From: an uncultured Methanoregulaceae archaeon
Lineage (GTDB): Archaea; Halobacteriota; Methanomicrobia; Methanomicrobiales; Methanospirillaceae
Length of the DNA: 64,000 bases
NCBI GenBank assembly: GCA_963705255.1
Contig: OY970061.1
Coordinates: forward strand, 32,001-96,000
Direction of reading: 5' to 3'
Part shown: piece after piece, positions 1 to 64,000 of the stretch
How positions within the stretch are numbered: position 1 is the first letter of the stretch
How the letters are laid out: each line of letters opens with the position of its first letter
Notes under the pieces: model-generated
Told to the model about the DNA's origin: nothing
Database searches by the model: none
The model's input: only the letters and a program-made list of their open reading frames with translations
Position numbers and translations under genes: made by a program

Positions 1-1
1 C

Positions 2-889
2 CGGGACGGGGAAGTCCGCCAGTTTCTTGTCTCTGCCTCGCTCGGCGAAGGCAGCGCGGTGATATGTTCCGCTATCGACATTACCGACCGGCGGCTTGCC
101 GAGAAGGTTATCCAGAAAGCACGGTACGACCTGGAGCAGCGGGTTACTGAGCGGACCGAAGAGCTCCTGAAAGCCAACAGTATCCTCAAAGCCGAGATCC
201 AGGAGCGCAAACGTTTCGAAAATGCGATCCAGCTCGCCAACCGCAAGCTCAGTACCCTCTCCGCCATCACCCGTCACGATATTCTCAACCAGATCACGGC
301 AATCGTGATGTACCTGTCTCTTGCCGAAGATACGATCACGGATCCCGGCGCGATCGAATACCTCAGGAAGACCGAGTACATCATCCAGCTGATCCAGAAA
401 CAGATACGGTTTACCCGCGATTACCAGACTATCGGAGCACGTCCGCCCCGCTGGCAGAGCCTGCATGAGGTGGTCGGGCGTGCCATCCAGAACATTGACC
501 CTGGCCGTGTGAGGGTGGAAAAAGACCTCGGAATTGCAGAGATTTATTCGGACTACCTTTTCGCCAAGGTGTTCGTTAACCTTGTTGATAATTCCCTCCG
601 CCATGGAGGGAACGTCACGGTCTGCAGGTTCCTGTTCCAGGAGACGGGCTCCGGTGCAGAGATTGTGTACGAGGATAACGGCATCGGCATCCCGGCAGGC
701 GCGAAAGAGAAGATCTTCAGACGCGAATATTACCGGAACACCGGGTATGGGCTCTTCCTCGCGCAGGAGATCCTCAGCATCACGGGCATGACCATACGGG
801 AGAGCGGGGAACCGGAAAAAGGTGCCCGTTTCGTGATCCACGTCCCCAAAGAAGTATACCGTCTCGCAAAGGACGGAGATGACGCATGA
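2..889 (+). CDS. PAS/PAC sensor histidine kinase (5' partial)
   Basis: Frame is open from base 2. PAC end DITDR, H-box TRHDILN, N-box NLVDNS, DNGIGIP and TGYGLF G-boxes. Confidence 0.9.
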   Translation, partial: RDGEVRQFLVSASLGEGSAVICSAIDITDRRLAEKVIQKARYDLEQRVTERTEELLKANSILKAEIQERKRFENAIQLANRKLSTLSAITRHDILNQITAIVMYLSLAEDTITDPGAIEYLRKTEYIIQLIQKQIRFTRDYQTIGARPPRWQSLHEVVGRAIQNIDPGRVRVEKDLGIAEIYSDYLFAKVFVNLVDNSLRHGGNVTVCRFLFQETGSGAEIVYEDNGIGIPAGAKEKIFRREYYRNTGYGLFLAQEILSITGMTIRESGEPEKGARFVIHVPKEVYRLAKDGDDA

Positions 890-944
890 TCCCGTCCATG
901 TGGAAAAATTTCCCCGAAACGGGAGGTCTTGCCCGGGCCGGTGC

Positions 945-1709
945 TCAAATGCTCTTTTTAAGGCCGCTTGCATCCCGAAGGTAATGCCCGAACTCACCCT
1001 TCTGGAGGAGGTCACCGGAAAATACCGGGCCGTCTTTGCAGGTCCGGAGCCCCGAAGGATCGATGCAGCAGGACCCGCAGACTCCAACGCCGCATTTCAT
1101 GTACCGGTGGAGAGAGAATTCTGTTTTGTGGGCAATCCCTTTTTCCGCAACTTTTGCCAGAACTGCCCTCATCATGACCTCGGGACCGCAGACCGCGATC
1201 CGGTCGTACGCCCCGAGGTTGAGTTCGTCCATCAAGTCTGTCACAAAACCGTGGTGACCCTGGGAGCCGTCATCGGTTGCGATCAGGACGTCCGTGCACT
1301 CGTCCAGCTGGTCGAGGAAGAGAAGCTCGGACTCGGTCCGCGCCCCGAGCAGGAGCGTCATGATGCAATCGGCTCTCGCAAGGGGGAGGAGCGGGGCGGC
1401 CCCGACGCCCCCGGCAATTGCAAGAACTCTCTCACCTCTCGAAAACCCGTTCCCAAACGGGCCGCGGATGCCGATCGTGTTCCTGGGTTTGAGCCCGAAA
1501 AGGGCGGCCGTGGCATCGCCGACCTTCTGTACGGTGATGCTGTTTGGTGACGACAGGGCCATGGGAATTTCGTCAACACCGGGGACCCAGACCATGACGA
1601 ACTGCCCCGGTGAGAACGTGAACGTCCTGTCAAGGAAGAACGTGCGTACCTGCAGTGTCTCTTTTTTCACCCGGACAATTGCGACGGTCTCCGGTATTCC
1701 TTCATCCAT
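945..1709 (-). CDS. pyrK: Dihydroorotate dehydrogenase electron transfer subunit
   Basis: PGQFVMVW, RGPFGNGF, GGVGAAP, CGPEVMM and the 2Fe-2S motif CGVGVCGSC...C. ATG at 1709 overlaps the pyrD stop. Confidence 0.93.
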   Translation of the reverse strand: MDEGIPETVAIVRVKKETLQVRTFFLDRTFTFSPGQFVMVWVPGVDEIPMALSSPNSITVQKVGDATAALFGLKPRNTIGIRGPFGNGFSRGERVLAIAGGVGAAPLLPLARADCIMTLLLGARTESELLFLDQLDECTDVLIATDDGSQGHHGFVTDLMDELNLGAYDRIAVCGPEVMMRAVLAKVAEKGIAHKTEFSLHRYMKCGVGVCGSCCIDPSGLRTCKDGPVFSGDLLQKGEFGHYLRDASGLKKSI

Positions 1710-2589
1710 GGGCGCACCCCACGATCTTCCCGGGACTGACCCCGTCCTTTGCATAGAGATCCCCTGCGATTGTCTCAAATACCTTCACATCATCGATCAC
1801 TGCGCTCCCGATCTCCACGGCACATGCTCCCGCCATCATCATCTCGATGACATTGTCCGCGGTCGAGATCCCGCCGCAGCCGATGACCGGAATTTTCACC
1901 GCGTCATACAGCTGGTACACGCACCTGACTGCTATAGGAAAGATCGCTCTTCCGGAAAGGCCTCCGAACCTGTTGCCCAGCACAGGACGGCGCATACCCG
2001 TCGAAATCCGCATGGCTTTTACCGTGTTGATCGCCACGATCGCGCTGGCCCCGCCGGCTTCGGCTGCTTTTCCAATCGCAGTGATATCCGTCACGTTCGG
2101 GGTGAGTTTTACCCACGTCGGAACGCCGGTCCTGCTCACCGCCCGGGTGCAGGCTTTAACAAGTCCGGGGTCAGAACCGACCGCTGCCCCGTATCCTTCG
2201 GCATGGGGACACGAGAGGTTCAGTTCAAAGCCGGCTACTTTCCCGGAGAACCAGCCGGCTACTTCTGCAAATTCCTCCGGGCCCCCGCCAAAAATGCTTG
2301 CGATGACCGGCTTTTTTGCAAGCGGGGCGATTTCATCAACAAACTCTTTTGACGGGTTGGGAAGGCCCATTGCATTGAGGACCCCGCCATCCAGTACGAC
2401 AAGACACGGTCCGGCATGCCCTTCTTTCGGGCGGGGGCCGATTGACTTTGTCACGACGCCACCGGCTCCTGAAAGAAGCATCCGCGAGAGCGATGACCCG
2501 GTTGTACCTAACACCCCGGCAGCCAGCAGCAGGTGATTATTGAGGGCAACTCCTCCAACCGTGACCGGGCCTGGCCTGATCGATACCAT
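1702..2589 (-). CDS. pyrD: Dihydroorotate dehydrogenase family 1B catalytic subunit
   Basis: NAMGLPN, ELNLSCPH, VKLTPN, GGLSG and GCGGI motifs. Confidence 0.95.
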   Translation of the reverse strand: MVSIRPGPVTVGGVALNNHLLLAAGVLGTTGSSLSRMLLSGAGGVVTKSIGPRPKEGHAGPCLVVLDGGVLNAMGLPNPSKEFVDEIAPLAKKPVIASIFGGGPEEFAEVAGWFSGKVAGFELNLSCPHAEGYGAAVGSDPGLVKACTRAVSRTGVPTWVKLTPNVTDITAIGKAAEAGGASAIVAINTVKAMRISTGMRRPVLGNRFGGLSGRAIFPIAVRCVYQLYDAVKIPVIGCGGISTADNVIEMMMAGACAVEIGSAVIDDVKVFETIAGDLYAKDGVSPGKIVGCAHG

Positions 2590-2862
2590 TCATCAGGAAA
2601 TGGTCGTTATTTATTATAAAGAGCATCTTTTTTTAGGTGGATAAAATAACCCAGTGTTCGTTCCGGATTCTGTTGCATCTGCGGGACGTTTAAATAGTGA
2701 ATATTGATGGGTTACGACGATATCATTTCCATTAGGTCTCGTTAACGCAATAGCACCTTCATGAGAAAGAGTTAGATTGGTCAACGCGCGATTCAGATAC
2801 TTCTTATTCTTGAAGTTATACTTTAGATTGATTCAAAATTTTACGATAAAAAAGAGGTCAAA

Positions 2863-4041
2863 ATGTCAAATCAAGACATTCTCTATGAATTATGGATTAG
2901 TAAATACAAGCATTGTGATTCTATAACTCTTGGTCAAATAGAAGACTTTGCAATAGAGAACCGGCCCTCATTGAAATCATGGGATCGAAAAGTTATCCCA
3001 ACTTTCAGTGGCTTAAATTACGCAGTCTTGAAGTTTATCCTTGAATATTGTTCTCCAGTGAATTGGCCGGATGGATTATGGGACGAATTTCAGCAGGCAG
3101 CACATCCAAAAAAAAGTAAATATTTGATATGGCGAAAATACCCAACGCTTACAGTTAATATCAATAATGTAAAAAATACAAGGGTTTTGGAAAAATCATC
3201 AAGAACATCGATGATAACGTCAGATGCAACTATTCAAAAAACCGATAGTGTAGTATCTATTAAAGAGACTGACGATTTGCGCAGATTCACTGAATATATA
3301 GTAGCCAAAATTGACCTGATCGAATGCTCTGCTGGTACGGGTTGGACCGCACTTCTTTCAACATATCAATGGCCACCGGGTAAAGGGAGTTACGCTTCAG
3401 GAATTGAGATTCGGAGGCACTTCCATTTTCTTGTTAATGATGCATCTGAAGCAAAAGGGAAAGGAGCAAAGACATACCGCCAAGGAATATTCAACGCTAT
3501 TTCCGGATGGGCTGGAATTAAGGATAAATTTGGTGATGAAGATAGCAACCAAATTTTTTCAACTGTTAAATATCTAAAAAGGGTTTCAAGACAAAACGAA
3601 ATCGATATTAGCCAAATCTTTGATAGGAGAATTTCAACAACATCAAAGATTTACTACTTTAGTGATCCCTTGAACTGGACTATCTACGATTCTCGTGTAG
3701 CTTTTGCACTTTGCAACCTCGCCAATCTTTTCAAACACGATGATCTTGCAACATATTCACGTCTTGGTTCTATGATTCAGTTTCCAGTACCGAGAAACGA
3801 TCAAGAAAGAGAAAATCCTGATATTCCATGGAGTAATCGTTTAGCTGCAGCGTCGTTTGTCCGTGCGAGTTTCATTCTTCGAAACATAACAACAATTTTG
3901 AATGCGCGTCGGGTTTCACCACCTCAAATCGGGATCTTTTCATCCAATTCATGGGAATTATATCACGTGGAAATGGTGCTATTCATAATTGGGAAGGATT
4001 GTGGAATTATCACGAATAATACGACGAAAAGCGTTGAATAA
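2863..4041 (+). CDS. AT-rich hypothetical protein, C-terminal HhH-GPD/OGG-glycosylase-like motif
   Basis: 392-aa ORF with GAGGT RBS, visibly AT-rich. Motif TSKIYYF..P..WTIYDSRVAFAL. Confidence 0.7.
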   Translation: MSNQDILYELWISKYKHCDSITLGQIEDFAIENRPSLKSWDRKVIPTFSGLNYAVLKFILEYCSPVNWPDGLWDEFQQAAHPKKSKYLIWRKYPTLTVNINNVKNTRVLEKSSRTSMITSDATIQKTDSVVSIKETDDLRRFTEYIVAKIDLIECSAGTGWTALLSTYQWPPGKGSYASGIEIRRHFHFLVNDASEAKGKGAKTYRQGIFNAISGWAGIKDKFGDEDSNQIFSTVKYLKRVSRQNEIDISQIFDRRISTTSKIYYFSDPLNWTIYDSRVAFALCNLANLFKHDDLATYSRLGSMIQFPVPRNDQERENPDIPWSNRLAAASFVRASFILRNITTILNARRVSPPQIGIFSSNSWELYHVEMVLFIIGKDCGIITNNTTKSVE

Positions 4042-4130
4042 TGTCAACAGCTAACAAGTGAGAATTTTGCTGATTAATTCACCTGATTCGAGGCTTGTAT
4101 TTATTATTAGCATACCCATATTGGTACCAG

Positions 4131-4997
4131 ATGGCGCGCCTTGCAGTAGTGGGGGTCGGACGTGTCGGGGGCGAGGTTGCGTATCTTGCGGCGTCCCAGG
4201 GCATCGCGGACGAACTGGTCCTCTATGACAGCGCACCCGACATGCTGCAGGCGCAGGTGCTCGATATCAGGCACACCGGTATTGATGTCGCGATCGGCAC
4301 TGACATACAGGAGATACAGACTGCAGACGTCTGTGTTTTTTCCGCGGGACTTCCGAGGACCCCTTCGGTAAAGACCCGTGCTGATCTGCTTGCTGCCAAC
4401 ATACCGGCGACACGGGAATTTGCAGGAATGCTGAAGGGGTTTTCCGGCATCCTCATAACGGTTACCAACCCGATGGACATCAATAATTATTATCTCTGGA
4501 AGAAGACCGGCATGCCCCGGGAGCACTGCATCGGCTTTGGCGGCCAGCTCGACAGCGCCCGGTTCGGTATCGCGCTCCGCGAGAGGAAGATCGATGGTCT
4601 GCCATTTGTCCTTGGCGAACACGGAGAGCACCAGGTGCCGGCCTTTTCCCGGCTTGACCAGCCGGTTGAAGTTCCGGTCCGGGAAGAGATCCTATCAGGG
4701 CTCCGGGGCATCAGCATGGAAGTGATACGGGGCAAGGGAGGCAGCGTCTTCGGCCCGGCATTCCACATTGCCCGCCTCATCCGGATGATCGTGTCAGATA
4801 CCCGGGAACTGGCAGCATGCTCAGCGGTGCTGGAAGGCGAATATGGCGTGAGCGGTTGTTCCCTCGGCGTCCCGGTCCGGGTCGGCCGCGACGGTATCCT
4901 GGCGATCGAGGAATGGGAGCTGGATGCATGGGAATCCGGGAAGATGAACGAAGCCGGTACGTTTGCACGGAATCTCTGTGGACAGGTGGTCTCCTGA
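4131..4997 (+). CDS. mdh: Lactate/malate dehydrogenase family protein
   Basis: GVGRVG Rossmann motif, TRADLL, VTNPMD, LDSARF, GEHG. TGA overlaps the polB ATG. Confidence 0.85.
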   Translation: MARLAVVGVGRVGGEVAYLAASQGIADELVLYDSAPDMLQAQVLDIRHTGIDVAIGTDIQEIQTADVCVFSAGLPRTPSVKTRADLLAANIPATREFAGMLKGFSGILITVTNPMDINNYYLWKKTGMPREHCIGFGGQLDSARFGIALRERKIDGLPFVLGEHGEHQVPAFSRLDQPVEVPVREEILSGLRGISMEVIRGKGGSVFGPAFHIARLIRMIVSDTRELAACSAVLEGEYGVSGCSLGVPVRVGRDGILAIEEWELDAWESGKMNEAGTFARNLCGQVVS

Positions 4998-7466
4998 TGG
5001 CTTCGCAGGCACAGTCGCCGGATGCGTGCACCAGCGCCCCCTGCCCACCCGAAGCTTCTGACGGGCTGGTCCTTGCCATCAACCAGGTGGAATACAGCAA
5101 TGCACCGGGCGGTCCGCTGATCCACATCTTCGGGAGGGATGCAAAAGGAAGGGCAATCCGGGTTGAGGTCACCGGTTTCATGCCGTATTTTTATGTACCG
5201 GCCGATCAGGCCGAGACCGTTCCGCTTCCTTCGCAGGCCACGCTCGAGACGGGGACGCTCTACCGCTCGATCAGGGACGAACCGCTCCGCCGTCTCTATA
5301 CCCAGCGCCCGTCCGATGTCAGGGACGTGCGCGACCGCTACCGGCACTTCGAAGCCGACATCCCGTTTGCCACACGGTTCATGATCGATACCGGCCTGAC
5401 CGGAGGCGTATCGGTCTCCTCCGCCTCAGTTGACTATCACGATATCCGGCCTGCCGAGGTCGATGCTCCCGCACGCGTCTGCATGGTGGATATCGAATGC
5501 GAAGATGAACGCGGTTTTCCTGACCCCCAGCGGGACAAGATCATCTGCATCACCTGCTTCGACTCGTTTGACAATGACTATACCACGTTCCTTCTGTCCG
5601 GGGCCGGCCCGTCCCCGGATATCACCGCAAAGGAACGGGAAGGCGGGCTTGCCAACGGATGTTTCCGGAAAGGGACGCACACCATCTGCACGTATGCGGA
5701 TGAGACCGCCATGCTCCGGGCGTTTGCCGCTTATATCCTCGAACGTGATCCGGATGTCCTCTCCGGCTGGAACTTTGTCGAGTTCGACATGCCATATATC
5801 CGGGGAAGGATGGAGAAACTGGGACTGCGGCCGGATTCCCTTGCCCGCATCCCGGGACAGACTGAGCGCAACGCGCTGAGGGGGAGGGCACTCTTCGATC
5901 TCCTGACTGCATACAAGAAGATGCACTCCAATCTCAAGGAGTCATACCGGCTCGATGCAGTGGCCATGGATGAGCTGGGCGAGCAGAAGGTCCGTTATAC
6001 CGGCACGATTTCGGACCTCTGGAAGAAAGAACCGGCACTCCTTGTCGAGTACAACTTCAAGGATGTGGAACTCTGCGTAGCGATAAACAAAAAGGACAAT
6101 ATCATCGAGTTCTACCGGGAGATTGCCCGCTATGTCGGATGCCCGCTGGACAAGACCCTGAACTCCTCAAGTGTCATCGATGTATACGTTCTCAGGAAAG
6201 CCTACGGCCGGTATGTCCTGCCCTCCAAAGGGTTTGCAAATGCCGAAGAGTTCGAGGGCGCTACGGTGTTTGAGCCGAGCAAAGGGGTGAGGGAGAACGT
6301 GGTCGTGCTCGACCTCAAGTCGCTCTACCCCATGGCCATGATGACGATCAATGCCTCCCCGGAAACCAAAGACAAGGACGGGGAGCTCCGGGCTCCCAAC
6401 GGGATCCGGTTCCGGAAGCAGCCTGACGGGCTGACCCGGAGCATCATCGCCGATCTCCTGAAAGAGCGCGATGAGAAAAAACGCCTGCGCAATTCCTTTC
6501 CCTTCGGATCTCCCCAGTATATCGTCTATGACATGCAGCAGAATGTACTCAAGGTGATCATGAACACCTACTACGGCGTTTCGGGGTATACCCGGTTCCG
6601 CCTCTTCGACCGGGAGATCGGGTCAGCGGTTACGTCGGTCGGCAGGGCGATCATCGAACACACCCGGAGCGTGATCGAGGAGCAGGGATACAAGGTCATC
6701 TATGGCGATACGGATTCCTGCATGGTGCAGCTCCCGCCGCTTGGACGTGAACAGACGATCGAAGTGGCCCGCACCATAGAAAAACGCCTTAACGGGAGCT
6801 ATTCTGCCTTTGCGAAGAACGAACTCAACGCCGATACCCATTTCTTCTCCATCAAGTTCGAGAAGATCTATGCACGGTTTTTCCAGGCCGGCAAGAAGAA
6901 ACGCTACGCGGGCTCCCTTGTCTGGAAAGAGGGAAAAGACGTCAAAGAGACCGATATCGTGGGATTTGAAATAAAACGAAGCGACACCCCGCAGATTACG
7001 AAGATAGTGCAGATGAAGGTGATGGAGATGATCCTTGCAGGCGAGGACTACCAGGGGATCAAGAGTTATCTCTCTGACGTGATCAAAAAGTACCGGGCGG
7101 GAAAATACTCGCTGGATGAAGTCGGCATTCCCGGCGGGATCGGGAAGTCTCTCGACGATTATGACAACGATGATGCACAGGTCCGGGGCGCGAAGTACGC
7201 GAACGAGAACCTCCACACGGAGTTTGGTAAAGGCAGCAAGCCAAAGAGAGTCTACATCAGGACCGTGACGTCAAAATATCCCAAGACGGATGTGCTCTGT
7301 TTTGAGTATGCAGACCAGGTCCCGCCGGAATTTGTCGTGGACTGGGAACTGATGCTGGAAAAGACCATCAAGCAGCCAATCTCGAGGATCATCGAGGCAC
7401 TCGGATGGCAGTGGAACGATGTCGACCCCTCGCGGACAACGCTCGCCCAGTGGGGGTCTCGGGTAG
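4997..7466 (+). CDS. polB: DNA polymerase family B
   Basis: Exo motifs DIEC and GWNFVEFD; pol motifs DLKSLYP, KVIMNTYYG, YGDTDS. As sequenced it reads to 7585; removing one G from the run at ~7452 gives ..QWGLG* at 7466. No intein seen. Confidence 0.95.
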
Positions 7467-7730
7467 GATCCCGGTTTTTGCAACCTTCTGCTCCTACGTT
7501 GTGCCGGAGTACTGCATCCATTATCCTCCCCACCGGTTATTTTTTATCAGGCCCGGTACTGTCACCAATCCCCTGTAATTTATAAAATTCCTATACCCAA
7601 TCACTTTTTACGTTTGGAACCGGAATAGCTATCGTATTTATCAGATGTTCCGGGATTTGAAATTCACGTCAGAATAGCGCTGGTCGATGGCGGGAATGTT
7701 TTTATCGATGCAGAGAAAGGGGAGATACCG

Positions 7731-9089
7731 ATGACGAATGAGAAAGTATTTGTAGACCGGGAGGAGAGCCTGGTCGACCTCTGGCTCTTCATCATCGTCA
7801 ATACCACGGTTCTTGCATTAATGATCAACATCCTCAGCCTCCATTACGGTAACAACCCGGTCGCCCCCCATCTCCTGTACATCCCGGTTGTGATCGCAGC
7901 CTATTGGTACCCTCACCGGGGACTGCTCTTTGCCGGTCTGATCTCTGCAGTCTACCTTGGCATGGTCTGGTTCTTCTCCATGGGATCTCCTGAGTATTTC
8001 ACAGCGGCATTCATCATCTGTATTGTCCTGATCGGAGTTGCAGCTGTTGTGACCAACCTCTCTTCCCACATGCGCAGGAACGAAGTAAAGTACCGAAGCC
8101 TTTTCAACCATTCCGAATCGGGAATCGGGCTGATCGATCTCGCCACGCTGTCGATCCGGGAAGGAAACAAGCGTTTTGCCTCCATCCTCGGGTATGAGCA
8201 CACCGGACTTGCTCAAATCCCCTTTGCCGATCTCTGGATGGAGCCCGAATCAAAAGACCTCTTTCTCCAGGCACTCAGGAACCATGGCAGCGTTGAGAAC
8301 CTTGCGACACAATTCCACTCCAAGACGAGAGGTCCGCGCTGGGTCCTCATCTCTGCGGGAATACTGCCTGACAACCAGTTTGTTGTCACCCTCGTCGATA
8401 TTACCGACCGGAAATCTGCCGAAGAGGCACTGCTGATCAAGGACCATGCCATCAGTTCCTCCATCAACGCCATCGCGATCCTTGACCTTGACCTGAACAT
8501 CACGTATGTTAATCACTCACTTCTCCGGATGATGGAATACCCCAATGAAACGGAGATCATCAGGAAAAACACCCGGCACCTTATGGCCTCCCGCCAGGTG
8601 TTCGAGGAGATCCGGGACCAGTTGCCGGACAAGGGAACCTGGTTTGGGGAAGTCACCCTGCTGAAATACAACGGGAGCCCGTTTCATGTCCAGTTCTATG
8701 CCAACCTGGTACGGGATGAGGCGGGAAAGCCGGTCTGCGTGATGTTCTGGTTCATTGACATCACTGACAGGAAACAGATGGAAGTCGCAAAACGCACAGC
8801 GCTCGAACAGGTGGAGAAGAACATCGAGCAGTTTGCTATCCTTGGCGATCATATCCGCAACCCGCTCGCGGTGATTGTCGGTCTGTCAAGCCTGGCACCC
8901 GGTGATATCACTGACAAGATCATCCTGCAGGCCCGGGAGATCGACCGGATCATCACCCAGCTGGATATGGGCTGGATCGAGTCCGAGAAGGTCCGCGAAT
9001 TCATCAAGCGTTACTATATGGTAGGTACTGCGGAAGAAGCCGGGACAGCTGAGAGTTCCGGTGCGGCAGCGATCCCTGACAAAAAATAA
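7731..9089 (+). CDS. Membrane PAS-PAS sensor with HisKA-like helix, no HATPase domain
   Basis: About 4 TM helices (LYIPVVIAAYWYP), two PAS/PAC domains (DITDRK), C-terminal DHIRNPL. Confidence 0.85.
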   Translation: MTNEKVFVDREESLVDLWLFIIVNTTVLALMINILSLHYGNNPVAPHLLYIPVVIAAYWYPHRGLLFAGLISAVYLGMVWFFSMGSPEYFTAAFIICIVLIGVAAVVTNLSSHMRRNEVKYRSLFNHSESGIGLIDLATLSIREGNKRFASILGYEHTGLAQIPFADLWMEPESKDLFLQALRNHGSVENLATQFHSKTRGPRWVLISAGILPDNQFVVTLVDITDRKSAEEALLIKDHAISSSINAIAILDLDLNITYVNHSLLRMMEYPNETEIIRKNTRHLMASRQVFEEIRDQLPDKGTWFGEVTLLKYNGSPFHVQFYANLVRDEAGKPVCVMFWFIDITDRKQMEVAKRTALEQVEKNIEQFAILGDHIRNPLAVIVGLSSLAPGDITDKIILQAREIDRIITQLDMGWIESEKVREFIKRYYMVGTAEEAGTAESSGAAAIPDKK

Positions 9090-9141
9090 CCGGCCAACCT
9101 TGTTACCCGGCCGGTTTAAAAACCCTGCCCCGCGTTTCCGG

Positions 9142-11097
9142 TCATCGCCCTGTATGGTGCCGGGCCGCCTCGCTCATCCGCTCATTCAGTTTCCTGACCT
9201 GGTCCCGAAGGGCAATTGCCCGCTCGAAGTCAAGATTCTCCGCAGCGTCCCGCATCTGCTTTTCGAGTTCGATGACCACGTTCGGGATCTCCTTTCTTGG
9301 CACGTGCCGGGTATCCCTGATATCGACTTCTTTTTCCTTGACTGGTTTGACGATGGTCTGCGGGATGATGTTGTGCTCTCTGTTGAAGGCGACCTGCAGG
9401 TCCCGGCGGCGCTTCGTCTCGGCGATCGCGCGTTTCATCGAATCGGTCATCGTATCAGCGTACAGCACGACGTTCGCATTCACGTTCCGGGCTGCCCTGC
9501 CGATGATCTGGATCAGGCTCCGGGCATCGCGGAGAAACCCTTCCTTGTCGGCATCCAGGATACCGATAAACCCGACTTCGGGGATGTCAAGTCCCTCCCT
9601 CAACAGGTTGATCCCTACCAGCACGTCGAATTTCCCGAGACGGAGCTCGCGGATGATCTCGCTGCGCTCGAGGGTCTGGATCTCCGAGTGAAGGTAGCGG
9701 GTCCTGATCCCCTGCTCCGCAAGGAACTCAGACAGTTCCTCTGCGAGTTTCTTGGTGAGCGTGGTGATGAGGACGCGGTCTCCCCGCTCAACGGTTGCCC
9801 GGACTTCCCGTATCACGTCCCCGGTCTGACCCTCGATAGGACGTACCTCCACACCCGGGTCCACAAGACCTGTCGGGCGGATAATCTGCTCGACGAGCCT
9901 CGAGGATTTTTTCAGTTCATAGTCACCCGGGGTTGCGGACACGAAGACAACGTTTCCCATGTACTGCTCAAACTCATGGAACCTCAGGGGGCGGTTGTCG
10001 TACGCACTCGGGAGCCGGAAACCGTAATCCACGAGTGCTTTTTTCCGCGAGCGGTCGCCGTTGTACATGCCGTGCAGCTGCGGGATCATCTGGTGGCTCT
10101 CATCGATGATCATCAGGAAGTCGTCCGGGAAGTAGTCGAGCAGGCAGTAGGGTTTCTCGCCCGCTTTCCTGCCATCGAAATGCCGGGAATAGTTCTCGAT
10201 CCCCTTGCAGGAGCCGGTCTCCTCGATCATCTCGATATCGAACCGGGTCCGCTGCTCGAGCCGGTGGGCTTCGATCATGCCGAGCGTGGGAAGTACTTCG
10301 TCGAGTTCCTTCCGGATCGATTCTATCGCCGTTCTGCGGGTGCTCTCCGGGGTGACAAAGTGCCGGGCGGGGTAGACATAGAAATACTTCATCTCCTCTT
10401 TTTTTGCTCCGGTATTCTTGTCCACCTCCCGGATGCGCTCGATCTCCTCGCCGAAGAGCTCGACCCGGATGATGTCGTTGAAGTAGCCGGGTACGATGTC
10501 GATGGTGTCCCCTTTGACCCTGAACCGCCCCGGGGCCAGATCGATATCGTTCCGCTCGAACTGGATATCGAGGAGCCGGCTCAGGATCCCGCTGCGGCCA
10601 ATCTTCTGGCCGACAGCGAGTTCGAACCCCATGTTCCGGAAATTTTCCGGGTTGCCAAGGCCGTAGATGCAGGAGACCGAGGCGACCACGATCACGTCGC
10701 GGCGGTAGGAGAGCGAAGCAGTGGCGGAGAGCCGGAGCATCTCGATCTTGGGATTGATGGCAGAGTCTTTCTCGATGTACTGGTCCTTTGCCGGTATGTA
10801 GGACTCCGGCTGGTAGTAATCATAGTAGGAGACGAAGTACTCGACACGGTTGTGGGGGAAAAAGTCGCAGAACTCCTGGTAGAGCTGGGCCGCAAGCGTC
10901 TTGTTGTGGGCGAGGACGAGCGTTGGCTTGTCCGCTGCTACGATCACGTTTGCCATGGTGAACGTCTTGCCGGAGCCGGTGACACCAAGAAGAGTCTGGC
11001 ACTGCTCGCCCGAATTGAGTCCTTCGGTTAACTGCCGTATTGCTTCCGGTTGTGAACCGGCCGGTGCAAACGGGGAGGTGAGCTGGAATCCTGTCAC
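9142..11097 (-). CDS. uvrB: Excinuclease ABC subunit B
   Basis: GVTGSGKT, YYDYYQPE, DESH, GRAARN and C-terminal UVR domain. GTG start at 11097 inferred. Confidence 0.97.
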   Translation of the reverse strand: MTGFQLTSPFAPAGSQPEAIRQLTEGLNSGEQCQTLLGVTGSGKTFTMANVIVAADKPTLVLAHNKTLAAQLYQEFCDFFPHNRVEYFVSYYDYYQPESYIPAKDQYIEKDSAINPKIEMLRLSATASLSYRRDVIVVASVSCIYGLGNPENFRNMGFELAVGQKIGRSGILSRLLDIQFERNDIDLAPGRFRVKGDTIDIVPGYFNDIIRVELFGEEIERIREVDKNTGAKKEEMKYFYVYPARHFVTPESTRRTAIESIRKELDEVLPTLGMIEAHRLEQRTRFDIEMIEETGSCKGIENYSRHFDGRKAGEKPYCLLDYFPDDFLMIIDESHQMIPQLHGMYNGDRSRKKALVDYGFRLPSAYDNRPLRFHEFEQYMGNVVFVSATPGDYELKKSSRLVEQIIRPTGLVDPGVEVRPIEGQTGDVIREVRATVERGDRVLITTLTKKLAEELSEFLAEQGIRTRYLHSEIQTLERSEIIRELRLGKFDVLVGINLLREGLDIPEVGFIGILDADKEGFLRDARSLIQIIGRAARNVNANVVLYADTMTDSMKRAIAETKRRRDLQVAFNREHNIIPQTIVKPVKEKEVDIRDTRHVPRKEIPNVVIELEKQMRDAAENLDFERAIALRDQVRKLNERMSEAARHHTGR

Positions 11098-11295
11098 GGT
11101 TCTTAGGATCTCGGGTTTTGATATTAAAAGGGATCGGGATATGGCATGAAGGCGAAAGGGAGGGGGCTGCCAGATTGGTGACAAGGAAATGTGCCGGAAT
11201 TGCAGCGCGGGGATGCCCAATGCGCATTATACTGCAGAATATGTTCTCATCATTATGCACACACGGCATACGGCAGCACGAAAAATAAAAGAGGA

Positions 11296-11490
11296 TTATT
11301 TCTTTGAGATAAGTGTGTGTTTATCTTCATCGACTTTGTAGGATTTCGGACGGTCAAGGAGATCAAGCGCGTTGATCTTCATGTCGATAAGCTCGGAATA
11401 ATTAAACGACTCGTACTCCTTTTCGCCCTTCTCATCCCAGAAAACGACAATCCCGTTCTCCATCTTCTTGCTGCTGACAATATCGTGCAT
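11296..11490 (-). CDS. Small hypothetical protein
   Basis: 64-aa protein-like ORF (MHDIVSSKKMENG...) filling the intergenic gap. Confidence 0.65.
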   Translation of the reverse strand: MHDIVSSKKMENGIVVFWDEKGEKEYESFNYSELIDMKINALDLLDRPKSYKVDEDKHTLISKK

Positions 11491-11548
11491 ACTGTCAAAT
11501 CGGGGACGTGAGCACATGAATTTTTCTGCGTCAGAAAAATATGAAAAA

Positions 11549-11928
11549 GGCTTTGTAGAGATCCTATTTTATCCTGTAATTTGATTATATTCTCCGCTGG
11601 TTATGAGGGTGACCCCCTCTCTCCCCCACTGGGGGAGGCAGCGAAAGTCTGACGACCTTCTCGATTTCGTAGTCTGATGACTACTCAATCAGCCCAAGGG
11701 GGGTATCCCCTTGAATCTCTGAGAGGTCTTCAGACCTCGAAGAGGAGAAGGGAGGCAAGAGCCGACCTTCGACCCGTCTATTATTCCTCTCCTTATCTCA
11801 GTGGTTTTTCATCAACCTTCTGAGGGGCTATCGCAATATGGGGGGCCCCGGCGGCGGGGGGGTGGAGGCATCAGATGCCGCAGCCCCCAAGAGCGTCTGC
11901 AATGAAAACCAATGATTTCTGCAGAGCC
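11549..11928 (+). mobile_element. MITE-like repeat family A, copy A1 (short form, imperfect TIRs)
   Basis: Left end GGCTTTGTAGAGATC; right end reverse complement GGCTCTGCAGAAATC; poly-A flanks. Core is near-identical to 16240-16440 (reverse) and 43272-43430. Confidence 0.8.
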
Positions 11929-11951
11929 AAAAAAAGAATTTGGTTTTCCTC

Positions 11952-13244
11952 TCACATCGGTTTATAGTGACCCCATTTCTCCAGCGCTTCCCTCAGGGCT
12001 TGTGCGTTCCTGGCTTTCTCATCGAGCGGTATGCCCTCTTTCCAGGCCTCGATTGCCTGCATGGTAGCCTGTGCCCCGGCCCGTGTCCCTTTCGGGTGAC
12101 CGTGGATGCCACCGGACACGAGCAGAACCATTTCCGTCCCGTAAATATCGAGCACATCGGGCACAAGACCCGGATGCAGCCCACCGGACGAGACCGGGAA
12201 CGCAGTTTTGATCGTTCCCCAGTCCTGTTCAAGCAGCATGCCATCCACCGCCTTGATCTTCTTCTCCCGAAGGATATCCGCAAGCGCCATGGACTCCCTC
12301 CGCGAGCCGGTCAGTTTTCCTACTGCGGTCCCGGTATGGATTTGCGTGACACCTATCAGCCGCATGAGCTTTGCGAGGAACTGCATGGTTATCCCGTGCT
12401 TCCGGTTGCGGTCGAACGTGGCATGCATCGCGCGGTGCGCGTGGATCGCGAGGCCGAGATCGGAACAGTAGTCCCGCATCGTCATGACTCCTGCAGTGCC
12501 GGCAACGACGACGTCGATCATCGCGTAGTTCCAGCCGTTCTCGGCAAGCATGTCAGCCCGTTTCTTCATCGTCTCCACATCGGCGGTAATATTGAGGAAC
12601 GCAGACTTTTTCTCCCCGGTCTCTTTCTCGGCCACATCCCGCAGTTTCGTCATGTGCTTAACCCGGTCGTCGAACTGGTTGAACGAGGTGGAGGTCAGGT
12701 TTTCATCGTCTTTGACAAAATCAAAACCGCCCATCCAGGTCTCGTACCCGATCTTTGCGTGCTCCCGTGCCGAGAACCCGATCTTGGGCTTGGGCACCGC
12801 GCCGGTGAACGGCCGGTCGGTGATTCCCATCATCTTCCGGATCCCGTCGTTGCCGAAATGAGGGCCTTTGAAGTGTTTTATATAGGCAGGCGGGAGCGAG
12901 ACATCGATCAGCCTCAGGTTCTTCAGGGCTTTCATGCCAAAGATGTTCCCTGCGATCCCGCTCAGAAGCTGAACGGCATTCCCCTCTTCCCAGAGGGCCA
13001 GCGGGTATGCGATCTTTACCACGTTTCCTTCTATGTCAAACGCCGTTGCCTGCAGGGCTTTCATCCGGGGCGGCATGGTAAAGAGGGTGGTCCATGTCCC
13101 GGTCGAACTCTCGGACGCGATCCGCCCGGCTGCTTCCCTGCCGCTGATCCCTGCAGCGGGTTCAAAATAAAAGAGGCAGATGAGTTCGTTCTTTTCCGGC
13201 TCGTAATTCAGGTTGACAAATTCGTTGTACCAGTCAATTGCCAT
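11952..13244 (-). CDS. rbcL: Ribulose-1,5-bisphosphate carboxylase, archaeal form III
   Basis: ESSTGTW, PKPKIG, catalytic DFVKDDE, HAHRAMH, GKL, SGGLH, GGIHGHP. Confidence 0.93.
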   Translation of the reverse strand: MAIDWYNEFVNLNYEPEKNELICLFYFEPAAGISGREAAGRIASESSTGTWTTLFTMPPRMKALQATAFDIEGNVVKIAYPLALWEEGNAVQLLSGIAGNIFGMKALKNLRLIDVSLPPAYIKHFKGPHFGNDGIRKMMGITDRPFTGAVPKPKIGFSAREHAKIGYETWMGGFDFVKDDENLTSTSFNQFDDRVKHMTKLRDVAEKETGEKKSAFLNITADVETMKKRADMLAENGWNYAMIDVVVAGTAGVMTMRDYCSDLGLAIHAHRAMHATFDRNRKHGITMQFLAKLMRLIGVTQIHTGTAVGKLTGSRRESMALADILREKKIKAVDGMLLEQDWGTIKTAFPVSSGGLHPGLVPDVLDIYGTEMVLLVSGGIHGHPKGTRAGAQATMQAIEAWKEGIPLDEKARNAQALREALEKWGHYKPM

Positions 13245-13636
13245 AGATATTCCTGTACCTTTAAAGGCGATTCCGGGTAAAAAAAGGTGCTCAAGAGATG
13301 TTTGCCGCAAGGCCATGGTGGAACGAACCATGTATGATCACCGGGAGACGGACGTGCAGGATACCGTTCAACCTTTCGTCCGGAAACACCACTATTTCTG
13401 AAATGGACCCACGCCCCATCCCTGTTCATTCTCGCTATCGGTGATACTGCCCTGTTCATCGATTATGTGCAATGGGCCCGGGTCATGACGGCCTCGCAGC
13501 CTTGCGCAACCGATGCCGTCGCGGTTGCCAACCGGCTGACAGCAGGATCCCGACCAGGGAAAAACCGTGCATCTCAGGATCCCGCAAGTTTATGCGGGGG
13601 ATGGCGGACCGGTTCACGATAAAAATCCCGGCGCAC

Positions 13637-14943
13637 TCATTTTCCGGATTTCCCGAAACGACCACGGAGGGATCCCGAAATCGTTGAAAAAATGCCTGTT
13701 CGGGACGAGGGGGACTCTTCCTTCCCGAACGGCTCCGGCTCTGCCATGCCTGCAGATTCTTCCGGAGGGACAGGACCTGCCGGTACATCCGGCATAGCTT
13801 CGGGCAGGATTTCAGGATCCTGAATGACTGCAAGTGCCCCGGAACTTGGTATTTTTTGGATTGATCTCCCCGCCGGGGGCTCCGGATGATCCATGATGTC
13901 ACCGGAAGGTGGCTGAACCGGAACGAATGCAGGCTCTGCCATCACCGTTACCGGAACTTCCTGTCCGGCAGAAGTTGAAGGTCGGGCGGATTCATAACCG
14001 ACCTCCGGGGGCAGTGTACCCTCCGTGTGATCGATCGGTACTCCCTCATGGCCTGACTCCACGGAAGGTACAGCAACGTCTTCCCCCCCGGTGCGAACAT
14101 GAGTTTCCGTGGCTGCCGCCATCAGGGTGATCGCTCCAGGATCGGGTGTCACGGGATCTGCAGGGCCGGTTACACCGGATACGATTTCCGGTGCCTGCAG
14201 GATGATGCCAGGAGAAGCATTGTCAGGGGCACTCTCTCCAGCGGGCAGATCTCCCGGCCCGGTTGGAGCAGCTGGAACCGGTACCATGACTGGCTCGGGA
14301 GGTACCGTTGCTATCGGACGCGGGGCATCATCCATCTCCCGGGAAAGTTCACTGGCAAGACCGCTCTGTTCGGTTATCCGGTTTCCGATCACTGCGATGG
14401 AACTCATCAGTTCGTCACGGTTCGGCGCATCGCGATGAGCGAGATCGAGCTCCTTCTGCAGGGTGTCCCTGAGGCTGGCGTCCACATCAAGCGTTGTTTT
14501 GAGCGCAAAATATTCGGAAATTTTTTCCGGTCGGATCCCTGCAGCATGGAGCGCACCGCTCTCCTCCCTCGCCGTTTTCCTTCTCGAAAGCACCTTTTCA
14601 ATAGCCGCGACGAGCTGTTTCGGGTTCACCGGTTTTGAAATGAAGTCATCGATAGTAATCCGGTGAGTTCGGCCTCTTCCGGAGTGATCTTCTTTGCAGA
14701 GAACATGAGAACCGGTATGTCCCGGGTTCTGGGGTCTGCCTTGATCCGCTCCAGTGTCTCCCAACCGTTCATGGGTTCCATCATAATATCGAGAATGATC
14801 AGGTCCGGTGTCTCCCTGCTCAGGATGTCAAGACACTGCTCTCCACCGAAAGCGGCAAGGGGGCGATAGTATTTTTTCAGGATCAGGACGAGCCCTTCGA
14901 CAATCAGCCTCGTATCGTCAACGATAAGGATGGTATCGGTCAA
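13637..14943 (-). CDS. Response regulator receiver domain plus long Pro/Ala/Glu-rich tail (frameshift ~14665)
   Basis: ILIVDD..LDIMM..SAK in one frame; DDFISKP continues in the next. TTG start with GGAGG RBS. Confidence 0.75.
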
Positions 14944-15413
14944 AGGTATCCTCCTCCTCGTCCCGGACACACATACCTCTGACGCTTTTATCAGGGAGGG
15001 ATTTTGTCAGGGACAGAGTATCTCTTCATTTATGAAAACCGGTGAAGGGTCTCTCAATTCTCCAGTATATATTAGGTAAAATGAAATTTAAATGATCTTG
15101 TAAATGAATCCGGGTTCCTGAGGTAAAAAACCTTTATAGACCGGGTCAGCGAAGGGGACAGGGTTGAACACGTTCTCCAGACTTGTCAGGGAGGGTCGTC
15201 AGCCAGTCAATCTCGTCATTGCTCGACCGGTGGGGCACGGGCACTTTGGCAGGGCAGACAGAACAGAACAGTAAATCCGGATTTTTATACCCGGGTGTAC
15301 GACACAACTCCGGATGAAAGCCAAAGCCATGGACGCCCGGCAATCCCATCGGCCTTTTGCTTGAACGACCGGATACTTCATGTGATGCAAAGACCAGCTG
15401 ATATGGAATAATC

Positions 15414-16060
15414 ATGGGCGAGCGCAGACCTGAGGCCCCGGAAAAAGCCACGCGGCCGTCCTGACCGGCCCCCCGTTCTACCTCCCGGAATTCGAGGAGT
15501 CGTACCGGTACATTATCGATGAGTATGACATTGGCCCCCGGGACATTGCCATTTTTATTCCCTGTGCGGTCCGGAAACCCTACAGCCAGAGCCCGAGCCA
15601 CCAGCTGATCCGGATGATCATATCGCAGGTCCTCGAACCGTCACAATACCATATCGTCGTTTTCGGGACATGCGGGATCGTCCCTGCCGAGCTTGAGGAG
15701 ATGTACCCGTATGCCCATTACAGGTACATGCTCGGGAAATGCCAGGACGAATCGGTGAAGGAGGACTTCCTCAGGATCGAGACCGAACGGGTTGCGGGCT
15801 ATCTCGAAAAGACCCGGCATACCTATACCTACCGCATCGCGTACTGTATCGGGCTCTTCCGCGAGGCGCTGGTCCGGGGGTCAAGGAAAGCAGGGGTCGA
15901 TATCGATCTCCTCCTTCCCAGCCGGGACATGATCAACCGGATCATCGAGGAGGAGGAGTGCGCGTTCCAGGAGGGCAACCTCTCCATGGAAGATTACCTG
16001 GGGGAGTTCTGCGACGGGCTCATCCGGTTCCGGAATGATCACTATGGGATGGGGAAGTGA
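15414..16060 (+). CDS. DUF5591/archaeosine-synthase-like domain protein (frameshift in A-run ~15445)
   Basis: Manual translation upstream of the 15614 ORF gives IFIPCAVRKPYSQSPSH, then GIVPAELE..YP..HY. Confidence 0.75.
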
Positions 16061-16085
16061 GAGGGGGGTCCGGCAGATCAATATT

Positions 16086-16700
16086 CTGACGCTCTTGGGG
16101 ATGTCGACATGACAAAGTCATGGAGACAAGAGAAGAACGCATAAGCGTTCTTCGAATTTTCTGCAACCTGGGCACAGCGAAGATGCTCTCGAATCTTCTC
16201 GAGCCTGCCATGCCTTTGGCGATGGCAGCATCCCCCGAATTGCGATAGTCACTCAGAAGGTTGGCAGGAAATTCTTGAGAGAATGAGAGGAATAATAGAC
16301 GGGTCGAAGGTCGGCTCTTGCCTCCCTTCTCCTCTCCGAGGTCTGAAGACCTCTCAGAGATTCAAGGGGATACCCCCCTTGGGCTGATTGAGTGGTCATC
16401 AGATCACGAAATCGAGAAGATGCGTTAGCATCTTCGCTGCCCCCCCCTTCGGAGGAGACTGCTCTTCCCGAAGGGAAGAACAGGCTGGAGAATGTCGAAA
16501 GTCATCAGACTTGAGACAGGAGAAGACCGTAGGTCTTCGATCGAACTCGTCAGAGTTCTTCGATCTCCGAAGAGGTTCAACAGGACCTCGAGGATAAGAA
16601 GAACTCATCAGAGTTCTTCGATGTGAGAGAGAGGGGGTCACCCTCATGACATCTTCAAATGGTTTACAAAAAATGAACCGTGGAAGATTTCCACAGAGCA
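16086..16700 (-). mobile_element. MITE-like repeat family A, copy A2 (expanded with hairpin arrays)
   Basis: Reverse complement of the A1 scaffold. TIR-like TGCTCTGTGGAAATC at 16686-16700. Extra hairpin arrays at ~16100-16220 and 16455-16626. Confidence 0.8.
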
Positions 16701-16707
16701 GAAACCC

Positions 16708-17457
16708 TCACTCCTCCTCTCCCTCATCCTGCCCGGCCTTCTCCCCGATATCCCGGTCGAGACTCGACGGATCGATGTGCCACTCGCTCCTGCGGAGCAG
16801 CCCGTGCAGGGTGCTGGCCTCCCGGATCGTGAGGTTCGCCCTCCCGAGGATCCTGCGGATGAGGACCATCGTGTTCTCCCGCTTGAATGCCGGGTGATGG
16901 ATGGTGTCGAGATACCGGTCGATGTGGCGGTAGAGGTAACCCATCTCGGCAGGGGAAGCGAGCGCATAGGACGGGAGCGGGAGATCGGCCAGCTCGTAGC
17001 AGACGACCCCAACGGCATGAGAGAGGTTGAGGATCGGGTACTTCTCAGTAGTCGGGATGGTGCAGATCATGTCGCTGCGTTTGACCTCCTCGTTGCTGAG
17101 CCCCCAGTTCTCGCGTCCGAAGAGAATGGAGATGCGCCCGTCGGTATCCTTGATCCGCCCGCGGAGTTCTTTTGGCGAGTAGAATGGCATCCGCATGGAA
17201 TGGCAGACCGATTTGCTCACGGTCCCGGTGGTCGCGACCACGATGTTACTCCGGGCGAAGACGTCTTCGACGGTGCAGACCTCTGCATTCCTGAGCACGT
17301 CCTGCGCATGACTGGCCCGGGCCTTAGCCTCCTCGCCAAGCGGGCATGGATCGATGAGCACGAGCCGCAGGAACCCGAAATTTTTCATCACGCGTGCGGC
17401 AAAGCCCACGTTGCCTTCGTAGATGGGGGCAACGAGCACGATGTCAATGACGGGCAT
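16708..17457 (-). CDS. trmJ: tRNA methyltransferase, TrmJ/SpoU family
   Basis: GNVGFAARVMKNFG, FGRENWGLSNEE, YPILNLSHAV. Confidence 0.9.
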   Translation of the reverse strand: MPVIDIVLVAPIYEGNVGFAARVMKNFGFLRLVLIDPCPLGEEAKARASHAQDVLRNAEVCTVEDVFARSNIVVATTGTVSKSVCHSMRMPFYSPKELRGRIKDTDGRISILFGRENWGLSNEEVKRSDMICTIPTTEKYPILNLSHAVGVVCYELADLPLPSYALASPAEMGYLYRHIDRYLDTIHHPAFKRENTMVLIRRILGRANLTIREASTLHGLLRRSEWHIDPSSLDRDIGEKAGQDEGEEE

Positions 17458-17464
17458 AAAAAAA

Positions 17465-18154
17465 TTACTGGACTGCGTCGACCGTCGCTTTCAGGACGAC
17501 TGCGCCCTGGTCGTATACTGCATTGCCGACGACAATCGTGTCGGCATACCTGCTCATCTGCGCTGCTTTCTCCGCAGAGTTGATCCCGCCGCCATAGTAC
17601 AGCACCGACTTGTCAAGGGCCTCGGATACGGCTTTCACAACGGCCGGATCTCCGTAGATACCGCTGTATTCGATATACACAACAGGGAAATGGAAATAGT
17701 GATCCGCGACGCTTGCAAAGGCAGCGACCTCCTCAGCTTTGAGACTGCACATTGCCTTGGTCATACGGCCGACTGATGAGTCCGGGTTCAGGACAATATA
17801 AGCTTCCGGAACGATGAAGTCCCACGGGATTTTGCCTTTCTGCATCTGCACCCACTCCCGGTGCTTGCCGACGATCCATTGCACATCAGTAGTGTTCATG
17901 ACGCTCGGGACAAAAACAAAATCGATCCCCTGCATCAGCACGGCATCCGGTCCCGCAGGCTCCATGACGAGCGGAAGGTCATAGGCACCTACCTGTTTCT
18001 GGAGTGCGGAGAGGTTCTCCTGCGTGACATTGAGTGTTCCCGAGAGCATCAGGGCATCGGTACCGCTCGCGGCAATAGCATCAATATCCCCGGGCTTCAG
18101 CTGCTTGTCAGGATCGAGTTTGGTCACATGCACCCAGTCTTTCCATTTCATCAT
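17465..18154 (-). CDS. pcrB: Geranylgeranylglyceryl phosphate synthase (group I, PcrB-like)
   Basis: HVTKLDPDK, EAYIVLNPDS, YIEYSG, YGGGI, VVGNA. Confidence 0.9.
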   Translation of the reverse strand: MMKWKDWVHVTKLDPDKQLKPGDIDAIAASGTDALMLSGTLNVTQENLSALQKQVGAYDLPLVMEPAGPDAVLMQGIDFVFVPSVMNTTDVQWIVGKHREWVQMQKGKIPWDFIVPEAYIVLNPDSSVGRMTKAMCSLKAEEVAAFASVADHYFHFPVVYIEYSGIYGDPAVVKAVSEALDKSVLYYGGGINSAEKAAQMSRYADTIVVGNAVYDQGAVVLKATVDAVQ

Positions 18155-18328
18155 AATCACAGTACCTCTTGGCGTTCCATCCCCATAAACCGGTATCCTG
18201 CCCGGTGATCACACCCAACCTGCACGAGATTGTCTTGAATCAAATGCAGCAGTTCATCGGTTCCGGACAACCAATGGAACACTTTATATGAAAATAACCG
18301 TAATCGGGAACATACCCGTACGATATTC

Positions 18329-21148
18329 ATGAAACTTCAGGAAAAAACCAGTCTGATCCTGGTGGTACTGCTCATCCTTGTCATCTCGCTTATCAGCATC
18401 TTTGTGTCAGCTATTTCTCTTTCAAGCGACAGCTCACTTGAGCACAAGTATGTCATCCAGGAAACCGGCCAGGTCGCAGGGAACCTGAACACCGAATTCG
18501 CATCGCTTTCTGCTATCACATCCGGCTGGGGTCCATGGAATGACACCTACAACTTTGTCATCGGGAACGAACCGGATTATATCCGGACAAACCTCGTCCC
18601 GGAAACCTATCACAATCTCAGGCTGGACGTAATCGCCATCACCAACCGGGATGGCGATGTCGTGTACGCCGGTGCCTACGATCAGGCAAACCATCTGATA
18701 GTTGCTGTCCCTGAATCGTTCCGGCAGCAGCTGAGTCCCGGAAACCCCCTCATGAATATGACCGATCCTCACCATTCAGTGACCGGGATCCTGGTTGTGG
18801 ACAAAAATCCCCTTCTTGTTGCATCGCAGCCGGTCATCCACTCGGATTTTTCCGGGACCCCGGATGGTGTCGTGATTGTAGGAAGGTACCTCCATGAAAA
18901 CGAACTGGCGGGTCTTGGAAGTCCTGCCAGTCCGTCAGTCAGGGTACTCTCTGTCGGCGATCCTGTCATTTCACCCTCATTGTTATCACAGATAAAGGAT
19001 GATGCAGCAGAGGGCACAGATACCGTCGTCCCGCTGGATTATACTACCGTAGCTGGATACACACCCATCCGGGATATTTACGGGAATGACGCGTTCGTTC
19101 TTCAGGTAGTCCAACCCCGCGACATTTACCAGCAGGGAGTTACCATGACCTTCTATTATATTCTCATTGTGCTTGGGTCCGGTCTCCTGTTCGGGATCAT
19201 CGTCCTTCTCCTCCTCGACCGCCTTGTCCTCTCGCGGGTCAGTTCCCTGAGCCTGCAGGTGTATACAATCGGAAGGGATGAGGACATATCCAGGCGGATG
19301 GTTATAGACGGGAATGACGAGTTCACAGGGCTTGCCGTGGAGATCAACCACATGCTGGAGACCCTTGAATCAACGCAGAAAGGGCTCCAGGAGAGCGAAG
19401 GCAGGTTCCGGGAGCTTGCGGAACTGCTGCCGCTGATTGTCTTTGAGATGGACACAGCCGGGAACCTCAAGTACGTCAATAAGGCCGGCGTTGAACGATT
19501 CGGGATTACCGAGCAAAAAATCCTGAAAGGAATAAATATACGAGATTATTTATCTCCGGACAATATCGAGATGATGCAGCATGGACTTTCTACCGTGATA
19601 TCCGGAGGCAAATCTCCCGGGGAGATCTACACCTTAAAGCAATTTGACGGCAACCTGATGCGGGCTATTGTGTATACTTCACTCATATACCGTGAAGGCA
19701 AGATTACCGGGTTCCGGGGTATTGTTCTTGATATCTCAGAACGGATCAGGCTTGAGGAGGCGCTCACCGAGAGTGAAGAATACCTTCGGGCACTGATAAG
19801 GTCAATCCGTGTCGGTATCTTTGTCATCGATACAAAAACCCATAGGGTCATTGATGTAAACCCGGCGGCTCTTGAGATGATGGGCACCGGAAGAGATGCC
19901 GTTATCAACCAGCTATGCCACGAGGTAATCTGCCCGGCAGAAGTGGGAAGGTGCCCGATCACCGATCTGAACCAGGCCGTGGATAATGCTGAGCGAACCC
20001 TTCTGACACCGGACGGCAGGGAGATCTCGGTCATAAAATACGTTGTTCCGCTGATGCTTCACGGCAAACCCTGCCTGCTCGAAACGTTTATCGACAATAC
20101 GTACCGGAAACAGATCGAACGGAAGCTCGCAGAGAACGAGGAAAAATACCGCGCGCTTGCCGAGAACTCTGCAGATATCATCTTCTCGCTGGATATGGAG
20201 GGCATTTGTACGTATATCTCACCGCAGGTCAATACCTATGGTTTTCTTGAAGATGAGATAACCGGAAAACCGATTCGTAATTTTATCCATCCCGAAGATA
20301 TCGACCGGGTCGAACAGGACCTTGCCCGTGATCTTGAAAAGGGTGCCCAGTTCCATTCCACGTTCAGGACGCTCGATAAATGGGGAAATGTCAACTGGTT
20401 TGATGAAAAAGGTACCCTGCGGCTCGATCAGTCCGGAAAACCCATCGGAATATACGGAGTGCTGCGGGATGTAACCGAACAGAAGCGGGCGAAGGACGCA
20501 ATCGAGCTTGCCAATAAGAAACTCAACCTGATGAATAATATCACCCGCCATGATATCCTTAACACCATTACCGGGCTCCTGGGTTGTGTGGATATGGCAA
20601 ATGCCACTACCACACCGGAGGGAAGGGATCAGTTGCTCAGGGACATCAGGGAACTGACCCGGGTGATCCAGTGGCAGATAAGTTTCACGAAAGAATACCA
20701 GGAAGTGGGTGTACACCTGCCCCTCTGGCAGAACGTAACGGATGTAATACAGCGAATTCTGGTGAACTTCGAAAAATCAGGGCTCCAGTTTATCATCGAT
20801 CTTGAAAAAACTGAAATATATGCAGACCCCCTCCTCGAAAAAGTGTTCTATAATCTCGTGGACAATGCAATACGGTACGGTGAAAAAGTCACCACTATAA
20901 CGTTTTATTTCCAGATCTCGGACAAGGGACTGTCCTTAACGTGTGAAGATGACGGAGCAGGAATACCCTCGGAACAGAAGAGGCAGATCTTTGAACGGGG
21001 TGTGGGCAGAAATACCGGCATGGGCCTGTTCCTGACACGGGAGATTCTGGCGATAACCGGAATAACGATTGTGGAGAACGGTGTGTACGGGAAAGGTGCC
21101 CGGTTTGAGATCCATATCCCCCGCGGTACGTTCCGGTTTGTCCGTTAG
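18329..21148 (+). CDS. CHASE4-HAMP-multi-PAS sensor histidine kinase
   Basis: Two TMs flanking a W..WNDTY CHASE4-like domain, HAMP (GNDEF), 3 PAS, RHDILN and HATPase. Confidence 0.9.
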   Translation: MKLQEKTSLILVVLLILVISLISIFVSAISLSSDSSLEHKYVIQETGQVAGNLNTEFASLSAITSGWGPWNDTYNFVIGNEPDYIRTNLVPETYHNLRLDVIAITNRDGDVVYAGAYDQANHLIVAVPESFRQQLSPGNPLMNMTDPHHSVTGILVVDKNPLLVASQPVIHSDFSGTPDGVVIVGRYLHENELAGLGSPASPSVRVLSVGDPVISPSLLSQIKDDAAEGTDTVVPLDYTTVAGYTPIRDIYGNDAFVLQVVQPRDIYQQGVTMTFYYILIVLGSGLLFGIIVLLLLDRLVLSRVSSLSLQVYTIGRDEDISRRMVIDGNDEFTGLAVEINHMLETLESTQKGLQESEGRFRELAELLPLIVFEMDTAGNLKYVNKAGVERFGITEQKILKGINIRDYLSPDNIEMMQHGLSTVISGGKSPGEIYTLKQFDGNLMRAIVYTSLIYREGKITGFRGIVLDISERIRLEEALTESEEYLRALIRSIRVGIFVIDTKTHRVIDVNPAALEMMGTGRDAVINQLCHEVICPAEVGRCPITDLNQAVDNAERTLLTPDGREISVIKYVVPLMLHGKPCLLETFIDNTYRKQIERKLAENEEKYRALAENSADIIFSLDMEGICTYISPQVNTYGFLEDEITGKPIRNFIHPEDIDRVEQDLARDLEKGAQFHSTFRTLDKWGNVNWFDEKGTLRLDQSGKPIGIYGVLRDVTEQKRAKDAIELANKKLNLMNNITRHDILNTITGLLGCVDMANATTTPEGRDQLLRDIRELTRVIQWQISFTKEYQEVGVHLPLWQNVTDVIQRILVNFEKSGLQFIIDLEKTEIYADPLLEKVFYNLVDNAIRYGEKVTTITFYFQISDKGLSLTCEDDGAGIPSEQKRQIFERGVGRNTGMGLFLTREILAITGITIVENGVYGKGARFEIHIPRGTFRFVR

Positions 21149-21213
21149 GCTGCCTACATGGGTAAAGATATTACGTGAAATGACAACATCATGGTATAAG
21201 GAATGGTATATAA

Positions 21214-21582
21214 ATGGCAGGTGAATCAGTACTCATCGTCGAAGACGATGATATCATTGCACGGGTTGAAGAATGGCGCCTGAAAAATCTTGGGTATGGG
21301 GTGTCCGGCAGGGCCAGGACCGGCGCCGAGGCCATGGAACTGGTCGGGAAAAGCAAGCCGGATCTGGTACTGATGGATATCAACCTTAAAGGGGATATCG
21401 ACGGGATTGAAACTGCAAAACTGATCAAAAAAGGGTTCAATATTCCCGTGATTTATGTCACCTCGCACTCGGATGGCCCCACGCTTGAACGGGCAAAGGC
21501 AACCCGCCCGGATGGTTTTATCAACAAACCGTTCGACGATAAGGATCTCCGTGTCGCTATCGAACTCGCCATGAAAAAATAG
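21214..21582 (+). CDS. Single-domain response regulator
   Basis: VLIVEDD, LMDINL, TS, KPF; directly downstream of the kinase. Confidence 0.92.
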   Translation: MAGESVLIVEDDDIIARVEEWRLKNLGYGVSGRARTGAEAMELVGKSKPDLVLMDINLKGDIDGIETAKLIKKGFNIPVIYVTSHSDGPTLERAKATRPDGFINKPFDDKDLRVAIELAMKK

Positions 21583-21592
21583 GATCTTCTCT

Positions 21593-24420
21593 TTAGAGCT
21601 GGATCACAGCAGTCTCCTTTCTTTTCCGGATACTCTTCTGGTAATCGAGAATTTTCTGTTCGGGAATCCCGGACCTGGCAGCGAGTTTTGCGGCATCTGC
21701 AGAGAGCAGGGTATCCGCGTCCGTGATATCGGCACGGAAGAGCTTTTCAAGAACGGGCTCGCCCAATCCTCTGACGGCCAGGAGTTCCTTTTTGCCACGT
21801 TCCATCTGGGTTTTCGAGATCTTCTTCGGGACCGGTTTACTGAGGTGCCTGCAGACAAGCTCTACGTGGCGCTGGACCGTGCTCACCGACATGCCGGTCA
21901 GGTCGCTCAGGGCCCCGGGGGAGTGGACACAGAATGCTTCCGGGTCGATGATCCCTGCGGCGAGATATTTTTTCAGGCTGACGGCAGGGATACCGATCTC
22001 CCTGAGCACCTGGCCATGGTATACGGTCTTAGCCCGGGTGAGGAGTTGCTCCGCTTCATTCTCCCCGATCCCCGCTCTCGTGAGTGTTGCGATGTCAACC
22101 CTCGCGAGACCGGAGAGTTCGGAGATGCCGGATTCCTTGAGGGCAGAAAGGATTTTTGAATGGCTGCGTCCTTTCCTTGGGATCAGGTTATCGCGCATGA
22201 ACTTCCGGCACTCTGACCGCTTTCGCAGCCTTTCCAGCACACGCCCTGCTTCATGAACAAGCAGGCTGGCCTGGCCGCTGTCGAGTTCCAGTCTCCTTGC
22301 AAGTACCTCAGGTGTGCTATGCGCCAGTTCTGCCACGGAATAGATATGGTGGGACTGGATCTTTTTTGCCAGGGCTTCGTCCATGGACGGGATTTCGGCG
22401 AGCGATTCGAGGTTGGACTCGATATGATGACAGAGCGGACAGCCGATCTCCCACGGGCGGCCCCCTTCCGCACAAGCCGGACATACTTGAGATGGTGTTG
22501 TTCGCACACTTCGTCGGTCCGGACTGCAAACCCCCACTGGGCCATCGGGAGCCCGATGTTGAACGAGCAGTCCGGGTACCGGGAACACCCGATGAACTGG
22601 GTGTTGCCCCGGAGGTGCTTGATAGCCAGGGTTCCTCCGCAGGCGGGACACTTCCCCAGGTTCATCTCTTCTGCCGTCTTCCCCCGTATATCCTCGCCGA
22701 TCACCTGTTCGTTCGCCTCGAGCTGGTCGAAAGCATGGTGGAGCATCTCCCGGGATTCCCTGACCACGTCTTCCCGGGTCCGTTTGCTCTCCTTGATCTG
22801 CTGCATGTGCGCTTCCAGCGTCTGGGTCATGCCTGGCCGGGTGATCGTATCGGCATGCTGCTCGAGCGATTCCGTCACTACCCTGCCGACCAGCGTCGGG
22901 CGCAGGGGGTTGCCCTCGACATATTTCCGGGAGACCAGTTTTGCGATCACTTCGTGCCGGGTGCTTTTTGTCCCGAGACCGAGTTCTTCCATCCTCTGGA
23001 TGAGTTTGCTCTGCGTGTAGCGTGCGGGTGGCTGGGTCTCCTTCTCATCAAGGGTGACTTTCTTCACCGGGAGGTGCTCGCCCGTTTCGAACGCGGGCAG
23101 GACCACTTCTTTTGCCTCGCTGAACGGGTACACCCTGTGCCAGCCCGTTTCGAGGAGTTGTCCCCCGGTCGTGGTATATTCCTCGCCGCCTGCAGAGAAG
23201 AGGATCTTCAGTGTCTTCCACTGTGCATCGGGCGAGAGCGTCGCGAGGAACCGGCGGAGCACAAGCTCGTAGATCCGGAACCCGTCCTCTCCGAGTGCTT
23301 CGCGGGTTGCCCCGCCGGTCGGGTGGATAGGCGGGTGGTCCGTGGAGGACTTCTTACCCCGGGTAGGGACTGCCCTCCGGTGTGTCATCACCCATTCCAC
23401 GTCTTGCTGGAAGGATGAATTCCGAATGGTCTTCAGGATCTCATCGAGGTCCAGGGAATCCGGGTATACGGTATTGTCGGTCCTCGGGTACGAGATGAAA
23501 CCGTTCATGTACAGGTCTTCGGCAATCCGCATCGCATTTGCCGCGGATAACCCGAGCCGCGCTGCTGCAACGATATAGGCCGTCGTGTCAAAGGGTGACG
23601 GGGCCCGGTCCTGCTTGGTGCCGGTCCTGACATCCGTTACGACGAGCGGGGCCTTTGTCCGGTCCCGGGCAGCAACTGCCGCCGCCTTTTCATGGAACCT
23701 GCCTCTGGTGTGCCGGGCCTCAATAGTCTCCGCGGACTTCTCGGTAGTGCAGGACACCTGCCAGTACTTTTCCGGGACGAATGCCTCGATCTCTTTCTCC
23801 CGGTCCACAATCATGCCAAGTGTCGGGCTCTGCACCCGTCCCACGGAGAGGATGTTCTGGCCGCCCCTCCGTGCAGCAAGGGAGATGAACCGGGTGAGGG
23901 ACGCCCCCCACATCAGGTCGATGGACTGCCGCGCCTCCCCGGCTGCGGCAAGGGCAAAATCGAGTTCGGTTGTATGGGAGAATGCATGTTTCAATTCACC
24001 GGGAGTGATAGCAGAGAAGCGGGCCCGGTCGATCCCGACGTTCTTGTTGGCTGCCCGGACGAGTTCGTAAGCTTCCTTGCCGATCAGTTCCCCTTCGGTA
24101 TCGAAGTCGGTGGCGATCGTGACCCGGTCCGCCTGCCTGGCCAGCTTCTGGAGGAGGGAGACGATCTTCTTCTCGGTCGGGATCTTGATGGTCCTGGCAT
24201 CGATCAGGCTCCGCGGGGTATACTGCTCGCTCCTCCAGTTCTTGTACCCCGGTTCGAAATCGATCTCCACCACGTGCCCCCGGAGCCCGACCGTGGTTGT
24301 ATCCCCGAAACTGTACGTCGACACCCCGCCGTCCCTGTGTTCGGTGACTTTCTTTCCTTCGCTGAGTATCTGTGCAATGCGGCGTGCTGAAATGTTCTTT
24401 TCGGCAACAATGAGGTGCAC
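21593..24420 (-). CDS. topA: DNA topoisomerase I (type IA) with Zn ribbon and C-terminal HhH-like repeats (frameshift ~22455)
   Basis: AEKN, ATDFDTEGE, SVGRVQSP, ISYPRTD, GLGTKSTR and C4 ribbon. Reading continues as RPWEIGCPLC in the 21593 ORF. Confidence 0.93.
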
Positions 24421-24425
24421 GGCAG

Positions 24426-25875
24426 TTACGCCTCCCGGTCCTTGAGCGATTCGGTGAGCAGCCGGTTCAGTTCGCCCGGGTCGGCTTTGCCCCGGGTCTT
24501 TTTCATGACCTGCCCCACGAGGAAGTTGAGCGCCCCGCCCTTTCCGGCCCGGTAGTCGTCTATCGCCTTCGGGTTCTCCGCTATCGCTTCCCGGATGGCT
24601 GAAGCGATGGCGCCGGTGTCCCCGGCAGTCTTTGCAAGGTTCAGGCGCCCGACGATATCTTCAGGAGTTTCACATGCCTCTTTCCTGAACCGCTGGTCGA
24701 GCATGAGCCGCAGGACCTCGACCCCGCTCTTGTCGGTAATCGTGCCCTCCTTCAGGAGAAGGACCAGCATGGTGAAACTCCCGGGGTCGACGGGATCGAA
24801 GCTCATGTCCCGGTAATTCAGCTCGCCGATGAGGGTGTCGGCTATCCACGTGGCGGCAAGCGCGGAGAGCCCTTTGGGATCGGCAGCGACCACTTCTTCA
24901 AAGAAGTTTGCCAGTCTGAGCTCGCCGGTCAGCGTCCGTGCGTGACTCGGGGAGCAGCCGGTCCTGCACCATGAACCGCTCCCTTCGCGCATCGGGCAGC
25001 TCCGGAAGGACAATCCCGTCCACCCATGACCGGACATGGAGCGGTCGGAGGTCGGGTTCCGGGAAGTACCGGTAGTCGTGCTCCAGCTCCTTGCTCCGGG
25101 CGGACTGGGTGACGCCCCGCGCTTCGAGGAAGTGCCGGGTCTCCCTCTCTACGTTCTGCCCGCGACGGAGCAGGTTCTTCTGGCGGGTGATCTCGAAAGT
25201 AAGCGCCTTTTCAACCCCCTTGTAGGATGTAATGTTCTTGACCTCCACGCGCGCGCTTCCCCGAATCGAGATGTTGGCGTCGACCCGCAGCGAGCCCTCC
25301 TTCTCGGAATCAAAGACGCTGAGGTATTCGAGCGTGGCGCGAAGCTTGTTGAGGAACTTCCGCGCCTCCTTCGGCGATCGCAGGTCCGGCTCGCTCACGA
25401 TCTCGATCAGGGGGATACCGGAACGGTTGTAGTCCACCAGCGAATATTTTCCCCGTTCAGTATTTCCCATGTGCACGAGCCTCCCCGGGTCTTCCTCCAC
25501 GTGGATGCGCGTGATCCGGATGCGGCGCTCGCCGCCTTCGTCGCTGTCGATCTCAAGGTACCCCCCTTCCGCGAGCGGCTTGTCGTACTGGGTGATCTGG
25601 TACGCCTTGTCGAGGTCAGGGTAGAAGTAGTTCTTCCGCGCGAACTCGGATTCGTCGAGCACTGCACAGTTTAAGGCCTTTGCGACCCGCATCGCGAACC
25701 CGATTGCCCTCCTGTTGAGGACCGGCATCGCGCCGGGCAGCCCGAGACAGATCGGGCAGACATGGGTATTGGGGCCGTCGGCACGGTAATCGGTCGAGCA
25801 GCCGCAGAAGAGTTTGCTCTTCGTATCGAGCTGGCAGTGGACCTCGAGGCCGACGATAACGTCTCCTTCCGCCAT
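24426..25875 (-). CDS. gatB: Asp/Glu-tRNA amidotransferase subunit B (frameshift ~24960)
   Basis: [26 protein letters not shown]. The Yqey-like tail FLVGQVMK lies in a second frame. Confidence 0.94.
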
Positions 25876-25876
25876 A

Positions 25877-27178
25877 TCAGGTCACCGCCTGCTCGTATGC
25901 ATACGCGACATCGATGACACGCTCGTCGTCAAACTGCCTGCCCATGATCTGGAGACCGACCGGCATCGCCCCGGCCCTGCCGCAGGGGACCGAGATGGAA
26001 GGGATGCCGGCAAGGTTTGCCGGCACGGTGAGGATGTCCGCGAGATACATGGAGAGCGGGTCGCTCTTCTCTCCCAGCCGGAAAGCGACCGTGGGCATGG
26101 TCGGGCCTGCTATCACGTCCACTTCTGAAAAGATGCGCTCAAAGTCTTTTCTCACGTTCTCGCGGGCGACCTGCGCCTTTGCATAATATTTCCCGTAGTA
26201 CCCGCTGGACAGGGCAAACGTACCGAGCATGATCCGCCGGCGCACCTCGGTGCCGAACGCGGCGGCCCGCACTTCCTGGTACGCATCGTGCCAGGACTTT
26301 TTCGTGTCCGCGGCAGGTCCGTACCGGACGCCATCGAACCGGGCGAGGTTGGAACTCGCCTCGCAGGTACAGGTCACGTAATAGGCGGCCAGCGCGTACT
26401 CCATAGAAGGGATGCTGCAGGGAACGGTGGCTGCACCGAGTTCTTCCAGTTTGGCGATGGCGGATCGTACCACGGCCGCTACGGCGGGGTCGACCCCGGC
26501 GCCAAAATACTCCTGCGGGATGCCGATCTTCAGGCCCCTGATGTCTGCTCTTGGCGTGTGGGTATAGGGCTTGTCGTGGGAAGTCGAGTCATGCCGGTCG
26601 TAGCCTGCGATGACCCCCATCAGAGTCGAGACATCGCTGACGGTCTTGCCCATGGGGCCGATCTGTTCAAGCGAGTTCGCGTACGCGATCAGGCCGTAAC
26701 GCGAGACCCGGCCGTAACTTGGCTTCAGGCCGACGATACCGCAGAACGCGGCCGGGCAGCGGATCGAGCCCCCGGTATCGGTCCCGAGTGCCATTTGCAC
26801 CATGCCGCTCGCGATCGCCGCAGCGCTCCCGCCGCTGGAGCCCCCCGGGACGCGGCCGGTATCGCAGGGGTTGAGGGTGGGACCGAACGCCGAGTTCTCG
26901 GTTGTTGTCCCCATCCCGAACTCGTCCATGTTGGTCTTGCCCACAATTGCGGCTCCGGAGCTTTTCAGGAGTTCAACAACCCGGGCGTCATAGGGTGGGA
27001 CATACCCTTTGAGGATCTTTGAAGCGCAGGTGGTCTCAATCCCCCGGGTGGAGATATTGTCTTTGACCGCGACCGCGATACCGGAGAGTTTCCCGTTCCC
27101 GTGAGGCGCGTGGTTACATACCGTGAGGAAAGCGTTGTACCGGTCGTCAGGTTCGAACAGGATCGTGCCGGAACTCAC
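25877..27178 (-). CDS. gatA: Amidotransferase subunit A
   Basis: Amidase signature [27 protein letters not shown]; GTG start. Confidence 0.95.
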
Positions 27179-27447
27179 TACATCACCCGCGGCGCCCTGA
27201 TGAACCCCTCTTCCTGTGCCGGTGCATTGCGCAGCACCTCTTCCTGAGAGAGGGATGGCTCGACCTCGTCCTCGCGCATGATATTGTAGAGATCGCGCGT
27301 AACCGCCGCATCCCCCTGGACACGGTCGAGGATATCGAAATATTCGAGGATTGCGTTGAACTGGTGAGTAAAGGGGCCCAGTTCGCCCGGGCTGATGCCG
27401 ACATCGGCCAGCTCCGCGATATGGTGTACGTCTTTTTCAGTGACCAT
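27178..27447 (-). CDS. gatC: Amidotransferase subunit C
   Basis: HIAELA, MREDE, NAP....FIRAPRV; position in the gatCAB cluster. Confidence 0.92.
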   Translation of the reverse strand: MVTEKDVHHIAELADVGISPGELGPFTHQFNAILEYFDILDRVQGDAAVTRDLYNIMREDEVEPSLSQEEVLRNAPAQEEGFIRAPRVM

Positions 27448-28465
27448 GGTCCACCCTGATGATGTGGCCTATGTAATCTTGCACGGACGATTTATATCCA
27501 TTTTTACTGGCAAGCTTCTGGAGCACTCTCCATACGCCGCTCCCGTATTGCATCGCTTTCTTCTCTTTCCATGCGAGATCCCGGGAAATGTAGCGTTCTG
27601 CGACCGTCCTGAGCGGGATCTTACGCCGGCCGTGCTGCACTTTTTCTTCTGCGGGGATCTGCTGTGCAGCGCGCACCACCCGCAGGTCAAGGTAGGGCAT
27701 GGAAAGGTACGTGCTGTGGAGGGCGGCGACCGACTGGTCACGCGCCGCCTGCTGCCCGAGGCCGGCAAAGTCCCGGGCCAGGTCGGATTCGAGCGTGGTG
27801 GTCTCCAGGTAGCGGGAGTATCCCCCGAAGAGTTCGTCGGCACCCTGCCCCGTGATGATGCGCTCGTGACCGTGTTCCCCGGCCCAGCGTGCGATGAAGT
27901 ACTGGGTGAGCGCGATGCCGGTATTGACCGGGTCTGTGTCCGGAATTGTCCTGACAACCTCAGGAAGTGCTGCTGCTATTTCTTCCTGGGTTATCGTGAC
28001 GAACGTGCAGGAGAGCCCGAGCATATCGGCAGCCCGCCGCGCCTGGACGAGGTCGTGGGAGCCCCCGACTCCGACCGCAACGCATTCGCGTTGTGCCAGG
28101 AACGCGACGAGCGTCGAGTCCACGCCGCCCGAGAACGCAACCACTCCCTCGTCCGAACGCAGGCTTACCGCGGTGACGATCGCTGCATCCAGGGACATAT
28201 CAGGAACTTCAGGTTTGATGACTCCCCTCACCTCGCCATTGCAGACCATGGTCCCTTTCCGGCAGTCACCCTGCATGATGCCGAGATGGTCGCGTGCACG
28301 GCACCCGTCCCAGGAGAGGAAGAACTCGCCCCCGAACCTGAGGATATCGGACGGGTGGTCCCTGATAATGTGTTCAATTTCGGGAAGGGTGAGGCGGTGC
28401 CCGTCGAGTTCGACCCACCCGGCAAGTTCAGGTCTGTTCAGGGGTACATCACACGGTGCTACCAT
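27437..28465 (-). CDS. Asparagine synthetase C-terminal domain protein
   Basis: FSGGVDS PP-loop, TGQGADELFGGY, KKAMQYGSG; no complete glutaminase domain. Confidence 0.85.
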   Translation of the reverse strand: MVAPCDVPLNRPELAGWVELDGHRLTLPEIEHIIRDHPSDILRFGGEFFLSWDGCRARDHLGIMQGDCRKGTMVCNGEVRGVIKPEVPDMSLDAAIVTAVSLRSDEGVVAFSGGVDSTLVAFLAQRECVAVGVGGSHDLVQARRAADMLGLSCTFVTITQEEIAAALPEVVRTIPDTDPVNTGIALTQYFIARWAGEHGHERIITGQGADELFGGYSRYLETTTLESDLARDFAGLGQQAARDQSVAALHSTYLSMPYLDLRVVRAAQQIPAEEKVQHGRRKIPLRTVAERYISRDLAWKEKKAMQYGSGVWRVLQKLASKNGYKSSVQDYIGHIIRVDHGH

Positions 28466-28778
28466 TCACACTCAGTACCCCGGCATTCTCATTAAACATA
28501 TTGTTCAGGCCCTGCGGCAGGACGTGGAGGTTCCGGCCCAGGTATCTCCGGTGGCGCTGGCCGCAGCGCCCGGAGATACCGTACGGAAAAACGTGGGGTG
28601 GAGGCGGGGAGCCCTGATTGAATGCCAGACCCTCGGTTGTATGATATCAATAGCAACGGATGAAATGGTTTCCCAAAACAGAATCAAAGAGTCAAGAAAG
28701 AGCTGCAATCTTTTTTTGTAACAAGGTTAAAAAAAAGGTGCAAGCTTTTTTTGTAGTCTCCGGTCAATACTGTAGAGC

Positions 28779-28824
28779 GCGAGGGCAGCCAGGCCGGCCA
28801 ACGGCGCTGGACTTAAGACCTCGT
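28779..28824 (+). pseudogene. Truncated tRNA-Leu(TAA) copy (5' half plus acceptor-like 3' strand)
   Basis: GCGAGGG-CA-GCC..GGC-G-CTGGA-CTTAAGA followed by CCTCGT; no variable or T arm. Confidence 0.65.
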
Positions 28825-28849
28825 CGTGATAATTGGTATAAGGGTTAAT

Positions 28850-28933
28850 GCGAGGGTAGGAAAGCCGGCCAACTCCGCCGGACTTAAGATCCGGTCCTGC
28901 AGAGGTTCATGCGTTCAAATCGCATCCCTCGCA
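28850..28933 (+). tRNA. tRNA-Leu(TAA)
   Basis: Acceptor GCGAGGG/CCCTCGC, anticodon stem CCGGA/TCCGG, TAA at 28885-28887, variable arm, T arm ATGCG-TTCAAAT-CGCAT, discriminator A. Confidence 0.92.
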
Positions 28934-28947
28934 TCTTTGCCCGGAGA

Positions 28948-29271
28948 TCAGCCGGGTTTACTCTCACCGGGCTTTGGTTCTTCTCCTGCTTTCTTCCCGG
29001 CTGCGACCACATTCTTCTGGGGATGTTTCTTCTGGTGAAGCCCCGCACGACGTTCCGCTTCCTGGCGGGCTTTCTGCCTGTCCCGGAACCCGGTGAAGAG
29101 GATCCGGACACCATCGATGTCGTCCTTGAGATATGCCGCCTCACGGTATTCGATGAGCATGATCTGTCCGTCCGGGCCGAAGTGGCGCTCTTCACTCGTG
29201 CCGGCCATATACCGTTCCCGCTGCTCTTTGGTCGGGGCCGCATACCTGTTCTCGTACCGGAAAACACCCAT
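28948..29271 (-). CDS. Hypothetical protein
   Basis: 107-aa ORF with protein-like composition and a GGGGG RBS-like run. Confidence 0.65.
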   Translation of the reverse strand: MGVFRYENRYAAPTKEQRERYMAGTSEERHFGPDGQIMLIEYREAAYLKDDIDGVRILFTGFRDRQKARQEAERRAGLHQKKHPQKNVVAAGKKAGEEPKPGESKPG

Positions 29272-29404
29272 TGAGATCCCCCGCGTTACATGATGATATC
29301 ATTACGGCATGATAAACTGCCGGGTGCCCGGTGCCACCTCCCGTGGCGGGATGTTGACCGCTGAGGAAAAGAGTCCGGGGATTGAAATTTCCTTCTGTAC
29401 AGGT

Positions 29405-30820
29405 TCATGACGATTTTCCGGTAAACCCGTACGCACCCTGCGGCACCAGGATCTCGAATCGTGCGCCCTTTCCCGGAATACCATTCTCCCTTACCGTAAT
29501 CCCGGTGATGGAGAGGATCTCCCGGATCAGGAACAGCCCGAGCCCGGTATTCTCCCCGAACCCCCGCTCAAATATCCGGTCCTTGAATTCCGCCGGTATT
29601 CCGGTTCCGTCGTCCTCCCAGGTGAGGACGAGCCCGGACACGGTCTCCTCTGCGCTCACCGATATCTTCGTTACATGCTTTCCATGACGGATAGAATTGT
29701 CCAGGAGGTTCTCGAAAACTTTCCCCAGCATGGGATCGGCAAATATCTTCAGGCCCTCAGTTCCGGCATCGATGCGGACAGGCCCGGCATGCAGTCTGCC
29801 GATCAGGGACGTGATATCCTGCCATTGCGGGGCTGTGCGTCCAAGGTTCTGGTATGAGCGGGTGAACTCGATCTGTTCATTCAGATCGTCTACGATGCTG
29901 CGGATCTTGTCAACATACCCCTTGAGTGCGGGGTCGTGGAGATTCTCTTCCAGGAGAATCAGGTAGGTCAGGATAGCAGTGATCTTGTTGCGGGCATCAT
30001 GCTGGCTGATGGAGTTCAGGAGGGAGAGCTTCCGGTTGACCTGTTCAAGCAGGTACTGTGACCGTTTCTGCTCGGTAATATCATGGGCAATCCCCAGCGT
30101 CCCGAGGACCTCATTCTTCTCATTATGGAGCGGTTCGATATATGATACGAACGACCGGCCATGGTATTGGGATTCGAAGGTTGCCTTTTCACCCTGCAAT
30201 GCGCGCTGGTGAGCCGAAACCGCGGCCTCTCTCTCCGGCTGCCCCTCATAGAATTCGCCGACAGTCAGGCCGACAATCTGGCCTGGTTCCAGACCCCACC
30301 TCTTTCAGGCCGGAGCGGCTGAGCTGGTGTACCGGAGATCGCGGTCCGTCGACCAGATCGAGCAGGGCAGCTGTTCCAGGAGAAAGCGGTACCGCCGGGT
30401 GATCTCGGTTGCAACCGTTTCTTCCTGTTTCTGCCGGGTGATATCCGTAGCGATATGAACAAACCGGGTCACGGACCCTGTTGCATCACGGACCGGGGTA
30501 CATACGACAAGGAAGATCTTCCCACCGATCAGTATCTCCCGTTTCTTGGGATGGGTGGTGCCTTCCGCCGTACCCGCTTCCATGGGGCACTCCGGCACCG
30601 GAGTATGGGAATCATGAAACAGCTCGTAGCATTTTTTCCCGATGATATCCTTTTCCGGGATATGGAGCAGATCGGCTGTTGCACGGTTCAACGCAAGGAT
30701 CCGGTGGTGCAGATCCAGAATCATTGAGGGATGGGGTAATGCAGTGATCATCTCCTCCCAGTCCAGGCATGCAGCAGATGCATCTCCTGGCTGCCCCTCG
30801 TTTCCCGGTATCTTTCCCAC
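29405..30820 (-). CDS. PAS-PAS histidine kinase (interrupted by an apparent stop at 30305-30307)
   Basis: Two same-frame ORFs: PAS with CYELFH..CP, then PAS/PAC, QHDARN and HATPase. Two compensating indels would restore AGSGLKEVGLEPG. Confidence 0.8.
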
Positions 30821-31082
30821 GGTTCTCCCCCCGGACCTTTTTCCGGAACTCCTGTTGTATTTATGGAAAATTGCCTGATACCGTTAAATTTGTTTTTATA
30901 CGGTCACCGGAAAGACGAAGGAATACGCGGCTTCAGGTTTGCGTGAGAACCGGTACGCTTCTCCGGGCACAGCAATTCCGGACCGCGCGCCTTTCCCGGG
31001 ATACACTTCACCGTAACCGTCAACCTGGCTATGGAAAGGATCTCCCGCATGGGGAACAGTCCATGCCATTTCCCCCCAATCC

Positions 31083-31442
31083 CTACTCAAATTCCAGCAG
31101 CACCCGGATCTTCCGCTCGATATGGCCGGACATCTGGTACCATCCGTCCTGGCAGCGATCACCGGTCATGGTGCGGATCGCGTCTTCCAGTTCAAGGTCG
31201 GAGATGCCATGGTTTTCGTGGTCCAGTACCTCTTCCCAGCAGTCATTCCCGGGTCTGGCAGGGATCCTGCACAGGGACGGCATTGCATCCAGGACCCGGA
31301 TGAAATAGTAGTTACTGCCGACAAGGGACCGGCGGTCATCTTCCAGTCGTTCAAAGAGGAGTCTCTGCTCTTCTTCGCCGCCTTTCCCCGTCCTCTCCCG
31401 GAGCACGACCCAGCAGGATCTTTCCACATTAATGTAGCCCAT
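31083..31442 (-). CDS. Hypothetical protein
   Basis: 119-aa ORF with a GAGG RBS-like site. Confidence 0.55.
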   Translation of the reverse strand: MGYINVERSCWVVLRERTGKGGEEEQRLLFERLEDDRRSLVGSNYYFIRVLDAMPSLCRIPARPGNDCWEEVLDHENHGISDLELEDAIRTMTGDRCQDGWYQMSGHIERKIRVLLEFE

Positions 31443-31716
31443 CGGCCCTGCCTCACAACACCCTTAACCGGAACCCTCTTTATCCCTGCGTTCCGGCCCG
31501 CATTTGCTTTTCAGGAAGGAATTTGTCCCTGACTCTCCCTGTCCGGATTTTTCCCGTCTGATACGCTTGGGTTCCGGGTTCCGGAAGATGATTCTTGTTC
31601 CGCTGGCAGTGTAATGAGAAAACACCTTCCCGTGAATGGAGGGTAGTCAGTGTCCGGCAGCATATATTTTTGGTCATATGCATTTCCGGCAGGATCGCCA
31701 GACCCCGTGTCCCGGC

Positions 31717-31956
31717 TCAATTACCGGATGCGTCTTTACTACCATCATCCGTATCGATGATCTCCGCAACCCGTCCGACCCGGCCATCGGTGAGCCGGAC
31801 CTTGATCCCGTGCGGGTGGAACGCGGATCTGGTCAGGATTTCCCTGACGATCCCCCGTGTCCTGTTGCCGCTGCGCTGGTCTGCTTTCTGGATGATCTCT
31901 ACGGTCAGGCCGGGCCGTACTTCTGCCCGCTGCTGCGACTTCCGGTCTCCGTTCAT
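31717..31956 (-). CDS. YwbE/DUF2196 family protein
   Basis: PGLTVEI..KADQRSG..TRG.V.EILT.S..HPHGIKVRL.DGRVGRV. Confidence 0.88.
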   Translation of the reverse strand: MNGDRKSQQRAEVRPGLTVEIIQKADQRSGNRTRGIVREILTRSAFHPHGIKVRLTDGRVGRVAEIIDTDDGSKDASGN

Positions 31957-32035
31957 GGTCGTGAAAAAATGCGGTTATTTCCAATGTTGTCCCGTCTCGG
32001 CCGGGGATGATGGTTCCGGGCCCTGCCACAAAAAA

Positions 32036-32785
32036 TCACGGGGGAAGGACGGGGTTGTCGTACGCGCCCATACCCTCTTCGAGATATCCCTGTGCGACTG
32101 CCCACCCGTGCTGCTGGCCATGCATCGTGACGCTGATATCCGTCTGGAACTCATTCGACTCCGGCCCGGATATCTTCCAGCTGTTCGTGCCGGTAAGCGC
32201 CGATTTGATGATCACGGTTGCATTCGGGTCTGTCTGGTAATCGGCATAGAGTGCTGTGTCGTAGGTGAAACATTCCTGCCCGGGTGAACCCTGAACCGTC
32301 CCCATATTCCCGGTGCAGCTCGCGTTCATGAGATCCTGTACCGGGCGGAAGATCGCGCTCTTTTCGACCGGGTCCCTGGTATCGATGATCGTGCCGGATG
32401 GTACCTGCGTGGAGACTGATATCGTGAACGGATGAGCGGCACTGGTGCCATCAGGAGGGATGATCGAGGCCGCACCGATCTTCACCAGCGTGGCTTTTCC
32501 CGTACCGAAGAGTGTCGTCTTCCAGCTGCCCGGGATCTGCGGGATCTGGTGAGAACTGTACTGTTCCACGATCGGCGAATTACCGGCCCGGTCGTCGGGG
32601 ACCGGAATAAACAGCGTGACATTGTCCAGCCGCGAATCGGTAGTCAGGGTCAGGGTATAGGAATAGGTGCTGGCAAGCGAGTTCCGGTACGCGGTCTCAA
32701 CATAGGCGTTATAGGCAGCTGTCGCAGTGAATGCGACAAGGATGACGATGAACAGGCCAAGAGTGATTTTTATTATCTTATCCAT
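32036..32785 (-). CDS. Membrane-anchored/secreted hypothetical protein
   Basis: N-terminal TM after MDKIIK; beta-rich LDNVTLFIPVP. Confidence 0.75.
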   Translation of the reverse strand: MDKIIKITLGLFIVILVAFTATAAYNAYVETAYRNSLASTYSYTLTLTTDSRLDNVTLFIPVPDDRAGNSPIVEQYSSHQIPQIPGSWKTTLFGTGKATLVKIGAASIIPPDGTSAAHPFTISVSTQVPSGTIIDTRDPVEKSAIFRPVQDLMNASCTGNMGTVQGSPGQECFTYDTALYADYQTDPNATVIIKSALTGTNSWKISGPESNEFQTDISVTMHGQQHGWAVAQGYLEEGMGAYDNPVLPP

Positions 32786-32988
32786 ACGGTCACACAACCC
32801 CCGGCGCATGAACGCGTAGTTCCCCGTTACCGGGTCTCCGTGTCCTGTCCTGCCGGATGAGATGATGAAGTATTGACTGGAGCAGATTGAAAACCTGTCG
32901 ATGGCGTACCCCATAAAGACCTTCGGATCGGTATCGCCTGGTGCAGGGCTGACCATGCCTTTATGCCTTTTTGAGAAAAGTGAATAGT

Positions 32989-34246
32989 ATGGTTTCCCGG
33001 CCGTCCCTTGTCCTGCGGAATGTCTCTGTTCCTGGCGGGAGTACTGCAGACATCACGATAACGGACGGGCATGTCAGCCATACCGGCGCCGCCCTTCCGG
33101 CAGAGCGGATCCTGGACTGCACCGGGCTTTTCGTCCTCCCTGCAGCGGTCGATATGCACGTGCACATGCGGGGCGGGCGGCAGTCTGCAAAAGAAGACTG
33201 GGGCAGCGGGAGCAGGAGCGCCCTTGCCGGCGGGGTAACGGTCGTCGTGGACCAGCCCAACACCATCCCGCCGCTCACCACGCCGGATGCACTCAGGGCC
33301 CGGGTCCTTGAGGCAAAGTCAGGGTCGCTCTGCCATTTCGCGATTAACAGCGGCGTGACCCACGATACGCCGCTCAAAGCCATGTGGAGTGCCGGCGCGA
33401 TGGCGTTCGGGGAGACTTTTTTTGGACCGTCGAGTTATGGAGACGCGATAACCCCGCAGGAACTCACCAGTGCGCTGGGGGAGATCAACCGCCTCGGTGC
33501 CCTCGCAACCATCCACGCGGAAGAGATTGTACCTTCCGCCGATGAAAGCCTCGTCTCCCATGACAGGGCCAGGCCGGCTGCAGGGGAACTGCGGGCCGTC
33601 GGGGCTGTCCGCAGCTGCAACACGGCCGGCTGCAGGCTGCATTTCTGCCATATGAGTACAAAATCCGCGGTTGGAGCAGCAACGGGGAGCGTTGAGGTGA
33701 CTCCGCACCACCTGTTCCTCTCCCTCGAACAGCCCAGTACCCCCACTGCGTTCTGCAAGGTAAACCCCCCGATCAGGACAGAGAAAGAGCGCAGGGATCT
33801 CTGGAGCGTGTGGGAGCGGATCGATGTCATCGCCTCTGACCATGCCCCGCATACCCGTTCCGAGAAAGAGCAGCCCTTCGCTGCAGCCCCGTCAGGTATT
33901 CCGGGTGTGGAGACCATGGTGCCGCTCCTCATGGCTGAAGTCCTGAACAGGAAGATCAGCCTGCAGGACGTGATCAGGAAGACGTCAGCGAATCCCGCTT
34001 CTCTGCTGGGGATCCCCCGGCCGGATTCGCACTAGGAGACCGCGGGGATTTCGCATTGTATCCGAAAGGTGCTGCCCCGATCGATCCTGACAATCTTCAC
34101 AGTAAATGCGGCTGGACACCGTTCGAAGGGCTGCCCGCGGTCTTCCCCGGCTCGTTGTCATGGGGGGGGTGGTCGTGTACGAGGAAGGGGAATTTTCTCC
34201 CGGTAACCCCTTGTGGCTGGCAGGTAACGGGTTTTTTCCACCATAG
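32989..34246 (+). CDS. pyrC: Dihydroorotase (frameshifts ~34015 and ~34148)
   Basis: DMHVHMR, GGVT, PNT.P, EVTPHHL, KVNPP, ASDHAPH. The C-terminus SKCGWTPFEG lies in shifted frames. Confidence 0.88.
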
Positions 34247-34516
34247 GCCCTGACGGTGTCCCGTGGGGTACGCCGCGGGATGTCCCTTCCGAAATGCTCA
34301 AGATTCCCGGCGCCGATACTATAATGCCGATACAGCGCTCCCATAGGTCCCCGGGTGATCGATTGACAAGCGTCTGGACGTGATCCATGGGACAACCCGG
34401 GTGCGCGACAGGCACTGCCCGGCAGAGGGTTTTTTCACAGGTGAAGGACGGCAGCAGCCACTGGTGATCCATGTGCGTTTATGCCGGGCAACATTTCCTC
34501 TCTCCACGGAGTACCT

Positions 34517-34834
34517 ATGCCGGATTTCGCAGACGCTCTTTCTGAAGACCGGGATGGTACCCTGATCGCGATCGAAGTCACCGCCGGCGCCGGGAGCGAG
34601 GCATTTCCTGCAGGCTACAATGCATGGCGGAAGATGATCGGCTGCCGTGTTTCAGCACCCGCGCTGGAGGGGAGGGCCAACCGTGCCGTCATCGGGCTGG
34701 TATCAACAAAACTGGGTATCCCTTCTTCTTCGGTCAGCATCCTGTCGGGTGCGACCTCGTCCCGGAAACGGATCCTCGTGTCCGGCATGAGGAAAGAGGA
34801 TCTAATCAAACGGCTGAAGAGTTCCCGGATGTAG
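34517..34834 (+). CDS. DUF167/UPF0235 (YggU-like) protein
   Basis: RVSAPALEGRAN, ILSGATSSRK. Confidence 0.85.
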   Translation: MPDFADALSEDRDGTLIAIEVTAGAGSEAFPAGYNAWRKMIGCRVSAPALEGRANRAVIGLVSTKLGIPSSSVSILSGATSSRKRILVSGMRKEDLIKRLKSSRM

Positions 34835-34884
34835 GTTCTGTTTATTCGAGCCCGGAGCAGACCTGATTTTAAAAATCGAAAACG

Positions 34885-35120
34885 GGCTCTGGAGAAATGG
34901 ATGTGAACCAATCGGGTTCACGCTGAAACCATGAATTCGCTAAAATAGTCACATTGGGAGGGCCCCCCGCCTCAGGGCCTCTCCGAGGCACGGCGGGGCA
35001 AGGATATTTTTAGTCACTGATCCGCCGCGGGGGCGCCCCGCCGGGGGCGGCGGCGTTTATCATACTTGTGATGAAGAGGTAGCAACCTTATCAAATCTGA
35101 ATAATATGATTTTCATAAAA
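34885..35120 (+). mobile_element. MITE-like repeat family B, copy B1 (empty scaffold)
   Basis: Starts GGCTCTGGAGAAAT. Scaffold CCCCGCCTCAGGGCCTCTCCGAGGCACGGCGGGGCAAGG..GATCCGCCGCGGGGGCG is shared with 37949 and 56762. Confidence 0.78.
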
Positions 35121-35257
35121 AAAGTCAAAAACAACGTCCGGATGCTCTCGTCCGGCGATGACCCCGAACCTATCCTTTAAGTAATTCCAAACAATATATA
35201 ATTCATACCTATGATCAGGCATTACATCCATCGCATGATACATGGGGGTGCGTTTAC

Positions 35258-36487
35258 TTGTATTCACCGGATACTACCAAGTACCTTATTCACATCAGCC
35301 TCGCCGCAGAGGGGGTGGTCGAGAAACCCGACGTAGTCGGTGCCATATTCGGGCAGACTGAAGGGTTACTCGGCGAAGACCTCGACCTGCGGGATCTCCA
35401 GCGGACAGGGCGTGTGGGCAGAATCGACGTCCAGATTACGAGCAAGAAGGGCGAGACGAAGGGGGAGATCCTGATCTCCACCTCGCTCGACCGGGCAGAG
35501 ACGGCTATCCTTGCCGCATCGCTCGAGACGATCGACCGTGTCGGTCCCTGCGTAGCCCACGTGACCGTGGACTCGGTTGAGGACATAAGGGTTTCCAAGC
35601 GGAAGAAGATCGTCGAGCGGGCCAAGGAGATCCTGATCGACCGGTTTGATGACGGGACCATAGACAGCGACGAGCTGCTTGACGATGTCCGGCAGACCCT
35701 CCGGATAGAGAAGATCGGGTCCATCGGCGAAGAGCGGGCACCGGCCGGCCCGAACGTCCTCGAGTCAGACGCCATCATCATTGTCGAGGGAAGGGCGGAT
35801 GTCCTGAACCTGCTGAGGTATGGCATCAAGAACGCTGTTGCCGTGGAAGGGACCAACATCCCCAAGAGCGTCGTGGAGCTCTGCGAAAAGAAGACCACGA
35901 CCGCGTTCTTTGACGGGGACCGGGGTGGCGAGCTGATCCTCCGGGAACTCCTGCAGGTGGCTGATATCGATTTTGTCGCGTTTTCCCCGAAGGGCAAGAG
36001 TGTCGAGGACATGACCCGGAAGGAGGTCATCAAGACGCTCCGGAACAAGGTCCCCGTCGAATATGTCCGCGACCAGTACTTCGAGACCTCGGCCGAACTC
36101 CCGGGCGATCTCCGGACAACGCGTCCGTCCCTTGAAGATGAGGACGCCCACGAGCGGAAACGGCAGCCTGCAGGGGCCCGTCGCCCGCGTGACACATCGG
36201 GCGGCCCGCTGAGCCTCAGGGAACACATCGAAGACGTGAAAGGGCAGAACCTGGCACGTTTTCTCTCCGATGACCTGTCCGTGGTCAAAGAGTTGCGGTC
36301 AGACGAGGTGGAAAAAGCCATCGAGACGATCGATACTACGGCGACCGGGCTCGTCGTCGACCGTCCCGTGGACCAGAAATTCCTCGACCGCCTGGTCTGG
36401 AAAGGCCTCTCCTATGTTGCGGCAAAGGATTTCAAGGGGATCATCAAGCGCCCCACGGCAATCCGCCTGCTGAAGATGGGGTCGTGA
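35258..36487 (+). CDS. dnaG: Archaeal DnaG-like primase (exosome-associated)
   Basis: [38 protein letters not shown]. Confidence 0.95.
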
Positions 36488-36547
36488 CGGCCCCACACAA
36501 ATTTATTTATGCTGCACCCGTCCATGTTACTGTCTGGATGTGGACGC

Positions 36548-36829
36548 ATGCACAAAGAGGAACTGATCAACCTTCACCAGATGCTCTCTGAGGTCAAGGA
36601 CTATTTTGAGGAGATCAACCCGGACCTGAAGTTCTCCCAGTACAGTGCACTGAAGATCTCCCCCTCCCAGCAGCACAAGAGCAAGATGGAGCACAAGTAT
36701 GCCATCTTCGTCCTCGGGACTGAGATTGCCAACGCGATGAAGGACGTGGACTATACGTCCTCGAGCAGGATATCGGCACGGATGAAGGAACTTGCCGACA
36801 AGACGCTCAAGGAAATGGATACGGAATAA
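36548..36829 (+). CDS. UPF0058 family protein
   Basis: MHKEELINLHQ..ISP..QHKSKMEHKYAIFVL. Confidence 0.88.
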   Translation: MHKEELINLHQMLSEVKDYFEEINPDLKFSQYSALKISPSQQHKSKMEHKYAIFVLGTEIANAMKDVDYTSSSRISARMKELADKTLKEMDTE

Positions 36830-37004
36830 TCTCTTTTTGTCCCTGGCCGGAACACCGTACTTCCGAAAACAGATTTAATACTCCCGAATGGTAGGCCCAA
36901 TGTCACTTTGCGTACCATCAGGCACGAGGATGCACGGGTTGTGGTTTGGATCAATCAAACGGCTGACTTAACGGGACCGATGTAAAAAATCTCCTGAACG
37001 AACT

Positions 37005-37605
37005 CTATTTTTTTCCGAAACCATAATGTTCCCGTAAAAATTTCCTGACCTTTTCAGACTCCAGATATCTCTCATCAAGCGTGTCAATAATTTTCTCGAT
37101 TATGTTCACCTGATCTGAGATGAGAGCACTTGTATTATCATCAAGCGTTGCAGTATCCAGCAAAATAGCCTGCAAGGGATTTCTGATCTTGTCATTGAGG
37201 ATCAACAACTGTTCCATATTGTGCTCAATCTGCTGGAACGCCTCCCTCTTCAATAGTTCGAGCTGCGTTTTACTGGCCCTGGAACTTTCAGCAAAATGCG
37301 AGATCACAATACCAAGAGAGACAAAGATGAAAAACCATGCAGTGTGAACTGCGATTATCCTCACAGAAAATGTTCCGAACACGTACACGAGTACGATGTA
37401 AACCCAGCCAAGGGCGATCGTGATCAGGATCCCCCTGCGGGGAAAAGCATATGCAGTCAGGAGCACCGGAACAAGGAAAAAATAGGGAAATATGTCATTG
37501 ATGCCATGGGACAGGTCTGAATACAGCAGTCAGTATTACTCCAAGTGAAGTTGCGATGATGAGATATATCCAGATGGTATTTTCATGGATGAAATTATGG
37601 GGCAT
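37005..37605 (-). CDS. Membrane sensor-like protein with degenerate HisKA helix (indels in 5' part)
   Basis: TM helices (AYAFPRRG), IEHNMEQL.ILNDKIRNPL. Paralog of the 7731 ORF without PAS. Confidence 0.65.
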
Positions 37606-37948
37606 TTCTCTCTCACCCTGTCTCATGGCTTGACAATCTACCATTCCTGGTTGTCAGAAACATCTCAAATTGTGGAGTAAGACATCCCCAATATGAATGC
37701 AGCCGAATGAAATGTCACCCGCAGCCCGGTATGCCGGGCCCTGACAGAGGTCTGCCATGGGCGGCATGAAGCGGCAGGTGATGGTACCTGCGCTTATCTC
37801 TAAAATTAAAAAGCGAAACAATATATTATTGTCTATTTGAAATTTTTAATATAGTTGCACTCTTTCCAGATACCGGAAGAACCGGTTCCACATTTATCGG
37901 ACTTTGTAACTACGAACGGTCGGAGACCGTTTAAAATAGTGAATAAAA

Positions 37949-38455
37949 TGCTCTGGAGAAACGGACATGAACCAATAACGTTCACTCCGGAACCATGAAA
38001 ATTGTTCAGTTACGAGAGCTCCCCGCCTCAGGGCCTCTCCGAAGAGTCAATCGTCGCGTCAGCGAGGATTGACTGGAGAAGAATCCTCATGGATTCTTCG
38101 ACTGCTTCATCCTGTACGGATGAAGCAGAGGAAGTTTGGAAAAACTTCCTCTTGCCGAGTCTCGGGAAAGATGAGGCACGGCGGGCAAGGAAGTTGATCC
38201 GCCGCGGGGGCGAGTCGAAAATTATCTATCCGAGAATTTTCTTCAGCCAGCCCCGACCATCTGGTCATGGCTGGCTCCCCGTTGAGGGCAGCGCCGAAGG
38301 CTGTGGAGAAGTGATAACTTCGAGTTCCGAAGAGGTTCATCGGAACCTAGAGGATGAAAAGAACTCGTCAGAGTTCTTCGAGTGCGGCGGCGTTCATCGC
38401 AATGGTAAAAGAGTGACAATCCGCCGTGAGATCTGAATAATACGATTTTCATAGA
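37949..38455 (+). mobile_element. MITE-like repeat family B, copy B2 (three filled slots)
   Basis: B1 scaffold interrupted by hairpin arrays at 38043-38174, ~38213-38276 and ~38290-38385. Confidence 0.8.
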
Positions 38456-38509
38456 AAACGCTTCCCGGATTGAGATACGTTCAAATCCAATAAACAACGA
38501 TTCCCGTTC

Positions 38510-39446
38510 ATGCAGTATTTCACCGATACGGATATGGGACTTGATATCGGGCTCGTCAACCTTGCCGTGGAATCGGCATTCGCAGATCACGGGAGGGGGC
38601 TGGTCCAGATGCCCCCCAAGCTCTACATTACGCTCCCCTCCGGTGATTTCCGTACCATGCCGGCATACCTGCCTTCGCTCGGGATCGCCGGGGTAAAGAT
38701 CGTCAACGTGCACCCGGACAACCCGTCCCGCGACCTCCCGACCGTGATGGCGCTGACGGTGATCCTGGACATCGCGACCGGCCAGCCCGTTGCTGTCATC
38801 AACGCGACACGCCTCACGGACATGCGGACCGGTGCAGCGGGAGCGGTGGCCGCCAAGTACCTCGCCCCGAAAAAAGAGATCGTCCTCGGTGTCATCGGCA
38901 CGGGCAGGCAGGCGGAGGCGCAGGTCGCGGCGATATCCCGGGAGCTGAAGATCCGGACGATCAAGGTCTGGAGCCGCAATCCCGACCATGTGCGGAAGTA
39001 CGCAGACCGCTTCATGGAATACCCGTGTCTTTCCGTCCCGATCGAGAAGGCGTGCGACTGCGATGTGCTGGTGACCACGACGCCATCGCGGGCCCCGATC
39101 GTCAGGAACGAGTGGATCCGTGAAGGAACCCATATCAACGCAATCGGGGCGGACGCCCCCGGGAAAGAGGAGCTCGACCCCGCCATACTCCGGCGGGCAC
39201 AGGTTTTTGTCGATGATCCTGCGCAGGCGGTACATTCCGGGGAGATCAATGTCCCGATAAGCCAGGGAATGTATCGGGAAGCCGACCTTGCCGGGACGCT
39301 CGGCGAAGTGGTGATCGGGAAGAAGAAACGGGCGAGCAAGGATACCATCACCGTCTTCGACTCGACCGGGCTTGCTATCCAGGACCTTGCCATCGCGAAG
39401 ATCGCCATGCAGCACGGGAGAACGTACCGAGCTGCCGTTCCCGTGA
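38510..39446 (+). CDS. ala: Archaeal alanine dehydrogenase (ornithine cyclodeaminase/mu-crystallin family)
   Basis: GDFRTMPAY, RTGAAG, GTGRQA, HINAIGADAPGKEE, FDSTGLAIQD. As sequenced it runs to 39745; probable true end ..ELPFP* at 39446. Confidence 0.88.
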
Positions 39447-39465
39447 GAGCATTATCCGGAGATCG

Positions 39466-39745
39466 AGAGGGGGGTTGGGGGTCTACCCCCCCACTGTTTT
39501 ATTTTTGGGATGGGGGTGACCCCCCCACCCCTCACTCAGTGAGAGGGGTAGCTACCCCCCCTTTGCTGGACATGTGCAGGTTGTGCTTCGCATGGAGTTA
39601 TCGTCGGAGTAGAGATTTTTCGGCCCGTTATTGGTGGAGGGGGTACCCACCCCTCATGTGCCCGGAGGGGTACCCTACCCCCCTACCATTGGGTCCGGAA
39701 GAGGGGGGGGTCCCCTCCCCCACCCCTCCCTCAGCGGGAGGGTAG
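39466..39745. repeat. G/C-tract palindromic repeat cluster (family C)
   Basis: Serial GGGGGT-x-ACCCCC hairpins (GGGGGTCTACCCCC, GGGGGTGACCCCC, GGGGTAGCTACCCC, GGGGTACCC). Confidence 0.65.
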
Positions 39746-39997
39746 TAATCAACTAGTGAGTAGGAAATTTCCCATGAAATTAGTGATGGACGTCGCCGCC
39801 CCTTGGGGACGCCTCTGCTTCGGTTCAGTGACTTTTCATGGTGGGATACAGGTAAGTGAGTAGCGCAAAACCCGACGAGGCGTTTTGCGCGTAGGGCATC
39901 GCTGCGGTCAGATATTTTTTTTAAAGGTAACAATATGTAAGTAAGTTCAAGAAGAGTCACATCAGATCCGTATCTCAGGACAGAGGAATGGATACCC

Positions 39998-40378
39998 GTG
40001 ACACCAGCAAAAAGATCTGAATACGAAGTACAATGGGATACTGCCGGCCTCTTCAGGACTGGACAAATTATCACCGATTTGCAGTATGATTCGGTGAAAG
40101 AAGAGTATGATATCCGGATGAAGGACTGGGCGGACGATGGTCAGCAGACGGGTGAAGGGATCGTTCATATTTCCGGAGGGAAACGGGATGCAATCAAGAG
40201 TTTTCTGGAAGAGAGAAGGTACGTCATAACTCCTGAATACTATCACTACAGTGTTAGGGCACGGGGAAAAAAAGTTGATCCGACGGCCATTTCGCTGAAG
40301 ATCCAGGAACTGGGCTTAAAGTTTCTCTGGGTTCACGTAGTCGGCGGGACCGGTCCCGACCGGGCGCCGGGAAGATAA
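39998..40378 (+). CDS. Hypothetical protein
   Basis: 126-aa protein-like ORF, GTG start. Confidence 0.6.
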   Translation: MTPAKRSEYEVQWDTAGLFRTGQIITDLQYDSVKEEYDIRMKDWADDGQQTGEGIVHISGGKRDAIKSFLEERRYVITPEYYHYSVRARGKKVDPTAISLKIQELGLKFLWVHVVGGTGPDRAPGR

Positions 40379-40397
40379 GGTCGGGGTGAAGCGGTTC

Positions 40398-40976
40398 TCA
40401 TCTCTTCGATATCGACGAGAGCCAGGCACGGGGTCCTTCCGCCCGGGTGCGGCTCTCGAAAATCGCCGGCCTGATGTAATTGATGGTCCACCCGTCCCGG
40501 AAGCTCTCCCGTATCTCCCTCTCTGTTATCCTCCTCGGACCGTATCCGCCGGGCTCCAGTTCGCTGAAGCAGAGCATGAAGTATTTCCCGGCCGGGGACA
40601 GGATGGCTGCAAGGTTATCCACGAAGACCGGGCGGTCTTCATCGGACAGGGTATGGAAGAGCCCTGAATCGGTGGCGGTATCGAACTTCCGGTTGAGCTT
40701 CGAGAGTTCCAGTGTGTTCAGGACAAGAAAATGTACCTGGAGTCCTCTTCCGGCAGCCTTCTCCTTTGCCTTCCGGATCGCCAGGGGGGAGGAGTCGATC
40801 CCCCACACTTCATGCCCTTCCCCTGAGAAGAAGAGGGCGTGCTCCCCGGTCCCGCATCCTATGTCCAGGACAGATCCCGTTATCTCTCCCCTCCGGACCA
40901 GCTCGACGAACTCCTTCTGGGGCCGGCCGATGTCCCAGGGAGGCGTGCCCCGGTATGCCGAGTCAAAGAAATCCAT
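40398..40976 (-). CDS. Class I SAM-dependent methyltransferase
   Basis: PPWDIGRPQ, VLDIGCGTGE, DSGLFH. Confidence 0.92.
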   Translation of the reverse strand: MDFFDSAYRGTPPWDIGRPQKEFVELVRRGEITGSVLDIGCGTGEHALFFSGEGHEVWGIDSSPLAIRKAKEKAAGRGLQVHFLVLNTLELSKLNRKFDTATDSGLFHTLSDEDRPVFVDNLAAILSPAGKYFMLCFSELEPGGYGPRRITEREIRESFRDGWTINYIRPAIFESRTRAEGPRAWLSSISKR

Positions 40977-41253
40977 ACTTGACCATAGCTTCTGATATGC
41001 TTATCAGTATTTGTTCACGAGGGTGCGACCGCGACAAAGGACTGCCTACATGTGGTAATAGTCCGATTTACGGGGGTTGGGAGATGTCCCACTACTAATC
41101 ATGGAATTCACGAGGTTTCGAGTGTCAATCGTCGCGTCTTGCGAGGACTGGTTCGAGGAAGTGGAAACCTTAGAGCCGTTTTGGCGTAGGATACGTGTTT
41201 CATTCACCAAGAACCAACAGAGCGAAGGTATATTTCGTACTTATAAATTAATT

Positions 41254-41877
41254 ATGGCAATAAAAATGGATATAAATTATTTTGGTGAGTGGTCTCAAAA
41301 CGTAGTTATTGGATTATTAACAGGACTCATTAGCGGTATATTTGTTGCTCTATTGTTTATTTTTCCAAACAATCCTTCGATGGTAAGCCCGTATCTTCTT
41401 GCGTTTACTTTAATGATTGCAGTGTTCCTTGTTGCTAATGTAATAATCCAAAGCTACAGAGAGAAAGTTAACCGTACCAAAGGAGTGAGCACACCCGAAA
41501 TTATACCCACACCACCTACGAATGAAAACCTTTCCTTACCCATACCTGGCATTACCAAATCAGATATCGAGTCTTTCTGTAAATCAGTAATCGCATGGAA
41601 AGTTTCAGCAACTGAGAAAGATGAAATATTCCAGTTGTTCAAAGACAACCCATATTATCTCATGGGATATCTCGCATATATCACAAAGGTCAATATCGAT
41701 GAAACGAAAGCCCTCCAGAAGAAGATCATAGCTTTCACATTGGTATCATTGATAATAGCTATGGGATCGATGGTGTTTACGGGATATTCCATTAACCCGG
41801 TATTTTTTATTCCCGGTCTTGGTGTATATGCAATGGTTTTATTCGGGGTATGGTATGTGTTGAAAAAATCCAAGTGA
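41254..41877 (+). CDS. AT-rich membrane hypothetical protein
   Basis: Two pairs of TM helices; start uncertain (41254 or 41266). Confidence 0.65.
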   Translation: MAIKMDINYFGEWSQNVVIGLLTGLISGIFVALLFIFPNNPSMVSPYLLAFTLMIAVFLVANVIIQSYREKVNRTKGVSTPEIIPTPPTNENLSLPIPGITKSDIESFCKSVIAWKVSATEKDEIFQLFKDNPYYLMGYLAYITKVNIDETKALQKKIIAFTLVSLIIAMGSMVFTGYSINPVFFIPGLGVYAMVLFGVWYVLKKSK

Positions 41878-41963
41878 TTTGATTGTTCATAACGACCTGA
41901 TACACTTTTATCCCTTTCCCCCACTCCGATTTTTCATTGGTTATCGAACACCAATAAAATCTC

Positions 41964-42167
41964 TCACTCCACCTTCTCCTTCGCGTGTTTCTTCCAGACC
42001 TGCTCCCGGTACACGGGCCGCTGTTGTAGGTGCAGAAGGGATCAGCTTGCAGGTGTAGCATAGTGGATGCAGCACCGCTGGACCCGCTCGAGATCGTAGT
42101 TGAACTTGTCCAGGAAGTGCATGACGCCGATGAAGAGCGCGTTCCAGTGGAACTCCCTGAGGGCGTC
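41964..42167 (-). pseudogene. Diverged duplicate of the 3' end of tes
   Basis: Aligns to 45002-45211 (DALREFHWNALFIG..CCIHYA..FCTYNSG..VWKKHAKE*), with small deletions. Confidence 0.9.
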
Positions 42168-42216
42168 AACATTGCACTAAATTTTTATAGCATCCTAGAA
42201 ATAATCATTGATCGAG

Positions 42217-42921
42217 ATGCAGATCAAAACGATCATTTTTCTTATTGTCATCATTATCACAGGTTACTTTCTCATCTCTTTTGTATTTGATCCATTCGAT
42301 CATGTTGCCGATTATGACGCCAAAGCAAGTGTTGCAATCGGTGATGCACTTATCTCCGCAAATCAGTCAAATATGTCCATGTACTGGTTTGATCGGGCAT
42401 ATGCAGATCTCCCAAATGATACGGATATTTTGAAAATAAGAGGGGATGCATACCTTCGCAATGGGCAACTCGATCAGGCCAATCAGGCCTTTAATGAGGT
42501 CTTAACCTCCAATAGTACAGACACTGTTGCCCTTCAGAGAACAGGTATGATCCTCACCCGTGAAGGTAACTATAGTGGGGCAGTAACATACTACGATGAG
42601 GTCTTAGCACAAAACCCGAACGATGCAAATACGTTAGACCTGAAAGGAGACGCCCTTTTACTCTCCTCAATAGCCCAGCAGCAGGCCATGCAGGATTATA
42701 CCCAAAATATTTCCAGAGATTTTGGGTCTGGTACGAGTGCCAGTGCCCAATCCTTCGATTCACTTAAGATGATGGATAGCTATCAAGAGGCTGTCCAAAG
42801 TTATAATAAAGCGATGGAGATCAATCCTGGCCTCACCATCCCCATTACCGCGAAAATTATGGGTGCAACAATGAATCAAGTAGACGAATATCAGAAGGTC
42901 TTGAATGATCTCAATTCATAG
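42217..42921 (+). CDS. Membrane-anchored TPR protein
   Basis: N-terminal TM plus TPR motifs; AT-rich. Confidence 0.8.
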   Translation: MQIKTIIFLIVIIITGYFLISFVFDPFDHVADYDAKASVAIGDALISANQSNMSMYWFDRAYADLPNDTDILKIRGDAYLRNGQLDQANQAFNEVLTSNSTDTVALQRTGMILTREGNYSGAVTYYDEVLAQNPNDANTLDLKGDALLLSSIAQQQAMQDYTQNISRDFGSGTSASAQSFDSLKMMDSYQEAVQSYNKAMEINPGLTIPITAKIMGATMNQVDEYQKVLNDLNS

Positions 42922-43070
42922 AAATATTATCGTGATCCGGGAACAGGAAATATGATATCCTGAATTCGTTTTACTCAGTTGCAGAGAAAACTCCTTTGAA
43001 TAACTGAGCACCCGTTCAGCCGGTACCTTTCTCCAGAAAGCCTGTTCTGGAGTCTCGCATTCTTCAACAG

Positions 43071-43465
43071 TTATGAGTGTGACCCCATCTCTCATGTCGA
43101 AGAACCCTGATGAGTTCTTCTTATCCTTTGGTCCTGATGAACCTCTTCGAAAATCGGAGAGGTTTCTCAAAACCTCGACGAGGAGAAGGGAGGCGTGAGC
43201 CGACCTTCGACGTGATCGAAGAACCTGCCATTCTTCTTCAGCCTGCTCTTCCCTTCAAGAACAGCAGTCTCCCCAGTGGGGGAGGCAGCGAAGATGCTAA
43301 CGCATCTTCTCGATTTCGTGATCAGATGACCACTCAATCAGCCCAAGGGGAGCATCCCCTTGAATCTCTGAGAGGTCTTCAGACCTCGAAGAGGAGAAGG
43401 GAGGCAAGAGCCGACCTTCGACCCCTCTTTTTATCCCCCTTCTTTTCAAAAGATTTTTGCTTCAA
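43071..43465 (+). mobile_element. MITE-like repeat family A, copy A3 (expanded, ends truncated)
   Basis: A1 scaffold with a 178-bp hairpin array at 43094-43271. Confidence 0.8.
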
Positions 43466-43480
43466 CGGAATACGCAGTTT

Positions 43481-44623
43481 TCATGAAACCCTACGGGCAT
43501 AGGTCTCTGTCAGTCTCCTGACAATCGGACCCCAGAGGAAGAAGCGATCCACTTTGGTTCTGCCTCGTTTCCCAAAGGCTCCTGCGTTCCCTGGTTCGTC
43601 CACCATCATGCTGATGCCCCATGCGAGCGATTCAGGGTCGACATCCACTTTGACGCCATTTACAAATGCGTCAATGTTCTCAGATAGTCCGCCGACATTG
43701 GATGCGACAACACATTTTTCGGCACTCCATGCCTCCAGAAGCACAAGCCCGAAGGGTTCATTTCTGCTGGGGATGACGACGATATCAGCGGCGTTTAATA
43801 ACCTGACATACTCAGAATCAGCGATGTACCCGACAAAGGTGACCGGCAGGTCTTGAGCCCGTTCCTGCAGGAACTGCCGCATATCCCCTTCCCCTGCAAC
43901 CACAACGTTTACATGCCCCCGGTACTGGCAGACTTTCCGTATCGCTTCTATGAGCAGGTCCGGCCCTTTCTGGTAGACAATCCTGCCGATAAACAGGATG
44001 AGCGGTGCGTAGGGATGTATTCCATACGATTTCTTCACTTCTCCCGAATCCACCGCTGCCCGGAACTCGCCGGGAACCACGCCGTTTGGAATTACATCGC
44101 ATTTCTCATCAGGTACATTGTATAACCACATCACCTCTTTTTTCAGGGATGCAGAAACTGCGGTTACTCGTTTGGCAATCAGCCCGCCATACCACTCCTT
44201 GCCGGAGATCTCCCGATACTCCCACCAGTCGCCGGACTGGTTGCCATTCCTCCCGTATTCTGTTGAATGGAAGGTGAGGATCGTATTCCGGTCCTGAAGC
44301 CGGTGGAGAGCCTGAACCGGATGCCAGTCATGGAAATGGAGAACATCAAAGCGGTGGGGTGTATCATAGAGGTGAAACTGGTCCACCATCAAGGCGCTCA
44401 TGCTGTCGCAATATTCAATTATGTTTTTTCCGGAGGGCTGGCAATAGTGATAATTGACCCCTTTAATCGTCTGATCGGGAATATTTCCCCGCGTGAAGAA
44501 ATGCACTTCATGGTTTTGGTTTACCAGTGTTTCTGCGAGATGGGTCGCAGCCCTGGCAAGACCACCCACCCGTTCAGCATACATCGACTCCCAGCAGAAG
44601 AACGCTACGTTCAGTGACTCCAT
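43481..44623 (-). CDS. Glycosyltransferase family 4 (glycogen-synthase-like)
   Basis: WES...VGGL, HFHDWH, HSTEYGR, QKGPDLL, PSRNEPFGLV.LEA. Confidence 0.9.
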   Translation of the reverse strand: MESLNVAFFCWESMYAERVGGLARAATHLAETLVNQNHEVHFFTRGNIPDQTIKGVNYHYCQPSGKNIIEYCDSMSALMVDQFHLYDTPHRFDVLHFHDWHPVQALHRLQDRNTILTFHSTEYGRNGNQSGDWWEYREISGKEWYGGLIAKRVTAVSASLKKEVMWLYNVPDEKCDVIPNGVVPGEFRAAVDSGEVKKSYGIHPYAPLILFIGRIVYQKGPDLLIEAIRKVCQYRGHVNVVVAGEGDMRQFLQERAQDLPVTFVGYIADSEYVRLLNAADIVVIPSRNEPFGLVLLEAWSAEKCVVASNVGGLSENIDAFVNGVKVDVDPESLAWGISMMVDEPGNAGAFGKRGRTKVDRFFLWGPIVRRLTETYARRVS

Positions 44624-44638
44624 ACTAGTTCCCTCCGC

Positions 44639-44860
44639 TCATTGATCACACTGGGCAGTTCCTGCCGGTCAGTGCAGTTCCTGACGCTTCCGGCCAGTTT
44701 TTATTGTCCAGCGTATGTTCGATCCAGTGGCGATATCCTTTCGCTTCTGGTGGTACGAAACCGGGTCGGCCGGACTACATGGAGCAGGTCGCAGAACTGG
44801 TCGGCACTGTATGCCGCATAGCCCACGGATTATCCCAGTACGACGAGAGTTGATCCCTGA
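44639..44860 (-). pseudogene. Probable remnant of a GH57 alpha-amylase C-terminal (DUF5752-like) domain
   Basis: Frameshifted translation GYAAYSADQFCDLLHVV..YHQKRKD..HWIEHTLDN.KLAGSVRNCTDRQEL. Confidence 0.5.
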
Positions 44861-45001
44861 GGGAGATTAAATGTCTCTTCATGCCAATAAAAGACAGAAA
44901 AATTGACCGGGAAGATCCGGCTCCACGCCGTACTGTTCCCTTTCAGCGTTATCCGCCCTGTCTCCCCTGGCCCTTTCCTTTAATTCAAAAAAAGTAACTT
45001 C

Positions 45002-46468
45002 TCACTCTCCCTTCTCCTTCGCGTGCTTCTTCCAGACCTGCTCCCGGTATACGGGGCCGCTGTTGTACGTGCAGAAGGGGATCAGTTTGCCGTCGGGCGT
45101 CGCATAGTGGATGCAGCACCGCTGGACCCGCTCGATATCATAGTTATACTTGTCCATGAAGTGCATGATGCCGATGAAGAGCGCGTTCCAGTGGAACTCC
45201 CTGAGCGCGTCGAAGTTCTGGCCGATCAGGGTCTTGCCGATCATCTTCCAGAACTCCGTGGTATTGCCCTGCTCCCCCTTCTTTACGGAGTCGTGCATGC
45301 TCTTGACGCCTTCGAGAAGGGCCTTGTACTTGTTGATGGTCCCGCCCTTCCTGAGCGTCTCGGCCATGTGCTCGATCGACTCGAAGAAGCTGTCTACGTC
45401 CACCATCCGGTTGATCGGGACGATCCCGTGCTCCTGGACAAAGACGTAGGTGGCAGCACCGCAGTGCTGGTGGGCGGTGAACCGGACCTGCGGCCGCCCG
45501 GTGTAGGCCTCGACCAGGTCGGAGAACGGGAGGACGCAGGGGACCGGGTAGAAATCGTCCTTCCTGAGGACGCCGCCCATCTGCTCCTCGATATCCCCGA
45601 GGACATCGGGGATGGTGATCCGGCCTTTCTGGAGGTCGTCATCGCTCGCTGCGCCGGTAAAAGCGATCGGCTGGAAGTTCACACCGCGTACAACCGAGAT
45701 ATGGTCTACGGCAAACTTGATGATATCGCCGAGCTCGTTGTCGTTCCTCCCGCGGATCACTGTCGGCACGAGCACGATCCCGAGCCCCACCTTTTTGAGG
45801 TTCTCGATCGCTTTTTCATGGATCCTTAAGTAGGGGTTTGTCTGCAGGGTCACGCCGTCGAAATGGAGGTAGACCGTGTTGAGCCCTGCGTCCTTGAGCT
45901 GCTGAGCGAGAGCGGGGTCTTTTGCCAGCTTGACGCCGTTCGTCGCGATCTGCACCTGGGGGAACCCCATTGCTTTTGCTTTTCTGATGATCTCGGGGAG
46001 GTCGTCCCGCATGGTGGGCTCGCCACCTGAGAACTGGACGGCCGGGGCAGGGATGGGCTTCTCGTCCCTGAGCACCTGCATCATCCCGACGATCTCGTCA
46101 AAGCTTGGCTCGTAGATGAACCCGCAGGCCCGGGCGTTTGCAAAACAGAAGTCGCAGTCCAGGTTGCAGCGGTTGGTGAGATCGATATTTGCCAGCAGGG
46201 TCTGGGAGTGGTGGTTGTTGCAGATCCCGCAGGCGGTGGGACAACTTCCCGGCGGCGCCGTATTCTGGGGGTTTGCTATGCCGTTCCCCACGGCATCGTA
46301 TTCCTGGAAGCGGTGATACATCCGGGCATCCGACCAGTAGAGGTGCCTGAAGTTTCCATGCACCGGGCATGTCCTTTTCAGCCAGATCTTCCCCTCTTCT
46401 TCGACAATCTCCGCATCCAGTACGGAATTACATGTAGGGCAAAGACTTCGGGTTCTTTTTATCAGCAT
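45002..46468 (-). CDS. tes: Tetraether lipid synthase (GDGT/macrocyclic archaeol synthase), radical SAM
   Basis: N-terminal CPTC..CPVH, CPTACGICNNH, CNLDCDFC SAM motif, C-terminal HQHC..CC..FCTYN. Confidence 0.88.
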   Translation of the reverse strand: MLIKRTRSLCPTCNSVLDAEIVEEEGKIWLKRTCPVHGNFRHLYWSDARMYHRFQEYDAVGNGIANPQNTAPPGSCPTACGICNNHHSQTLLANIDLTNRCNLDCDFCFANARACGFIYEPSFDEIVGMMQVLRDEKPIPAPAVQFSGGEPTMRDDLPEIIRKAKAMGFPQVQIATNGVKLAKDPALAQQLKDAGLNTVYLHFDGVTLQTNPYLRIHEKAIENLKKVGLGIVLVPTVIRGRNDNELGDIIKFAVDHISVVRGVNFQPIAFTGAASDDDLQKGRITIPDVLGDIEEQMGGVLRKDDFYPVPCVLPFSDLVEAYTGRPQVRFTAHQHCGAATYVFVQEHGIVPINRMVDVDSFFESIEHMAETLRKGGTINKYKALLEGVKSMHDSVKKGEQGNTTEFWKMIGKTLIGQNFDALREFHWNALFIGIMHFMDKYNYDIERVQRCCIHYATPDGKLIPFCTYNSGPVYREQVWKKHAKEKGE

Positions 46469-46578
46469 TCATGTCCACCAGTTGCAGGTTGTTCATTGAT
46501 TCCCGTTTGAGTAACCTTAATGTTTCTGTCTGCTCTTTATTACAGGTATCGGAGTGCTACATTATTAGTTTTGAGTTC

Positions 46579-47112
46579 TTGATAATACCATTGTTTTCCG
46601 CCGTCTGGATCATGCTCCCCGCGTATCTCCCCAACCCGGTAGCAGCACTCCTGGGCGGGGGGACCCCGGTGGACCTTGGCAGGAATTATACCGACGGGCG
46701 GAGGATATTCGGGGACGGGAAGACATTCCGGGGGCTCGTGGCCGGCATCCTTGCCGGGATCGGTATCGGGCTCGTGCAGATCTGGGCCTGGAGTGCGTAC
46801 AACCTGGTTTTTCTCCCCGGCCAGACGCTCCTTTCGGTCGTCCTGCTCGCGGTCGGGGCACTCCTCGGCGACCTGGTGAAGAGCTTCTTCAAGCGGAGGT
46901 TTAAGAAAGAGCGGGGTTCGAAGTGGCCGGTGGCCGACCAGTACGACCTGGTTGCGGGGGCGTTCGTCCTCCTTCTCATTGCAGACCCGGGGTGGCTCTT
47001 CTCACGGGTCACAGTCCCGGCGTTCATCTTCATCCTCATCCTGACGCCCATCCTGCACCGGGCCGTCAACATCATCGGTTATCGGGTCAATGTCAAGGAG
47101 GTACCATGGTAG
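46579..47112 (+). CDS. carS: CDP-archaeol synthase
   Basis: PAYLPN..GGGTPVD.G....GRRIFGDGKT, GDLVKSFFKRR, DQYD. Start 46579 (TTG) or 46612 (ATG). Confidence 0.92.
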   Translation: MIIPLFSAVWIMLPAYLPNPVAALLGGGTPVDLGRNYTDGRRIFGDGKTFRGLVAGILAGIGIGLVQIWAWSAYNLVFLPGQTLLSVVLLAVGALLGDLVKSFFKRRFKKERGSKWPVADQYDLVAGAFVLLLIADPGWLFSRVTVPAFIFILILTPILHRAVNIIGYRVNVKEVPW

Positions 47113-47621
47113 ATACGAGGCTTGCAGACATGCTCAAAAAGTACCGGGCAATCGAGTTCGGGGACTTCACCCTTGCATCCGGGGCAAAAAGCACGTTCTA
47201 TATCGACGTGAAATCGGCAGTCACCAACCCGGACCTGCTCTCAGCCATTGCGCACGAGATCGCCCGCTCCCACACATTCGATGTCGTGGCCGGTGTTGCG
47301 GTCGGCGGGATCCCCCTCGCCGTGGCAACGTCTATGGTCGCACAAAAACCCTACGCAATCATACGGGCCGCGGAAAAGAGTCATGGGAAAAAGGAGGTCA
47401 TCATCGGCACGGTGAAAGACCGGGACGTGCTGCTCGTGGAGGACGTGACCACGTCCGGGGGATCGGCCCTGTACGGCATCAACGCCCTCCGTGCAGCAGG
47501 TGCACGGGCAGACCGGGTTGTCACGGTCGTGGATCGGGAGCAGGGTGCCGCACTCCTGCTGGAAGGGCAGGGGGTCCGTATCCTCCCCCTTGTCCGGGTG
47601 GGCGAACTGCTCCCCGGGTAA
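47106..47621 (+). CDS. pyrE: Orotate phosphoribosyltransferase
   Basis: GDFTLASGAKS, VEDVTTSGGS PRPP motif. Confidence 0.94.
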   Translation: MVDTRLADMLKKYRAIEFGDFTLASGAKSTFYIDVKSAVTNPDLLSAIAHEIARSHTFDVVAGVAVGGIPLAVATSMVAQKPYAIIRAAEKSHGKKEVIIGTVKDRDVLLVEDVTTSGGSALYGINALRAAGARADRVVTVVDREQGAALLLEGQGVRILPLVRVGELLPG

Positions 47622-47668
47622 GGAACCAAGAGCAAGGAATTTTTATTCCCAGCGTACACTAGGATGGT

Positions 47669-48955
47669 ATGAAGATTCTCGTTGTTGGCGGGGGCGGGAG
47701 GGAACACGCCATAGCCGTTGCTCTTGCCCGCAACACGAAGACCGAAATCTTTTCCGTAATGGCGAACCGCAATCCCGGGATTGACGCCATTGCAAAAAAA
47801 GTGCTACTCTGCCGGGAGACCGAGACGTCCCGTATCGTCGCCTTTGCAAAGGAGACCGGTGCCGACTATGCGTTCATCGGGCCCGAGGCGCCCCTCGAGG
47901 CGGGGGTTGTCGATTCGCTTGAGGGAGCGGGTATCCCCTCTGTCGGGCCGACACGGGCTGCGGCCCGGCTCGAGACGGACAAGGGGTTCTGCCGGGATCT
48001 GATGGCGCAGGAGGCCATTCCCGGCTGTCCGAGATACCGGACGTTCGATTCGGCAGACGAGGCGGCCGGGTTCATCGAGAATCATGACGGCGACCTCGTG
48101 GTAAAACCCGTCGGACTCACCGGCGGAAAAGGGGTCCGCATCATGGGGGAGCAGGTGGACCGTGCGGAGGCGATCGCGTATGTCAGGTCCCTCGACGGGA
48201 AGGCCGTGATCGAGGAGCGCCTCCTGGGCGAGGAGTTCACCCTGCAGGCCTTCGTCGACGGCACGCACCTGGTACCCATGCCCCTCGTGCAGGACCACAA
48301 GCGGGCGTTTGAGGGGGATGTCGGGCCCAACACCGGGGGGATGGGGTCGTATTCCCTGCCGGACCACATGCTGCCCTTCGTGACTCAGGCCGACTACAAA
48401 AAAGCCATCGGGATCATGAAGTCCGCCGTCGCGGCCATGGAACGGAAAGGGCAGTCCTACAAGGGCGTCCTCTACGGCCAGTTCATGAACACGGCGCAGG
48501 GCCCCAAGGTTATCGAGTTCAACGCACGGTTCGGCGACCCGGAGGCTATGAACGTCCTCTCCCTGCTCACCTCGGACCTTTCAGAGATCGTGTACCGGAT
48601 CACCGAGGGGACCCTCTCGCCATCCCATGCGGAATTTGCTCCCCAGGCCACGGTGTGCAAGTACCTCGTGCCGGAAGGATATCCCGACTCGCCCCATGCC
48701 GGTGATCCGATAACCATGGGGGAACATCCCGATGCCCTCCTCTATTACGCCAATGTGGAAAAAGCGGGAAGCCGCCTCGTCACCCGGACTTCACGGACGC
48801 TTGCGTTCGTCGGGATCGGGGATACTCTCGAAGAAGCCGAGCGGGGGGCCGAATCGGCGGCTTCGGCCGTTAGCGGGCGGGTGCGGCACCGCCGGGACAT
48901 CGGGACCCGGGAATTGCTCGAGCGGCGGACGGCGCACATGAAGGAGCTTCGATGA
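47669..48955 (+). CDS. purD: Phosphoribosylamine-glycine ligase
   Basis: [40 protein letters not shown]. Confidence 0.96.
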
Positions 48956-49863
48956 AGAAGGACTTTATCTCCATCCTCGATGTCAACGAGCAGGAGCTCG
49001 GGCAGCTCCTCTCGGAAGCACACGAGCTCAAGCGCCAGAAGATGGCAGGCACCACCCACCTCCTGCTCTGCGGCAAGACCCTCGCCATGATCTTCGAGAA
49101 GTCTTCCACCCGGACACACATCTCGTTCGAGGTAGGGATGAACGAGCTGGGCGGCCACGCCCTCTTCCTGAACGCCCGCGACATGCAGATCCGCAGGGGC
49201 GAGGAGATCCGTGACACCGCACGGGCGGCGTCGCGGTACGTCTCGGGCATGATGATCCGGGCGTACAGTCACAGCACCATCGAGGAATATGCAAAGCATG
49301 CAACGATCCCGGTCATCAACGGGCTCTCCGACATGGAACACCCCTGCCAGCTCCTCGCCGACATCATGACCATGCAGGAGCATTTCGGCTCCACGCAGGA
49401 CCTGAAAGTCGCCTGGGTCGGGGATGGGAACAATGTCTGCAATTCCCTCATCCTATCGACGGTGCTCACTGGTCTTGATGTCACGGTTGCGACACCGGAA
49501 GGCTTTGAGCCTGCCGGGGAGTTCGTAGCGAAGGCCCGTTCGCTCGGCGGGAGGGTGACCCTCGTCCGCGAGCCGGAAGCTGCCGTGAAGGACGCGGAGG
49601 TCATCGTCACGGATACGTGGATCTCCATGGGCGACGAGGAAGAGAAGGAAGAGCGGATGAAGATATTCAGAGATTATACCGTTGACACGCCGCTCATGAA
49701 GCGCGCCTCACCCGATGCCCGGGTCCTCCACTGCCTGCCCGCCCACCGGGGCGAGGAGATCACCGATGAGGTGATGGAAGGCGGGCAGAGCCTGGTCTGG
49801 GACGAAGCCGAGAACCGCCTCCACGCCCAGAAGGCTCTGCTGGTCAGATTGCTCAAGAAATAA
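48952..49863 (+). CDS. argF: Ornithine carbamoyltransferase
   Basis: [31 protein letters not shown]. Confidence 0.96.
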
Positions 49864-49974
49864 GGCGTGCGGACGGAGACCAGCGTCTCGTTTTCAGTGA
49901 TTGCTGGTTGCCTGACATAAAGGAAATTAGGAGGGAGAACTGGAAAAGATATCATGCCCAAAAATATAATGCAG

Positions 49975-52173
49975 TTAGATCGAGAGTATTTTTGGGAAGT
50001 AGTTGAACGATACCAAGTGCTTTCCCGGTTCCAGATATACGGCCCGGAACACGCCGTGATAGCGTAAAATTTCTGATAGGTTGGAATTATCTCGTGCCGT
50101 CCATCCGGGATAATATATCTCGCTGAGTATGAGATATTCCGGATTCAATGTCGTGACATTTACCGCAATTGAATTGGGCGAATTGTGATCGATCTGCGCT
50201 GGCTGCACCAAAAGGGGGGTATCATTGCCAAACTCTGATACGGGTATAAGATACACCCGGGGATAGGTGACGTTGAGCCGGTACACAAGGATCGAGTCAT
50301 TATCATAAACGCATTGAAGTCCCGGGATACCAAGGTCAGTGTCATAGTGTCTGTTCGTGACGATATAACGGACATTCAGGAATCGCAAAATGCCAAAATT
50401 TTTAATCAGCGCACCCTGGTTCCACGATTCCGGTCCGGCATCAGGAAGATCCGGTTGCGATTGGATGAAAAATGTCCGGTAATCTTTCAGCCAGGTCGGG
50501 GCGTAACCATTGATCAGGAAAAGGTTGTTCCTGTAGGCAATATCCTGATTCAGGAGACCCGTTTCATCGTAAATCCGGAAATAGGGATCCGTCTCATTTT
50601 TGATCACGGATATAAAATCCGGGTTTTTGAACACTTCAGAAGGAGGTTTTGTATCGATGAATCGCGTGCCAAATGAAAAGAGATCCAGAATCAGAATAGA
50701 GATCAGCACGATTTTTAGGATATTTATCTGCGATTTGACAGGTATATCGTTTTTCAGTGCTGCAGGGGCGATGCAGAATACCGCAACAAATGCAATCCAT
50801 CCCAAAAAGGCAGGTATGAGATAAATGGTACCTAATGAACGAGTCAATACCGAAACTAAAAGTATAAGCCCAGATGCTGCCGCAACGCACACACAGACTG
50901 AGTAATAAATACAATTGCTGAAAAAGGATCCAAACGTTTGTTTCACGGAGATACGTCTGTCAAAAATAGCATCAATTCCAAATCCTGCAATAACTGCCAG
51001 TGAAAATGCGAAAACAAATAACATACGTGCCGGGACCCGGAACATGGAGAAACCGGGAATTAAATCATAAAATATCCGGTATAACGGGAAATATGCCCCA
51101 AATGAAAATATCAGGGAAAAAAGCGCAAGGAAAGAGAATAAAAATACGTATCGTGTCCGATGAAAAACAAGCGCCAATGCTACCAATAGTAACGGAAGAA
51201 TTCCAAGATAGCAGCCGAATTCCCAATAACTCACCGGGGGACTTACGAAATTATGGGTTAAAGGTCCCAGTGGATTACCAAAAGCATCCGGAACAATTAG
51301 GGTTTCCAGAGCAGAGATCGGCAACGACAGCGCAGTTGAGAACTGATAATCCACACCAACATCCCGGTTTGAAAATTGTGAATATTCCCACGATGGCAGA
51401 ACCTGGATTGCGGACACAGCCGTACAGAGAAGAACGGATAAAACCACAACAATCGCAAGATGCTTTATTTTGTCTTTAAAGGTAGGTATAGTAGTGAAAA
51501 AAAAGGTACGGGCGATGAGGTACACAAAACAAACAAACATAGCGTACAATGCGATCTGGACCATGCCGCTAAGAACCATCAACGCCATTGCAATCCCGGC
51601 TCCCAGCCCGTTGAGGATGCGGTTGTGCGTGAAGGACCGTTCATAAAACAATAAGATCAGCGGGAACCATACAAGCGCATCCAGAATAGAAAGATGTCCG
51701 GCGTAGACCCGCAATACGATCGTTGCGCTGAACATGAATGCTATCGCCGAAAAGAGAGCGGCATATTTACTCATAGCGAGAGTGCGGGCAAACAAAAACG
51801 TAAATGCGCCAATCAGAAAAACATCAACAACAAACCACCAGCCAAAAAGGAAATCGGAATTGAAGATGAGGGATGCCCAGACAAAAGGATAGAACATTTG
51901 GGATTGGGGATCACCAATAAACGGCGTACCGGAAAATACAAAGGGATTCCAGAAGGGAATGCCCGTACCGTTCCGGACACTGGTAGCAAAAAAAGATCTC
52001 CAGAAAGAACCCAGTGCAGTTACATCATTGCCAACCACATTCCCCGGGGGGTAGATCATCTGGTCATAGTGGATAAAAACTGGTAAAAAGAAAACGCACG
52101 TTAAAATAAATAAAAAAAAGAGTTCTTTATTCCGGAGCAGTATCTGGACAATCCGGTTGACGGTGGAATTCAT
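49975..52173 (-). CDS. YfhO-family polytopic membrane protein (GT-C-like)
   Basis: PFWNP..SGTPF.GDPQ..FYP, FRVPAR, many TMs, C-terminal SEIYYPGW.A..FRAV.L.PGKH. Confidence 0.85.
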   Translation of the reverse strand: MNSTVNRIVQILLRNKELFFLFILTCVFFLPVFIHYDQMIYPPGNVVGNDVTALGSFWRSFFATSVRNGTGIPFWNPFVFSGTPFIGDPQSQMFYPFVWASLIFNSDFLFGWWFVVDVFLIGAFTFLFARTLAMSKYAALFSAIAFMFSATIVLRVYAGHLSILDALVWFPLILLFYERSFTHNRILNGLGAGIAMALMVLSGMVQIALYAMFVCFVYLIARTFFFTTIPTFKDKIKHLAIVVVLSVLLCTAVSAIQVLPSWEYSQFSNRDVGVDYQFSTALSLPISALETLIVPDAFGNPLGPLTHNFVSPPVSYWEFGCYLGILPLLLVALALVFHRTRYVFLFSFLALFSLIFSFGAYFPLYRIFYDLIPGFSMFRVPARMLFVFAFSLAVIAGFGIDAIFDRRISVKQTFGSFFSNCIYYSVCVCVAAASGLILLVSVLTRSLGTIYLIPAFLGWIAFVAVFCIAPAALKNDIPVKSQINILKIVLISILILDLFSFGTRFIDTKPPSEVFKNPDFISVIKNETDPYFRIYDETGLLNQDIAYRNNLFLINGYAPTWLKDYRTFFIQSQPDLPDAGPESWNQGALIKNFGILRFLNVRYIVTNRHYDTDLGIPGLQCVYDNDSILVYRLNVTYPRVYLIPVSEFGNDTPLLVQPAQIDHNSPNSIAVNVTTLNPEYLILSEIYYPGWTARDNSNLSEILRYHGVFRAVYLEPGKHLVSFNYFPKILSI

Positions 52174-52610
52174 TACATTCGCCTGAATCTGCGGTATTTG
52201 CAACAGTTTGTTTTAACCGGGTAAATTGGTATTATGTATTATGTCAGTTTCATGGTAATGATATACCTTCCAACCGGGAAGATGAAACCGGGATAAACCG
52301 GACATGGTTACAAAGGGTTTAAAAAATACCTGATATAATGAAGAGACGTATCCGGGACGCAAGGGAATTGTCCCATGTTAACTATCCTCCGGCAAAGAAA
52401 ATTACATCAGAGTAGTCAGAATATCTCATCCTGAACCGGTCCGGAACGGAAACGAGGTTTAAGGATGTCCTGGGGATCTTTTTCAGCACGGTTGAAGTGG
52501 ATGAAATATATCCGGAGGGCAACGAAAAACAACCGGTGTTTGGGTCATTTATATCCATCAACGAACATGATGGAAAAATATACCCTTCTATGAACACAGG
52601 GCAAAAAATC

Positions 52611-52850
52611 TTACTTCTCTTCCACGAAGGTTTTCAGCCGGTCGATCAGGTATTTTTCGACCTGCTCCATCACATCCCGTTTTCCCCGGAACGCCAGCAG
52701 TTCCCGCTCGTCGCCTTCCATGTTGGCAAACTTGATCTTTTCCTTGCGATCGACGACCTTGACATCGAACTTCTTGGTCACGTCAATGATCATCTTCTGG
52801 GGCACCCCGGGAGGGATAACGATATCAAAGAGCTGTTCTTCCTCTGCCAT
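52611..52850 (-). CDS. Small hypothetical protein downstream of marker 14
   Basis: 79-aa ORF (FDIVIPPGVP..LLAFRG) with a GGTG RBS. Confidence 0.75.
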   Translation of the reverse strand: MAEEEQLFDIVIPPGVPQKMIIDVTKKFDVKVVDRKEKIKFANMEGDERELLAFRGKRDVMEQVEKYLIDRLKTFVEEK

Positions 52851-52865
52851 CTTCTTACACCTGAC

Positions 52866-54363
52866 TCATTTACCTATCTTGATCCGCCGGCTCATAATAC
52901 ATGGGCCCCCGCGTACGCCCCCAATCGGGTTTTTGGGCTTCCCGAGCGAGTTCATGCACCGTCCCATGAGCGCCGCGCCCCGGGCAAGCCCGTCGTCTAC
53001 GAAAACTATGTGGTCGACAGGGTCGTCAAAGAGCTTGCGCCCGGTGATCCCCTCGAGGATATAGTCGGGCTTCCGGCCCGAGATCGCTGCCCTGCCGGTA
53101 AACCCGATCGAAGAGTTCCTCAGCACGATATGCTGTTCGACCGCTACATCAATTAACCGGAGTGCCATCTTCGCACAGACACGGTCAACCACTTCATTAA
53201 GGGTCGCAAGGTTGTATCTTTTATGGATCTCCGACCCGATTGCGACAAGTTTGTCAAGTTCGCTGCTGTTCACCCCGCAGTCACACCCGATCATTGCGAT
53301 CCCTGATTCCTTGGCAATCCGTGCATTGACCGGCACCCGGCCGAACCGGTCACGCTCCGGGGTACAATGCAGATATCGATATGCTTATGGCAGCGTTCCA
53401 CGTACTCGTCCACGACGTTCCGGTTGCCGCCGCGGAAGAGCCCGCCGCTCACGGAATGTTCGCCGAAGATATCGAGTGCTGTCCCCGTCCGCCCGTCCAC
53501 GAGCCCGGTTCCCCGGACAATTGCGTCAGGTATCGCACCTGCAAGCCCGCAGAAATTCCCGACGGTCTTTGCGAACGGGTTGGGAGCGTCAGGAGGCACA
53601 TCGCTCGTGATCCGGCCGTCCAGCGTCGTGCCAAAATCGATCGTGACGCAGGGGTTGCGGAAATCGACCGGTGTCCATTTCGCCCCTTCCTTGATCCCTG
53701 CCATCGCGAGCTCGCCCTCCATCTCGTTTGCCACCATCTCGACGCCCGTGGAGCCGAGGGGGGGATCACTCCCGCCACGGCGCCGATAAAGACCACCTTG
53801 TCGGCAAAGCTGAACGGCTGGAGTTTCTGCGACTGGTTCTCCTTCGACATCGGGGGCGTCATTTTACGGGGGGGCACACCGGCAATGAGGCACCCGTTGG
53901 CAAGGGCGATCACAAAGTCACCCACCTGGTCCGGGGACTCCATCTCGGCAACGACGCCGGTGCTCCGGACAACAAAGTCAAGTTCCTTTACGACGTCAAG
54001 GTGCGCCTCTTTGTGGCACTGGAGCAACGTATCCCTGACGAGATCGGTTACCGCCTCCCGCGTCAGCTCGGTCCCGTCGAGTGTTGCGCCGAAGATCGTC
54101 TCGCCGGGTTTCGGGGGGCGGATGTCCCGGCTCATGCTCACCGTCTTGTTGATGACATAGGACATACCGGTTTCGAGATTTACCCCGGTGAGGATACACT
54201 TCGTCGTGGTGTTTCCCATCTCCACTGAAGCCACAATAAAATAGGGTTTGTTCTTGTATTCGGGGATCTGCATCCCGGCGCCATGGATGATGGAAGGCGG
54301 AGGAGGGCTTTCAACGATATGCGGTTTGGGTTTTATGAAGCGGGAAAAAAAATTGGCGCACAT
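52866..54363 (-). CDS. Methanogenesis marker protein 14 (frameshifts ~53760 and ~53360)
   Basis: ASVEMGNTTTKC, VVRSTGVVA, NEMEGEL, DFGTTLDGR, CGLAGA, GCDCG.N, DDGLARGAA spread over three ORFs. Confidence 0.88.
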
Positions 54364-54445
54364 ATACTCCGATTCTTCGTTTTTGTCTCCTTATAATTTT
54401 CTATTTGTCCGGAGATGGCACGGGGTGTGAAAACCTTCATCTGAT

Positions 54446-56707
54446 ATGACAAGAGAGATGCTCCTTATGAACGATGCGCTGGAGGCCTACCTGTCCGGGC
54501 TCTCGTTTTCAGCGCAGGGAAAACACGGGGAGGCCCTCCTCTCGTTTGAGCACTCGCTGGCGCTGGACCCCGGAAACGCAGGTGCGTGGATCGGCAGGGG
54601 GCTTGCGCTCGCTTATCTCGGCCAGTACGAGCCGTGCGTCCAGGCATTCGACCGGGCGATCGCCCTGAATGAAAATGACGAGATCACCTGGTACAACCGG
54701 GGAATTGCCTTCCATATCCTGAAACATGACGAGGAAGCCATCCTCTCGTTCGACCGCGTGCTCCGGATCGCCCCCTCCCATACCCTTGCATGGGCGGGAA
54801 AAGCCCGGTCCTACGCCGCCCTTGAACATTACCGGGAGGCCATCGATGCCTATGACCGGTCGCTGGGCTATGGCACCGACGAGGTGAACTCGTGGACGGG
54901 GAAAGCCAACGCATACTTCGAACTGGACCAGTACGGGGAGGCACTCGCCTCGTTTGAGAAGGCGCTGGCCCTCGATGCCGGGCACACCCATTCCCTGAAC
55001 GGAAGGGCAGCGGTCCTGATGGAACTGGGGAGGATCGACGAATCGATCGGGACCTTTGAGAAGGTGCTGGCCCTCGATCCCGATAATGTCACTGCCCTGG
55101 CCGGCAGGGCCCAGGGAATGATCGTCTGCAGACGGTACGATACCGCTCTCGGGGACCTGGAACATGCGATACGGGTCGACGGACAGGACGCCAAGTCCTG
55201 GTACCTCCAGGGAGTCGCGCTCGGGTTATCCGGCAGAACGGACGAGGCATTCCACGCGTTTGGCCAGGCCCTCGCATTCAACCCGAATATAGCCCTCGTA
55301 TGGTACACCCAGGACGATCTCATCCATTTCATCGTCCGGGACCAGGACGAGATCAGGGCTTTCGGGCGCTCGCTGCCCATTGACCCCAACGTGAGTGAGG
55401 TCTGGTCGAGCCATGCCTACGGGCTCTCGCGGTCCGGAAGGTATGAAGAGTCCCTGCAGGAATATGAGAAGGAACTTGGCCTTGCCCCCGACTCGACCCT
55501 GCTCTGGTACAACAAAGGAGTTTCCCTCGACAGCCTCGGGCGGTACGAGGATGCCCTCCGCGCCTACGAAATGGCGGTCCTGAAAAATCCGGATCTGGCT
55601 GCCGCATGGTACAATAAAGCGCTGGTGCATGTGTATCTCGGGGAATACAGCAAGGCGCTCGAGTCCTGTGACCGGGCACTTGCAATCGACCAGAATTCGG
55701 CAGCCACCTGGTTCAACAAGGGAATCGTTTTCGGGTTACAGGGGAAGTACGAGATGGCGCTTGCTGCGTTCAACCGGGCGCTTTCGATCGCCCCGAAGAT
55801 GGCTTCGGCCTGGTTCAACCGCGGGGTAGCATTCCGCAGGCTCGGCCGGCATGCCGAAGCCGCGGAGTCGTACGACCGGGCGATCTCGTTTGACCGCGGT
55901 CTCATGACGGCATGGTTCAACAAGTCCTCGGAACTTGTCCGGACGGGAGCGTGGAAAGAAGCCCTGCAGGCCATCGGGATTGCACTCTCCATCCGTCAGA
56001 ACGATGCAGTGAGCTGGTACGTGAAAGGATTTGCCCATGCCAACCTGAAACAGGGCCGCGAAGCACAAGCGGCCCTGGACAAGGCGCGGGCGATCGATAC
56101 GAAACTGTACCTTGTCCAGTACCCGTTCGGCGGCGTCCTCTATCTCTCCCGTACCTACCATCCCGTATCCGCCGATGATGCCCGGAGCCGTGCCCCCGGA
56201 CAGGGCGATGCCCGGTCCTGGTACGAGAAGGGGGTGACCCTCTACCGCGGTTACCATTACGAGGAAGCTGTTGGTGCTGTCGACCGGGCCCTTGCGCTCG
56301 ATGCCGGGACCGCCCGGTCGTGGGTTCTCAGGGGGCTCGCGCTCCATAAACTCGGGAGGTACGAAGAGTCCCTCGTCTCGCTCGGCCATGCCCTTGCATC
56401 CGATCCGGAGAACTACAAGACATGGAATATCCGGGGGCTAGTCCATAAAAAACTCCATGACCTGCCATCCGCGCTTGCGGATTTCGATCATGCACTGGCC
56501 CTCAACCCGGGAATTGCCGGCAGCTGGCTGAACCGGGGAGTTATCCTCCTCCAGCTGAACCGTGACCGTGAAGCGGTCGATTCCCTTGAGCGTGCAGTCT
56601 CCCTGGGTTCCGGGGACAGGCGGGCCCTCAACGCCCTCGCGTATGCAAAGAAGAGGGTTGCAGCACCTGCGGGCCGGAGCGTGCAGAAAAAGGGATTGCC
56701 CGGGTGA
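54446..56707 (+). CDS. Large tetratricopeptide-repeat protein
   Basis: Many TPR units (AWYNKG..L..LGRYEEA...FDRAL..DP). Confidence 0.92.
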   Translation: MTREMLLMNDALEAYLSGLSFSAQGKHGEALLSFEHSLALDPGNAGAWIGRGLALAYLGQYEPCVQAFDRAIALNENDEITWYNRGIAFHILKHDEEAILSFDRVLRIAPSHTLAWAGKARSYAALEHYREAIDAYDRSLGYGTDEVNSWTGKANAYFELDQYGEALASFEKALALDAGHTHSLNGRAAVLMELGRIDESIGTFEKVLALDPDNVTALAGRAQGMIVCRRYDTALGDLEHAIRVDGQDAKSWYLQGVALGLSGRTDEAFHAFGQALAFNPNIALVWYTQDDLIHFIVRDQDEIRAFGRSLPIDPNVSEVWSSHAYGLSRSGRYEESLQEYEKELGLAPDSTLLWYNKGVSLDSLGRYEDALRAYEMAVLKNPDLAAAWYNKALVHVYLGEYSKALESCDRALAIDQNSAATWFNKGIVFGLQGKYEMALAAFNRALSIAPKMASAWFNRGVAFRRLGRHAEAAESYDRAISFDRGLMTAWFNKSSELVRTGAWKEALQAIGIALSIRQNDAVSWYVKGFAHANLKQGREAQAALDKARAIDTKLYLVQYPFGGVLYLSRTYHPVSADDARSRAPGQGDARSWYEKGVTLYRGYHYEEAVGAVDRALALDAGTARSWVLRGLALHKLGRYEESLVSLGHALASDPENYKTWNIRGLVHKKLHDLPSALADFDHALALNPGIAGSWLNRGVILLQLNRDREAVDSLERAVSLGSGDRRALNALAYAKKRVAAPAGRSVQKKGLPG

Positions 56708-56761
56708 CTGGTTAAGACCTGAGCAAGACTGGGTGAGGACGGGAAAAATTACTAATTAAAC

Positions 56762-57225
56762 ATTATGAGGGTTCCCCGCCTCAGGGCCTCTCCGAGGAGT
56801 CAATCGTCGCGCCAGCGAGGATTGACTGGAGAAGAATCCGCAAGGATTCTTCGACTTGCTTCATCCTGTACGGATGAAGCAGAGGAAGTTTGGAAAAACT
56901 TCCTCTTGCTGAATCTTGTAAAAGATGAGGCACGGCGGGGCAAGGAAGTTGAACCGCCGCTGGGTTAAGTTGAAAATTCTCTGTCAGAGAATTTTCTTCA
57001 GCCCGCCCTGACTATCGGGTCACGGCTGGCATCCCGTTGGGGATAATCCCACGAATGCATACTCCTCGGGAAAGTAATACAGCACTATCCCTGAGCGCAG
57101 GGAAGGTCGGGCGACATACCAGCCTGAAGGCTGGTGTGGTGCGCAGAAGATTTCCAGCGGAAATCTTCGAGGGGACAGGCACTGTCCCCTCCGTCATCAT
57201 TCATGCGTGATATTTTTTTCTAATA
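56762..57225 (+). mobile_element. MITE-like repeat family B, copy B3 (filled slots)
   Basis: Scaffold and slots 1-2 match B2; slot 3 (~57045-57190) holds different hairpins. Confidence 0.8.
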
Positions 57226-57316
57226 AAAATAGTCGGAAGAATTCTCATTCGCCCTGAACCACGGATCACTCAAATCTTCAGGAAAAGAATATTTTTACGA
57301 AGAAGAGGGAAAATAA

Positions 57317-58522
57317 TTATTTTTTCCTTGACTTTCTCTTCATCTGCATCTGCCTGACCATACGTCCCTGGATGCCGAAGTAGTTGGAGACGCCTATCGC
57401 ATGGCACTGGTCTATAGACGCACTGTCGAATGAGACGAGGTCGCTGGAATAGATTGCGTCAGGAGAGCTCCTGCCGAGCACCCGGGCACTCCCCTTGTAC
57501 AGTTCAAGGTCAACCGTACCGTTTACCCGCTCCTGCGTGGTATCAATAAACGCATTCAGTGCCGTATAAAGCGGTTCGTACACGAGCCCCTTGTAGGCGA
57601 GTTCGGACCACGTGTCATCGACCATTCTCTTGAAGGCGAGTTCCTGCCGGGTAAGTACCAGCCCCTCGAGGTCGCGGTGGGCCAGGAGGATGACCGTGGC
57701 TGCCGGGTGCTCGTAGTTCTCCCGCGCCTTGAGGCCGAGGATCCGGTCTTCGATCAGGTCATTGCGGCCGATGCCGTGCTTCCCTGCAAGGGCGTTAAGC
57801 TTCTGGATCAGGTCGTAGCCCCCGAGTTTCTTCCCGTTCAGCGCCACCGGGACGCCGCCCTGGAAAGTAAGCGTGATCTTCGCCGGTTTATCCGGGGCGT
57901 CCTGGGGCGAGGCAGTCCAGAGATAGATCTCTTCGGGGGGGTGGAATGCGGGGTCTTCGAGGCGCCCTCCCTCGATGCTCCGGCTCCAGCAGTTCTCGTC
58001 CATGCTCCACGGCTTCTCTTTTTTGACGGGGACGGGGATGTCATGCTGCTGGGCATACTCAATCTCCCAGTCCCGGGTGAGGTTCAGTTCACGTATGGGG
58101 GCCACGACTTCGAGCCCGGCGCTGCGGATGATGAAATCGAACCGGAGCTGGTCGTTGCCCTTGCCCGTGCACCCGTGGCCTATGGCCGTTGCTCCTTCCT
58201 TCCGGGCGATCTTCACCACTTCTTCTGCTATGAGCGGGCGGGCAAGGGAAGTACCCATGGGGTAGCCCTCGTATGAACCGTTCGCCTTTATCGCCGGGAA
58301 GATATGCTCCCTGACAAACCGTTCCCGTACATCGATGGTATAATGGCGGTCGGCCATCTTTCTGCCTTTTCTGGTTGCAACCTCAATCTCTTCGTCCCGC
58401 TGGCCGACATGTACGGCAACCGTGACCACGCGATCGTACTCGTAGCGCTCCTTGAGGAGCGGGATGCAGATGGAGGTGTCAAGCCCCCCGGAATATGCAA
58501 GAACTATGGTGCCTTTTCCCAT
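57317..58522 (-). CDS. argG: Argininosuccinate synthase
   Basis: [31 protein letters not shown]. Confidence 0.97.
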
Positions 58523-58692
58523 GATGGATTCCCCTTCCGGGTGATAATGCTGTACTGGTAGGCTTTCTCAGCATATATGTTGGAGGGCGCAGCAGTGTTC
58601 GCTAAAGTAGAGCGTGACCGGCTGAAACCGGAAACAGGAACGAAAAAAAATAGTTGTCCAGGTTTTTGTCCTGAACATTTATTGTAGCGGGT

Positions 58693-59208
58693 TTACGTGG
58701 TGACGGTGATGACTCCCTGCATTAATGGCTGGAATGTTGTTGTGTAGCCGAATGAACCGGCGACGGGGAAGGTAACCGTAAGGGGTGTTCCAAAGGGGAT
58801 CAAGAGGGCGTTCATGCTGCCAAAGTATTTCCCGGACTGGAATGCGGTTGCCTGAATGCCGTGGGGTTTGAAGGGATCGTTGTTGACAAAGACTACATTG
58901 CTGCCGGCCTTGATAGTGACGGAGGTCCCGGGAATGATGGTCCCTGCCTGGCCGAAGGTGATCGTGACGGATGGGACAGGGGTCGGCGCCGGGGTTGGTG
59001 TGGCGGTTACATTGGCAGTCATATTAACCGTCATATTAACAACGGGGGCTACCGTTGTCGGGACCGGTGTCGGGGGCACAGTTGTCATGACTGGTGTCAT
59101 GACCGGTGTGGCAGTGGGGGTTGCTACGGGTGTTGCGGGCTGCGAGGTGCATCCCGCGAGCAGAATCCCGGTGAACAGGATCGCAAGAACAACAAGAAAT
59201 TTCTTCAT
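58693..59208 (-). CDS. Lipoprotein with Thr/Pro-rich linker and cupredoxin-like domain
   Basis: Lipobox LAGC, T/P repeats, KAG..V.FVNND..PH..FPVAGSFGY...PLMQG.ITV. Confidence 0.8.
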   Translation of the reverse strand: MKKFLVVLAILFTGILLAGCTSQPATPVATPTATPVMTPVMTTVPPTPVPTTVAPVVNMTVNMTANVTATPTPAPTPVPSVTITFGQAGTIIPGTSVTIKAGSNVVFVNNDPFKPHGIQATAFQSGKYFGSMNALLIPFGTPLTVTFPVAGSFGYTTTFQPLMQGVITVTT

Positions 59209-59338
59209 GCATCTTTTTTTGTTATTTCGGTATATAAGGATATTCAATTATCCGGCAGAATACTCCCGGCCGGACCGAACTGGCGGCACGGTTCCCGATC
59301 CATGATAAAAGGAAAGACCGGTATGGTTCACGCCGGCA

Positions 59339-62300
59339 TTACTTAAGATAATGGCTGATCGGTTCAAGCGTGACTTTCTCCCGCTTGATGGCATCAATGG
59401 CAAGCGCCGCCGCCCGCGCTGCCTGGAGCGTGGTGATATACGGGATCTGGTAGTCTACTGCCGCACGCATGATCTGGTAATGGTCCTGCCGGGACTGCCG
59501 GTCCTGCGGGGTATTGATGATGAGCCGGATCTCCCCGTGTCGCATCATGTCCAGGACGTTGGGTGACCCCTCCTGGACTTTCCTGACAAGGTTTGATTCG
59601 ACCCCGGCGTCGTGCAGGTAATCAACCGTGCCCTCCGTACCGTAGAGGGTGAGGTCGAGATCCCGCAGCTGGCGTGCGATCGGTATCGCCTCGTCTTTCT
59701 GCTCGATATTCACGGAGATGAAGATATTTCCCTTGAGCGGCAGTTCGTTGTCGGCAGAGATGCAGGCCTTGTAAAAGGCAAGGCCGAAGTCGTAATCGAT
59801 CCCCATAACTTCTCCGGTGCTCTTCATCTCGGGGCCAAGAACGGTGTCGACTCCCGCAAGCTTGTTGAAGGGGAGCAGCACTTCCTTGACCGCGACGTGG
59901 CGGATCTCCCGCTCCTTATACCCGAGGTCCTTCAGTTTTTTCCCGACCATGACCTTTGCTGCAATCTTTGCAACGGGGATCCCCGTTGCCTTGGAGACGA
60001 ACGGGACCGTCCTGCTGGCACGGGGATTTGCCTCAAGGACGTACACGACACTGTCCTTGACCGCAAGCTGGAGGTTCACGAGACCGATCACCCCCAGTCC
60101 CAGTGCTATCTTCCGGGTATATTCCCGTACGGTATCCACGACCGCGGGTGGCAGGGACTGAGTCGGGATCACGCAGGCGGAATCGCCGGAGTGGATCCCG
60201 GCCTGCTCGATGTGTTCCATGATACCGCCGATCAGGACCTCTTCGCCGTCGCAGACTGCATCCACGTCAAGCTCGATGGCGTTCTGGAGATAGGAATCGA
60301 TGAGGACCGGGTGGTTCCTGCTCACCCTGACTGCCTCCTTCATGTAAGTTTCGAGCTCGCGTTCATCGTGGACGATCTCCATCGCCCTGCCACCGAGGAC
60401 ATAGGACGGCCTGACAAGGACCGGATACCCGATCTTTTCTGCCATCGCCCGGGCCTCGCTCTCGGAATAGGCGGAACTGTTCGCTGGGCTGGGAATGTTG
60501 AGTTTCGTCAGGAGCATGCTGAACCGGTCCCGGTCCTCTGCGATATCCATGGCATCAGGGCTCGTCCCGAGAATGCGGGTTTTAAGGCCGAGGCGTGCGA
60601 TCTCGTTCTCGATGGGGACGGCGAGGTTCACGGCATTCTGCCCGCCGAACTGCACCATCACGCCGTAGTAATGGTCTTTCAGGAGGATGTTTGAGACGTC
60701 CTCGAGCTGCATGGGTTCGAAGAAGAGGCGGTCGGAGGTATCGAAGTCCGTGGAGACGGTCTCCGGGTTGTTGTTGACGATGTGGACCTCGACACCCTCG
60801 TCCCGCAGCGCCTGGACCGCGTGGACCGTGCAGTAATCGAACTCGATTCCCTGGCCGATACGGATCGGGCCGGAGCCGAGAATGAGGACTTTCTGGCTGG
60901 TGCTCGGGACAATTTCGCAGACCGGTTCCTGGGTCGAGTAGAAATACGGGGTGCTTGCCGGGAACTCGGCAGCGCAGGTGTCGACCATCTTGTAGGACGG
61001 GAGTCCTGCGGCCTGCTCGATCTCCCCGGCAGGTCTCCCGGAGATCTTTGCGATCTCCGCGTTCGAGAACCCGTATTTTTTTGCGGCAAGAATGTCGGCA
61101 GGGCCGCACCGGGCCGCAAGGTGCTTTTCAAGGTCAACGATATTTTTGATCTTTTCCAGGAAGAACGGCGTGATCGAGGTGAGCAGCGCTGTCTCTTCGA
61201 GAGTGAATCCCAGCCGGAACGCATCGAACAGGCAGTGGAACCGCTCATCGGTCGGGCGGGAGAGGATCATCCGGACCTCGCTTTGGCTCGTGTGGGTCCG
61301 CACATCCGTGTCAAGGGAGCGTTTTGCCTTCATGAACGCCTCCTCGAGTGTCCGCCCGATGGCCATCACTTCCCCGGTACTCTTCATGGATGTCGTGAGG
61401 GTCCTGTCGGCACCCTTGAACTTGTCGAACGGCCAGCGGGGAACCTTAACCACGATGTAATCGATAGTGGGTTCAAAGGACGCGGGTGTGCACCCGGTCA
61501 CCGTGTTGGTGATCTCGTCGAGACGCAGGCCGATCGCAATCTTTGCTGCCACTCGGGCAATAGGGTACCCCGTTGCTTTTGAAGCGAGTGCCGAAGACCG
61601 CGAGACTCTCGGGTTGACTTCGATCACCCGGTAGTCGCCATCCAGGAATGCGAACTGGACGTTGCAGCCGCCCTGAACGTCCAAAGCCCTGATGATGCGG
61701 ATCGCCGCGCTGCGCATCATCTGGAACTCGTCGTCGCGCAGGGTGAGGATAGGGGCAACGACAACGCTCTCGCCCGTGTGAATGCCCATCGGGTCAACAT
61801 TTTCCATACCGCATACGATGATGCAGGTATCGGCGGCATCACGCATCACTTCGAACTCGATCTCTTTCCAGCCCATGACGCTCTCTTCAATGAGCACCTG
61901 GTGGATACGGGACCGGGAGAGCCCGAGCTCGATGATCCTGATCAGTTCTTCGCGGGTCTTCCCGATCCCGCCCCCCGCTCCACCGAGGGTATAGGCAGGT
62001 CGCACTACGGCCGGGAGGCCGATCTCCCTGATCGCCTCGTCCACCTGGCTGAGAGAATTGATGACCGTGCTCTTCGGCACCGGCTCGCCGATTGCCTCCA
62101 TGAGGTCGCGGAATTTCTGGCGGTCCTCCCCCTTGTAGATTGCCTCGAGGGGAGTGCCGAGGATCTCGACGCCTTTCAGGGCACCCATTTCGGCGAGTTC
62201 CGCGGTGAGGTTAAGGCCGGTCTGACCGCCCATGCCCGAGAGAATGCCATCCGGCCGCTCCTTCTCGATGATCTTGGCGATGAAATCGGCCCGGAGCGGC

Positions 62301-62500
62301 TCGATGTAGACCTCGTCTGCCATCTCCGGGTCGGTCATGATGGTGGCCGGGTTCGAGTTGACGAGCACGACTTTCACCCCCTCTTCCCGGAGCGCCCGGC
62401 ACGCCTGGGAGCCGGAGAAGTCGAACTCGGCAGCCTGCCCGATCTGGATGGGCCCCGACCCGATCAGGAGGACTTTCCTGATATCGGTCCTGCGGGGCAT
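59339..62500 (-). CDS. carB: Carbamoyl-phosphate synthase large subunit
   Basis: GSGPIQIGQAAEFD, duplicated ATP-grasp domains, MGS domain. Confidence 0.98.
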   Translation of the reverse strand: MPRRTDIRKVLLIGSGPIQIGQAAEFDFSGSQACRALREEGVKVVLVNSNPATIMTDPEMADEVYIEPLRADFIAKIIEKERPDGILSGMGGQTGLNLTAELAEMGALKGVEILGTPLEAIYKGEDRQKFRDLMEAIGEPVPKSTVINSLSQVDEAIREIGLPAVVRPAYTLGGAGGGIGKTREELIRIIELGLSRSRIHQVLIEESVMGWKEIEFEVMRDAADTCIIVCGMENVDPMGIHTGESVVVAPILTLRDDEFQMMRSAAIRIIRALDVQGGCNVQFAFLDGDYRVIEVNPRVSRSSALASKATGYPIARVAAKIAIGLRLDEITNTVTGCTPASFEPTIDYIVVKVPRWPFDKFKGADRTLTTSMKSTGEVMAIGRTLEEAFMKAKRSLDTDVRTHTSQSEVRMILSRPTDERFHCLFDAFRLGFTLEETALLTSITPFFLEKIKNIVDLEKHLAARCGPADILAAKKYGFSNAEIAKISGRPAGEIEQAAGLPSYKMVDTCAAEFPASTPYFYSTQEPVCEIVPSTSQKVLILGSGPIRIGQGIEFDYCTVHAVQALRDEGVEVHIVNNNPETVSTDFDTSDRLFFEPMQLEDVSNILLKDHYYGVMVQFGGQNAVNLAVPIENEIARLGLKTRILGTSPDAMDIAEDRDRFSMLLTKLNIPSPANSSAYSESEARAMAEKIGYPVLVRPSYVLGGRAMEIVHDERELETYMKEAVRVSRNHPVLIDSYLQNAIELDVDAVCDGEEVLIGGIMEHIEQAGIHSGDSACVIPTQSLPPAVVDTVREYTRKIALGLGVIGLVNLQLAVKDSVVYVLEANPRASRTVPFVSKATGIPVAKIAAKVMVGKKLKDLGYKEREIRHVAVKEVLLPFNKLAGVDTVLGPEMKSTGEVMGIDYDFGLAFYKACISADNELPLKGNIFISVNIEQKDEAIPIARQLRDLDLTLYGTEGTVDYLHDAGVESNLVRKVQEGSPNVLDMMRHGEIRLIINTPQDRQSRQDHYQIMRAAVDYQIPYITTLQAARAAALAIDAIKREKVTLEPISHYLK

Positions 62501-63556
62501 TTACGCAATCCTCCTGAAGAGCCCGTCGAAGAAGTGCTCCTCCGTGTCGCGGGGTCCCCCGTGGGCCTCCGGGTGGAACTGGACGGTCGTCAGGCAGAGA
62601 TCCTCGTTCTCGAACCCTTCCACGGTCCCGTCGTTCACGTTGGTGTAGGTCACGTTCGTCCCTTCGGGAAGGGACTGCGCATCCACGGCAAACCCGTGGT
62701 TCTGGGTGGTGATGAAGATCCGCCCGTCTTTGAACCGTACCGGCTGGTTTGCGCCCCGGTGCCCGAACTTGAGCTTGTAGGTATCCCCGCCAAGCGCAAG
62801 CGCCGCGACCTGGTTGCCCATGCAGATCCCGAAGACCGGCATCTGCCCAATCAGGTCCTTCATGCAGCGGATAGCATCCGTTGCCTGCTTGGGGTCCCCG
62901 GGCCCGTTGCTGACGAACAGGGCATCGGGCCTGCAGGCAAGGACCTGGTCGGCCGTGGCGTTGTACGGGAAGACATGGAGATCCCCGCCCCGCTTCGAGA
63001 GGCTGACCAGCATGTTCTTCTTGATCCCGAGGTCGATGACGGCGATCCTTTTCCCGCACCCCTTCACGTGGTAGGGTTCCCGGCAGGAGACCTCGGGGAT
63101 CGGGACGATGTCGCAGATCGTGGGCGTGCGGCGGGCAAGCTGTACGGCAGAGGCGCCATCGTCACTGCCTACGACGAGTGCGGCCCGCATCGTACCGTGG
63201 ACGCGGGTCTTGATGGTCAGGGCCCGGGTGTCGACCCCGGTCATGCCGAGAAGGCGGTTCTCTTCAAAAAAGGACCTGATGGAAGGCAGGGCAGCGGGTT
63301 TCTCGCAGATCTCTTTGGTTATGCACCCGAGTGCACAGACCTTCGGGTTCTGGAAGTTCTTCGGGTCGACCCCGTAGTTCCCGATGAGCGGGAACGTGAA
63401 CATCAGGATCTGGCCGAAATAACTCGGGTCGGTGAGCGATTCCATGTAACCGGTCATCTGCGTGTTGAACACGAGCTCGCCGGCGCATTCCTCCTCGACA
63501 CCGAAACCTTCCCCGACGACAAATTGCCCGTCTTCCAGACCCAGAACTGCCTTCAT
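62501..63556 (-). CDS. carA: Carbamoyl-phosphate synthase small subunit
   Basis: GELVFNT..TGY.ESLTDPSY, SNGPGDP, FGICMG, QFHPE. Confidence 0.97.
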   Translation of the reverse strand: MKAVLGLEDGQFVVGEGFGVEEECAGELVFNTQMTGYMESLTDPSYFGQILMFTFPLIGNYGVDPKNFQNPKVCALGCITKEICEKPAALPSIRSFFEENRLLGMTGVDTRALTIKTRVHGTMRAALVVGSDDGASAVQLARRTPTICDIVPIPEVSCREPYHVKGCGKRIAVIDLGIKKNMLVSLSKRGGDLHVFPYNATADQVLACRPDALFVSNGPGDPKQATDAIRCMKDLIGQMPVFGICMGNQVAALALGGDTYKLKFGHRGANQPVRFKDGRIFITTQNHGFAVDAQSLPEGTNVTYTNVNDGTVEGFENEDLCLTTVQFHPEAHGGPRDTEEHFFDGLFRRIA

Positions 63557-63756
63557 GATTTCCATATGGTATGTGCGGGAATAGTTATTAACGATAGTGC
63601 AATTACCAGCGCCCCGTTTCCATAGGTATGGCCCGCGCTGCATGCTCACGCCGCAGATACCTGAAACAGGCACTGCCGGAACCCGCGTCTGTCTGAAAAG
63701 ATACGAATAAGAAGATTACGTGCTGATATTCAATGATAACGTCAACCCGGTTGACG

Positions 63757-64000
63757 GTGAACAGAATTGGAACACAAGGCAGGAAGATTGTAGGGACCGA
63801 TGTTGCGGAACTGCTGAGGCTCCTCAACAAGGCATTTTCCGATGAATGGCTTGCGTATTACCAATACTGGATCGGCTCCAAAGTCGTCCGCGGGCCGGGC
63901 AAGGAGGCCGTTATCGCCGAGCTGACCCTTCACGCAACCGAGGAACTCGCCCACGCGACCCTTCTCACGACAAGGATCATCCAGCTCGGAGGGACCCCGG
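63757..64000 (+). CDS. DPS-like (DPSL) ferritin-family protein (3' partial; not in ORF track)
   Basis: Manual translation GTQGRKIVG..LNKAFSDEWLAYYQYW..HATEELAHA..RIIQLGGTP. Confidence 0.85.
   Translation, partial: MNRIGTQGRKIVGTDVAELLRLLNKAFSDEWLAYYQYWIGSKVVRGPGKEAVIAELTLHATEELAHATLLTTRIIQLGGTP

Follow-up and report, generated by a model that had tools for sequence, protein, structure and literature searches.

Hairpin arrays nested in IS5-derived MITE scaffolds: archaeal repeats that resemble bacterial REP/BIMEs, in a Methanoregulaceae genome

A 64,000-nucleotide window (the whole stretch of DNA analysed here) from an uncultured Methanoregulaceae archaeon carries two repeat families, A and B, in which some copies hold arrays of hairpins at positions that are empty in other copies. 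The question is whether this calls for a dedicated cassette system, or whether it can be derived from known kinds of repeats. The original prediction, a candidate new system, was overstated: there is no new kind of system here, and the elements are an archaeal look-alike of the bacterial REP/BIME repeats. They are best read as neither a dedicated cassette system nor a structured-RNA gene. Probably they are composite selfish repeats, made of IS5-derived MITE scaffolds and REP-like palindromic units and remodelled by host recombination and replication.

All six copies were confirmed at the positions given in Table 1, with similarity far above chance. Within the A family, A1 and A2 match in inverted orientation over 188 nt at 90% (11657-11844 and 16232-16419), A2 and A3 over 159 nt at 94% (16289-16447 and 43278-43436), and A1 and A3 at 92% (11657-11787 and 43306-43436). 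Within the B family, B2 and B3 match at 93% (38010-38103 and 56763-56856), with 94% in the following 83 nt, and B1 and B2 at 82% (34886-34935 and 37950-37999). The two families also share a module, as had been proposed, with 86% between 16558-16621 of A2 and 38318-38381 of B2.

Table 1. Repeat copies in the window and the hairpin cores located within them
Feature	Coordinates	Strand	Description
A1	11549..11928	+	complete A-type MITE, near-minimal form; TIRs 11549-11563 and 11914-11928
A2	16086..16700	-	A-type, slots filled (179 nt and 143 nt); left TIR-like end TGCTCTGTGGAAATC; without right TIR
A3	43040..43465	+	A-type; left arm degenerate and internally deleted; right side truncated
B1	34885..35120	+	minimal B element; left TIR GGCTCTGGAGAAAT
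B1, core hairpin H1	34965-34998		slot between 34988 and 34989, empty
B1, core hairpin H2	35022-35053		tip is the 11-nt 'empty' form
B2	37949..38455	+	B element, both slots filled
B2, H1			5' half 38021-38044, array 38045-38176
B2, H2			5' half 38199-38212, array 38213-38383
B3	56762..57225	+	B element without left arm
B3, H1			5' half 56774-56797, slot array 56798-56930, 3' half 56931-56940
Seventh copy, B-like remnant	39766..39850 (about)	-	degenerate, reversed; read by eye, no formal alignment

The families and their coordinates stand as first described, but several copies are incomplete. Besides the degenerate left arm and the truncated right side of A3, the inverted-repeat right end is absent from A2 and the B copies, and the right end of the B type is not the inverted repeat of the B left end. 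On the right, A3 breaks off where a glycosyltransferase gene has its stop codon, and the A3 region 43039-43380 has 0 differences from a contig of an independent metagenome. In A1, the TIRs are true inverted repeats (GGCTTTGTAGAGATC at 11549 and, in reverse, GGCTCTGCAGAAATC ending at 11928), nothing fills the first slot, where 7 nt separate ..CCCCCTCTCTC from GGGGGAGGCAGC, and the flanking 8-mers match at 5 of 8 positions only. The seventh copy has the right-end motif TTTCCCATGAAA and then an H2-like GC-rich stretch; in the bin that contains it (39587-39897), contig depth is up in runs X1 and X3, and less so in X5. Three ORFs inside the elements gave no significant Pfam match, the sole hit (E = 0.048) being below the cut-off.

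The scaffolds are MITEs of IS5-family insertion sequences. Their ends, GGCTCTGNAGAAAT, match the TIRs of ~1 kb IS5-family elements that are common in the genus, and G(G)CTYTGNRGAAAT is found at both ends of A1 and at the left ends of A2, B1 and B2, while it is missing at the right ends of B, A2 and A3. In other genus genomes, elements of ~1005 bp have the ends GGCTCTGTAGAAAT.. and GGCTCTGTAGAATTCC.., with perfect 8-bp duplications in four of the five copies whose flanks were compared; their ORF scored 195-212 bits against NF033579 (IS5 family, cut-off 140) in all three proteins tested. A second subgroup of insertion sequences has the ends TGCTCTGTAGAAAACCTC and ..AAATCATTT. The 8-bp duplication and the GGC ends presumably fit the ISH1 or IS903 subgroups of the IS5 family. 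The studied genome contains 33 TIR pairs that lie 120-900 nt apart, and their flanking 8-mers match at 8 of 8 positions in six cases and at 7 of 8 in seven. The expectation of non-autonomous elements with IS5/IS903-like termini was a good one: like IS5-derived MITEs, the elements are short, non-coding, multi-copy and dispersed, with TIRs identical to those of IS5-family elements of the same genus, 8-bp target duplications and TIR-bounded presence/absence polymorphism. Unlike them, they have an interior unrelated to the insertion sequence, with conserved GC-rich hairpin cores and palindrome arrays that vary; a single recognisable end is left in many copies (B type, A2, A3), and the cognate transposase is not intact in the studied genome.

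Only fragments of a cognate IS5-type transposase could be found in this genome. An IS N-terminal query gave 0 matches, versus 67 of the 108 genus genomes; NF033579 gave three sub-threshold fragments, versus 54 matches in another genome (G039), and PF01609 gave two fragments. That the window itself encodes no transposase, as first noted, agrees with searches for four transposase families, in which all matches of the studied genome lay outside it. The scaffold ends fit a trans-acting enzyme of an ordinary kind, an IS5-family DDE transposase that other genomes of the genus encode and of which fragments only are left here. The first layer of the repeats would be scaffold MITEs, with the TIRs of a genus-circulating IS5-family element (~1 kb, one DDE transposase, 8-bp duplication) as their outer ends, spread by an IS5-family transposase acting in trans. 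Because only transposase fragments are left, the copies in the studied genome are probably stranded now.

The second layer would consist of REP-like units in BIME-like arrays, which are placed alone in intergenic DNA or nested inside the GC-rich closing hairpins of the scaffolds. When the six copies were used as blastn queries, 136 clusters were found in the genome, and iteration extended these to 183 intervals (~180 loci) that cover 39,035 nt, or 1.5% of 2.6 Mb. At 77 of the 180 loci the scaffold motif is absent and the hairpin arrays stand alone, so that the hairpins are independent of the scaffolds. The family loci contain 593 hairpins, versus 146 in length-matched random DNA. A unit has 18-30 nt and typically reads GAAG-variable stem-C(A/G)TCAG-stem-CTTC, preceded by ..GGA and followed by GAC... 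The units with an RTCA loop (n = 114) comprise 61 distinct sequences, nearly all perfectly paired, and their loops occur in both orientations (79 ATCA/GTCA versus 35 TGAT/TGAC). The unit borders are conserved, AGGA and TGGA being the commonest 5' flanks and GACT and GACC the commonest 3' flanks. Among 577 hairpins with flanks, the tetranucleotide at the hairpin end is GTAG in two and CGTC in 12; elsewhere in the units, CGTC falls within the loop motif C(A/G)TCAG.

For 133 loci the gene context was 56 convergent, 53 tandem, 21 divergent and 3 within ORFs (130 of 133 outside called ORFs), compared with 375 convergent, 1015 tandem and 383 divergent spacers genome-wide, an enrichment at convergent gene ends that is based on crude ORF picks. 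Most of the elements that persist sit by the 3' end of a gene, a place in which they cause little damage. Across the genus their distribution is patchy and lineage-specific, with 0 copies in several complete or near-complete genomes.

The fixed slots, empty in some copies and filled in others, proved base-exact genome-wide. Among 21 B-type H1 cores, 12 are empty and nine filled; the array is bounded by CTCTCCGA(G/A)G, which it always follows directly, and by (C)ACGGCGGGG, before which it ends, and the insertion point is exact to the base in all nine. The second B slot, in H2, measures 11 nt in five copies and 49-171 nt in six others. In the A family the spacings are likewise discrete, the first being 7 nt in five copies and then 68, 68, 179 and 221 nt, the second 52, 52, 143-145 (three copies), 155 and 196 nt, and BLAST breakpoints cluster sharply at particular positions. 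The empty H1 slot is the basal form. In copies from other genomes it is empty in 81 of 85 and filled in four, so filling is common in the studied lineage and rare elsewhere. Even between species there is hardly any variation in the H1 and H2 cores, while the arms and the linker can barely be aligned; concerted evolution can explain such cores, and selection for function could do so too.

Gain, loss and swapping of modules, the central claim of the original prediction, could be followed at orthologous loci in the closest genome compared (G037, about 95% identical). There, 18 of 22 repeat loci differ in length by at least 50 nt and two are equal, compared with 11 and 38, respectively, of 84 repeat-free control spacers. 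The differences include presence or absence of whole elements, emptied slots, tandem duplication and whole-array replacement. For example, the TIR-bounded elements at 622310-623041 (732 nt) and 693093-693364 (272 nt) are absent from G037. These two cases, the cleanest of their kind, lack a clean 8-bp duplication, so that deletion or replacement by recombination, and not insertion, may lie behind some of the polymorphisms. A1 is missing from the corresponding spacer, which holds different DNA, and the orthologue of A2 lacks blocks of 52 nt and 54 nt and has a different array in its right slot. The B1 locus has a filled H2 slot (array of ~110 nt) both in G037 and in metagenome strain X5; B1 is not in the same spacer of three more distant genus genomes (G055, G044 and G041). 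At B2, 38164-38384 is missing from G037, which removes half of both cores; in strain X5, 38182 is joined to 38385 via 29 nt, an emptied H2 slot, and in at least 10 other genus genomes the element is absent and the flanking genes are 62-109 nt apart. B3 is not in the same spacer of one further, more distant genus genome (G049). In G037, it lacks 57103-57233, and a wholly different array occupies its slot between flanks of near-identical sequence. This G037 array has 98% identity to arrays at 115434 and 112237 of the studied genome and 96% to one at another locus of G037, a pointer to ectopic gene conversion. The studied genome carries a tandem duplication of a 193-nt unit that is single in G037. 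Microhomology is slight or absent at several of the indel junctions, so that simple slippage cannot be the whole explanation.

The apparent exchange of cassettes would most likely proceed through ordinary host processes, without a dedicated enzyme. Ectopic gene conversion among dispersed copies might use the near-invariant scaffold cores as homology arms, a mechanism suggested by the identical array at a non-orthologous locus. To this would be added the tandem duplication and deletion of units, both directly observed, and hairpin-templated correction, which probably keeps the stems perfectly paired.

Several known repeats resemble these elements in part. The BOX elements of Streptococcus pneumoniae have the structure boxA-boxB(n)-boxC, with one module type repeated in tandem. 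They share with the archaeal elements a modular build in which the end modules are fixed and the number of hairpin-forming modules between them varies, whereas the archaeal arrays combine many unrelated hairpin modules and loci swap whole arrays. The REP/BIME-like logic suggested at the outset is supported. Bacterial REP/BIMEs, in the passages of Nunvar 2010 (PMC2817692) that describe them, are short extragenic palindromes with more than 100 copies, mosaic arrays and extreme length polymorphism between strains; complementary changes preserve their palindromy, and gene ends are preferred. As far as that description goes, all of these features, from the copy number (>100) to the gene-end preference, are also found here. 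The differences from it are the archaeal host, the lack of a detectable RAYT/Y1 transposase and of a GTAG head, units that mostly keep one orientation instead of strictly alternating, and arrays that are often nested in MITE scaffolds. The CGTC-tagged REP superfamily, in the corresponding parts of Di Nocera 2013 (PMC3733652), has CGTC at one unit end and families in five bacterial phyla. On that account, palindromic repeats without a dedicated transposase are the common feature, and the rarity of CGTC at hairpin ends here (12 of 577) is the difference.

Alternatively, a dedicated trans-acting enzyme, not recognisable as an HUH protein, might install the units, as miniature mobile elements, at hairpin-defined targets, and the formation of REP/BIMEs by RAYT would then have a genuine counterpart in an archaeon; we consider this unlikely. 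Such an enzyme could account for the base-exact insertion in nine of nine filled H1 cores, the conserved unit borders, the units in both orientations, the arrays that stand alone, the junctions without microhomology, and the frequent filling of slots in the studied lineage, which looks as though some activity had been turned on there. However, a dedicated enzyme for the hairpin modules, as first proposed, did not emerge from the searches. PF01797 (HUH Y1/RAYT) had 0 matches in the studied genome and G037, and a match in 5 of 81 genus genomes, and no multi-copy transposase-like gene was found by genome self-comparison. Furthermore, loci share whole arrays rather than single units, tandem duplication was seen directly, and GTAG and CGTC are scarce at the hairpin ends.

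It is similarly doubtful that the conserved cores, with or without arrays, would be structured RNA or strand-specific ssDNA (3'-end stabilisers, terminator-like elements or small RNAs), the arrays being tolerated expansion segments of a mobile element adopted by the host. Near-invariant cores between variable linkers, the enrichment at convergent gene ends, slightly better folding of the reference strand (83 of 125 loci) and a compensated H1-tip variant, GCCCCTCCGGGGC, that recurs in two genomes (G079 and G112) would agree with this. In the genus-wide H2 alignment, 94.8% of cells are paired, four pairs have double changes, and there are 21 G·T cells but only 2 A·C cells, an excess that hints at strand-specific single-stranded structure. 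In 0 of 500 shuffles were the observed values reached for the double-change counts, for further pair types or for the covariation score, and in 2 of 500 for percent paired, although these controls overstate the signal, copies inside one genome being related. On the other hand, the strand asymmetry is inconsistent: the G·T versus A·C bias is reversed in the studied genome and contig C4 of G037 (1 versus 7 in H1, 2 versus 7 in H2), and the hairpin units show no strand bias (47 versus 58 and 5 versus 3). Searches against Rfam 15 found nothing at gathering score in any part of the window and nothing at E<=1 in 34800-38500 and 11500-16760, the elements prefer neither orientation with respect to their neighbouring genes (29 versus 24), several complete or near-complete genus genomes have no copy, and the G037 deletion at B2 takes half of both cores. 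Taken together, these results do not support the structured nucleic-acid alternative of the original prediction.

It is very improbable that the palindromes are dsDNA sites for the host (for a chromatin or topology protein, replication, or a restriction-related function) with the MITE scaffolds as mere carriers: the almost perfectly paired stems without strand bias are what duplex-level palindromes predict, and gyrase, IHF and Pol I are described in PMC2817692 as binding to the REP/BIMEs of bacteria, but stems that vary freely (61 distinct among 114) and yet stay paired would not be favoured by a sequence-specific duplex binder, the genus distribution is patchy, and no candidate protein was identified.

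Composite selfish repeats, remodelled by the host, are the reading we prefer. A bolder idea, to which we give little credence, is that the palindromic units play an active part: some hitherto unrecognised, non-HUH activity of this Methanoregula lineage would insert or copy small hairpin units at sites that are defined by hairpins and include the exact slots of the MITE cores, with hairpin-templated repair keeping the stems perfect. If true, BIME-like arrays could arise in an archaeon independently of RAYT, and base-exact 'cassette' insertion into DNA hairpins would exist as a natural system.

The six intergenic copies fall into two related families, A (A1, A2 and A3) and B (B1, B2 and B3), as the original prediction had it. 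A repeat finder run on the window recovers the relationships within both families, and a module common to A2 and B2 confirms that modules are reused between them (see table). Reading the sequences directly, the minimal form is B1, which carries two GC-rich core hairpins, H1 and H2. Exactly between ..CTCTCCGA(G/A)G and CACGGCGGG, B2 and B3 carry arrays of short hairpins of 132-133 nt, and H2 of B2 holds another 171 nt. Apart from the RuBisCO homologue beside A1, the flanking genes are ordinary (uvrB, SpoU, a DnaG-like Toprim protein, ornithine cyclodeaminase and ArgG).

Core hairpins, neighbouring gene and pairwise alignments of the repeat copies in the window
Feature	Position	Strand	Description
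RuBisCO large-subunit homologue	11952-13331	minus	PF00016 and PF02788; directly adjoins A1
H1 of B1	34965-34998		GC-rich hairpin CCCCGCC..GCCTC-TCC-GAGGC..GGCGGGG
H2 of B1	35022-35053		hairpin CCGCCGC..GCGGCGG
A1 vs A2	11657-11844 vs 16232-16419		188 nt, 90%, inverted
A2 vs A3	16289-16447 vs 43278-43436		159 nt, 94%
A1 vs A3	11657-11787 vs 43306-43436		92%
B2 vs B3	38010-38185 vs 56763-56939		93-94%
B1 vs B2	34886-34935 vs 37950-37999		82%
Module common to A2 and B2	16558-16621 vs 38318-38381		86%

The genome containing the window is a single contig of 2,600,650 bp with 54.6% G+C. With the six copies as queries, 136 clusters were found in it, and iterated blastn converged on 183 intervals totalling 39,035 nt, or 1.5% of the genome. 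The breakpoints of the alignments concentrate at sharp positions, which indicates that the family is built of modules; the scattered breakpoints expected if the short copies were random deletions were not seen. When the 180 loci of at least 40 nt were classed by scaffold-motif matching, 48 had A motifs, 43 had B motifs, eight had both and four had the end motif only. The other 77, amounting to 9.3 kb, were hairpin arrays with no scaffold motif, 23 of them at least 150 nt long. Hairpins with 7 or more Watson-Crick pairs number 593 in the loci, compared with 146 in length-matched random genomic DNA. ORFs inside the elements had no significant Pfam match. Beyond the window, a tandem array of a 49-nt unit (GAAGAACCATAAGGTTCTTCGCTGTAGTGAATCGGGGATGAACCCACAA), in at least four identical copies with one family hairpin per unit, lies at about 1668400-1668600 of the contig, on the downstream side of a minus-strand B copy at 1668909. 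This array is not CRISPR-like, since variable spacers are absent.

The hairpin arrays occupy exact slots. Among 21 B cores, H1 is uninterrupted in 12; in the nine filled cores the array begins directly after CTCTCCGA(G/A)G and stops before (C)ACGGCGGGG. Five copies have an H2 slot of 11 nt (CCCCGCCGGGG), and in six others it measures 49, 110, 118, 118, 167 and 171 nt. In the A family, the left block is followed by the CCCC..GGGG hairpin after 7 nt in five copies and after 68, 68, 179 and 221 nt in others, and the middle and right blocks are separated by 52, 52, 143-145 (three copies), 155 or 196 nt. The predicted cassettes in fixed slots are thus found genome-wide, with base-exact array borders in the B cores and discrete spacings in the A family. 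In other genomes of the genus, the H1 slot is empty in 81 of 85 copies, which makes the uninterrupted hairpin the basal state of H1; filled slots are largely confined to this lineage.

Evidence for turnover comes from the closest compared genome, G037, which is about 95-97% identical in genes. On its 370-kb contig C4, 22 repeat loci could be found with both flanks. Eighteen of these (82%) differ in length by at least 50 nt; of the remaining four, two differ by 10-49 nt and two do not differ, as against 11 of 84 repeat-free intergenic controls (13%) differing by at least 50 nt and 38 of 84 equal. Two differences are clean presence/absence polymorphisms of TIR-bounded elements. One element is composite and 732 nt long, with an inverted B body joined to an A right half; the other is an A element of 272 nt. 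A clean target duplication is missing from both. In G037, B2 has lost 221 nt, including half of each core hairpin (H1 and H2), with only CGG at the junction, and several indel junctions have no microhomology. In B1, the H2 array is about 110 nt in both G037 and the metagenome strain X5, and here the tip is empty; conversely, H2 of B2 has been emptied in X5. In slot 1 of B3 and the right slot of A2, arrays have been replaced wholesale between near-identical flanks, and at genome position 547711 units have been swapped one-for-one by variants with different yet perfectly paired stems. These filled, emptied and replaced slots at orthologous loci bear out the gain, loss and shuffling of hairpin modules in the original prediction. 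Arrays at two non-orthologous loci of this genome match the G037 array of B3 at 98% identity, and one at a further G037 locus matches it at 96%, which points to ectopic gene conversion by way of the conserved core sequence on either side. Outside the window, at 620124-620423, a hairpin-rich 193-nt unit is a tandem duplicate here and single in G037.

More distantly related genomes of the genus lack B1, B2 and B3 in the equivalent gene spacers; in at least 10 other genus genomes, for instance, only 62-109 nt separate the two genes that flank B2. Between these two genes, the window also has about 1.1 kb of DNA (36830-37948), which in view of that short spacing is a lineage-specific insertion; its 153-aa ORF (37005-37466, minus strand) has no Pfam match. 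A1 is absent from the corresponding G037 spacer; the DNA there is unrelated and includes two hairpin clusters that stand alone. Beside this locus (C4 333976-337602), the stretch from uvrB to the small ORF upstream of the A1 position is about 3.6 kb longer in G037. Two direct repeats about 3.04 kb apart (41962-42167 and 45000-45211; 56 nt at 93% and 116 nt at 92%) bracket a TPR gene, A3 and a glycosyltransferase gene. The side with the TPR gene and A3 is not collinear with the window in G037, so the block between the repeats may be rearranged. At 39766-39905, a degenerate reversed B-like remnant (TTTCCCATGAAA, then an H2-like stretch) adjoins a separate hairpin, GCGCAAAACCCGACGAGGCGTTTTGCGC. 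Summed metagenome contig depth at 39875-39877 is very high (117-556), and the short piece is therefore multi-copy in those samples.

The ends of the scaffolds point to their origin. At its two ends A1 carries GGCTTTGTAGAGATC and, in reverse complement, GGCTCTGCAGAAATC; the end motif recurs at the left ends of A2, B1 and B2. When a degenerate transposase remnant beside such an end in genome G004 was used as a query, a widespread element came to light: 67 of 108 genus genomes have matches to it, and this genome has none. Intact copies are about 1005 bp, with ends GGCTCTGTAGAAAT.. and GGCTCTGTAGAATTCC.., and encode one ORF of 302-329 aa that matches NF033579 (IS5 family) at 195-212 bits (cut-off 140) and also PF01609. 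Perfect 8-bp duplications flank four of the five copies compared. A second, more distant subgroup, with ends TGCTCTGTAGAAAACCTC and TGCTCTGTAGAAATCATTT that resemble the A left and right ends, is very abundant in genome G039, where it makes up most of the 54 NF033579 matches. In the present genome, the end motif forms 33 inverted pairs with a spacing of 120-900 nt, some by chance; their flanking 8-mers are identical at 8/8 positions in six pairs and at 7/8 in seven, and at only 5/8 in A1. Judged by these IS5-type ends and 8-bp flanking duplications, the scaffolds are evidently MITEs of IS5-family elements, in keeping with the MITE-like scaffolds and related termini first proposed.

No intact IS5-family transposase matching these ends was found in this genome. 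Three sub-threshold IS5-type fragments are present, all outside the window, where none of the four transposase families searched had a match. The proposal of a trans-acting enzyme stands in part: the ends match transposase-bearing elements of the genus, but the HUH enzyme (TnpA-Y1/RAYT) named as one to look for had no match in this genome or in G037, and Y1/HUH transposases are present in only 5 of 81 genus genomes. Integrase-type profiles gave no match at cut-off in this genome, and two TnpB-like genes lie elsewhere in it. Genome self-comparison detected no IS-like long repeats; those long self-repeats that were translated were paralogous ordinary genes. A candidate autonomous element at 406615-412081 was also discarded, as its ORFs, judged by reading their translations, resemble an ammonium transporter, polyphosphate kinase and ThiI.

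The alternative that the copies encode a structured RNA gained nothing from Rfam, where there was no match at the gathering score in the whole window or at E<=1 in 11500-16760 and 34800-38500. The CUGAUGA loops were also considered by eye as hammerhead or K-loop motifs, an interpretation dropped because the motif lies within a closed loop of 4-8 nt and Rfam reported no ribozyme. The elements favour convergent gene ends: by our own crude ORF calls, 56 of 133 loci are convergent, 53 tandem, 21 divergent and three inside ORFs, against 375 convergent, 1015 tandem and 383 divergent spacers genome-wide. In tandem spacers, elements lie both ways (29 vs 24). The hairpin units are almost perfectly paired with no strand bias, G·T and A·C mismatches numbering 47 and 58 over all hairpins and 5 and 3 in the 114 RTCA-loop units (61 distinct sequences). 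In a genus alignment of 42 related H2 cores, 94.8% of cells are paired, four pairs are changed on both sides, and G·T exceeds A·C by 21 to 2. In this genome and the G037 contig the bias is reversed, with G·T vs A·C at 2 vs 7 for H2 and 1 vs 7 for H1. Pair statistics for H1 drawn from loci retrieved by an exact 5'-half pattern were set aside as biased. Folding slightly favours the reference strand in 83 of 125 loci (mean difference 2.9 kcal/mol). As the copies are related to one another, the folding, mismatch and pairing tests are not independent, and since the folding and mismatch results conflict, strand asymmetry was counted for neither reading.

The family is restricted in its distribution. 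B2 has matches in 16 of 18 same-genus genomes, but 12 genomes representing other genera in the order have none. Of 201 genomes of the order, 13 contain the 22-nt H1 core when two mismatches are allowed; almost all 13 belong to one family, and a backwards-pattern control had no matches. Counts are 38 here, 35 in G037, 14, 10, 9 and 7 in four other genus genomes, and zero in several genus genomes rated 97-99% complete, a patchy distribution typical of selfish repeats. In the species collection, exact core matches are almost only in records titled Methanoregula or Methanoregulaceae. Two others are a 2.35-Mb contig recorded as "Nitrospirota bacterium" and a 4.2-kb Dehalococcoidia contig, the latter matching in the 43-nt core only. 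The former does not indicate cross-domain spread; its flanks match this Methanoregula-like genome at 77-80%, and the record therefore looks mislabelled.

The design of fixed ends with a variable middle has an analogue in BOX elements. The scaffold layer has the properties of a MITE, except for a resident transposase. REP/BIME-type palindrome arrays have been described in bacteria, tied to RAYT transposases, and the hairpin layer resembles them in its mosaic arrays, exceptional length polymorphism and preserved palindromy (PMC2817692). However, the RAYT that defines REPs is absent here, and the end tags, as defined in PMC3733652, occur at 2 of 577 hairpins (GTAG) and 12 of 577 (CGTC); the hairpin layer therefore falls outside the REPs proper. 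Within the literature accessible to our searches, no description of such repeats was found for Methanoregula. The family is real, abundant and unusually dynamic, combining a MITE with BIME-like arrays in an archaeon that has no RAYT. The candidate new system of the original prediction is not categorically new, nor is it a new class of genetic system.

A plausible history is that the scaffolds were spread in trans by IS5-family transposases and are now stranded. Arrays could pass between copies by gene conversion, with the near-invariant cores providing homology and being homogenised as a further effect, and unit number would shift through duplication and deletion. The perfect stems may be maintained by hairpin-templated (quasipalindrome) correction, not by selection on each unit. 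This mechanism does not account for the conservation of H1 and H2, which is strong across species, for the lack of target duplications at the 732-nt and 272-nt polymorphisms, or for several junctions that show no microhomology.

Short-read contigs break at these repeat loci, which calls for caution in the assembly and binning of Methanoregula genomes. The same loci can serve as sensitive strain markers for methanogens of peat and sediment. A population comparable to REP/BIME makes up 1.5% of a methanogen genome with no RAYT, much of it nested in IS5-type MITEs, and it offers a way to study how palindromic repeats arise and keep their perfect pairing when no dedicated enzyme is involved.

Follow-up and report, generated by a model that had tools for sequence, protein, structure and literature searches.

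We found that the genome of an uncultured archaeon of the Methanoregulaceae (2,600,650 bp, 54.6% G+C, a single contig; G000 below) carries elements of a REP-like kind, namely strand-specific, covarying and mobile hairpins that occur in 15 of 81 sampled archaeal genomes of the genus and for which no Y1 transposase was found where one was searched for. The family is marked by a common grammar with pronounced strand asymmetry, by covariation of its helices, by presence or absence of whole modules, by one insertion of assigned polarity and by independence from the MITE that serves as one of its hosts. Its hairpins are built as modules into larger repeats, where two-hairpin units lie within MITEs, a level of organization beyond that described in the initial annotation of this DNA. 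That these are REP- or PATE-like mini-elements spreading through a folded single strand is the explanation we favor, although we would put its chances at about even.

Composite repeats of the window

The window analyzed here is a stretch of 64,000 nucleotides from this genome. The locus from which the analysis departs, 16066..16700, occupies a 648-nt gap bounded by a 148-aa ORF (ending at 16060), which matches no known family in Pfam, and a gene for a SpoU-type methylase (16708-17457, minus strand). It is a MITE copy whose left end is degenerate and whose right inverted end lies at 16685-16699 (48685 in genome coordinates), packed with hairpin modules in both orientations, and each position from 16079 to 16675 is repeated from 2 to more than 32 times genome-wide. 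Pfam matches near the locus include a form-III-like RuBisCO and a methanogen output domain, which helped to assign the genome to Methanoregula or its close surroundings. The repeats and module hairpins of the window are as follows:

16066..16700, unstranded: intergenic composite repeat between the 148-aa ORF and the SpoU-type methylase gene
16101..16155, plus strand: two-hairpin unit, ATGTC-GA-CATGAC-aaa-GTCATG-GA-GACAA, then GA-GAAGAACGC-ataa-GCGTTCTTC-GA
16304..16331, minus strand: hairpin with foot and internal tandem GA, GA-GAAGG-GA-GGC-aaga-GCC-GA-CCTTC-GA
16384..16437, plus strand: 54-nt two-hairpin block, GA-GTGGTC-atca-GATCAC-GA (one G.T pair), then GAGAAGATGC-gtta-GCATCTTC-GC
16488..16563, plus strand: split hairpin, GAGAA / GAACTC-gtca-GAGTTCTTC-GA
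16596..16621, plus strand: hairpin, AA-GAAGAACTC-atca-GAGTTCTTC-GA, with 5' foot AA instead of GA
11549..11928, unstranded: second copy of the MITE family of 16066..16700, 380 nt, in opposite orientation, with a module hairpin at 11745-11772
34886..35100, plus strand: type-B host repeat without GA-footed modules, hairpins CCCCGCC..GGCGGGG and CCGCCGC..GCGGCGG
37950..38400, plus strand: type-B repeat with module blocks in both GC-rich hairpins
43083..43436, unstranded: repeat cluster with plus-strand module hairpins at 43183-43210 and 43394-43421
56751..57042, plus strand: type-B repeat with module hairpin GAGAAGAATCC-gcaa-GGATTCTTCGA at 56829-56854

All hairpins named in the initial annotation are present, at 16130-16155, 16414-16437, 16520-16540, 16598-16621, 38306-38323 and 56829-56854, and so is its exception with loop TCAT, at 38076-38101. 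Two of the copies were described too regularly: the hairpin at 16414 is real but ends in CTTC-GC rather than CTTC-GA, and the one at 16598 is likewise real but has AA rather than GA at its 5' side. The first example (16130-16155) turned out to be the second hairpin of the unit 16101..16155. Hairpin 16304..16331 belongs to a block of 188 nt whose inverted counterpart is 11657-11844, and 43083-43127 is an inverted copy of 16591-16635. GA-footed hairpins of the type-B repeat 37950..38400 lie at 38076-38101, 38306-38323 and 38359-38381.

The split hairpin 16488..16563 is interrupted by a 50-nt two-hairpin unit (16493-16542), which reads TGTC-GA-AAGTC-atca-GACTT-GA-GACA-G-GA-GAAGACC-gta-GGTCTTC-GA-TC. 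At the three other genomic copies of this 50-nt insert, the uninterrupted GGCTGGAGAAGAACTCGTCAGA exists in 8-9 paralogs; for the copy in the window, the 50-nt form is supported by one paralog.

A hairpin grammar held by one strand

Within the window, the pattern GAGAAG-N6-30-CTTCGA gave 9 matches, compared with a mean of 0.39 and a maximum of 3 in 100 shuffled sequences. The whole genome was then searched for the grammar GA-GAAG-stem-loop-stem-CTTC-GA with perfect stems. It contains 270 perfect GAAG..CTTC hairpins, 74 with GA/GA flanks and 95 with TC/TC flanks, the latter being GA/GA on the opposite strand, and slightly wider limits yielded 176 oriented hairpins (79 plus, 97 minus). Three 3rd-order Markov genomes gave 0, 1 and 1 such hairpins, so the motif is not confined to the few copies first noticed.

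These 176 hairpins comprise 54 different stems of 6-11 bp, with loops of 3-9 nt. The commonest loops on the GA strand are ATCA (42), GAA (25), GTCA (11), GCA (11) and GCAA (7), and TGAT, the reverse complement of ATCA, is nearly missing there. Among 107 distinct combinations of stem and loop, 81 have an A-final loop, 87 a purine-initial loop and 84 a C-G closing pair. The strand-specific loop grammar proposed initially is borne out by these counts: R..A loops with C-G closure predominate on one strand, and loop composition is not strand-symmetric.

The GA/GA flank also stands out when hairpins are collected irrespective of their foot. It is the first flank class among 4319 perfect hairpins with stems of at least 6 bp, with 302 members against 90 for the runner-up, and it is the top class (138) for stems that do not start with GAAG. 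Of the 302 GA/GA hairpins, 256 lie outside gene calls; in these the loop ends in A in 210 and is closed by C in 209. When folding stability was calculated with DNA parameters, the GA strand proved more stable than its complement in 173 of the 176 oriented hairpins. Retention of the non-complementary GA/GA in hundreds of otherwise perfect palindromes suggests a constraint on the folded strand.

The two-hairpin unit

In 82 of the 176 cases, the GA-footed hairpin is directly preceded on the same strand by a helix of the form L(3-5 nt)-GA-S(4-9 nt)-loop-S'-GA-L', which carries a symmetric tandem GA/GA internal loop. The two structures abut in 63 cases (0 nt apart) and are separated by 1-2 nt in 19. 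As controls, the mirrored side of the hairpins gave such a helix in 1 of 176 and shuffled upstream sequence gave 0.14. The resulting units are 46-58 nt long (median 54), and tandem arrays of modules with periods of 49-61 nt are found.

The helices of the unit covary, with 31 different L/L' and 44 different S/S' pairings, and the GA dinucleotides stand in a Y-GA-R (pyrimidine-GA-purine) context in 66 and 67 of the 82 units. Strand-specific stability, the retained GA/GA and the covariation of all three helices are signs that one folded strand is under selection, and these structural rules fit single-stranded DNA and RNA alike. If the ends of a unit were joined, the result would be an unbroken rod made of loop, S helix, GA/AG, L helix, GA/AG, GAAG helix and loop.

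Genomic context and a possible role in RNA

Judged by gene calls from a crude ORF caller, 169 of the 176 hairpins are extragenic. Relative to co-directional neighbor genes, 46 are sense and 42 antisense, and clusters contain both orientations, including several tail-to-tail pairs. Gaps between convergent genes hold 57 of the 169 and gaps between divergent genes 24. Both strands are represented in every 200-kb bin, so that no strand bias between chromosome arms was found; GC skew is too weak to place the origin. The even orientation relative to genes, together with both orientations in one MITE, would be expected of an element-autonomous process more than of hairpins that serve in host transcripts.

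The units could nevertheless be structured RNA modules, either acting in transcripts as stabilizers, processing sites or protein-binding sites that use the tandem G.A motifs, or spreading via an RNA intermediate; we hold this to be unlikely. It is true that covariation in three helices, tandem G.A pairs in Y-GA-R context and the excess of G.T over A.C among non-Watson-Crick pairs (28 vs 12 in the unit helices) are typical of structured RNA, and that the enrichment between convergent genes places hairpins in 3' regions. In the GA-footed stems alone, the wobble counts (6 vs 4) are uninformative. RNA parameters give the GA strand a mean advantage of 0.78 kcal/mol, but it is favored in only 100 of the 176 hairpins and equal to its complement in 29. 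The even orientation to flanking genes speaks against a transcript role, as does the mixed orientation within single MITEs, by which one transcript would carry many units in their weak orientation. Moreover, the dominating loops ATCA, GTCA and TTCA are not stable RNA classes, and GNRA-type loops are few. The only reverse transcriptase of the genome is a DRT4/DRT6-type defence enzyme, whose locus has no Rfam match.

No Rfam family matched in the window at the gathering threshold, and at E<=1 the segment 15900-16800 returned a single weak match to a miRNA family (E 0.49), which is chance level. Tandem sheared G.A pairs beside Watson-Crick helices are shared with kink-turns and C/D-box RNAs. The G.A loops here, however, are either symmetric (2x2) or feet and lack the 3-nt bulge that marks a kink-turn, and no C/D box consensus occurs on the GA strand; kink-turn and C/D-box were rejected, since inspection of the flanks of the copies listed showed no bulge-plus-helix and Rfam has no match. 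A hammerhead suggested by CUGAUGA on the opposite strand was dropped by eye, its other required parts being missing.

Host scaffolds and distribution among genomes

The inverted ends of the MITE scaffold measure 15-16 nt and approximate GGCTCTGTAGAAATCC, and its target duplications are AT-rich and 8 bp long, for example CGATAATC, AATTTCCA and CAGACAAC. Its minimal form is 253 nt long and has no GA-footed hairpin; in longer copies (349-578 nt), three fixed internal positions hold hairpin blocks, which may point either way. The type-B host consists of two GC-rich hairpins, and module blocks sit in their loops. Its copy at 34886-35100 is an insertion relative to the more distant G049, G055 and G031, whose orthologous gap lacks it. 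MITE copies show no orientation bias relative to the next gene (24 vs 17), and the T-runs after their ends, considered as terminators, were rejected as such and belong instead to the AT-rich target duplications. Two diverged IS6-family (DDE_Tnp_IS240) transposase genes are present in G000 and might serve the MITE; the IS6 family presumably has the same 8-bp duplication habit and a similar end sequence. MITE-like ends were not found within 350-400 nt of either gene.

Across the 81 genomes of the genus, the 15 carriers have at least 15 pattern matches each (up to 175), the other genomes 0-7, and the backwards pattern used as a control gave 0-1. Other families of the order contain a few perfect hairpins, and in viral contigs the specific pattern had no match. 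When all species genomes were scanned, at least 110 stretches emerged. Among the 80 of them listed with titles, the title is Methanoregula, Methanoregulaceae or Methanomicrobiales in 72 and a different one in 8, and in the 110 loci listed, which belong to other genome records (mostly with Methanoregula titles), there are 130 pattern matches, of which 101 have an A-final loop and 100 a complementary inner stem.

The MITE marker is distributed differently. It is common in hairpin-poor genomes (54 in G007, 50 in G078, 39 in G070 and 33 in G010) and scarce in some of the hairpin-rich ones (3 in G058, 3 in G046 and 5 in G049), which indicates that the hairpin family and the MITE are separate entities. 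The hairpin units are optional modules that occur both within and beside MITEs; detected pairs of MITE ends enclose only 43 of the 176 hairpins.

Module polymorphism and a polarized insertion

The sister genome G037 is ~95-96% identical to G000 in genes and syntenic over positions 1-39446 of the window. Four of the five repeat clusters in this stretch differ between the two genomes by whole modules. Thus, alignment showed that the block 16384..16437 is missing in the orthologous region of G037 (a paralogous empty site also exists), and G037 is without the stretch 38165-38379. Over ~832 kb of aligned sequence, the two genomes differ by 42 indels of 15-450 nt, 9 of them with GA-footed hairpins, and one of the indels is a MITE insertion flanked by AAAATAAC/AAAATTAC.

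One insertion only, a 55-nt unit at genome positions ~1591897-1591951, could be polarized by outgroups. It is found in G000 only, and G037, G055, G031 and G049 all carry an uninterrupted TATCAG/AACTGA at its site, which makes the empty state ancestral and the 55 nt an insertion. The insertion has neither a target duplication nor inverted ends, and it sits where two convergent ORFs abut, both of which now stop inside it. Insertion without target duplication fits a single-strand 'peel and paste' style. A different insertion of ~376 nt occupies the same place in G058. For a 37-nt indel at genome position 1497236, the outgroups do not align across.

Within G000, homologous two-hairpin units are held by non-homologous sites with empty paralogs (622933, 867435 and 254096), and one and the same hairpin can be found in as many as 5 flank contexts. 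Inside repeats and MITEs, many blocks follow GA and end in ..CTTCGA. A general rule of insertion after GA with an end in GA was nonetheless rejected, as it applies to 1 of the 9 hairpin-bearing G000/G037 indels and fails at the polarized insertion; for the same reason we claim no fixed target. None was found, and left flanks differ at the paralog sites, the 9 indels and the polarized insertion. Microhomology at the 9 indels measures 0, 0, 0, 0, 1, 2, 3, 5 and 5 nt.

Much of the presence or absence within MITE copies could reflect gene conversion or deletion rather than new insertion. In a fully passive scheme, the hairpins would be internal pieces that ride along with transposing MITEs or other repeats, their module differences would arise by ectopic recombination, slippage and deletion, and template-switch 'palindrome correction' would keep the stems perfect, all without a dedicated mechanism. 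It is true that MITEs with inverted ends and 8-bp duplications house many of the hairpins, one such MITE being polymorphic between G000 and G037, and many of the events seen among paralogs involve 7-9 nt of homology between similar stems, as recombination predicts; the periodic tandem arrays likewise show that slippage or unequal exchange is active. All the same, we think it improbable that the family is explained in this way. It is decoupled from the MITE over the 81 genomes, most of its hairpins lie outside detected MITE end pairs, and the solo 55-nt unit was inserted in unique DNA whose empty state is ancestral. Palindrome correction, furthermore, would erase the GA/GA mismatches and randomize loop polarity, and both are retained.

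The search for a mover

The initial annotation had proposed recognition of a folded single-stranded DNA hairpin, as for HUH enzymes. A fold specific to one strand is upheld, but the enzyme is not: Y1_Tnp (PF01797) was not found in any of the six hairpin-rich genomes searched (G000, G031, G037, G058, G049 and G055), while a control search with PF01797 matched in 6 of 14 known genomes. Nor does G000 contain an ISL3 DDE transposase, an IS110-type (DEDD) transposase or a serine recombinase/resolvase. TnpB-like genes were rejected as the mover, as they have no GA-footed hairpins at their ends and occur in 77 of the 81 genomes whatever the hairpin load. Four genes are flanked by hairpins on both sides, and by the appearance of their sequences none is nuclease- or transposase-like. 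With no Y1, IS110-type, serine recombinase or ISL3 enzyme, there is no candidate mover in hand.

Comparison with known elements

Bacterial REP/BIME/REPIN elements, imperfect palindromes of 20-40 nt, are explained by RAYT, a Y1 (HUH) transposase whose gene is usually flanked by REPs. The present hairpins resemble them in being short extragenic palindromes in more than 100 copies (here 176, with the 169 noted above outside gene calls) with a conserved asymmetric foot, in clustering in both orientations into mosaic intergenic arrays, and in being lineage-restricted and varying by compensatory change; for both, handling in the form of a folded single strand is presumed. They differ in their archaeal host, in their foot and in their usual unit, in which two unlike hairpins with tandem G.A internal loops follow each other in direct order, and no RAYT or other Y1 transposase was found in the 6 of 6 carrier genomes searched. 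The foot is GA-GAAG..CTTC-GA here, whereas that of REPs is the tetranucleotide GTAG or CGTC (partly after PMC3733652). The portion of that article available to us does not discuss archaeal REPs, and in what is available of PMC4066759, the M. boonei genome serves merely as a test set. In the literature on Methanoregula and the Methanomicrobiales, we found no description of such hairpin repeats, extragenic palindromes or MITEs.

A second comparison is with IS200/IS605-type elements, whose orientation is expected to follow the direction of replication and which insert 3' of a fixed short target, and with PATEs, which are reportedly gene-less derivatives of them described in Haloquadratum. The likeness lies in a very short element with a hairpin at each end and a strand-specific fold, in the polarized insertion without inverted ends or target duplication (with 0-nt microhomology at 4 of the 9 indels), and in the rod that joined ends would form, which would be like a single-strand circle intermediate. 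Unlike these elements, however, the hairpins have neither a fixed target tetra- or pentanucleotide nor a detectable bias between chromosome arms, TnpA (Y1) was not found in the genome, and the TnpB-like genes lack GA-footed hairpins at their ends. Because the defining enzyme and the foot sequence are missing, membership among the REP/BIME elements or the PATEs fails.

Among further comparators are the BOX elements of pneumococci, in which the number of modules varies between copies, and the Correia elements of Neisseria. The host scaffolds, with their inverted ends and 8-bp duplications, are true MITEs, and the scaffolds alone are; as in BOX, the number of modules differs between copies. The units themselves differ from MITE, BOX and Correia elements in lacking a duplication and any inverted ends other than their own stems, and they differ from the MITE also in occurring outside it and in genomes with few MITE copies.

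A model for the spread of the modules

Even orientation, independence from the MITE and insertion without duplication argue for element-autonomous single-strand spread, a behavior like that of REP/BIME elements or PATEs. According to the model that we favor, the hairpins would be the visible half of mobile, non-coding modules, all of them tiny and of one family; a single hairpin, a unit or a block of several units may be copied or moved via a folded single-stranded intermediate. The stable form would arise from one strand only, by virtue of tandem sheared G.A pairs, R..A loops and C-G closure, and would be pasted without inverted ends or target duplication. Landing may be favored in repeats that already exist (MITEs, or other hairpins at their loops or feet) and where convergent genes end, and repeated rounds combined with recombination between copies could build nested, mosaic, BIME-like gaps such as 16066-16700. 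We infer that single-stranded DNA, not RNA, serves as the intermediate, and a dedicated enzyme other than a Y1 HUH transposase probably exists.

A more specific version would make the family a new class of archaeal mini-transposon, in which a two-hairpin 'dumbbell' of ~54 nt, locked by its tandem G.A pairs, would travel in folded single-stranded form, perhaps closed into a rod-like circle, by means of an enzyme unrelated to the Y1 HUH transposases and would nest in hairpins and MITEs. We regard this version as conceivable, but as somewhat doubtful.

The half-site alternative of the initial annotation, in which GAAGAA..TTCTTC would be bound in double-stranded form by a dimeric regulator or nucleoid protein, accounts for the conserved GAAG/CTTC feet and their dyad symmetry but is very improbable, given that the feet are spaced over a wide range by the variable stems and loops, the inner stem bases covary among the 54 stems instead of being conserved, flanks and loops are asymmetric, and the promoter-bearing gaps between divergent genes are poor in hairpins. 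A strand-specific single-strand fold, rather than double-stranded half-sites, is thus supported.

There are two ways in which the modules may be moved: either these methanogens possess a novel activity that handles single-stranded DNA (or RNA), or the spread is achieved by host functions alone. The units are tiny and obey sharp rules of structure, and since their carriers form a defined set, a phyletic search for the mover is feasible. The units fill whole intergenic regions and probably break the assemblies of these environmental genomes. They also alter gene ends, as in the case of the 55-nt insertion, which provides two convergent genes with new stop codons.

Mobility of the MITE family and arrangement of hairpin-bearing units

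Comparison with G037, a relative about 95-96% identical in genes, revealed a 360-nt MITE copy at G037:C1:171300 (locus set L163-L182; flanks AAAATAAC / AAAATTAC) for which the orthologous site of G000, the genome carrying the window, is empty, indicating that the MITE family has been mobile since the two genomes split. At the convergent-gene junction where G000 acquired the 55-nt two-hairpin unit, the related genome G058 carries a stretch of ~376 nt (L209:1125-1501) containing a MITE-like end and hairpins, and this junction may be an insertion hot spot.

Hairpin-bearing units are also arranged head-to-tail as tandem arrays, which repeat every 49-61 nt and reach 8.3 copies at most, at the following places:

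genome 360010-360497, tandem array
genome 1668309-1668628, tandem array
genome 1212411-1212558, tandem array
genome 2470236-2470354, tandem array
related genome G046, contigs C44, C54, C64 and C163, tandem arrays

At genome ~504943-506493, an array with a period of 66-67 nt combines variable segments with a constant portion of ~32 nt (GTCACGCCCCTCGCGGGCGTGTGGATTGAAAT) and has the appearance of a CRISPR array.

Reverse transcriptase and transposase genes

A reverse transcriptase of 528 aa, which matches defence models of the DRT4/DRT6/AbiK type (E 1e-170), is encoded in a region left uncalled by our own gene caller, and two GA-footed hairpins (318182 and 318938) lie shortly past the gene. The two IS6-family transposase ORFs share 78% DNA identity, which is confined to the ORF, and no recognisable inverted ends were found near them.

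genome 315961-317547 (L152:742-2328), minus strand, reverse transcriptase
genome 2147365-2148549, IS6-family (DDE_Tnp_IS240) transposase ORF
genome 2152908-2154095, IS6-family (DDE_Tnp_IS240) transposase ORF

Segments differing from or shared with related genomes

An AT-rich segment of 1.48 kb (window 2617-4098), present in G000 and missing from G037, is bordered on both sides by TATTTATTAT-like direct repeats and contains a 392-aa ORF (2863-4041, plus strand) without a Pfam family; it is possibly a small integrated element. Outside the window, a 124-nt insertion relative to G037 (genome 1624824-1624949), in surroundings that we take to resemble 23S rRNA sequence, could be an rRNA intron or else an assembly difference.

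Upstream of the Toprim-domain (DnaG-like) gene, a AACCTTAACTTTAAGTAATTCC..TTATATATA stretch (window 35150-35260 and the orthologous gaps of G037, G049, G055 and G031) is conserved in all five genomes and is probably the promoter region of this gene.

Follow-up and report, generated by a model that had tools for sequence, protein, structure and literature searches.

The BOX repeats of Streptococcus pneumoniae and S. suis are built as boxA-(boxB)n-boxC, according to the sections of Croucher et al. (2011, PMC3049150) that deal with their build. Where a 2024 review lists archaeal MITEs, it names Sulfolobus, Halobacterium, Haloquadratum, and Desulfurococcus, with none from Methanoregula among them (PMC10969869). 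Within BIMEs, successive REPs take alternating orientations and dimers arranged head to tail are rare (PMC3733652, PMC2817692), and in mitochondrial genomes repetitive hairpin-forming and double-hairpin elements have been described (PMC2800124). No published description of the Methanoregula repeats analyzed below was found in the literature searched.

The DNA studied here is a 64,000-nt stretch (the window; positions are counted from its first letter) of contig OY970061.1 from an uncultured Methanoregulaceae archaeon, whose genome is a single contig of 2,600,650 bp rated 89.5% complete. At about 56762–57253 on the forward strand lies a string of GC-rich hairpins, B3, the third copy of a repeat family (family B) in the window. 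We conclude, at a probability of roughly 0.7, that B3 is a decayed, 5'-truncated composite MITE, and that family B represents one of the body types within a MITE superfamily of Methanoregula that carries the ends of an IS5-family IS.

Anatomy of family B and of the copy at 56762–57253

Two GC-rich stem domains, D1 and D2, make up the frame of family B, and hairpin units occupy fixed junctions in it; this frame was consistent across the 46 copies parsed in the source genome and 80 copies from other genomes. The left end of a full element starts with GGCTCTGG, after which come a small hairpin (CATGAAC..GTTCA) and CCATGAAAATCG; the tail at the other end terminates in CGATTTTCAT. D1 consists of a closing stem, the hairpin GCCTC-TCC-GAGG and slot 1, in that order, and its apex covaries among source-genome copies (CCTC/GAGG vs. 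CCCC/GGGG, the loops being TTCG or TACG). D1 is joined to D2 by an AT-rich linker that varies in length; in D2, a 7-bp outer stem (CCGCCGC/GCGGCGG) encloses GGGG, slot 2, an inner hairpin (CCCC-GYC-GGGG), and slot 3. The preliminary description of this DNA had proposed a frame with three slots. Defined insertion points are indeed present in the 46 and 80 copies, but their number is higher than three: slot 2 has two positions, before or after a GCG in D2, and both the D1–D2 linker and the tail take inserts as well. The junctions that receive units are G-rich (CGAG^G and GGGG^GCG), a frame holds one to six hairpin units, and the conserved modules carrying them include D1, D2, and the C tail, among others. 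Element lengths in the source genome range from 55 to 616 nt. Terminal modules are conserved and self-folding internal modules vary in number between strains, which is a build of the BOX type.

B3 lies between a convergent gene for a TPR protein (stop at 56707) and an argininosuccinate synthase gene on the minus strand (57317–58522), after the stop codon and before a run of seven T. It comprises D1 with a filled slot 1, half of D2, a C tail, and a degenerate right end, all on the forward strand; no left terminal repeat was found upstream of it. The closing stem of D1 (56774–56940) pairs CCCCGCC (56774–56780) with GGCGGGG (56934–56940) and contains the small hairpin GCCTC-TCC-GAGG (56786–56797). 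At the slot-1 junction, CTCC-GAGG (56790–56797) is followed by a 129-nt insert (56798–56926) and by GAGG-CACGG (56927–56935), exactly as first read from the letters; the empty junction of B1, CTCC-GAGG-CACGG at 34981–34993, was likewise read correctly. The array that fills slot 1 of B3 was also said to occupy 38043–38174 in B2, and it does occur there, though at 38045–38172 and with GAAG rather than GAGG as its left boundary. A bounding GAGG repeat thus describes B3 but not slot 1 in general: slot 1 is occupied in 22 of the 46 parsed source-genome copies, and the last letters of these inserts, read by eye, are GAGG in eight, GAG in four, and something else in ten. In the minimum-energy fold of D1, the closing stem surrounds the small hairpin and an array of five hairpins within the 129 nt. 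Four of these had been named before; the first is longer than was stated then (about 12 bp, with one G-G mismatch), and the fifth, which is weak, is additional. The differences between the B2 and B3 arrays in two loops (TCAT vs. GCAA and GTCA vs. GCCA) are as originally described. The same array is present in five source-genome copies and in the ortholog of B2 on a metagenome contig, L187.

The D2 portion of B3 and its slot-2 module extend from 56954 to 57042. They include the 5' arm CCGCCGC (56954–56960), a module common to 12 other copies with the hairpins GAAAATTCTC/GAGAATTTTC and AGCC..GGCT, and the inner hairpin CCC-GTT-GGGG (57033–57042); the 3' arm of D2 (GCGGCGG) is absent. The C-tail module (57043–57191) recurs in other Methanoregula loci. 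Its recurrent parts are a stretch around 57070–57102 and a conserved terminal hairpin, GAGGGGACAG-GCA-CTGTCCCCTC (57169–57191), which is also found in L066, L075, L092, L105, L127, L128, L129, L133, and L135. In the source-genome C-tail copy at 1151359–1151437 these two parts are about 10 nt apart and hold no cassette, whereas in B3 they are separated by 68 nt containing two hairpins, CCAGCC-TGAA-GGCTGG (57119–57134) and GAAGATTTCC-AGC-GGAAATCTTC (57146–57168). A two-hairpin cassette therefore sits here in yet another frame. The three hairpins at 57119–57191 had previously been noted as the filling of slot 3; their presence is upheld, while their placement is not, as they belong to the C tail and are not homologous to slot 3 of B2. 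Farther downstream, 57235–57253 probably represents a degenerate right terminal repeat, given its partial similarity to the right end of a complete 418-bp element in another genome (L063). With both terminal repeats and an 8-bp duplication, L063 has the same layout as B3, which differs from it by the missing left arm and by added hairpins.

The other two family-B copies in the window are also on the forward strand. B1 (34885–35116) is a minimal element in which every slot is empty; its left terminal repeat begins with GGCTCTGG. In B2 (37949–38461), which contains a 144-aa open frame, slots 1, 2, and 3 are all filled; the copy lies within a 1.65-kb stretch (36830–38480) that is missing from relatives about 83% identical. 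Three mosaic copies of family A, which belongs to the same MITE superfamily, lie at 11540–11934, 16074–16699 (expanded by many hairpin units), and 43058–43457. All three share hairpin units with family B, and the first has the terminal repeat in common as well. The basic family-A element measures about 250 bp, and expanded copies of 350–540 bp carry units at internal points. The genes flanking B1–B3 are ordinary housekeeping genes.

Terminal repeats, target duplications, and the probable partner IS

The terminal inverted repeats of the superfamily start with GGCTCTG and are flanked by 8-bp target duplications in AT-rich intergenic DNA; we take such ends to be reminiscent of ISL3 or IS5-type elements. 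With at most one mismatch, the motif GCTCTGNAGAAA gave 115 hits in the source genome vs. 40 for a reversed control pattern, and 48 of the 50 hits inside repeat loci were within 30 nt of a locus edge and pointed inward. We also scanned the source genome for inverted pairs of such ends (GGCTCTG, 100–900 nt apart, two mismatches allowed). Many of the 80 pairs so obtained are due to chance. In 14 of the 80, the flanks matched at seven or more of eight positions, seven pairs matching perfectly; in 500 permutations of the flanks the mean was 0.32 pairs and the maximum three.

Complete family-B elements were found in other genomes. The foreign sample comprised 80 fetched loci, 77 of them titled Methanoregula, Methanoregulaceae, or Methanomicrobiales. 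A left terminal repeat was located no more than 130 nt upstream of the D1 anchor at 36 of these loci, and 23 of the 36 also had the inverted right repeat, at 248–685 nt from the left end. At 12 of the 23 the flanks agreed in at least seven of eight positions, perfectly so in five (L063, L091, L108, L112, and L121). L112 is a complete 253-bp family-B element, with left end, small hairpin, D1, D2, tail, and right end, between two copies of GAAAAATT; in L063 the element with D1, D2, C tail, and terminal hairpin lies between two copies of CTGAATTG. No convincing target duplication was seen among the 18 source-genome family-B copies with a candidate left repeat. B1 and B2 retain the left repeat only, B3 retains only the degenerate right repeat, and none of the three is flanked by a duplication. 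Their membership rests on homology to complete elements elsewhere.

The same ends delimit an IS present in other Methanoregula genomes. DDE_Tnp_1 genes occur in 75 of 108 genus genomes, and in 13 of the 30 DDE_Tnp_1 loci returned from the genus the gene is enclosed by these terminal repeats at a spacing of about 1,006 nt. One such IS copy (L316) has AATATCTT on both sides, an 8-bp duplication, and encodes a 313-aa protein that matches the NCBIfam model NF033579 (IS5 family transposase) with 218.9 bits at a cut-off of 140, in addition to Pfam DDE_Tnp_1. Because ends and duplication length are the same, we regard family B as MITEs of this IS5-family IS. The DDE transposase of the 1,006-bp IS would move the elements in trans by cut-and-paste, as the shared ends suggest. 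In the source genome the transposase is represented by broken relics with internal stops: the first is 60% identical over residues 141–301 and has four stops, the second is 72% identical over 58 residues, and the third is short. Since only such relics are left, the copies are probably stranded and their ends eroding.

ISL3 was considered as the partner and rejected: it is absent from the source genome and present in 14 of 108 genus genomes, a complete copy (L294) has only the first six letters in common with the MITE ends, and 11 of 12 ISL3 loci lack a matching end pair. As a separate observation, a perfect matching end pair, 996 nt apart, occurs at L305 beside a weak ISL3-like fragment and does not enclose that fragment. 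An HNH-like 207-aa open reading frame between D1 and D2 of copy 553119 was likewise dismissed as a passenger; homologs were present in 5 of 107 genus genomes, in no case with the frame around them. The source genome contains three TnpB-like genes, none of them near a repeat.

Folding, spread, and gene context

The stretch 56767–57195 folds at −226.2 kcal/mol, compared with −149.3 ± 6.2 kcal/mol in 100 shuffles (z = −12.4). Its opposite strand folds at −209.1 kcal/mol (z = −10.2), so that the element strand is the more stable one by 17 kcal/mol. Among six copies of the slot-1 array, variable columns make up 12 of 24 loop positions, 30 of 124 stem positions, and 6 of 24 linker positions; the difference between stems and loops (Fisher p = 0.014) agrees with the initial suggestion that stems are kept over loops, so that the comparison of stem and loop substitutions proposed with it as a check came out positive. 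Of the 39 stem substitutions in these six close copies, most break a pair, several give G-T, and none are double changes. For D2, a covariance model built on 17 source-genome copies yielded 71 matches when run on the 80 foreign loci, and two-sided changes were present in 8 of 11 pairs (11 cells), a value reached by none of 500 shuffles; slid controls gave one or fewer. This alignment was fitted to the model, and because the copies share ancestry the statistics overstate independence. The same alignment has 26 G-T pairs vs. 6 A-C mismatches (binomial p = 0.0005, relatedness ignored), and UUCG/UACG-type loops occur in the frame hairpins of family B. The compensatory changes in D2, the G-T excess, and these loops go beyond what mobility alone accounts for, because a DDE transposase needs only the ends. 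They could be a sign of an RNA-level role; more generally, they suggest that the single-stranded form of the element strand is under selection or biased repair, a proposal with which RNA and DNA are both compatible.

Family B is widespread in the genus. In the whole source genome, the 22-nt start of D1 occurs in 20 exact copies and in 47 copies at up to four mismatches, counting both strands, and an exact 24-nt D1 anchor is found at more than 114 loci of the genome collection, in many species; viral contigs contained no exact match to this anchor. A query with the B1 locus matched four or more times in every one of 18 genomes of the same genus; in 12 genomes from other genera within the order it matched only once or twice, at the genes that flank B1. 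The repeat superfamily as a whole takes up 278 intergenic loci in the source genome, or 52 kb and about 2% of its length, as counted with crude gene calls. By the same calls, 17 of the 47 family-B copies lie in convergent gaps, 5 in divergent gaps, and 25 in tandem gaps, where 12 have the direction of the adjacent genes and 13 the opposite one; orientation is thus independent of adjacent genes. Genome-wide, 439 of 2,479 gaps (17.7%) are convergent, and the excess among family-B copies is significant (p = 0.003). By eye, no conserved promoter-like spacing was apparent upstream of the copies. No strand polarity of the copies was seen along the chromosome, where GC skew is weak. A coding function was rejected, as forward open frames are no longer than reverse ones across the 47 copies and the longest elements are closed.

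These data bear on the idea of a structured RNA family, which the preliminary description had implied. On that account, family B would be a multicopy ncRNA gene or UTR RNA element whose scaffold tolerates expansion hairpins, and the function of the RNA would be what preserves its stems. The strong fold and its strand difference, the two-sided changes and G-T excess in D2, the UUCG and UACG loops, and the identity of the D1 anchor across so many loci and species all point in this direction. However, Rfam gave no match in the window at gathering score and none inside any element at E ≤ 1 (12 loci); copies take either orientation relative to genes, without conserved spacing to a promoter; they are gained and lost between relatives rather than kept at orthologous sites; the stem changes of close copies mostly break pairs; and complete copies end in terminal repeats of the IS5-family IS, flanked by 8-bp target duplications. 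The implied RNA family was consequently not borne out, and we consider an ncRNA gene or UTR element unlikely.

Co-option by the host is another conceivable reading. As 3'-end devices between genes, the elements would act as transcript stabilizers, termination aids, or protein-binding sites, and the hairpins would be maintained by selection for this function, in keeping with the convergent-gap enrichment, with the place of B3 between a stop codon and the seven-T run, and with effects of structured bacterial repeats on the expression of neighboring genes as reported in the relevant part of the BOX study (PMC3049150). Purifying selection against harmful insertions yields a convergent enrichment too, however, and neither the random orientation of the copies nor their lack of conservation at orthologous sites speaks for such a function, which we judge to be quite improbable. 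An origin as IS5-derived MITEs remains our preferred reading.

Hairpin units, turnover, and known systems

The inserts in the slots are strings of hairpins in which, as a rule, a variable hairpin precedes and alternates with a hairpin built as GAGAAG-stem-loop-stem-CTTCGA. The source genome contains 270 GAGAAG..CTTCGA sites, compared with about seven expected by chance according to our own rough estimate. Gapless pairing down to a loop of 3–4 nt is possible at 174 of the 270 sites, vs. 15 of 270 after shuffling of the inner letters. In 171 hairpins of the GAGAAG type, 785 of 805 pairs are Watson-Crick, nine are G-T, and two are C-A. C-GNA-G triloops are frequent among the units (GAA 26, GCA 16, GTA 7); such triloops are stable as DNA mini-hairpins. 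Forty of these sites lie in B frames, and every one of them has the orientation of its frame; the arrangement of units is always head to tail. The same units also occur in unrelated frames. One example outside any MITE body is a repeated hairpin at 39850–39901 of the window, where its loop is empty; the copies at 704950 and 2113997 are filled with a cassette, and in the latter a CGAG stands at either edge of the cassette, which is also the case in slot 1. Two narrower interpretations of individual units were set aside. The core letters of a hammerhead-like or box C-like unit, CTGATGAG..CGAA in copy 1268369, are absent from other copies, and Rfam was negative at that locus; the GA..GA feet form a symmetric 2x2 tandem G-A loop without the 3-nt bulge of a K-turn.

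Comparison with relatives indicates that both the elements and their contents turn over. Neither B1 nor B2 is present at the corresponding locus in relatives about 83% identical, and at the B1 site a locus about 90% identical (L188) has a family-A element instead. On metagenome contig L187, whose flanks are 94–97% identical, B1 and B2 are both present in changed form. Its B1 ortholog contains a two-hairpin cassette in D2, which is empty in the source genome, and has a different 3' tail. In its B2 ortholog, slot 1 is kept with substitutions mainly in loops, while slots 2 and 3 together hold 74 nt vs. 175 nt in the source genome. Slot contents also vary independently between copies of the source genome: 622765 and 112329 match in slot 3 and differ in slot 1, and B2 matches 1333086 in slot 3, while slot 1 of the latter is empty. 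Unequal crossing-over, gene conversion, or template switching among the dispersed copies could account for the gain, loss, and exchange of hairpin units, with the conserved frame arms and hairpin feet serving as potential homology for the exchange. Simple conversion between copies is insufficient for the B1 ortholog on L187, because the replaced segment extends beyond the 3' end of the element into flanking DNA. The most likely route by which units would be added, lost, and exchanged is recombination or template switching among the many copies, a process also put forward for boxB arrays in BOX elements (PMC3049150).

Alternatively, the two-hairpin cassettes may be tiny elements in their own right, for which the MITEs would only be preferred landing pads. 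Each cassette, a variable hairpin plus a GAGAAG..CTTCGA hairpin, would then have been inserted head to tail, on one strand only, at CGAG^G and GGGG^GCG in the loops of several host frames unrelated to one another, namely D1, D2, the C tail, family A, and the GCGCAAAAC..GTTTTGCGC hairpin. The process would presumably proceed via a single-stranded intermediate and either an enzyme or a template-switch route. We regard such autonomy of the cassettes as doubtful, albeit worth retaining as a minor option beside exchange between MITE copies.

Irrespective of how the units move, the superfamily consists of IS5-derived MITEs with BOX-like modules and is selfish repeat DNA that is unusual mainly for its modular build. 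A repeat superfamily across the genus Methanoregula thereby gains a name and a likely motor. Its slot-and-cassette build, with covarying stems and a strand bias, offers a natural case for studying the spread and pairing of hairpins in selfish DNA. Screens based on folding will mistake such loci for structured RNA genes, and for annotation these intergenic stretches are marked as repeats with a higher rate of change than the DNA on either side.

Among known systems, REPs and BIMEs resemble the superfamily in that short GC-containing palindromes, heterogeneous in both stem and loop, form mosaics between genes (PMC3733652, PMC2817692). One could accordingly read the hairpins as REP-like units and the arrays as BIME-like, spread by a REP-associated tyrosine transposase on single-stranded DNA; near-perfect short palindromes in intergenic mosaics, frequent C-GNA-G triloops, and strand-specific structure would all fit. 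In contrast to BIMEs, units inside B frames follow one another head to tail without exception (40 of 40). The commonest unit has no unpaired GTAG or CGTC tag and has GA feet on both sides, and in the one unit type that contains CGTC these letters lie within the stem. The Y1 transposase (PF01797) had no match in the source genome, at its rated completeness of 89.5%, in a search whose control was positive in 6 of 14 known genomes. Moreover, the elements containing the units are MITEs with DDE-type ends and 8-bp duplications, so we consider a REP-type origin very improbable and return to the IS5-derived MITEs for the remaining comparisons.

Hairpin and double-hairpin elements of mitochondria are tiny and enzyme-less, and they spread through intergenic DNA and into other repeats. 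The spread of such units recalls that of the cassettes, from which they differ in belonging to organelle genomes, in their unrelated sequence, and in not being housed in IS-derived frames. IS5-derived MITEs of prokaryotes are closer. Like them, family B is small and non-coding and has terminal repeats matched by an IS of the genus; the superfamily shares with them an 8-bp duplication equal in length to that of the IS, AT-rich intergenic targets, and presence or absence between relatives. Family B departs from the usual members of this class in its interior, where structured domains that vary slot by slot are combined into a mosaic, and in that the partner IS persists in the source genome only as relics.

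The build itself is most similar to that of BOX. In the sections of the BOX study that describe the repeat, BOX is MITE-like, non-coding, and strongly folded, with conserved terminal modules and self-folding internal modules whose number varies between strains, as in family B (PMC3049150). There, too, similarity of the ends to a resident IS has been proposed, and in S. suis one internal module occurs in two different frames, much like the shared units described here (PMC3049150). The likeness is one of build and not of homology, as the two are unrelated in sequence and family B has an archaeal host. According to the same description, BOX has a single insertion point, filled by tandem copies of a 45-nt box (PMC3049150), whereas family B offers at least four insertion points per element and takes its units from a varied set of hairpins that keep a constant foot while the top covaries, frequently combined into two-hairpin cassettes. 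Unlike BOX modules, these units are also found outside the MITE body, as in the hairpin at 39850–39901.

Placement of family-B frames and of a further hairpin frame

Along the single 2.6-Mb contig (C1) of the source genome, G000, the frames of family B, each consisting of stem domains D1 and D2 joined by a linker, are unevenly distributed, with 44 of the 47 in the first 1.7 Mb, whereas the repeat superfamily taken whole is spread evenly. Another hairpin frame that is repeated in the genome, GCGCAAAAC..GTTTTGCGC, occurs in the window at 39850-39901, and its loop is filled with hairpin units at G000 positions 704950, 2113997 and 136716.

The D1 anchor of Methanoregula (the exact 24-nt sequence used to find family-B loci) was also detected on contigs binned as Dehalococcoidia (L064), Nitrospirota (L099; 2.35 Mb) and Rokubacteria (L116; 2.2 Mb, with the anchor near its start). 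These occurrences may reflect mis-binning, chimeric assembly or transfer.

Open reading frames in linkers and beside B2

Outside the window, family-B copy 553119 has in its D1-D2 linker an AT-rich ORF of 207 aa (G000:C1:552473-553093, equivalent to 574-1197 of locus L270) that runs antisense to the frame. An HNH-like motif was read by eye from its translation and its C-terminal end hints at a zinc ribbon; a Pfam search returned no match to an HNH family. Homologs were found in 5 of 107 genus genomes, none of them flanked by the D1/D2 frame. In another Methanoregula genome, where D2 was located separately, the linker (L079, about 370-700, minus strand) contains a short ORF whose product, from reading the sequence by eye, resembles a hydrophobic peptide of small size (~65 aa).

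Family-B copy B2 lies with a 153-aa ORF (37005-37466, minus strand; no match in a Pfam search) in a 1.65-kb stretch of the window (36830-38480) that relatives ~83% identical lack and the two closest contigs have.

Transposase relics and matching ends

Another genome of the genus, G088, gave 189 first-look candidates and 26 scored matches for DDE_Tnp_1, the Pfam family of the IS5-family transposase. The same genome carries a perfect 18-nt inverted end pair of the MITE type, 996 nt apart (L305, 1747-2742), adjoining a weak ISL3-like fragment. In G000, broken relics of an IS5-family transposase lie at C1:1987570-1988099, 1149229-1149426 and 1683207-1683365, and this transposase is of the type whose ends match those of the MITEs.
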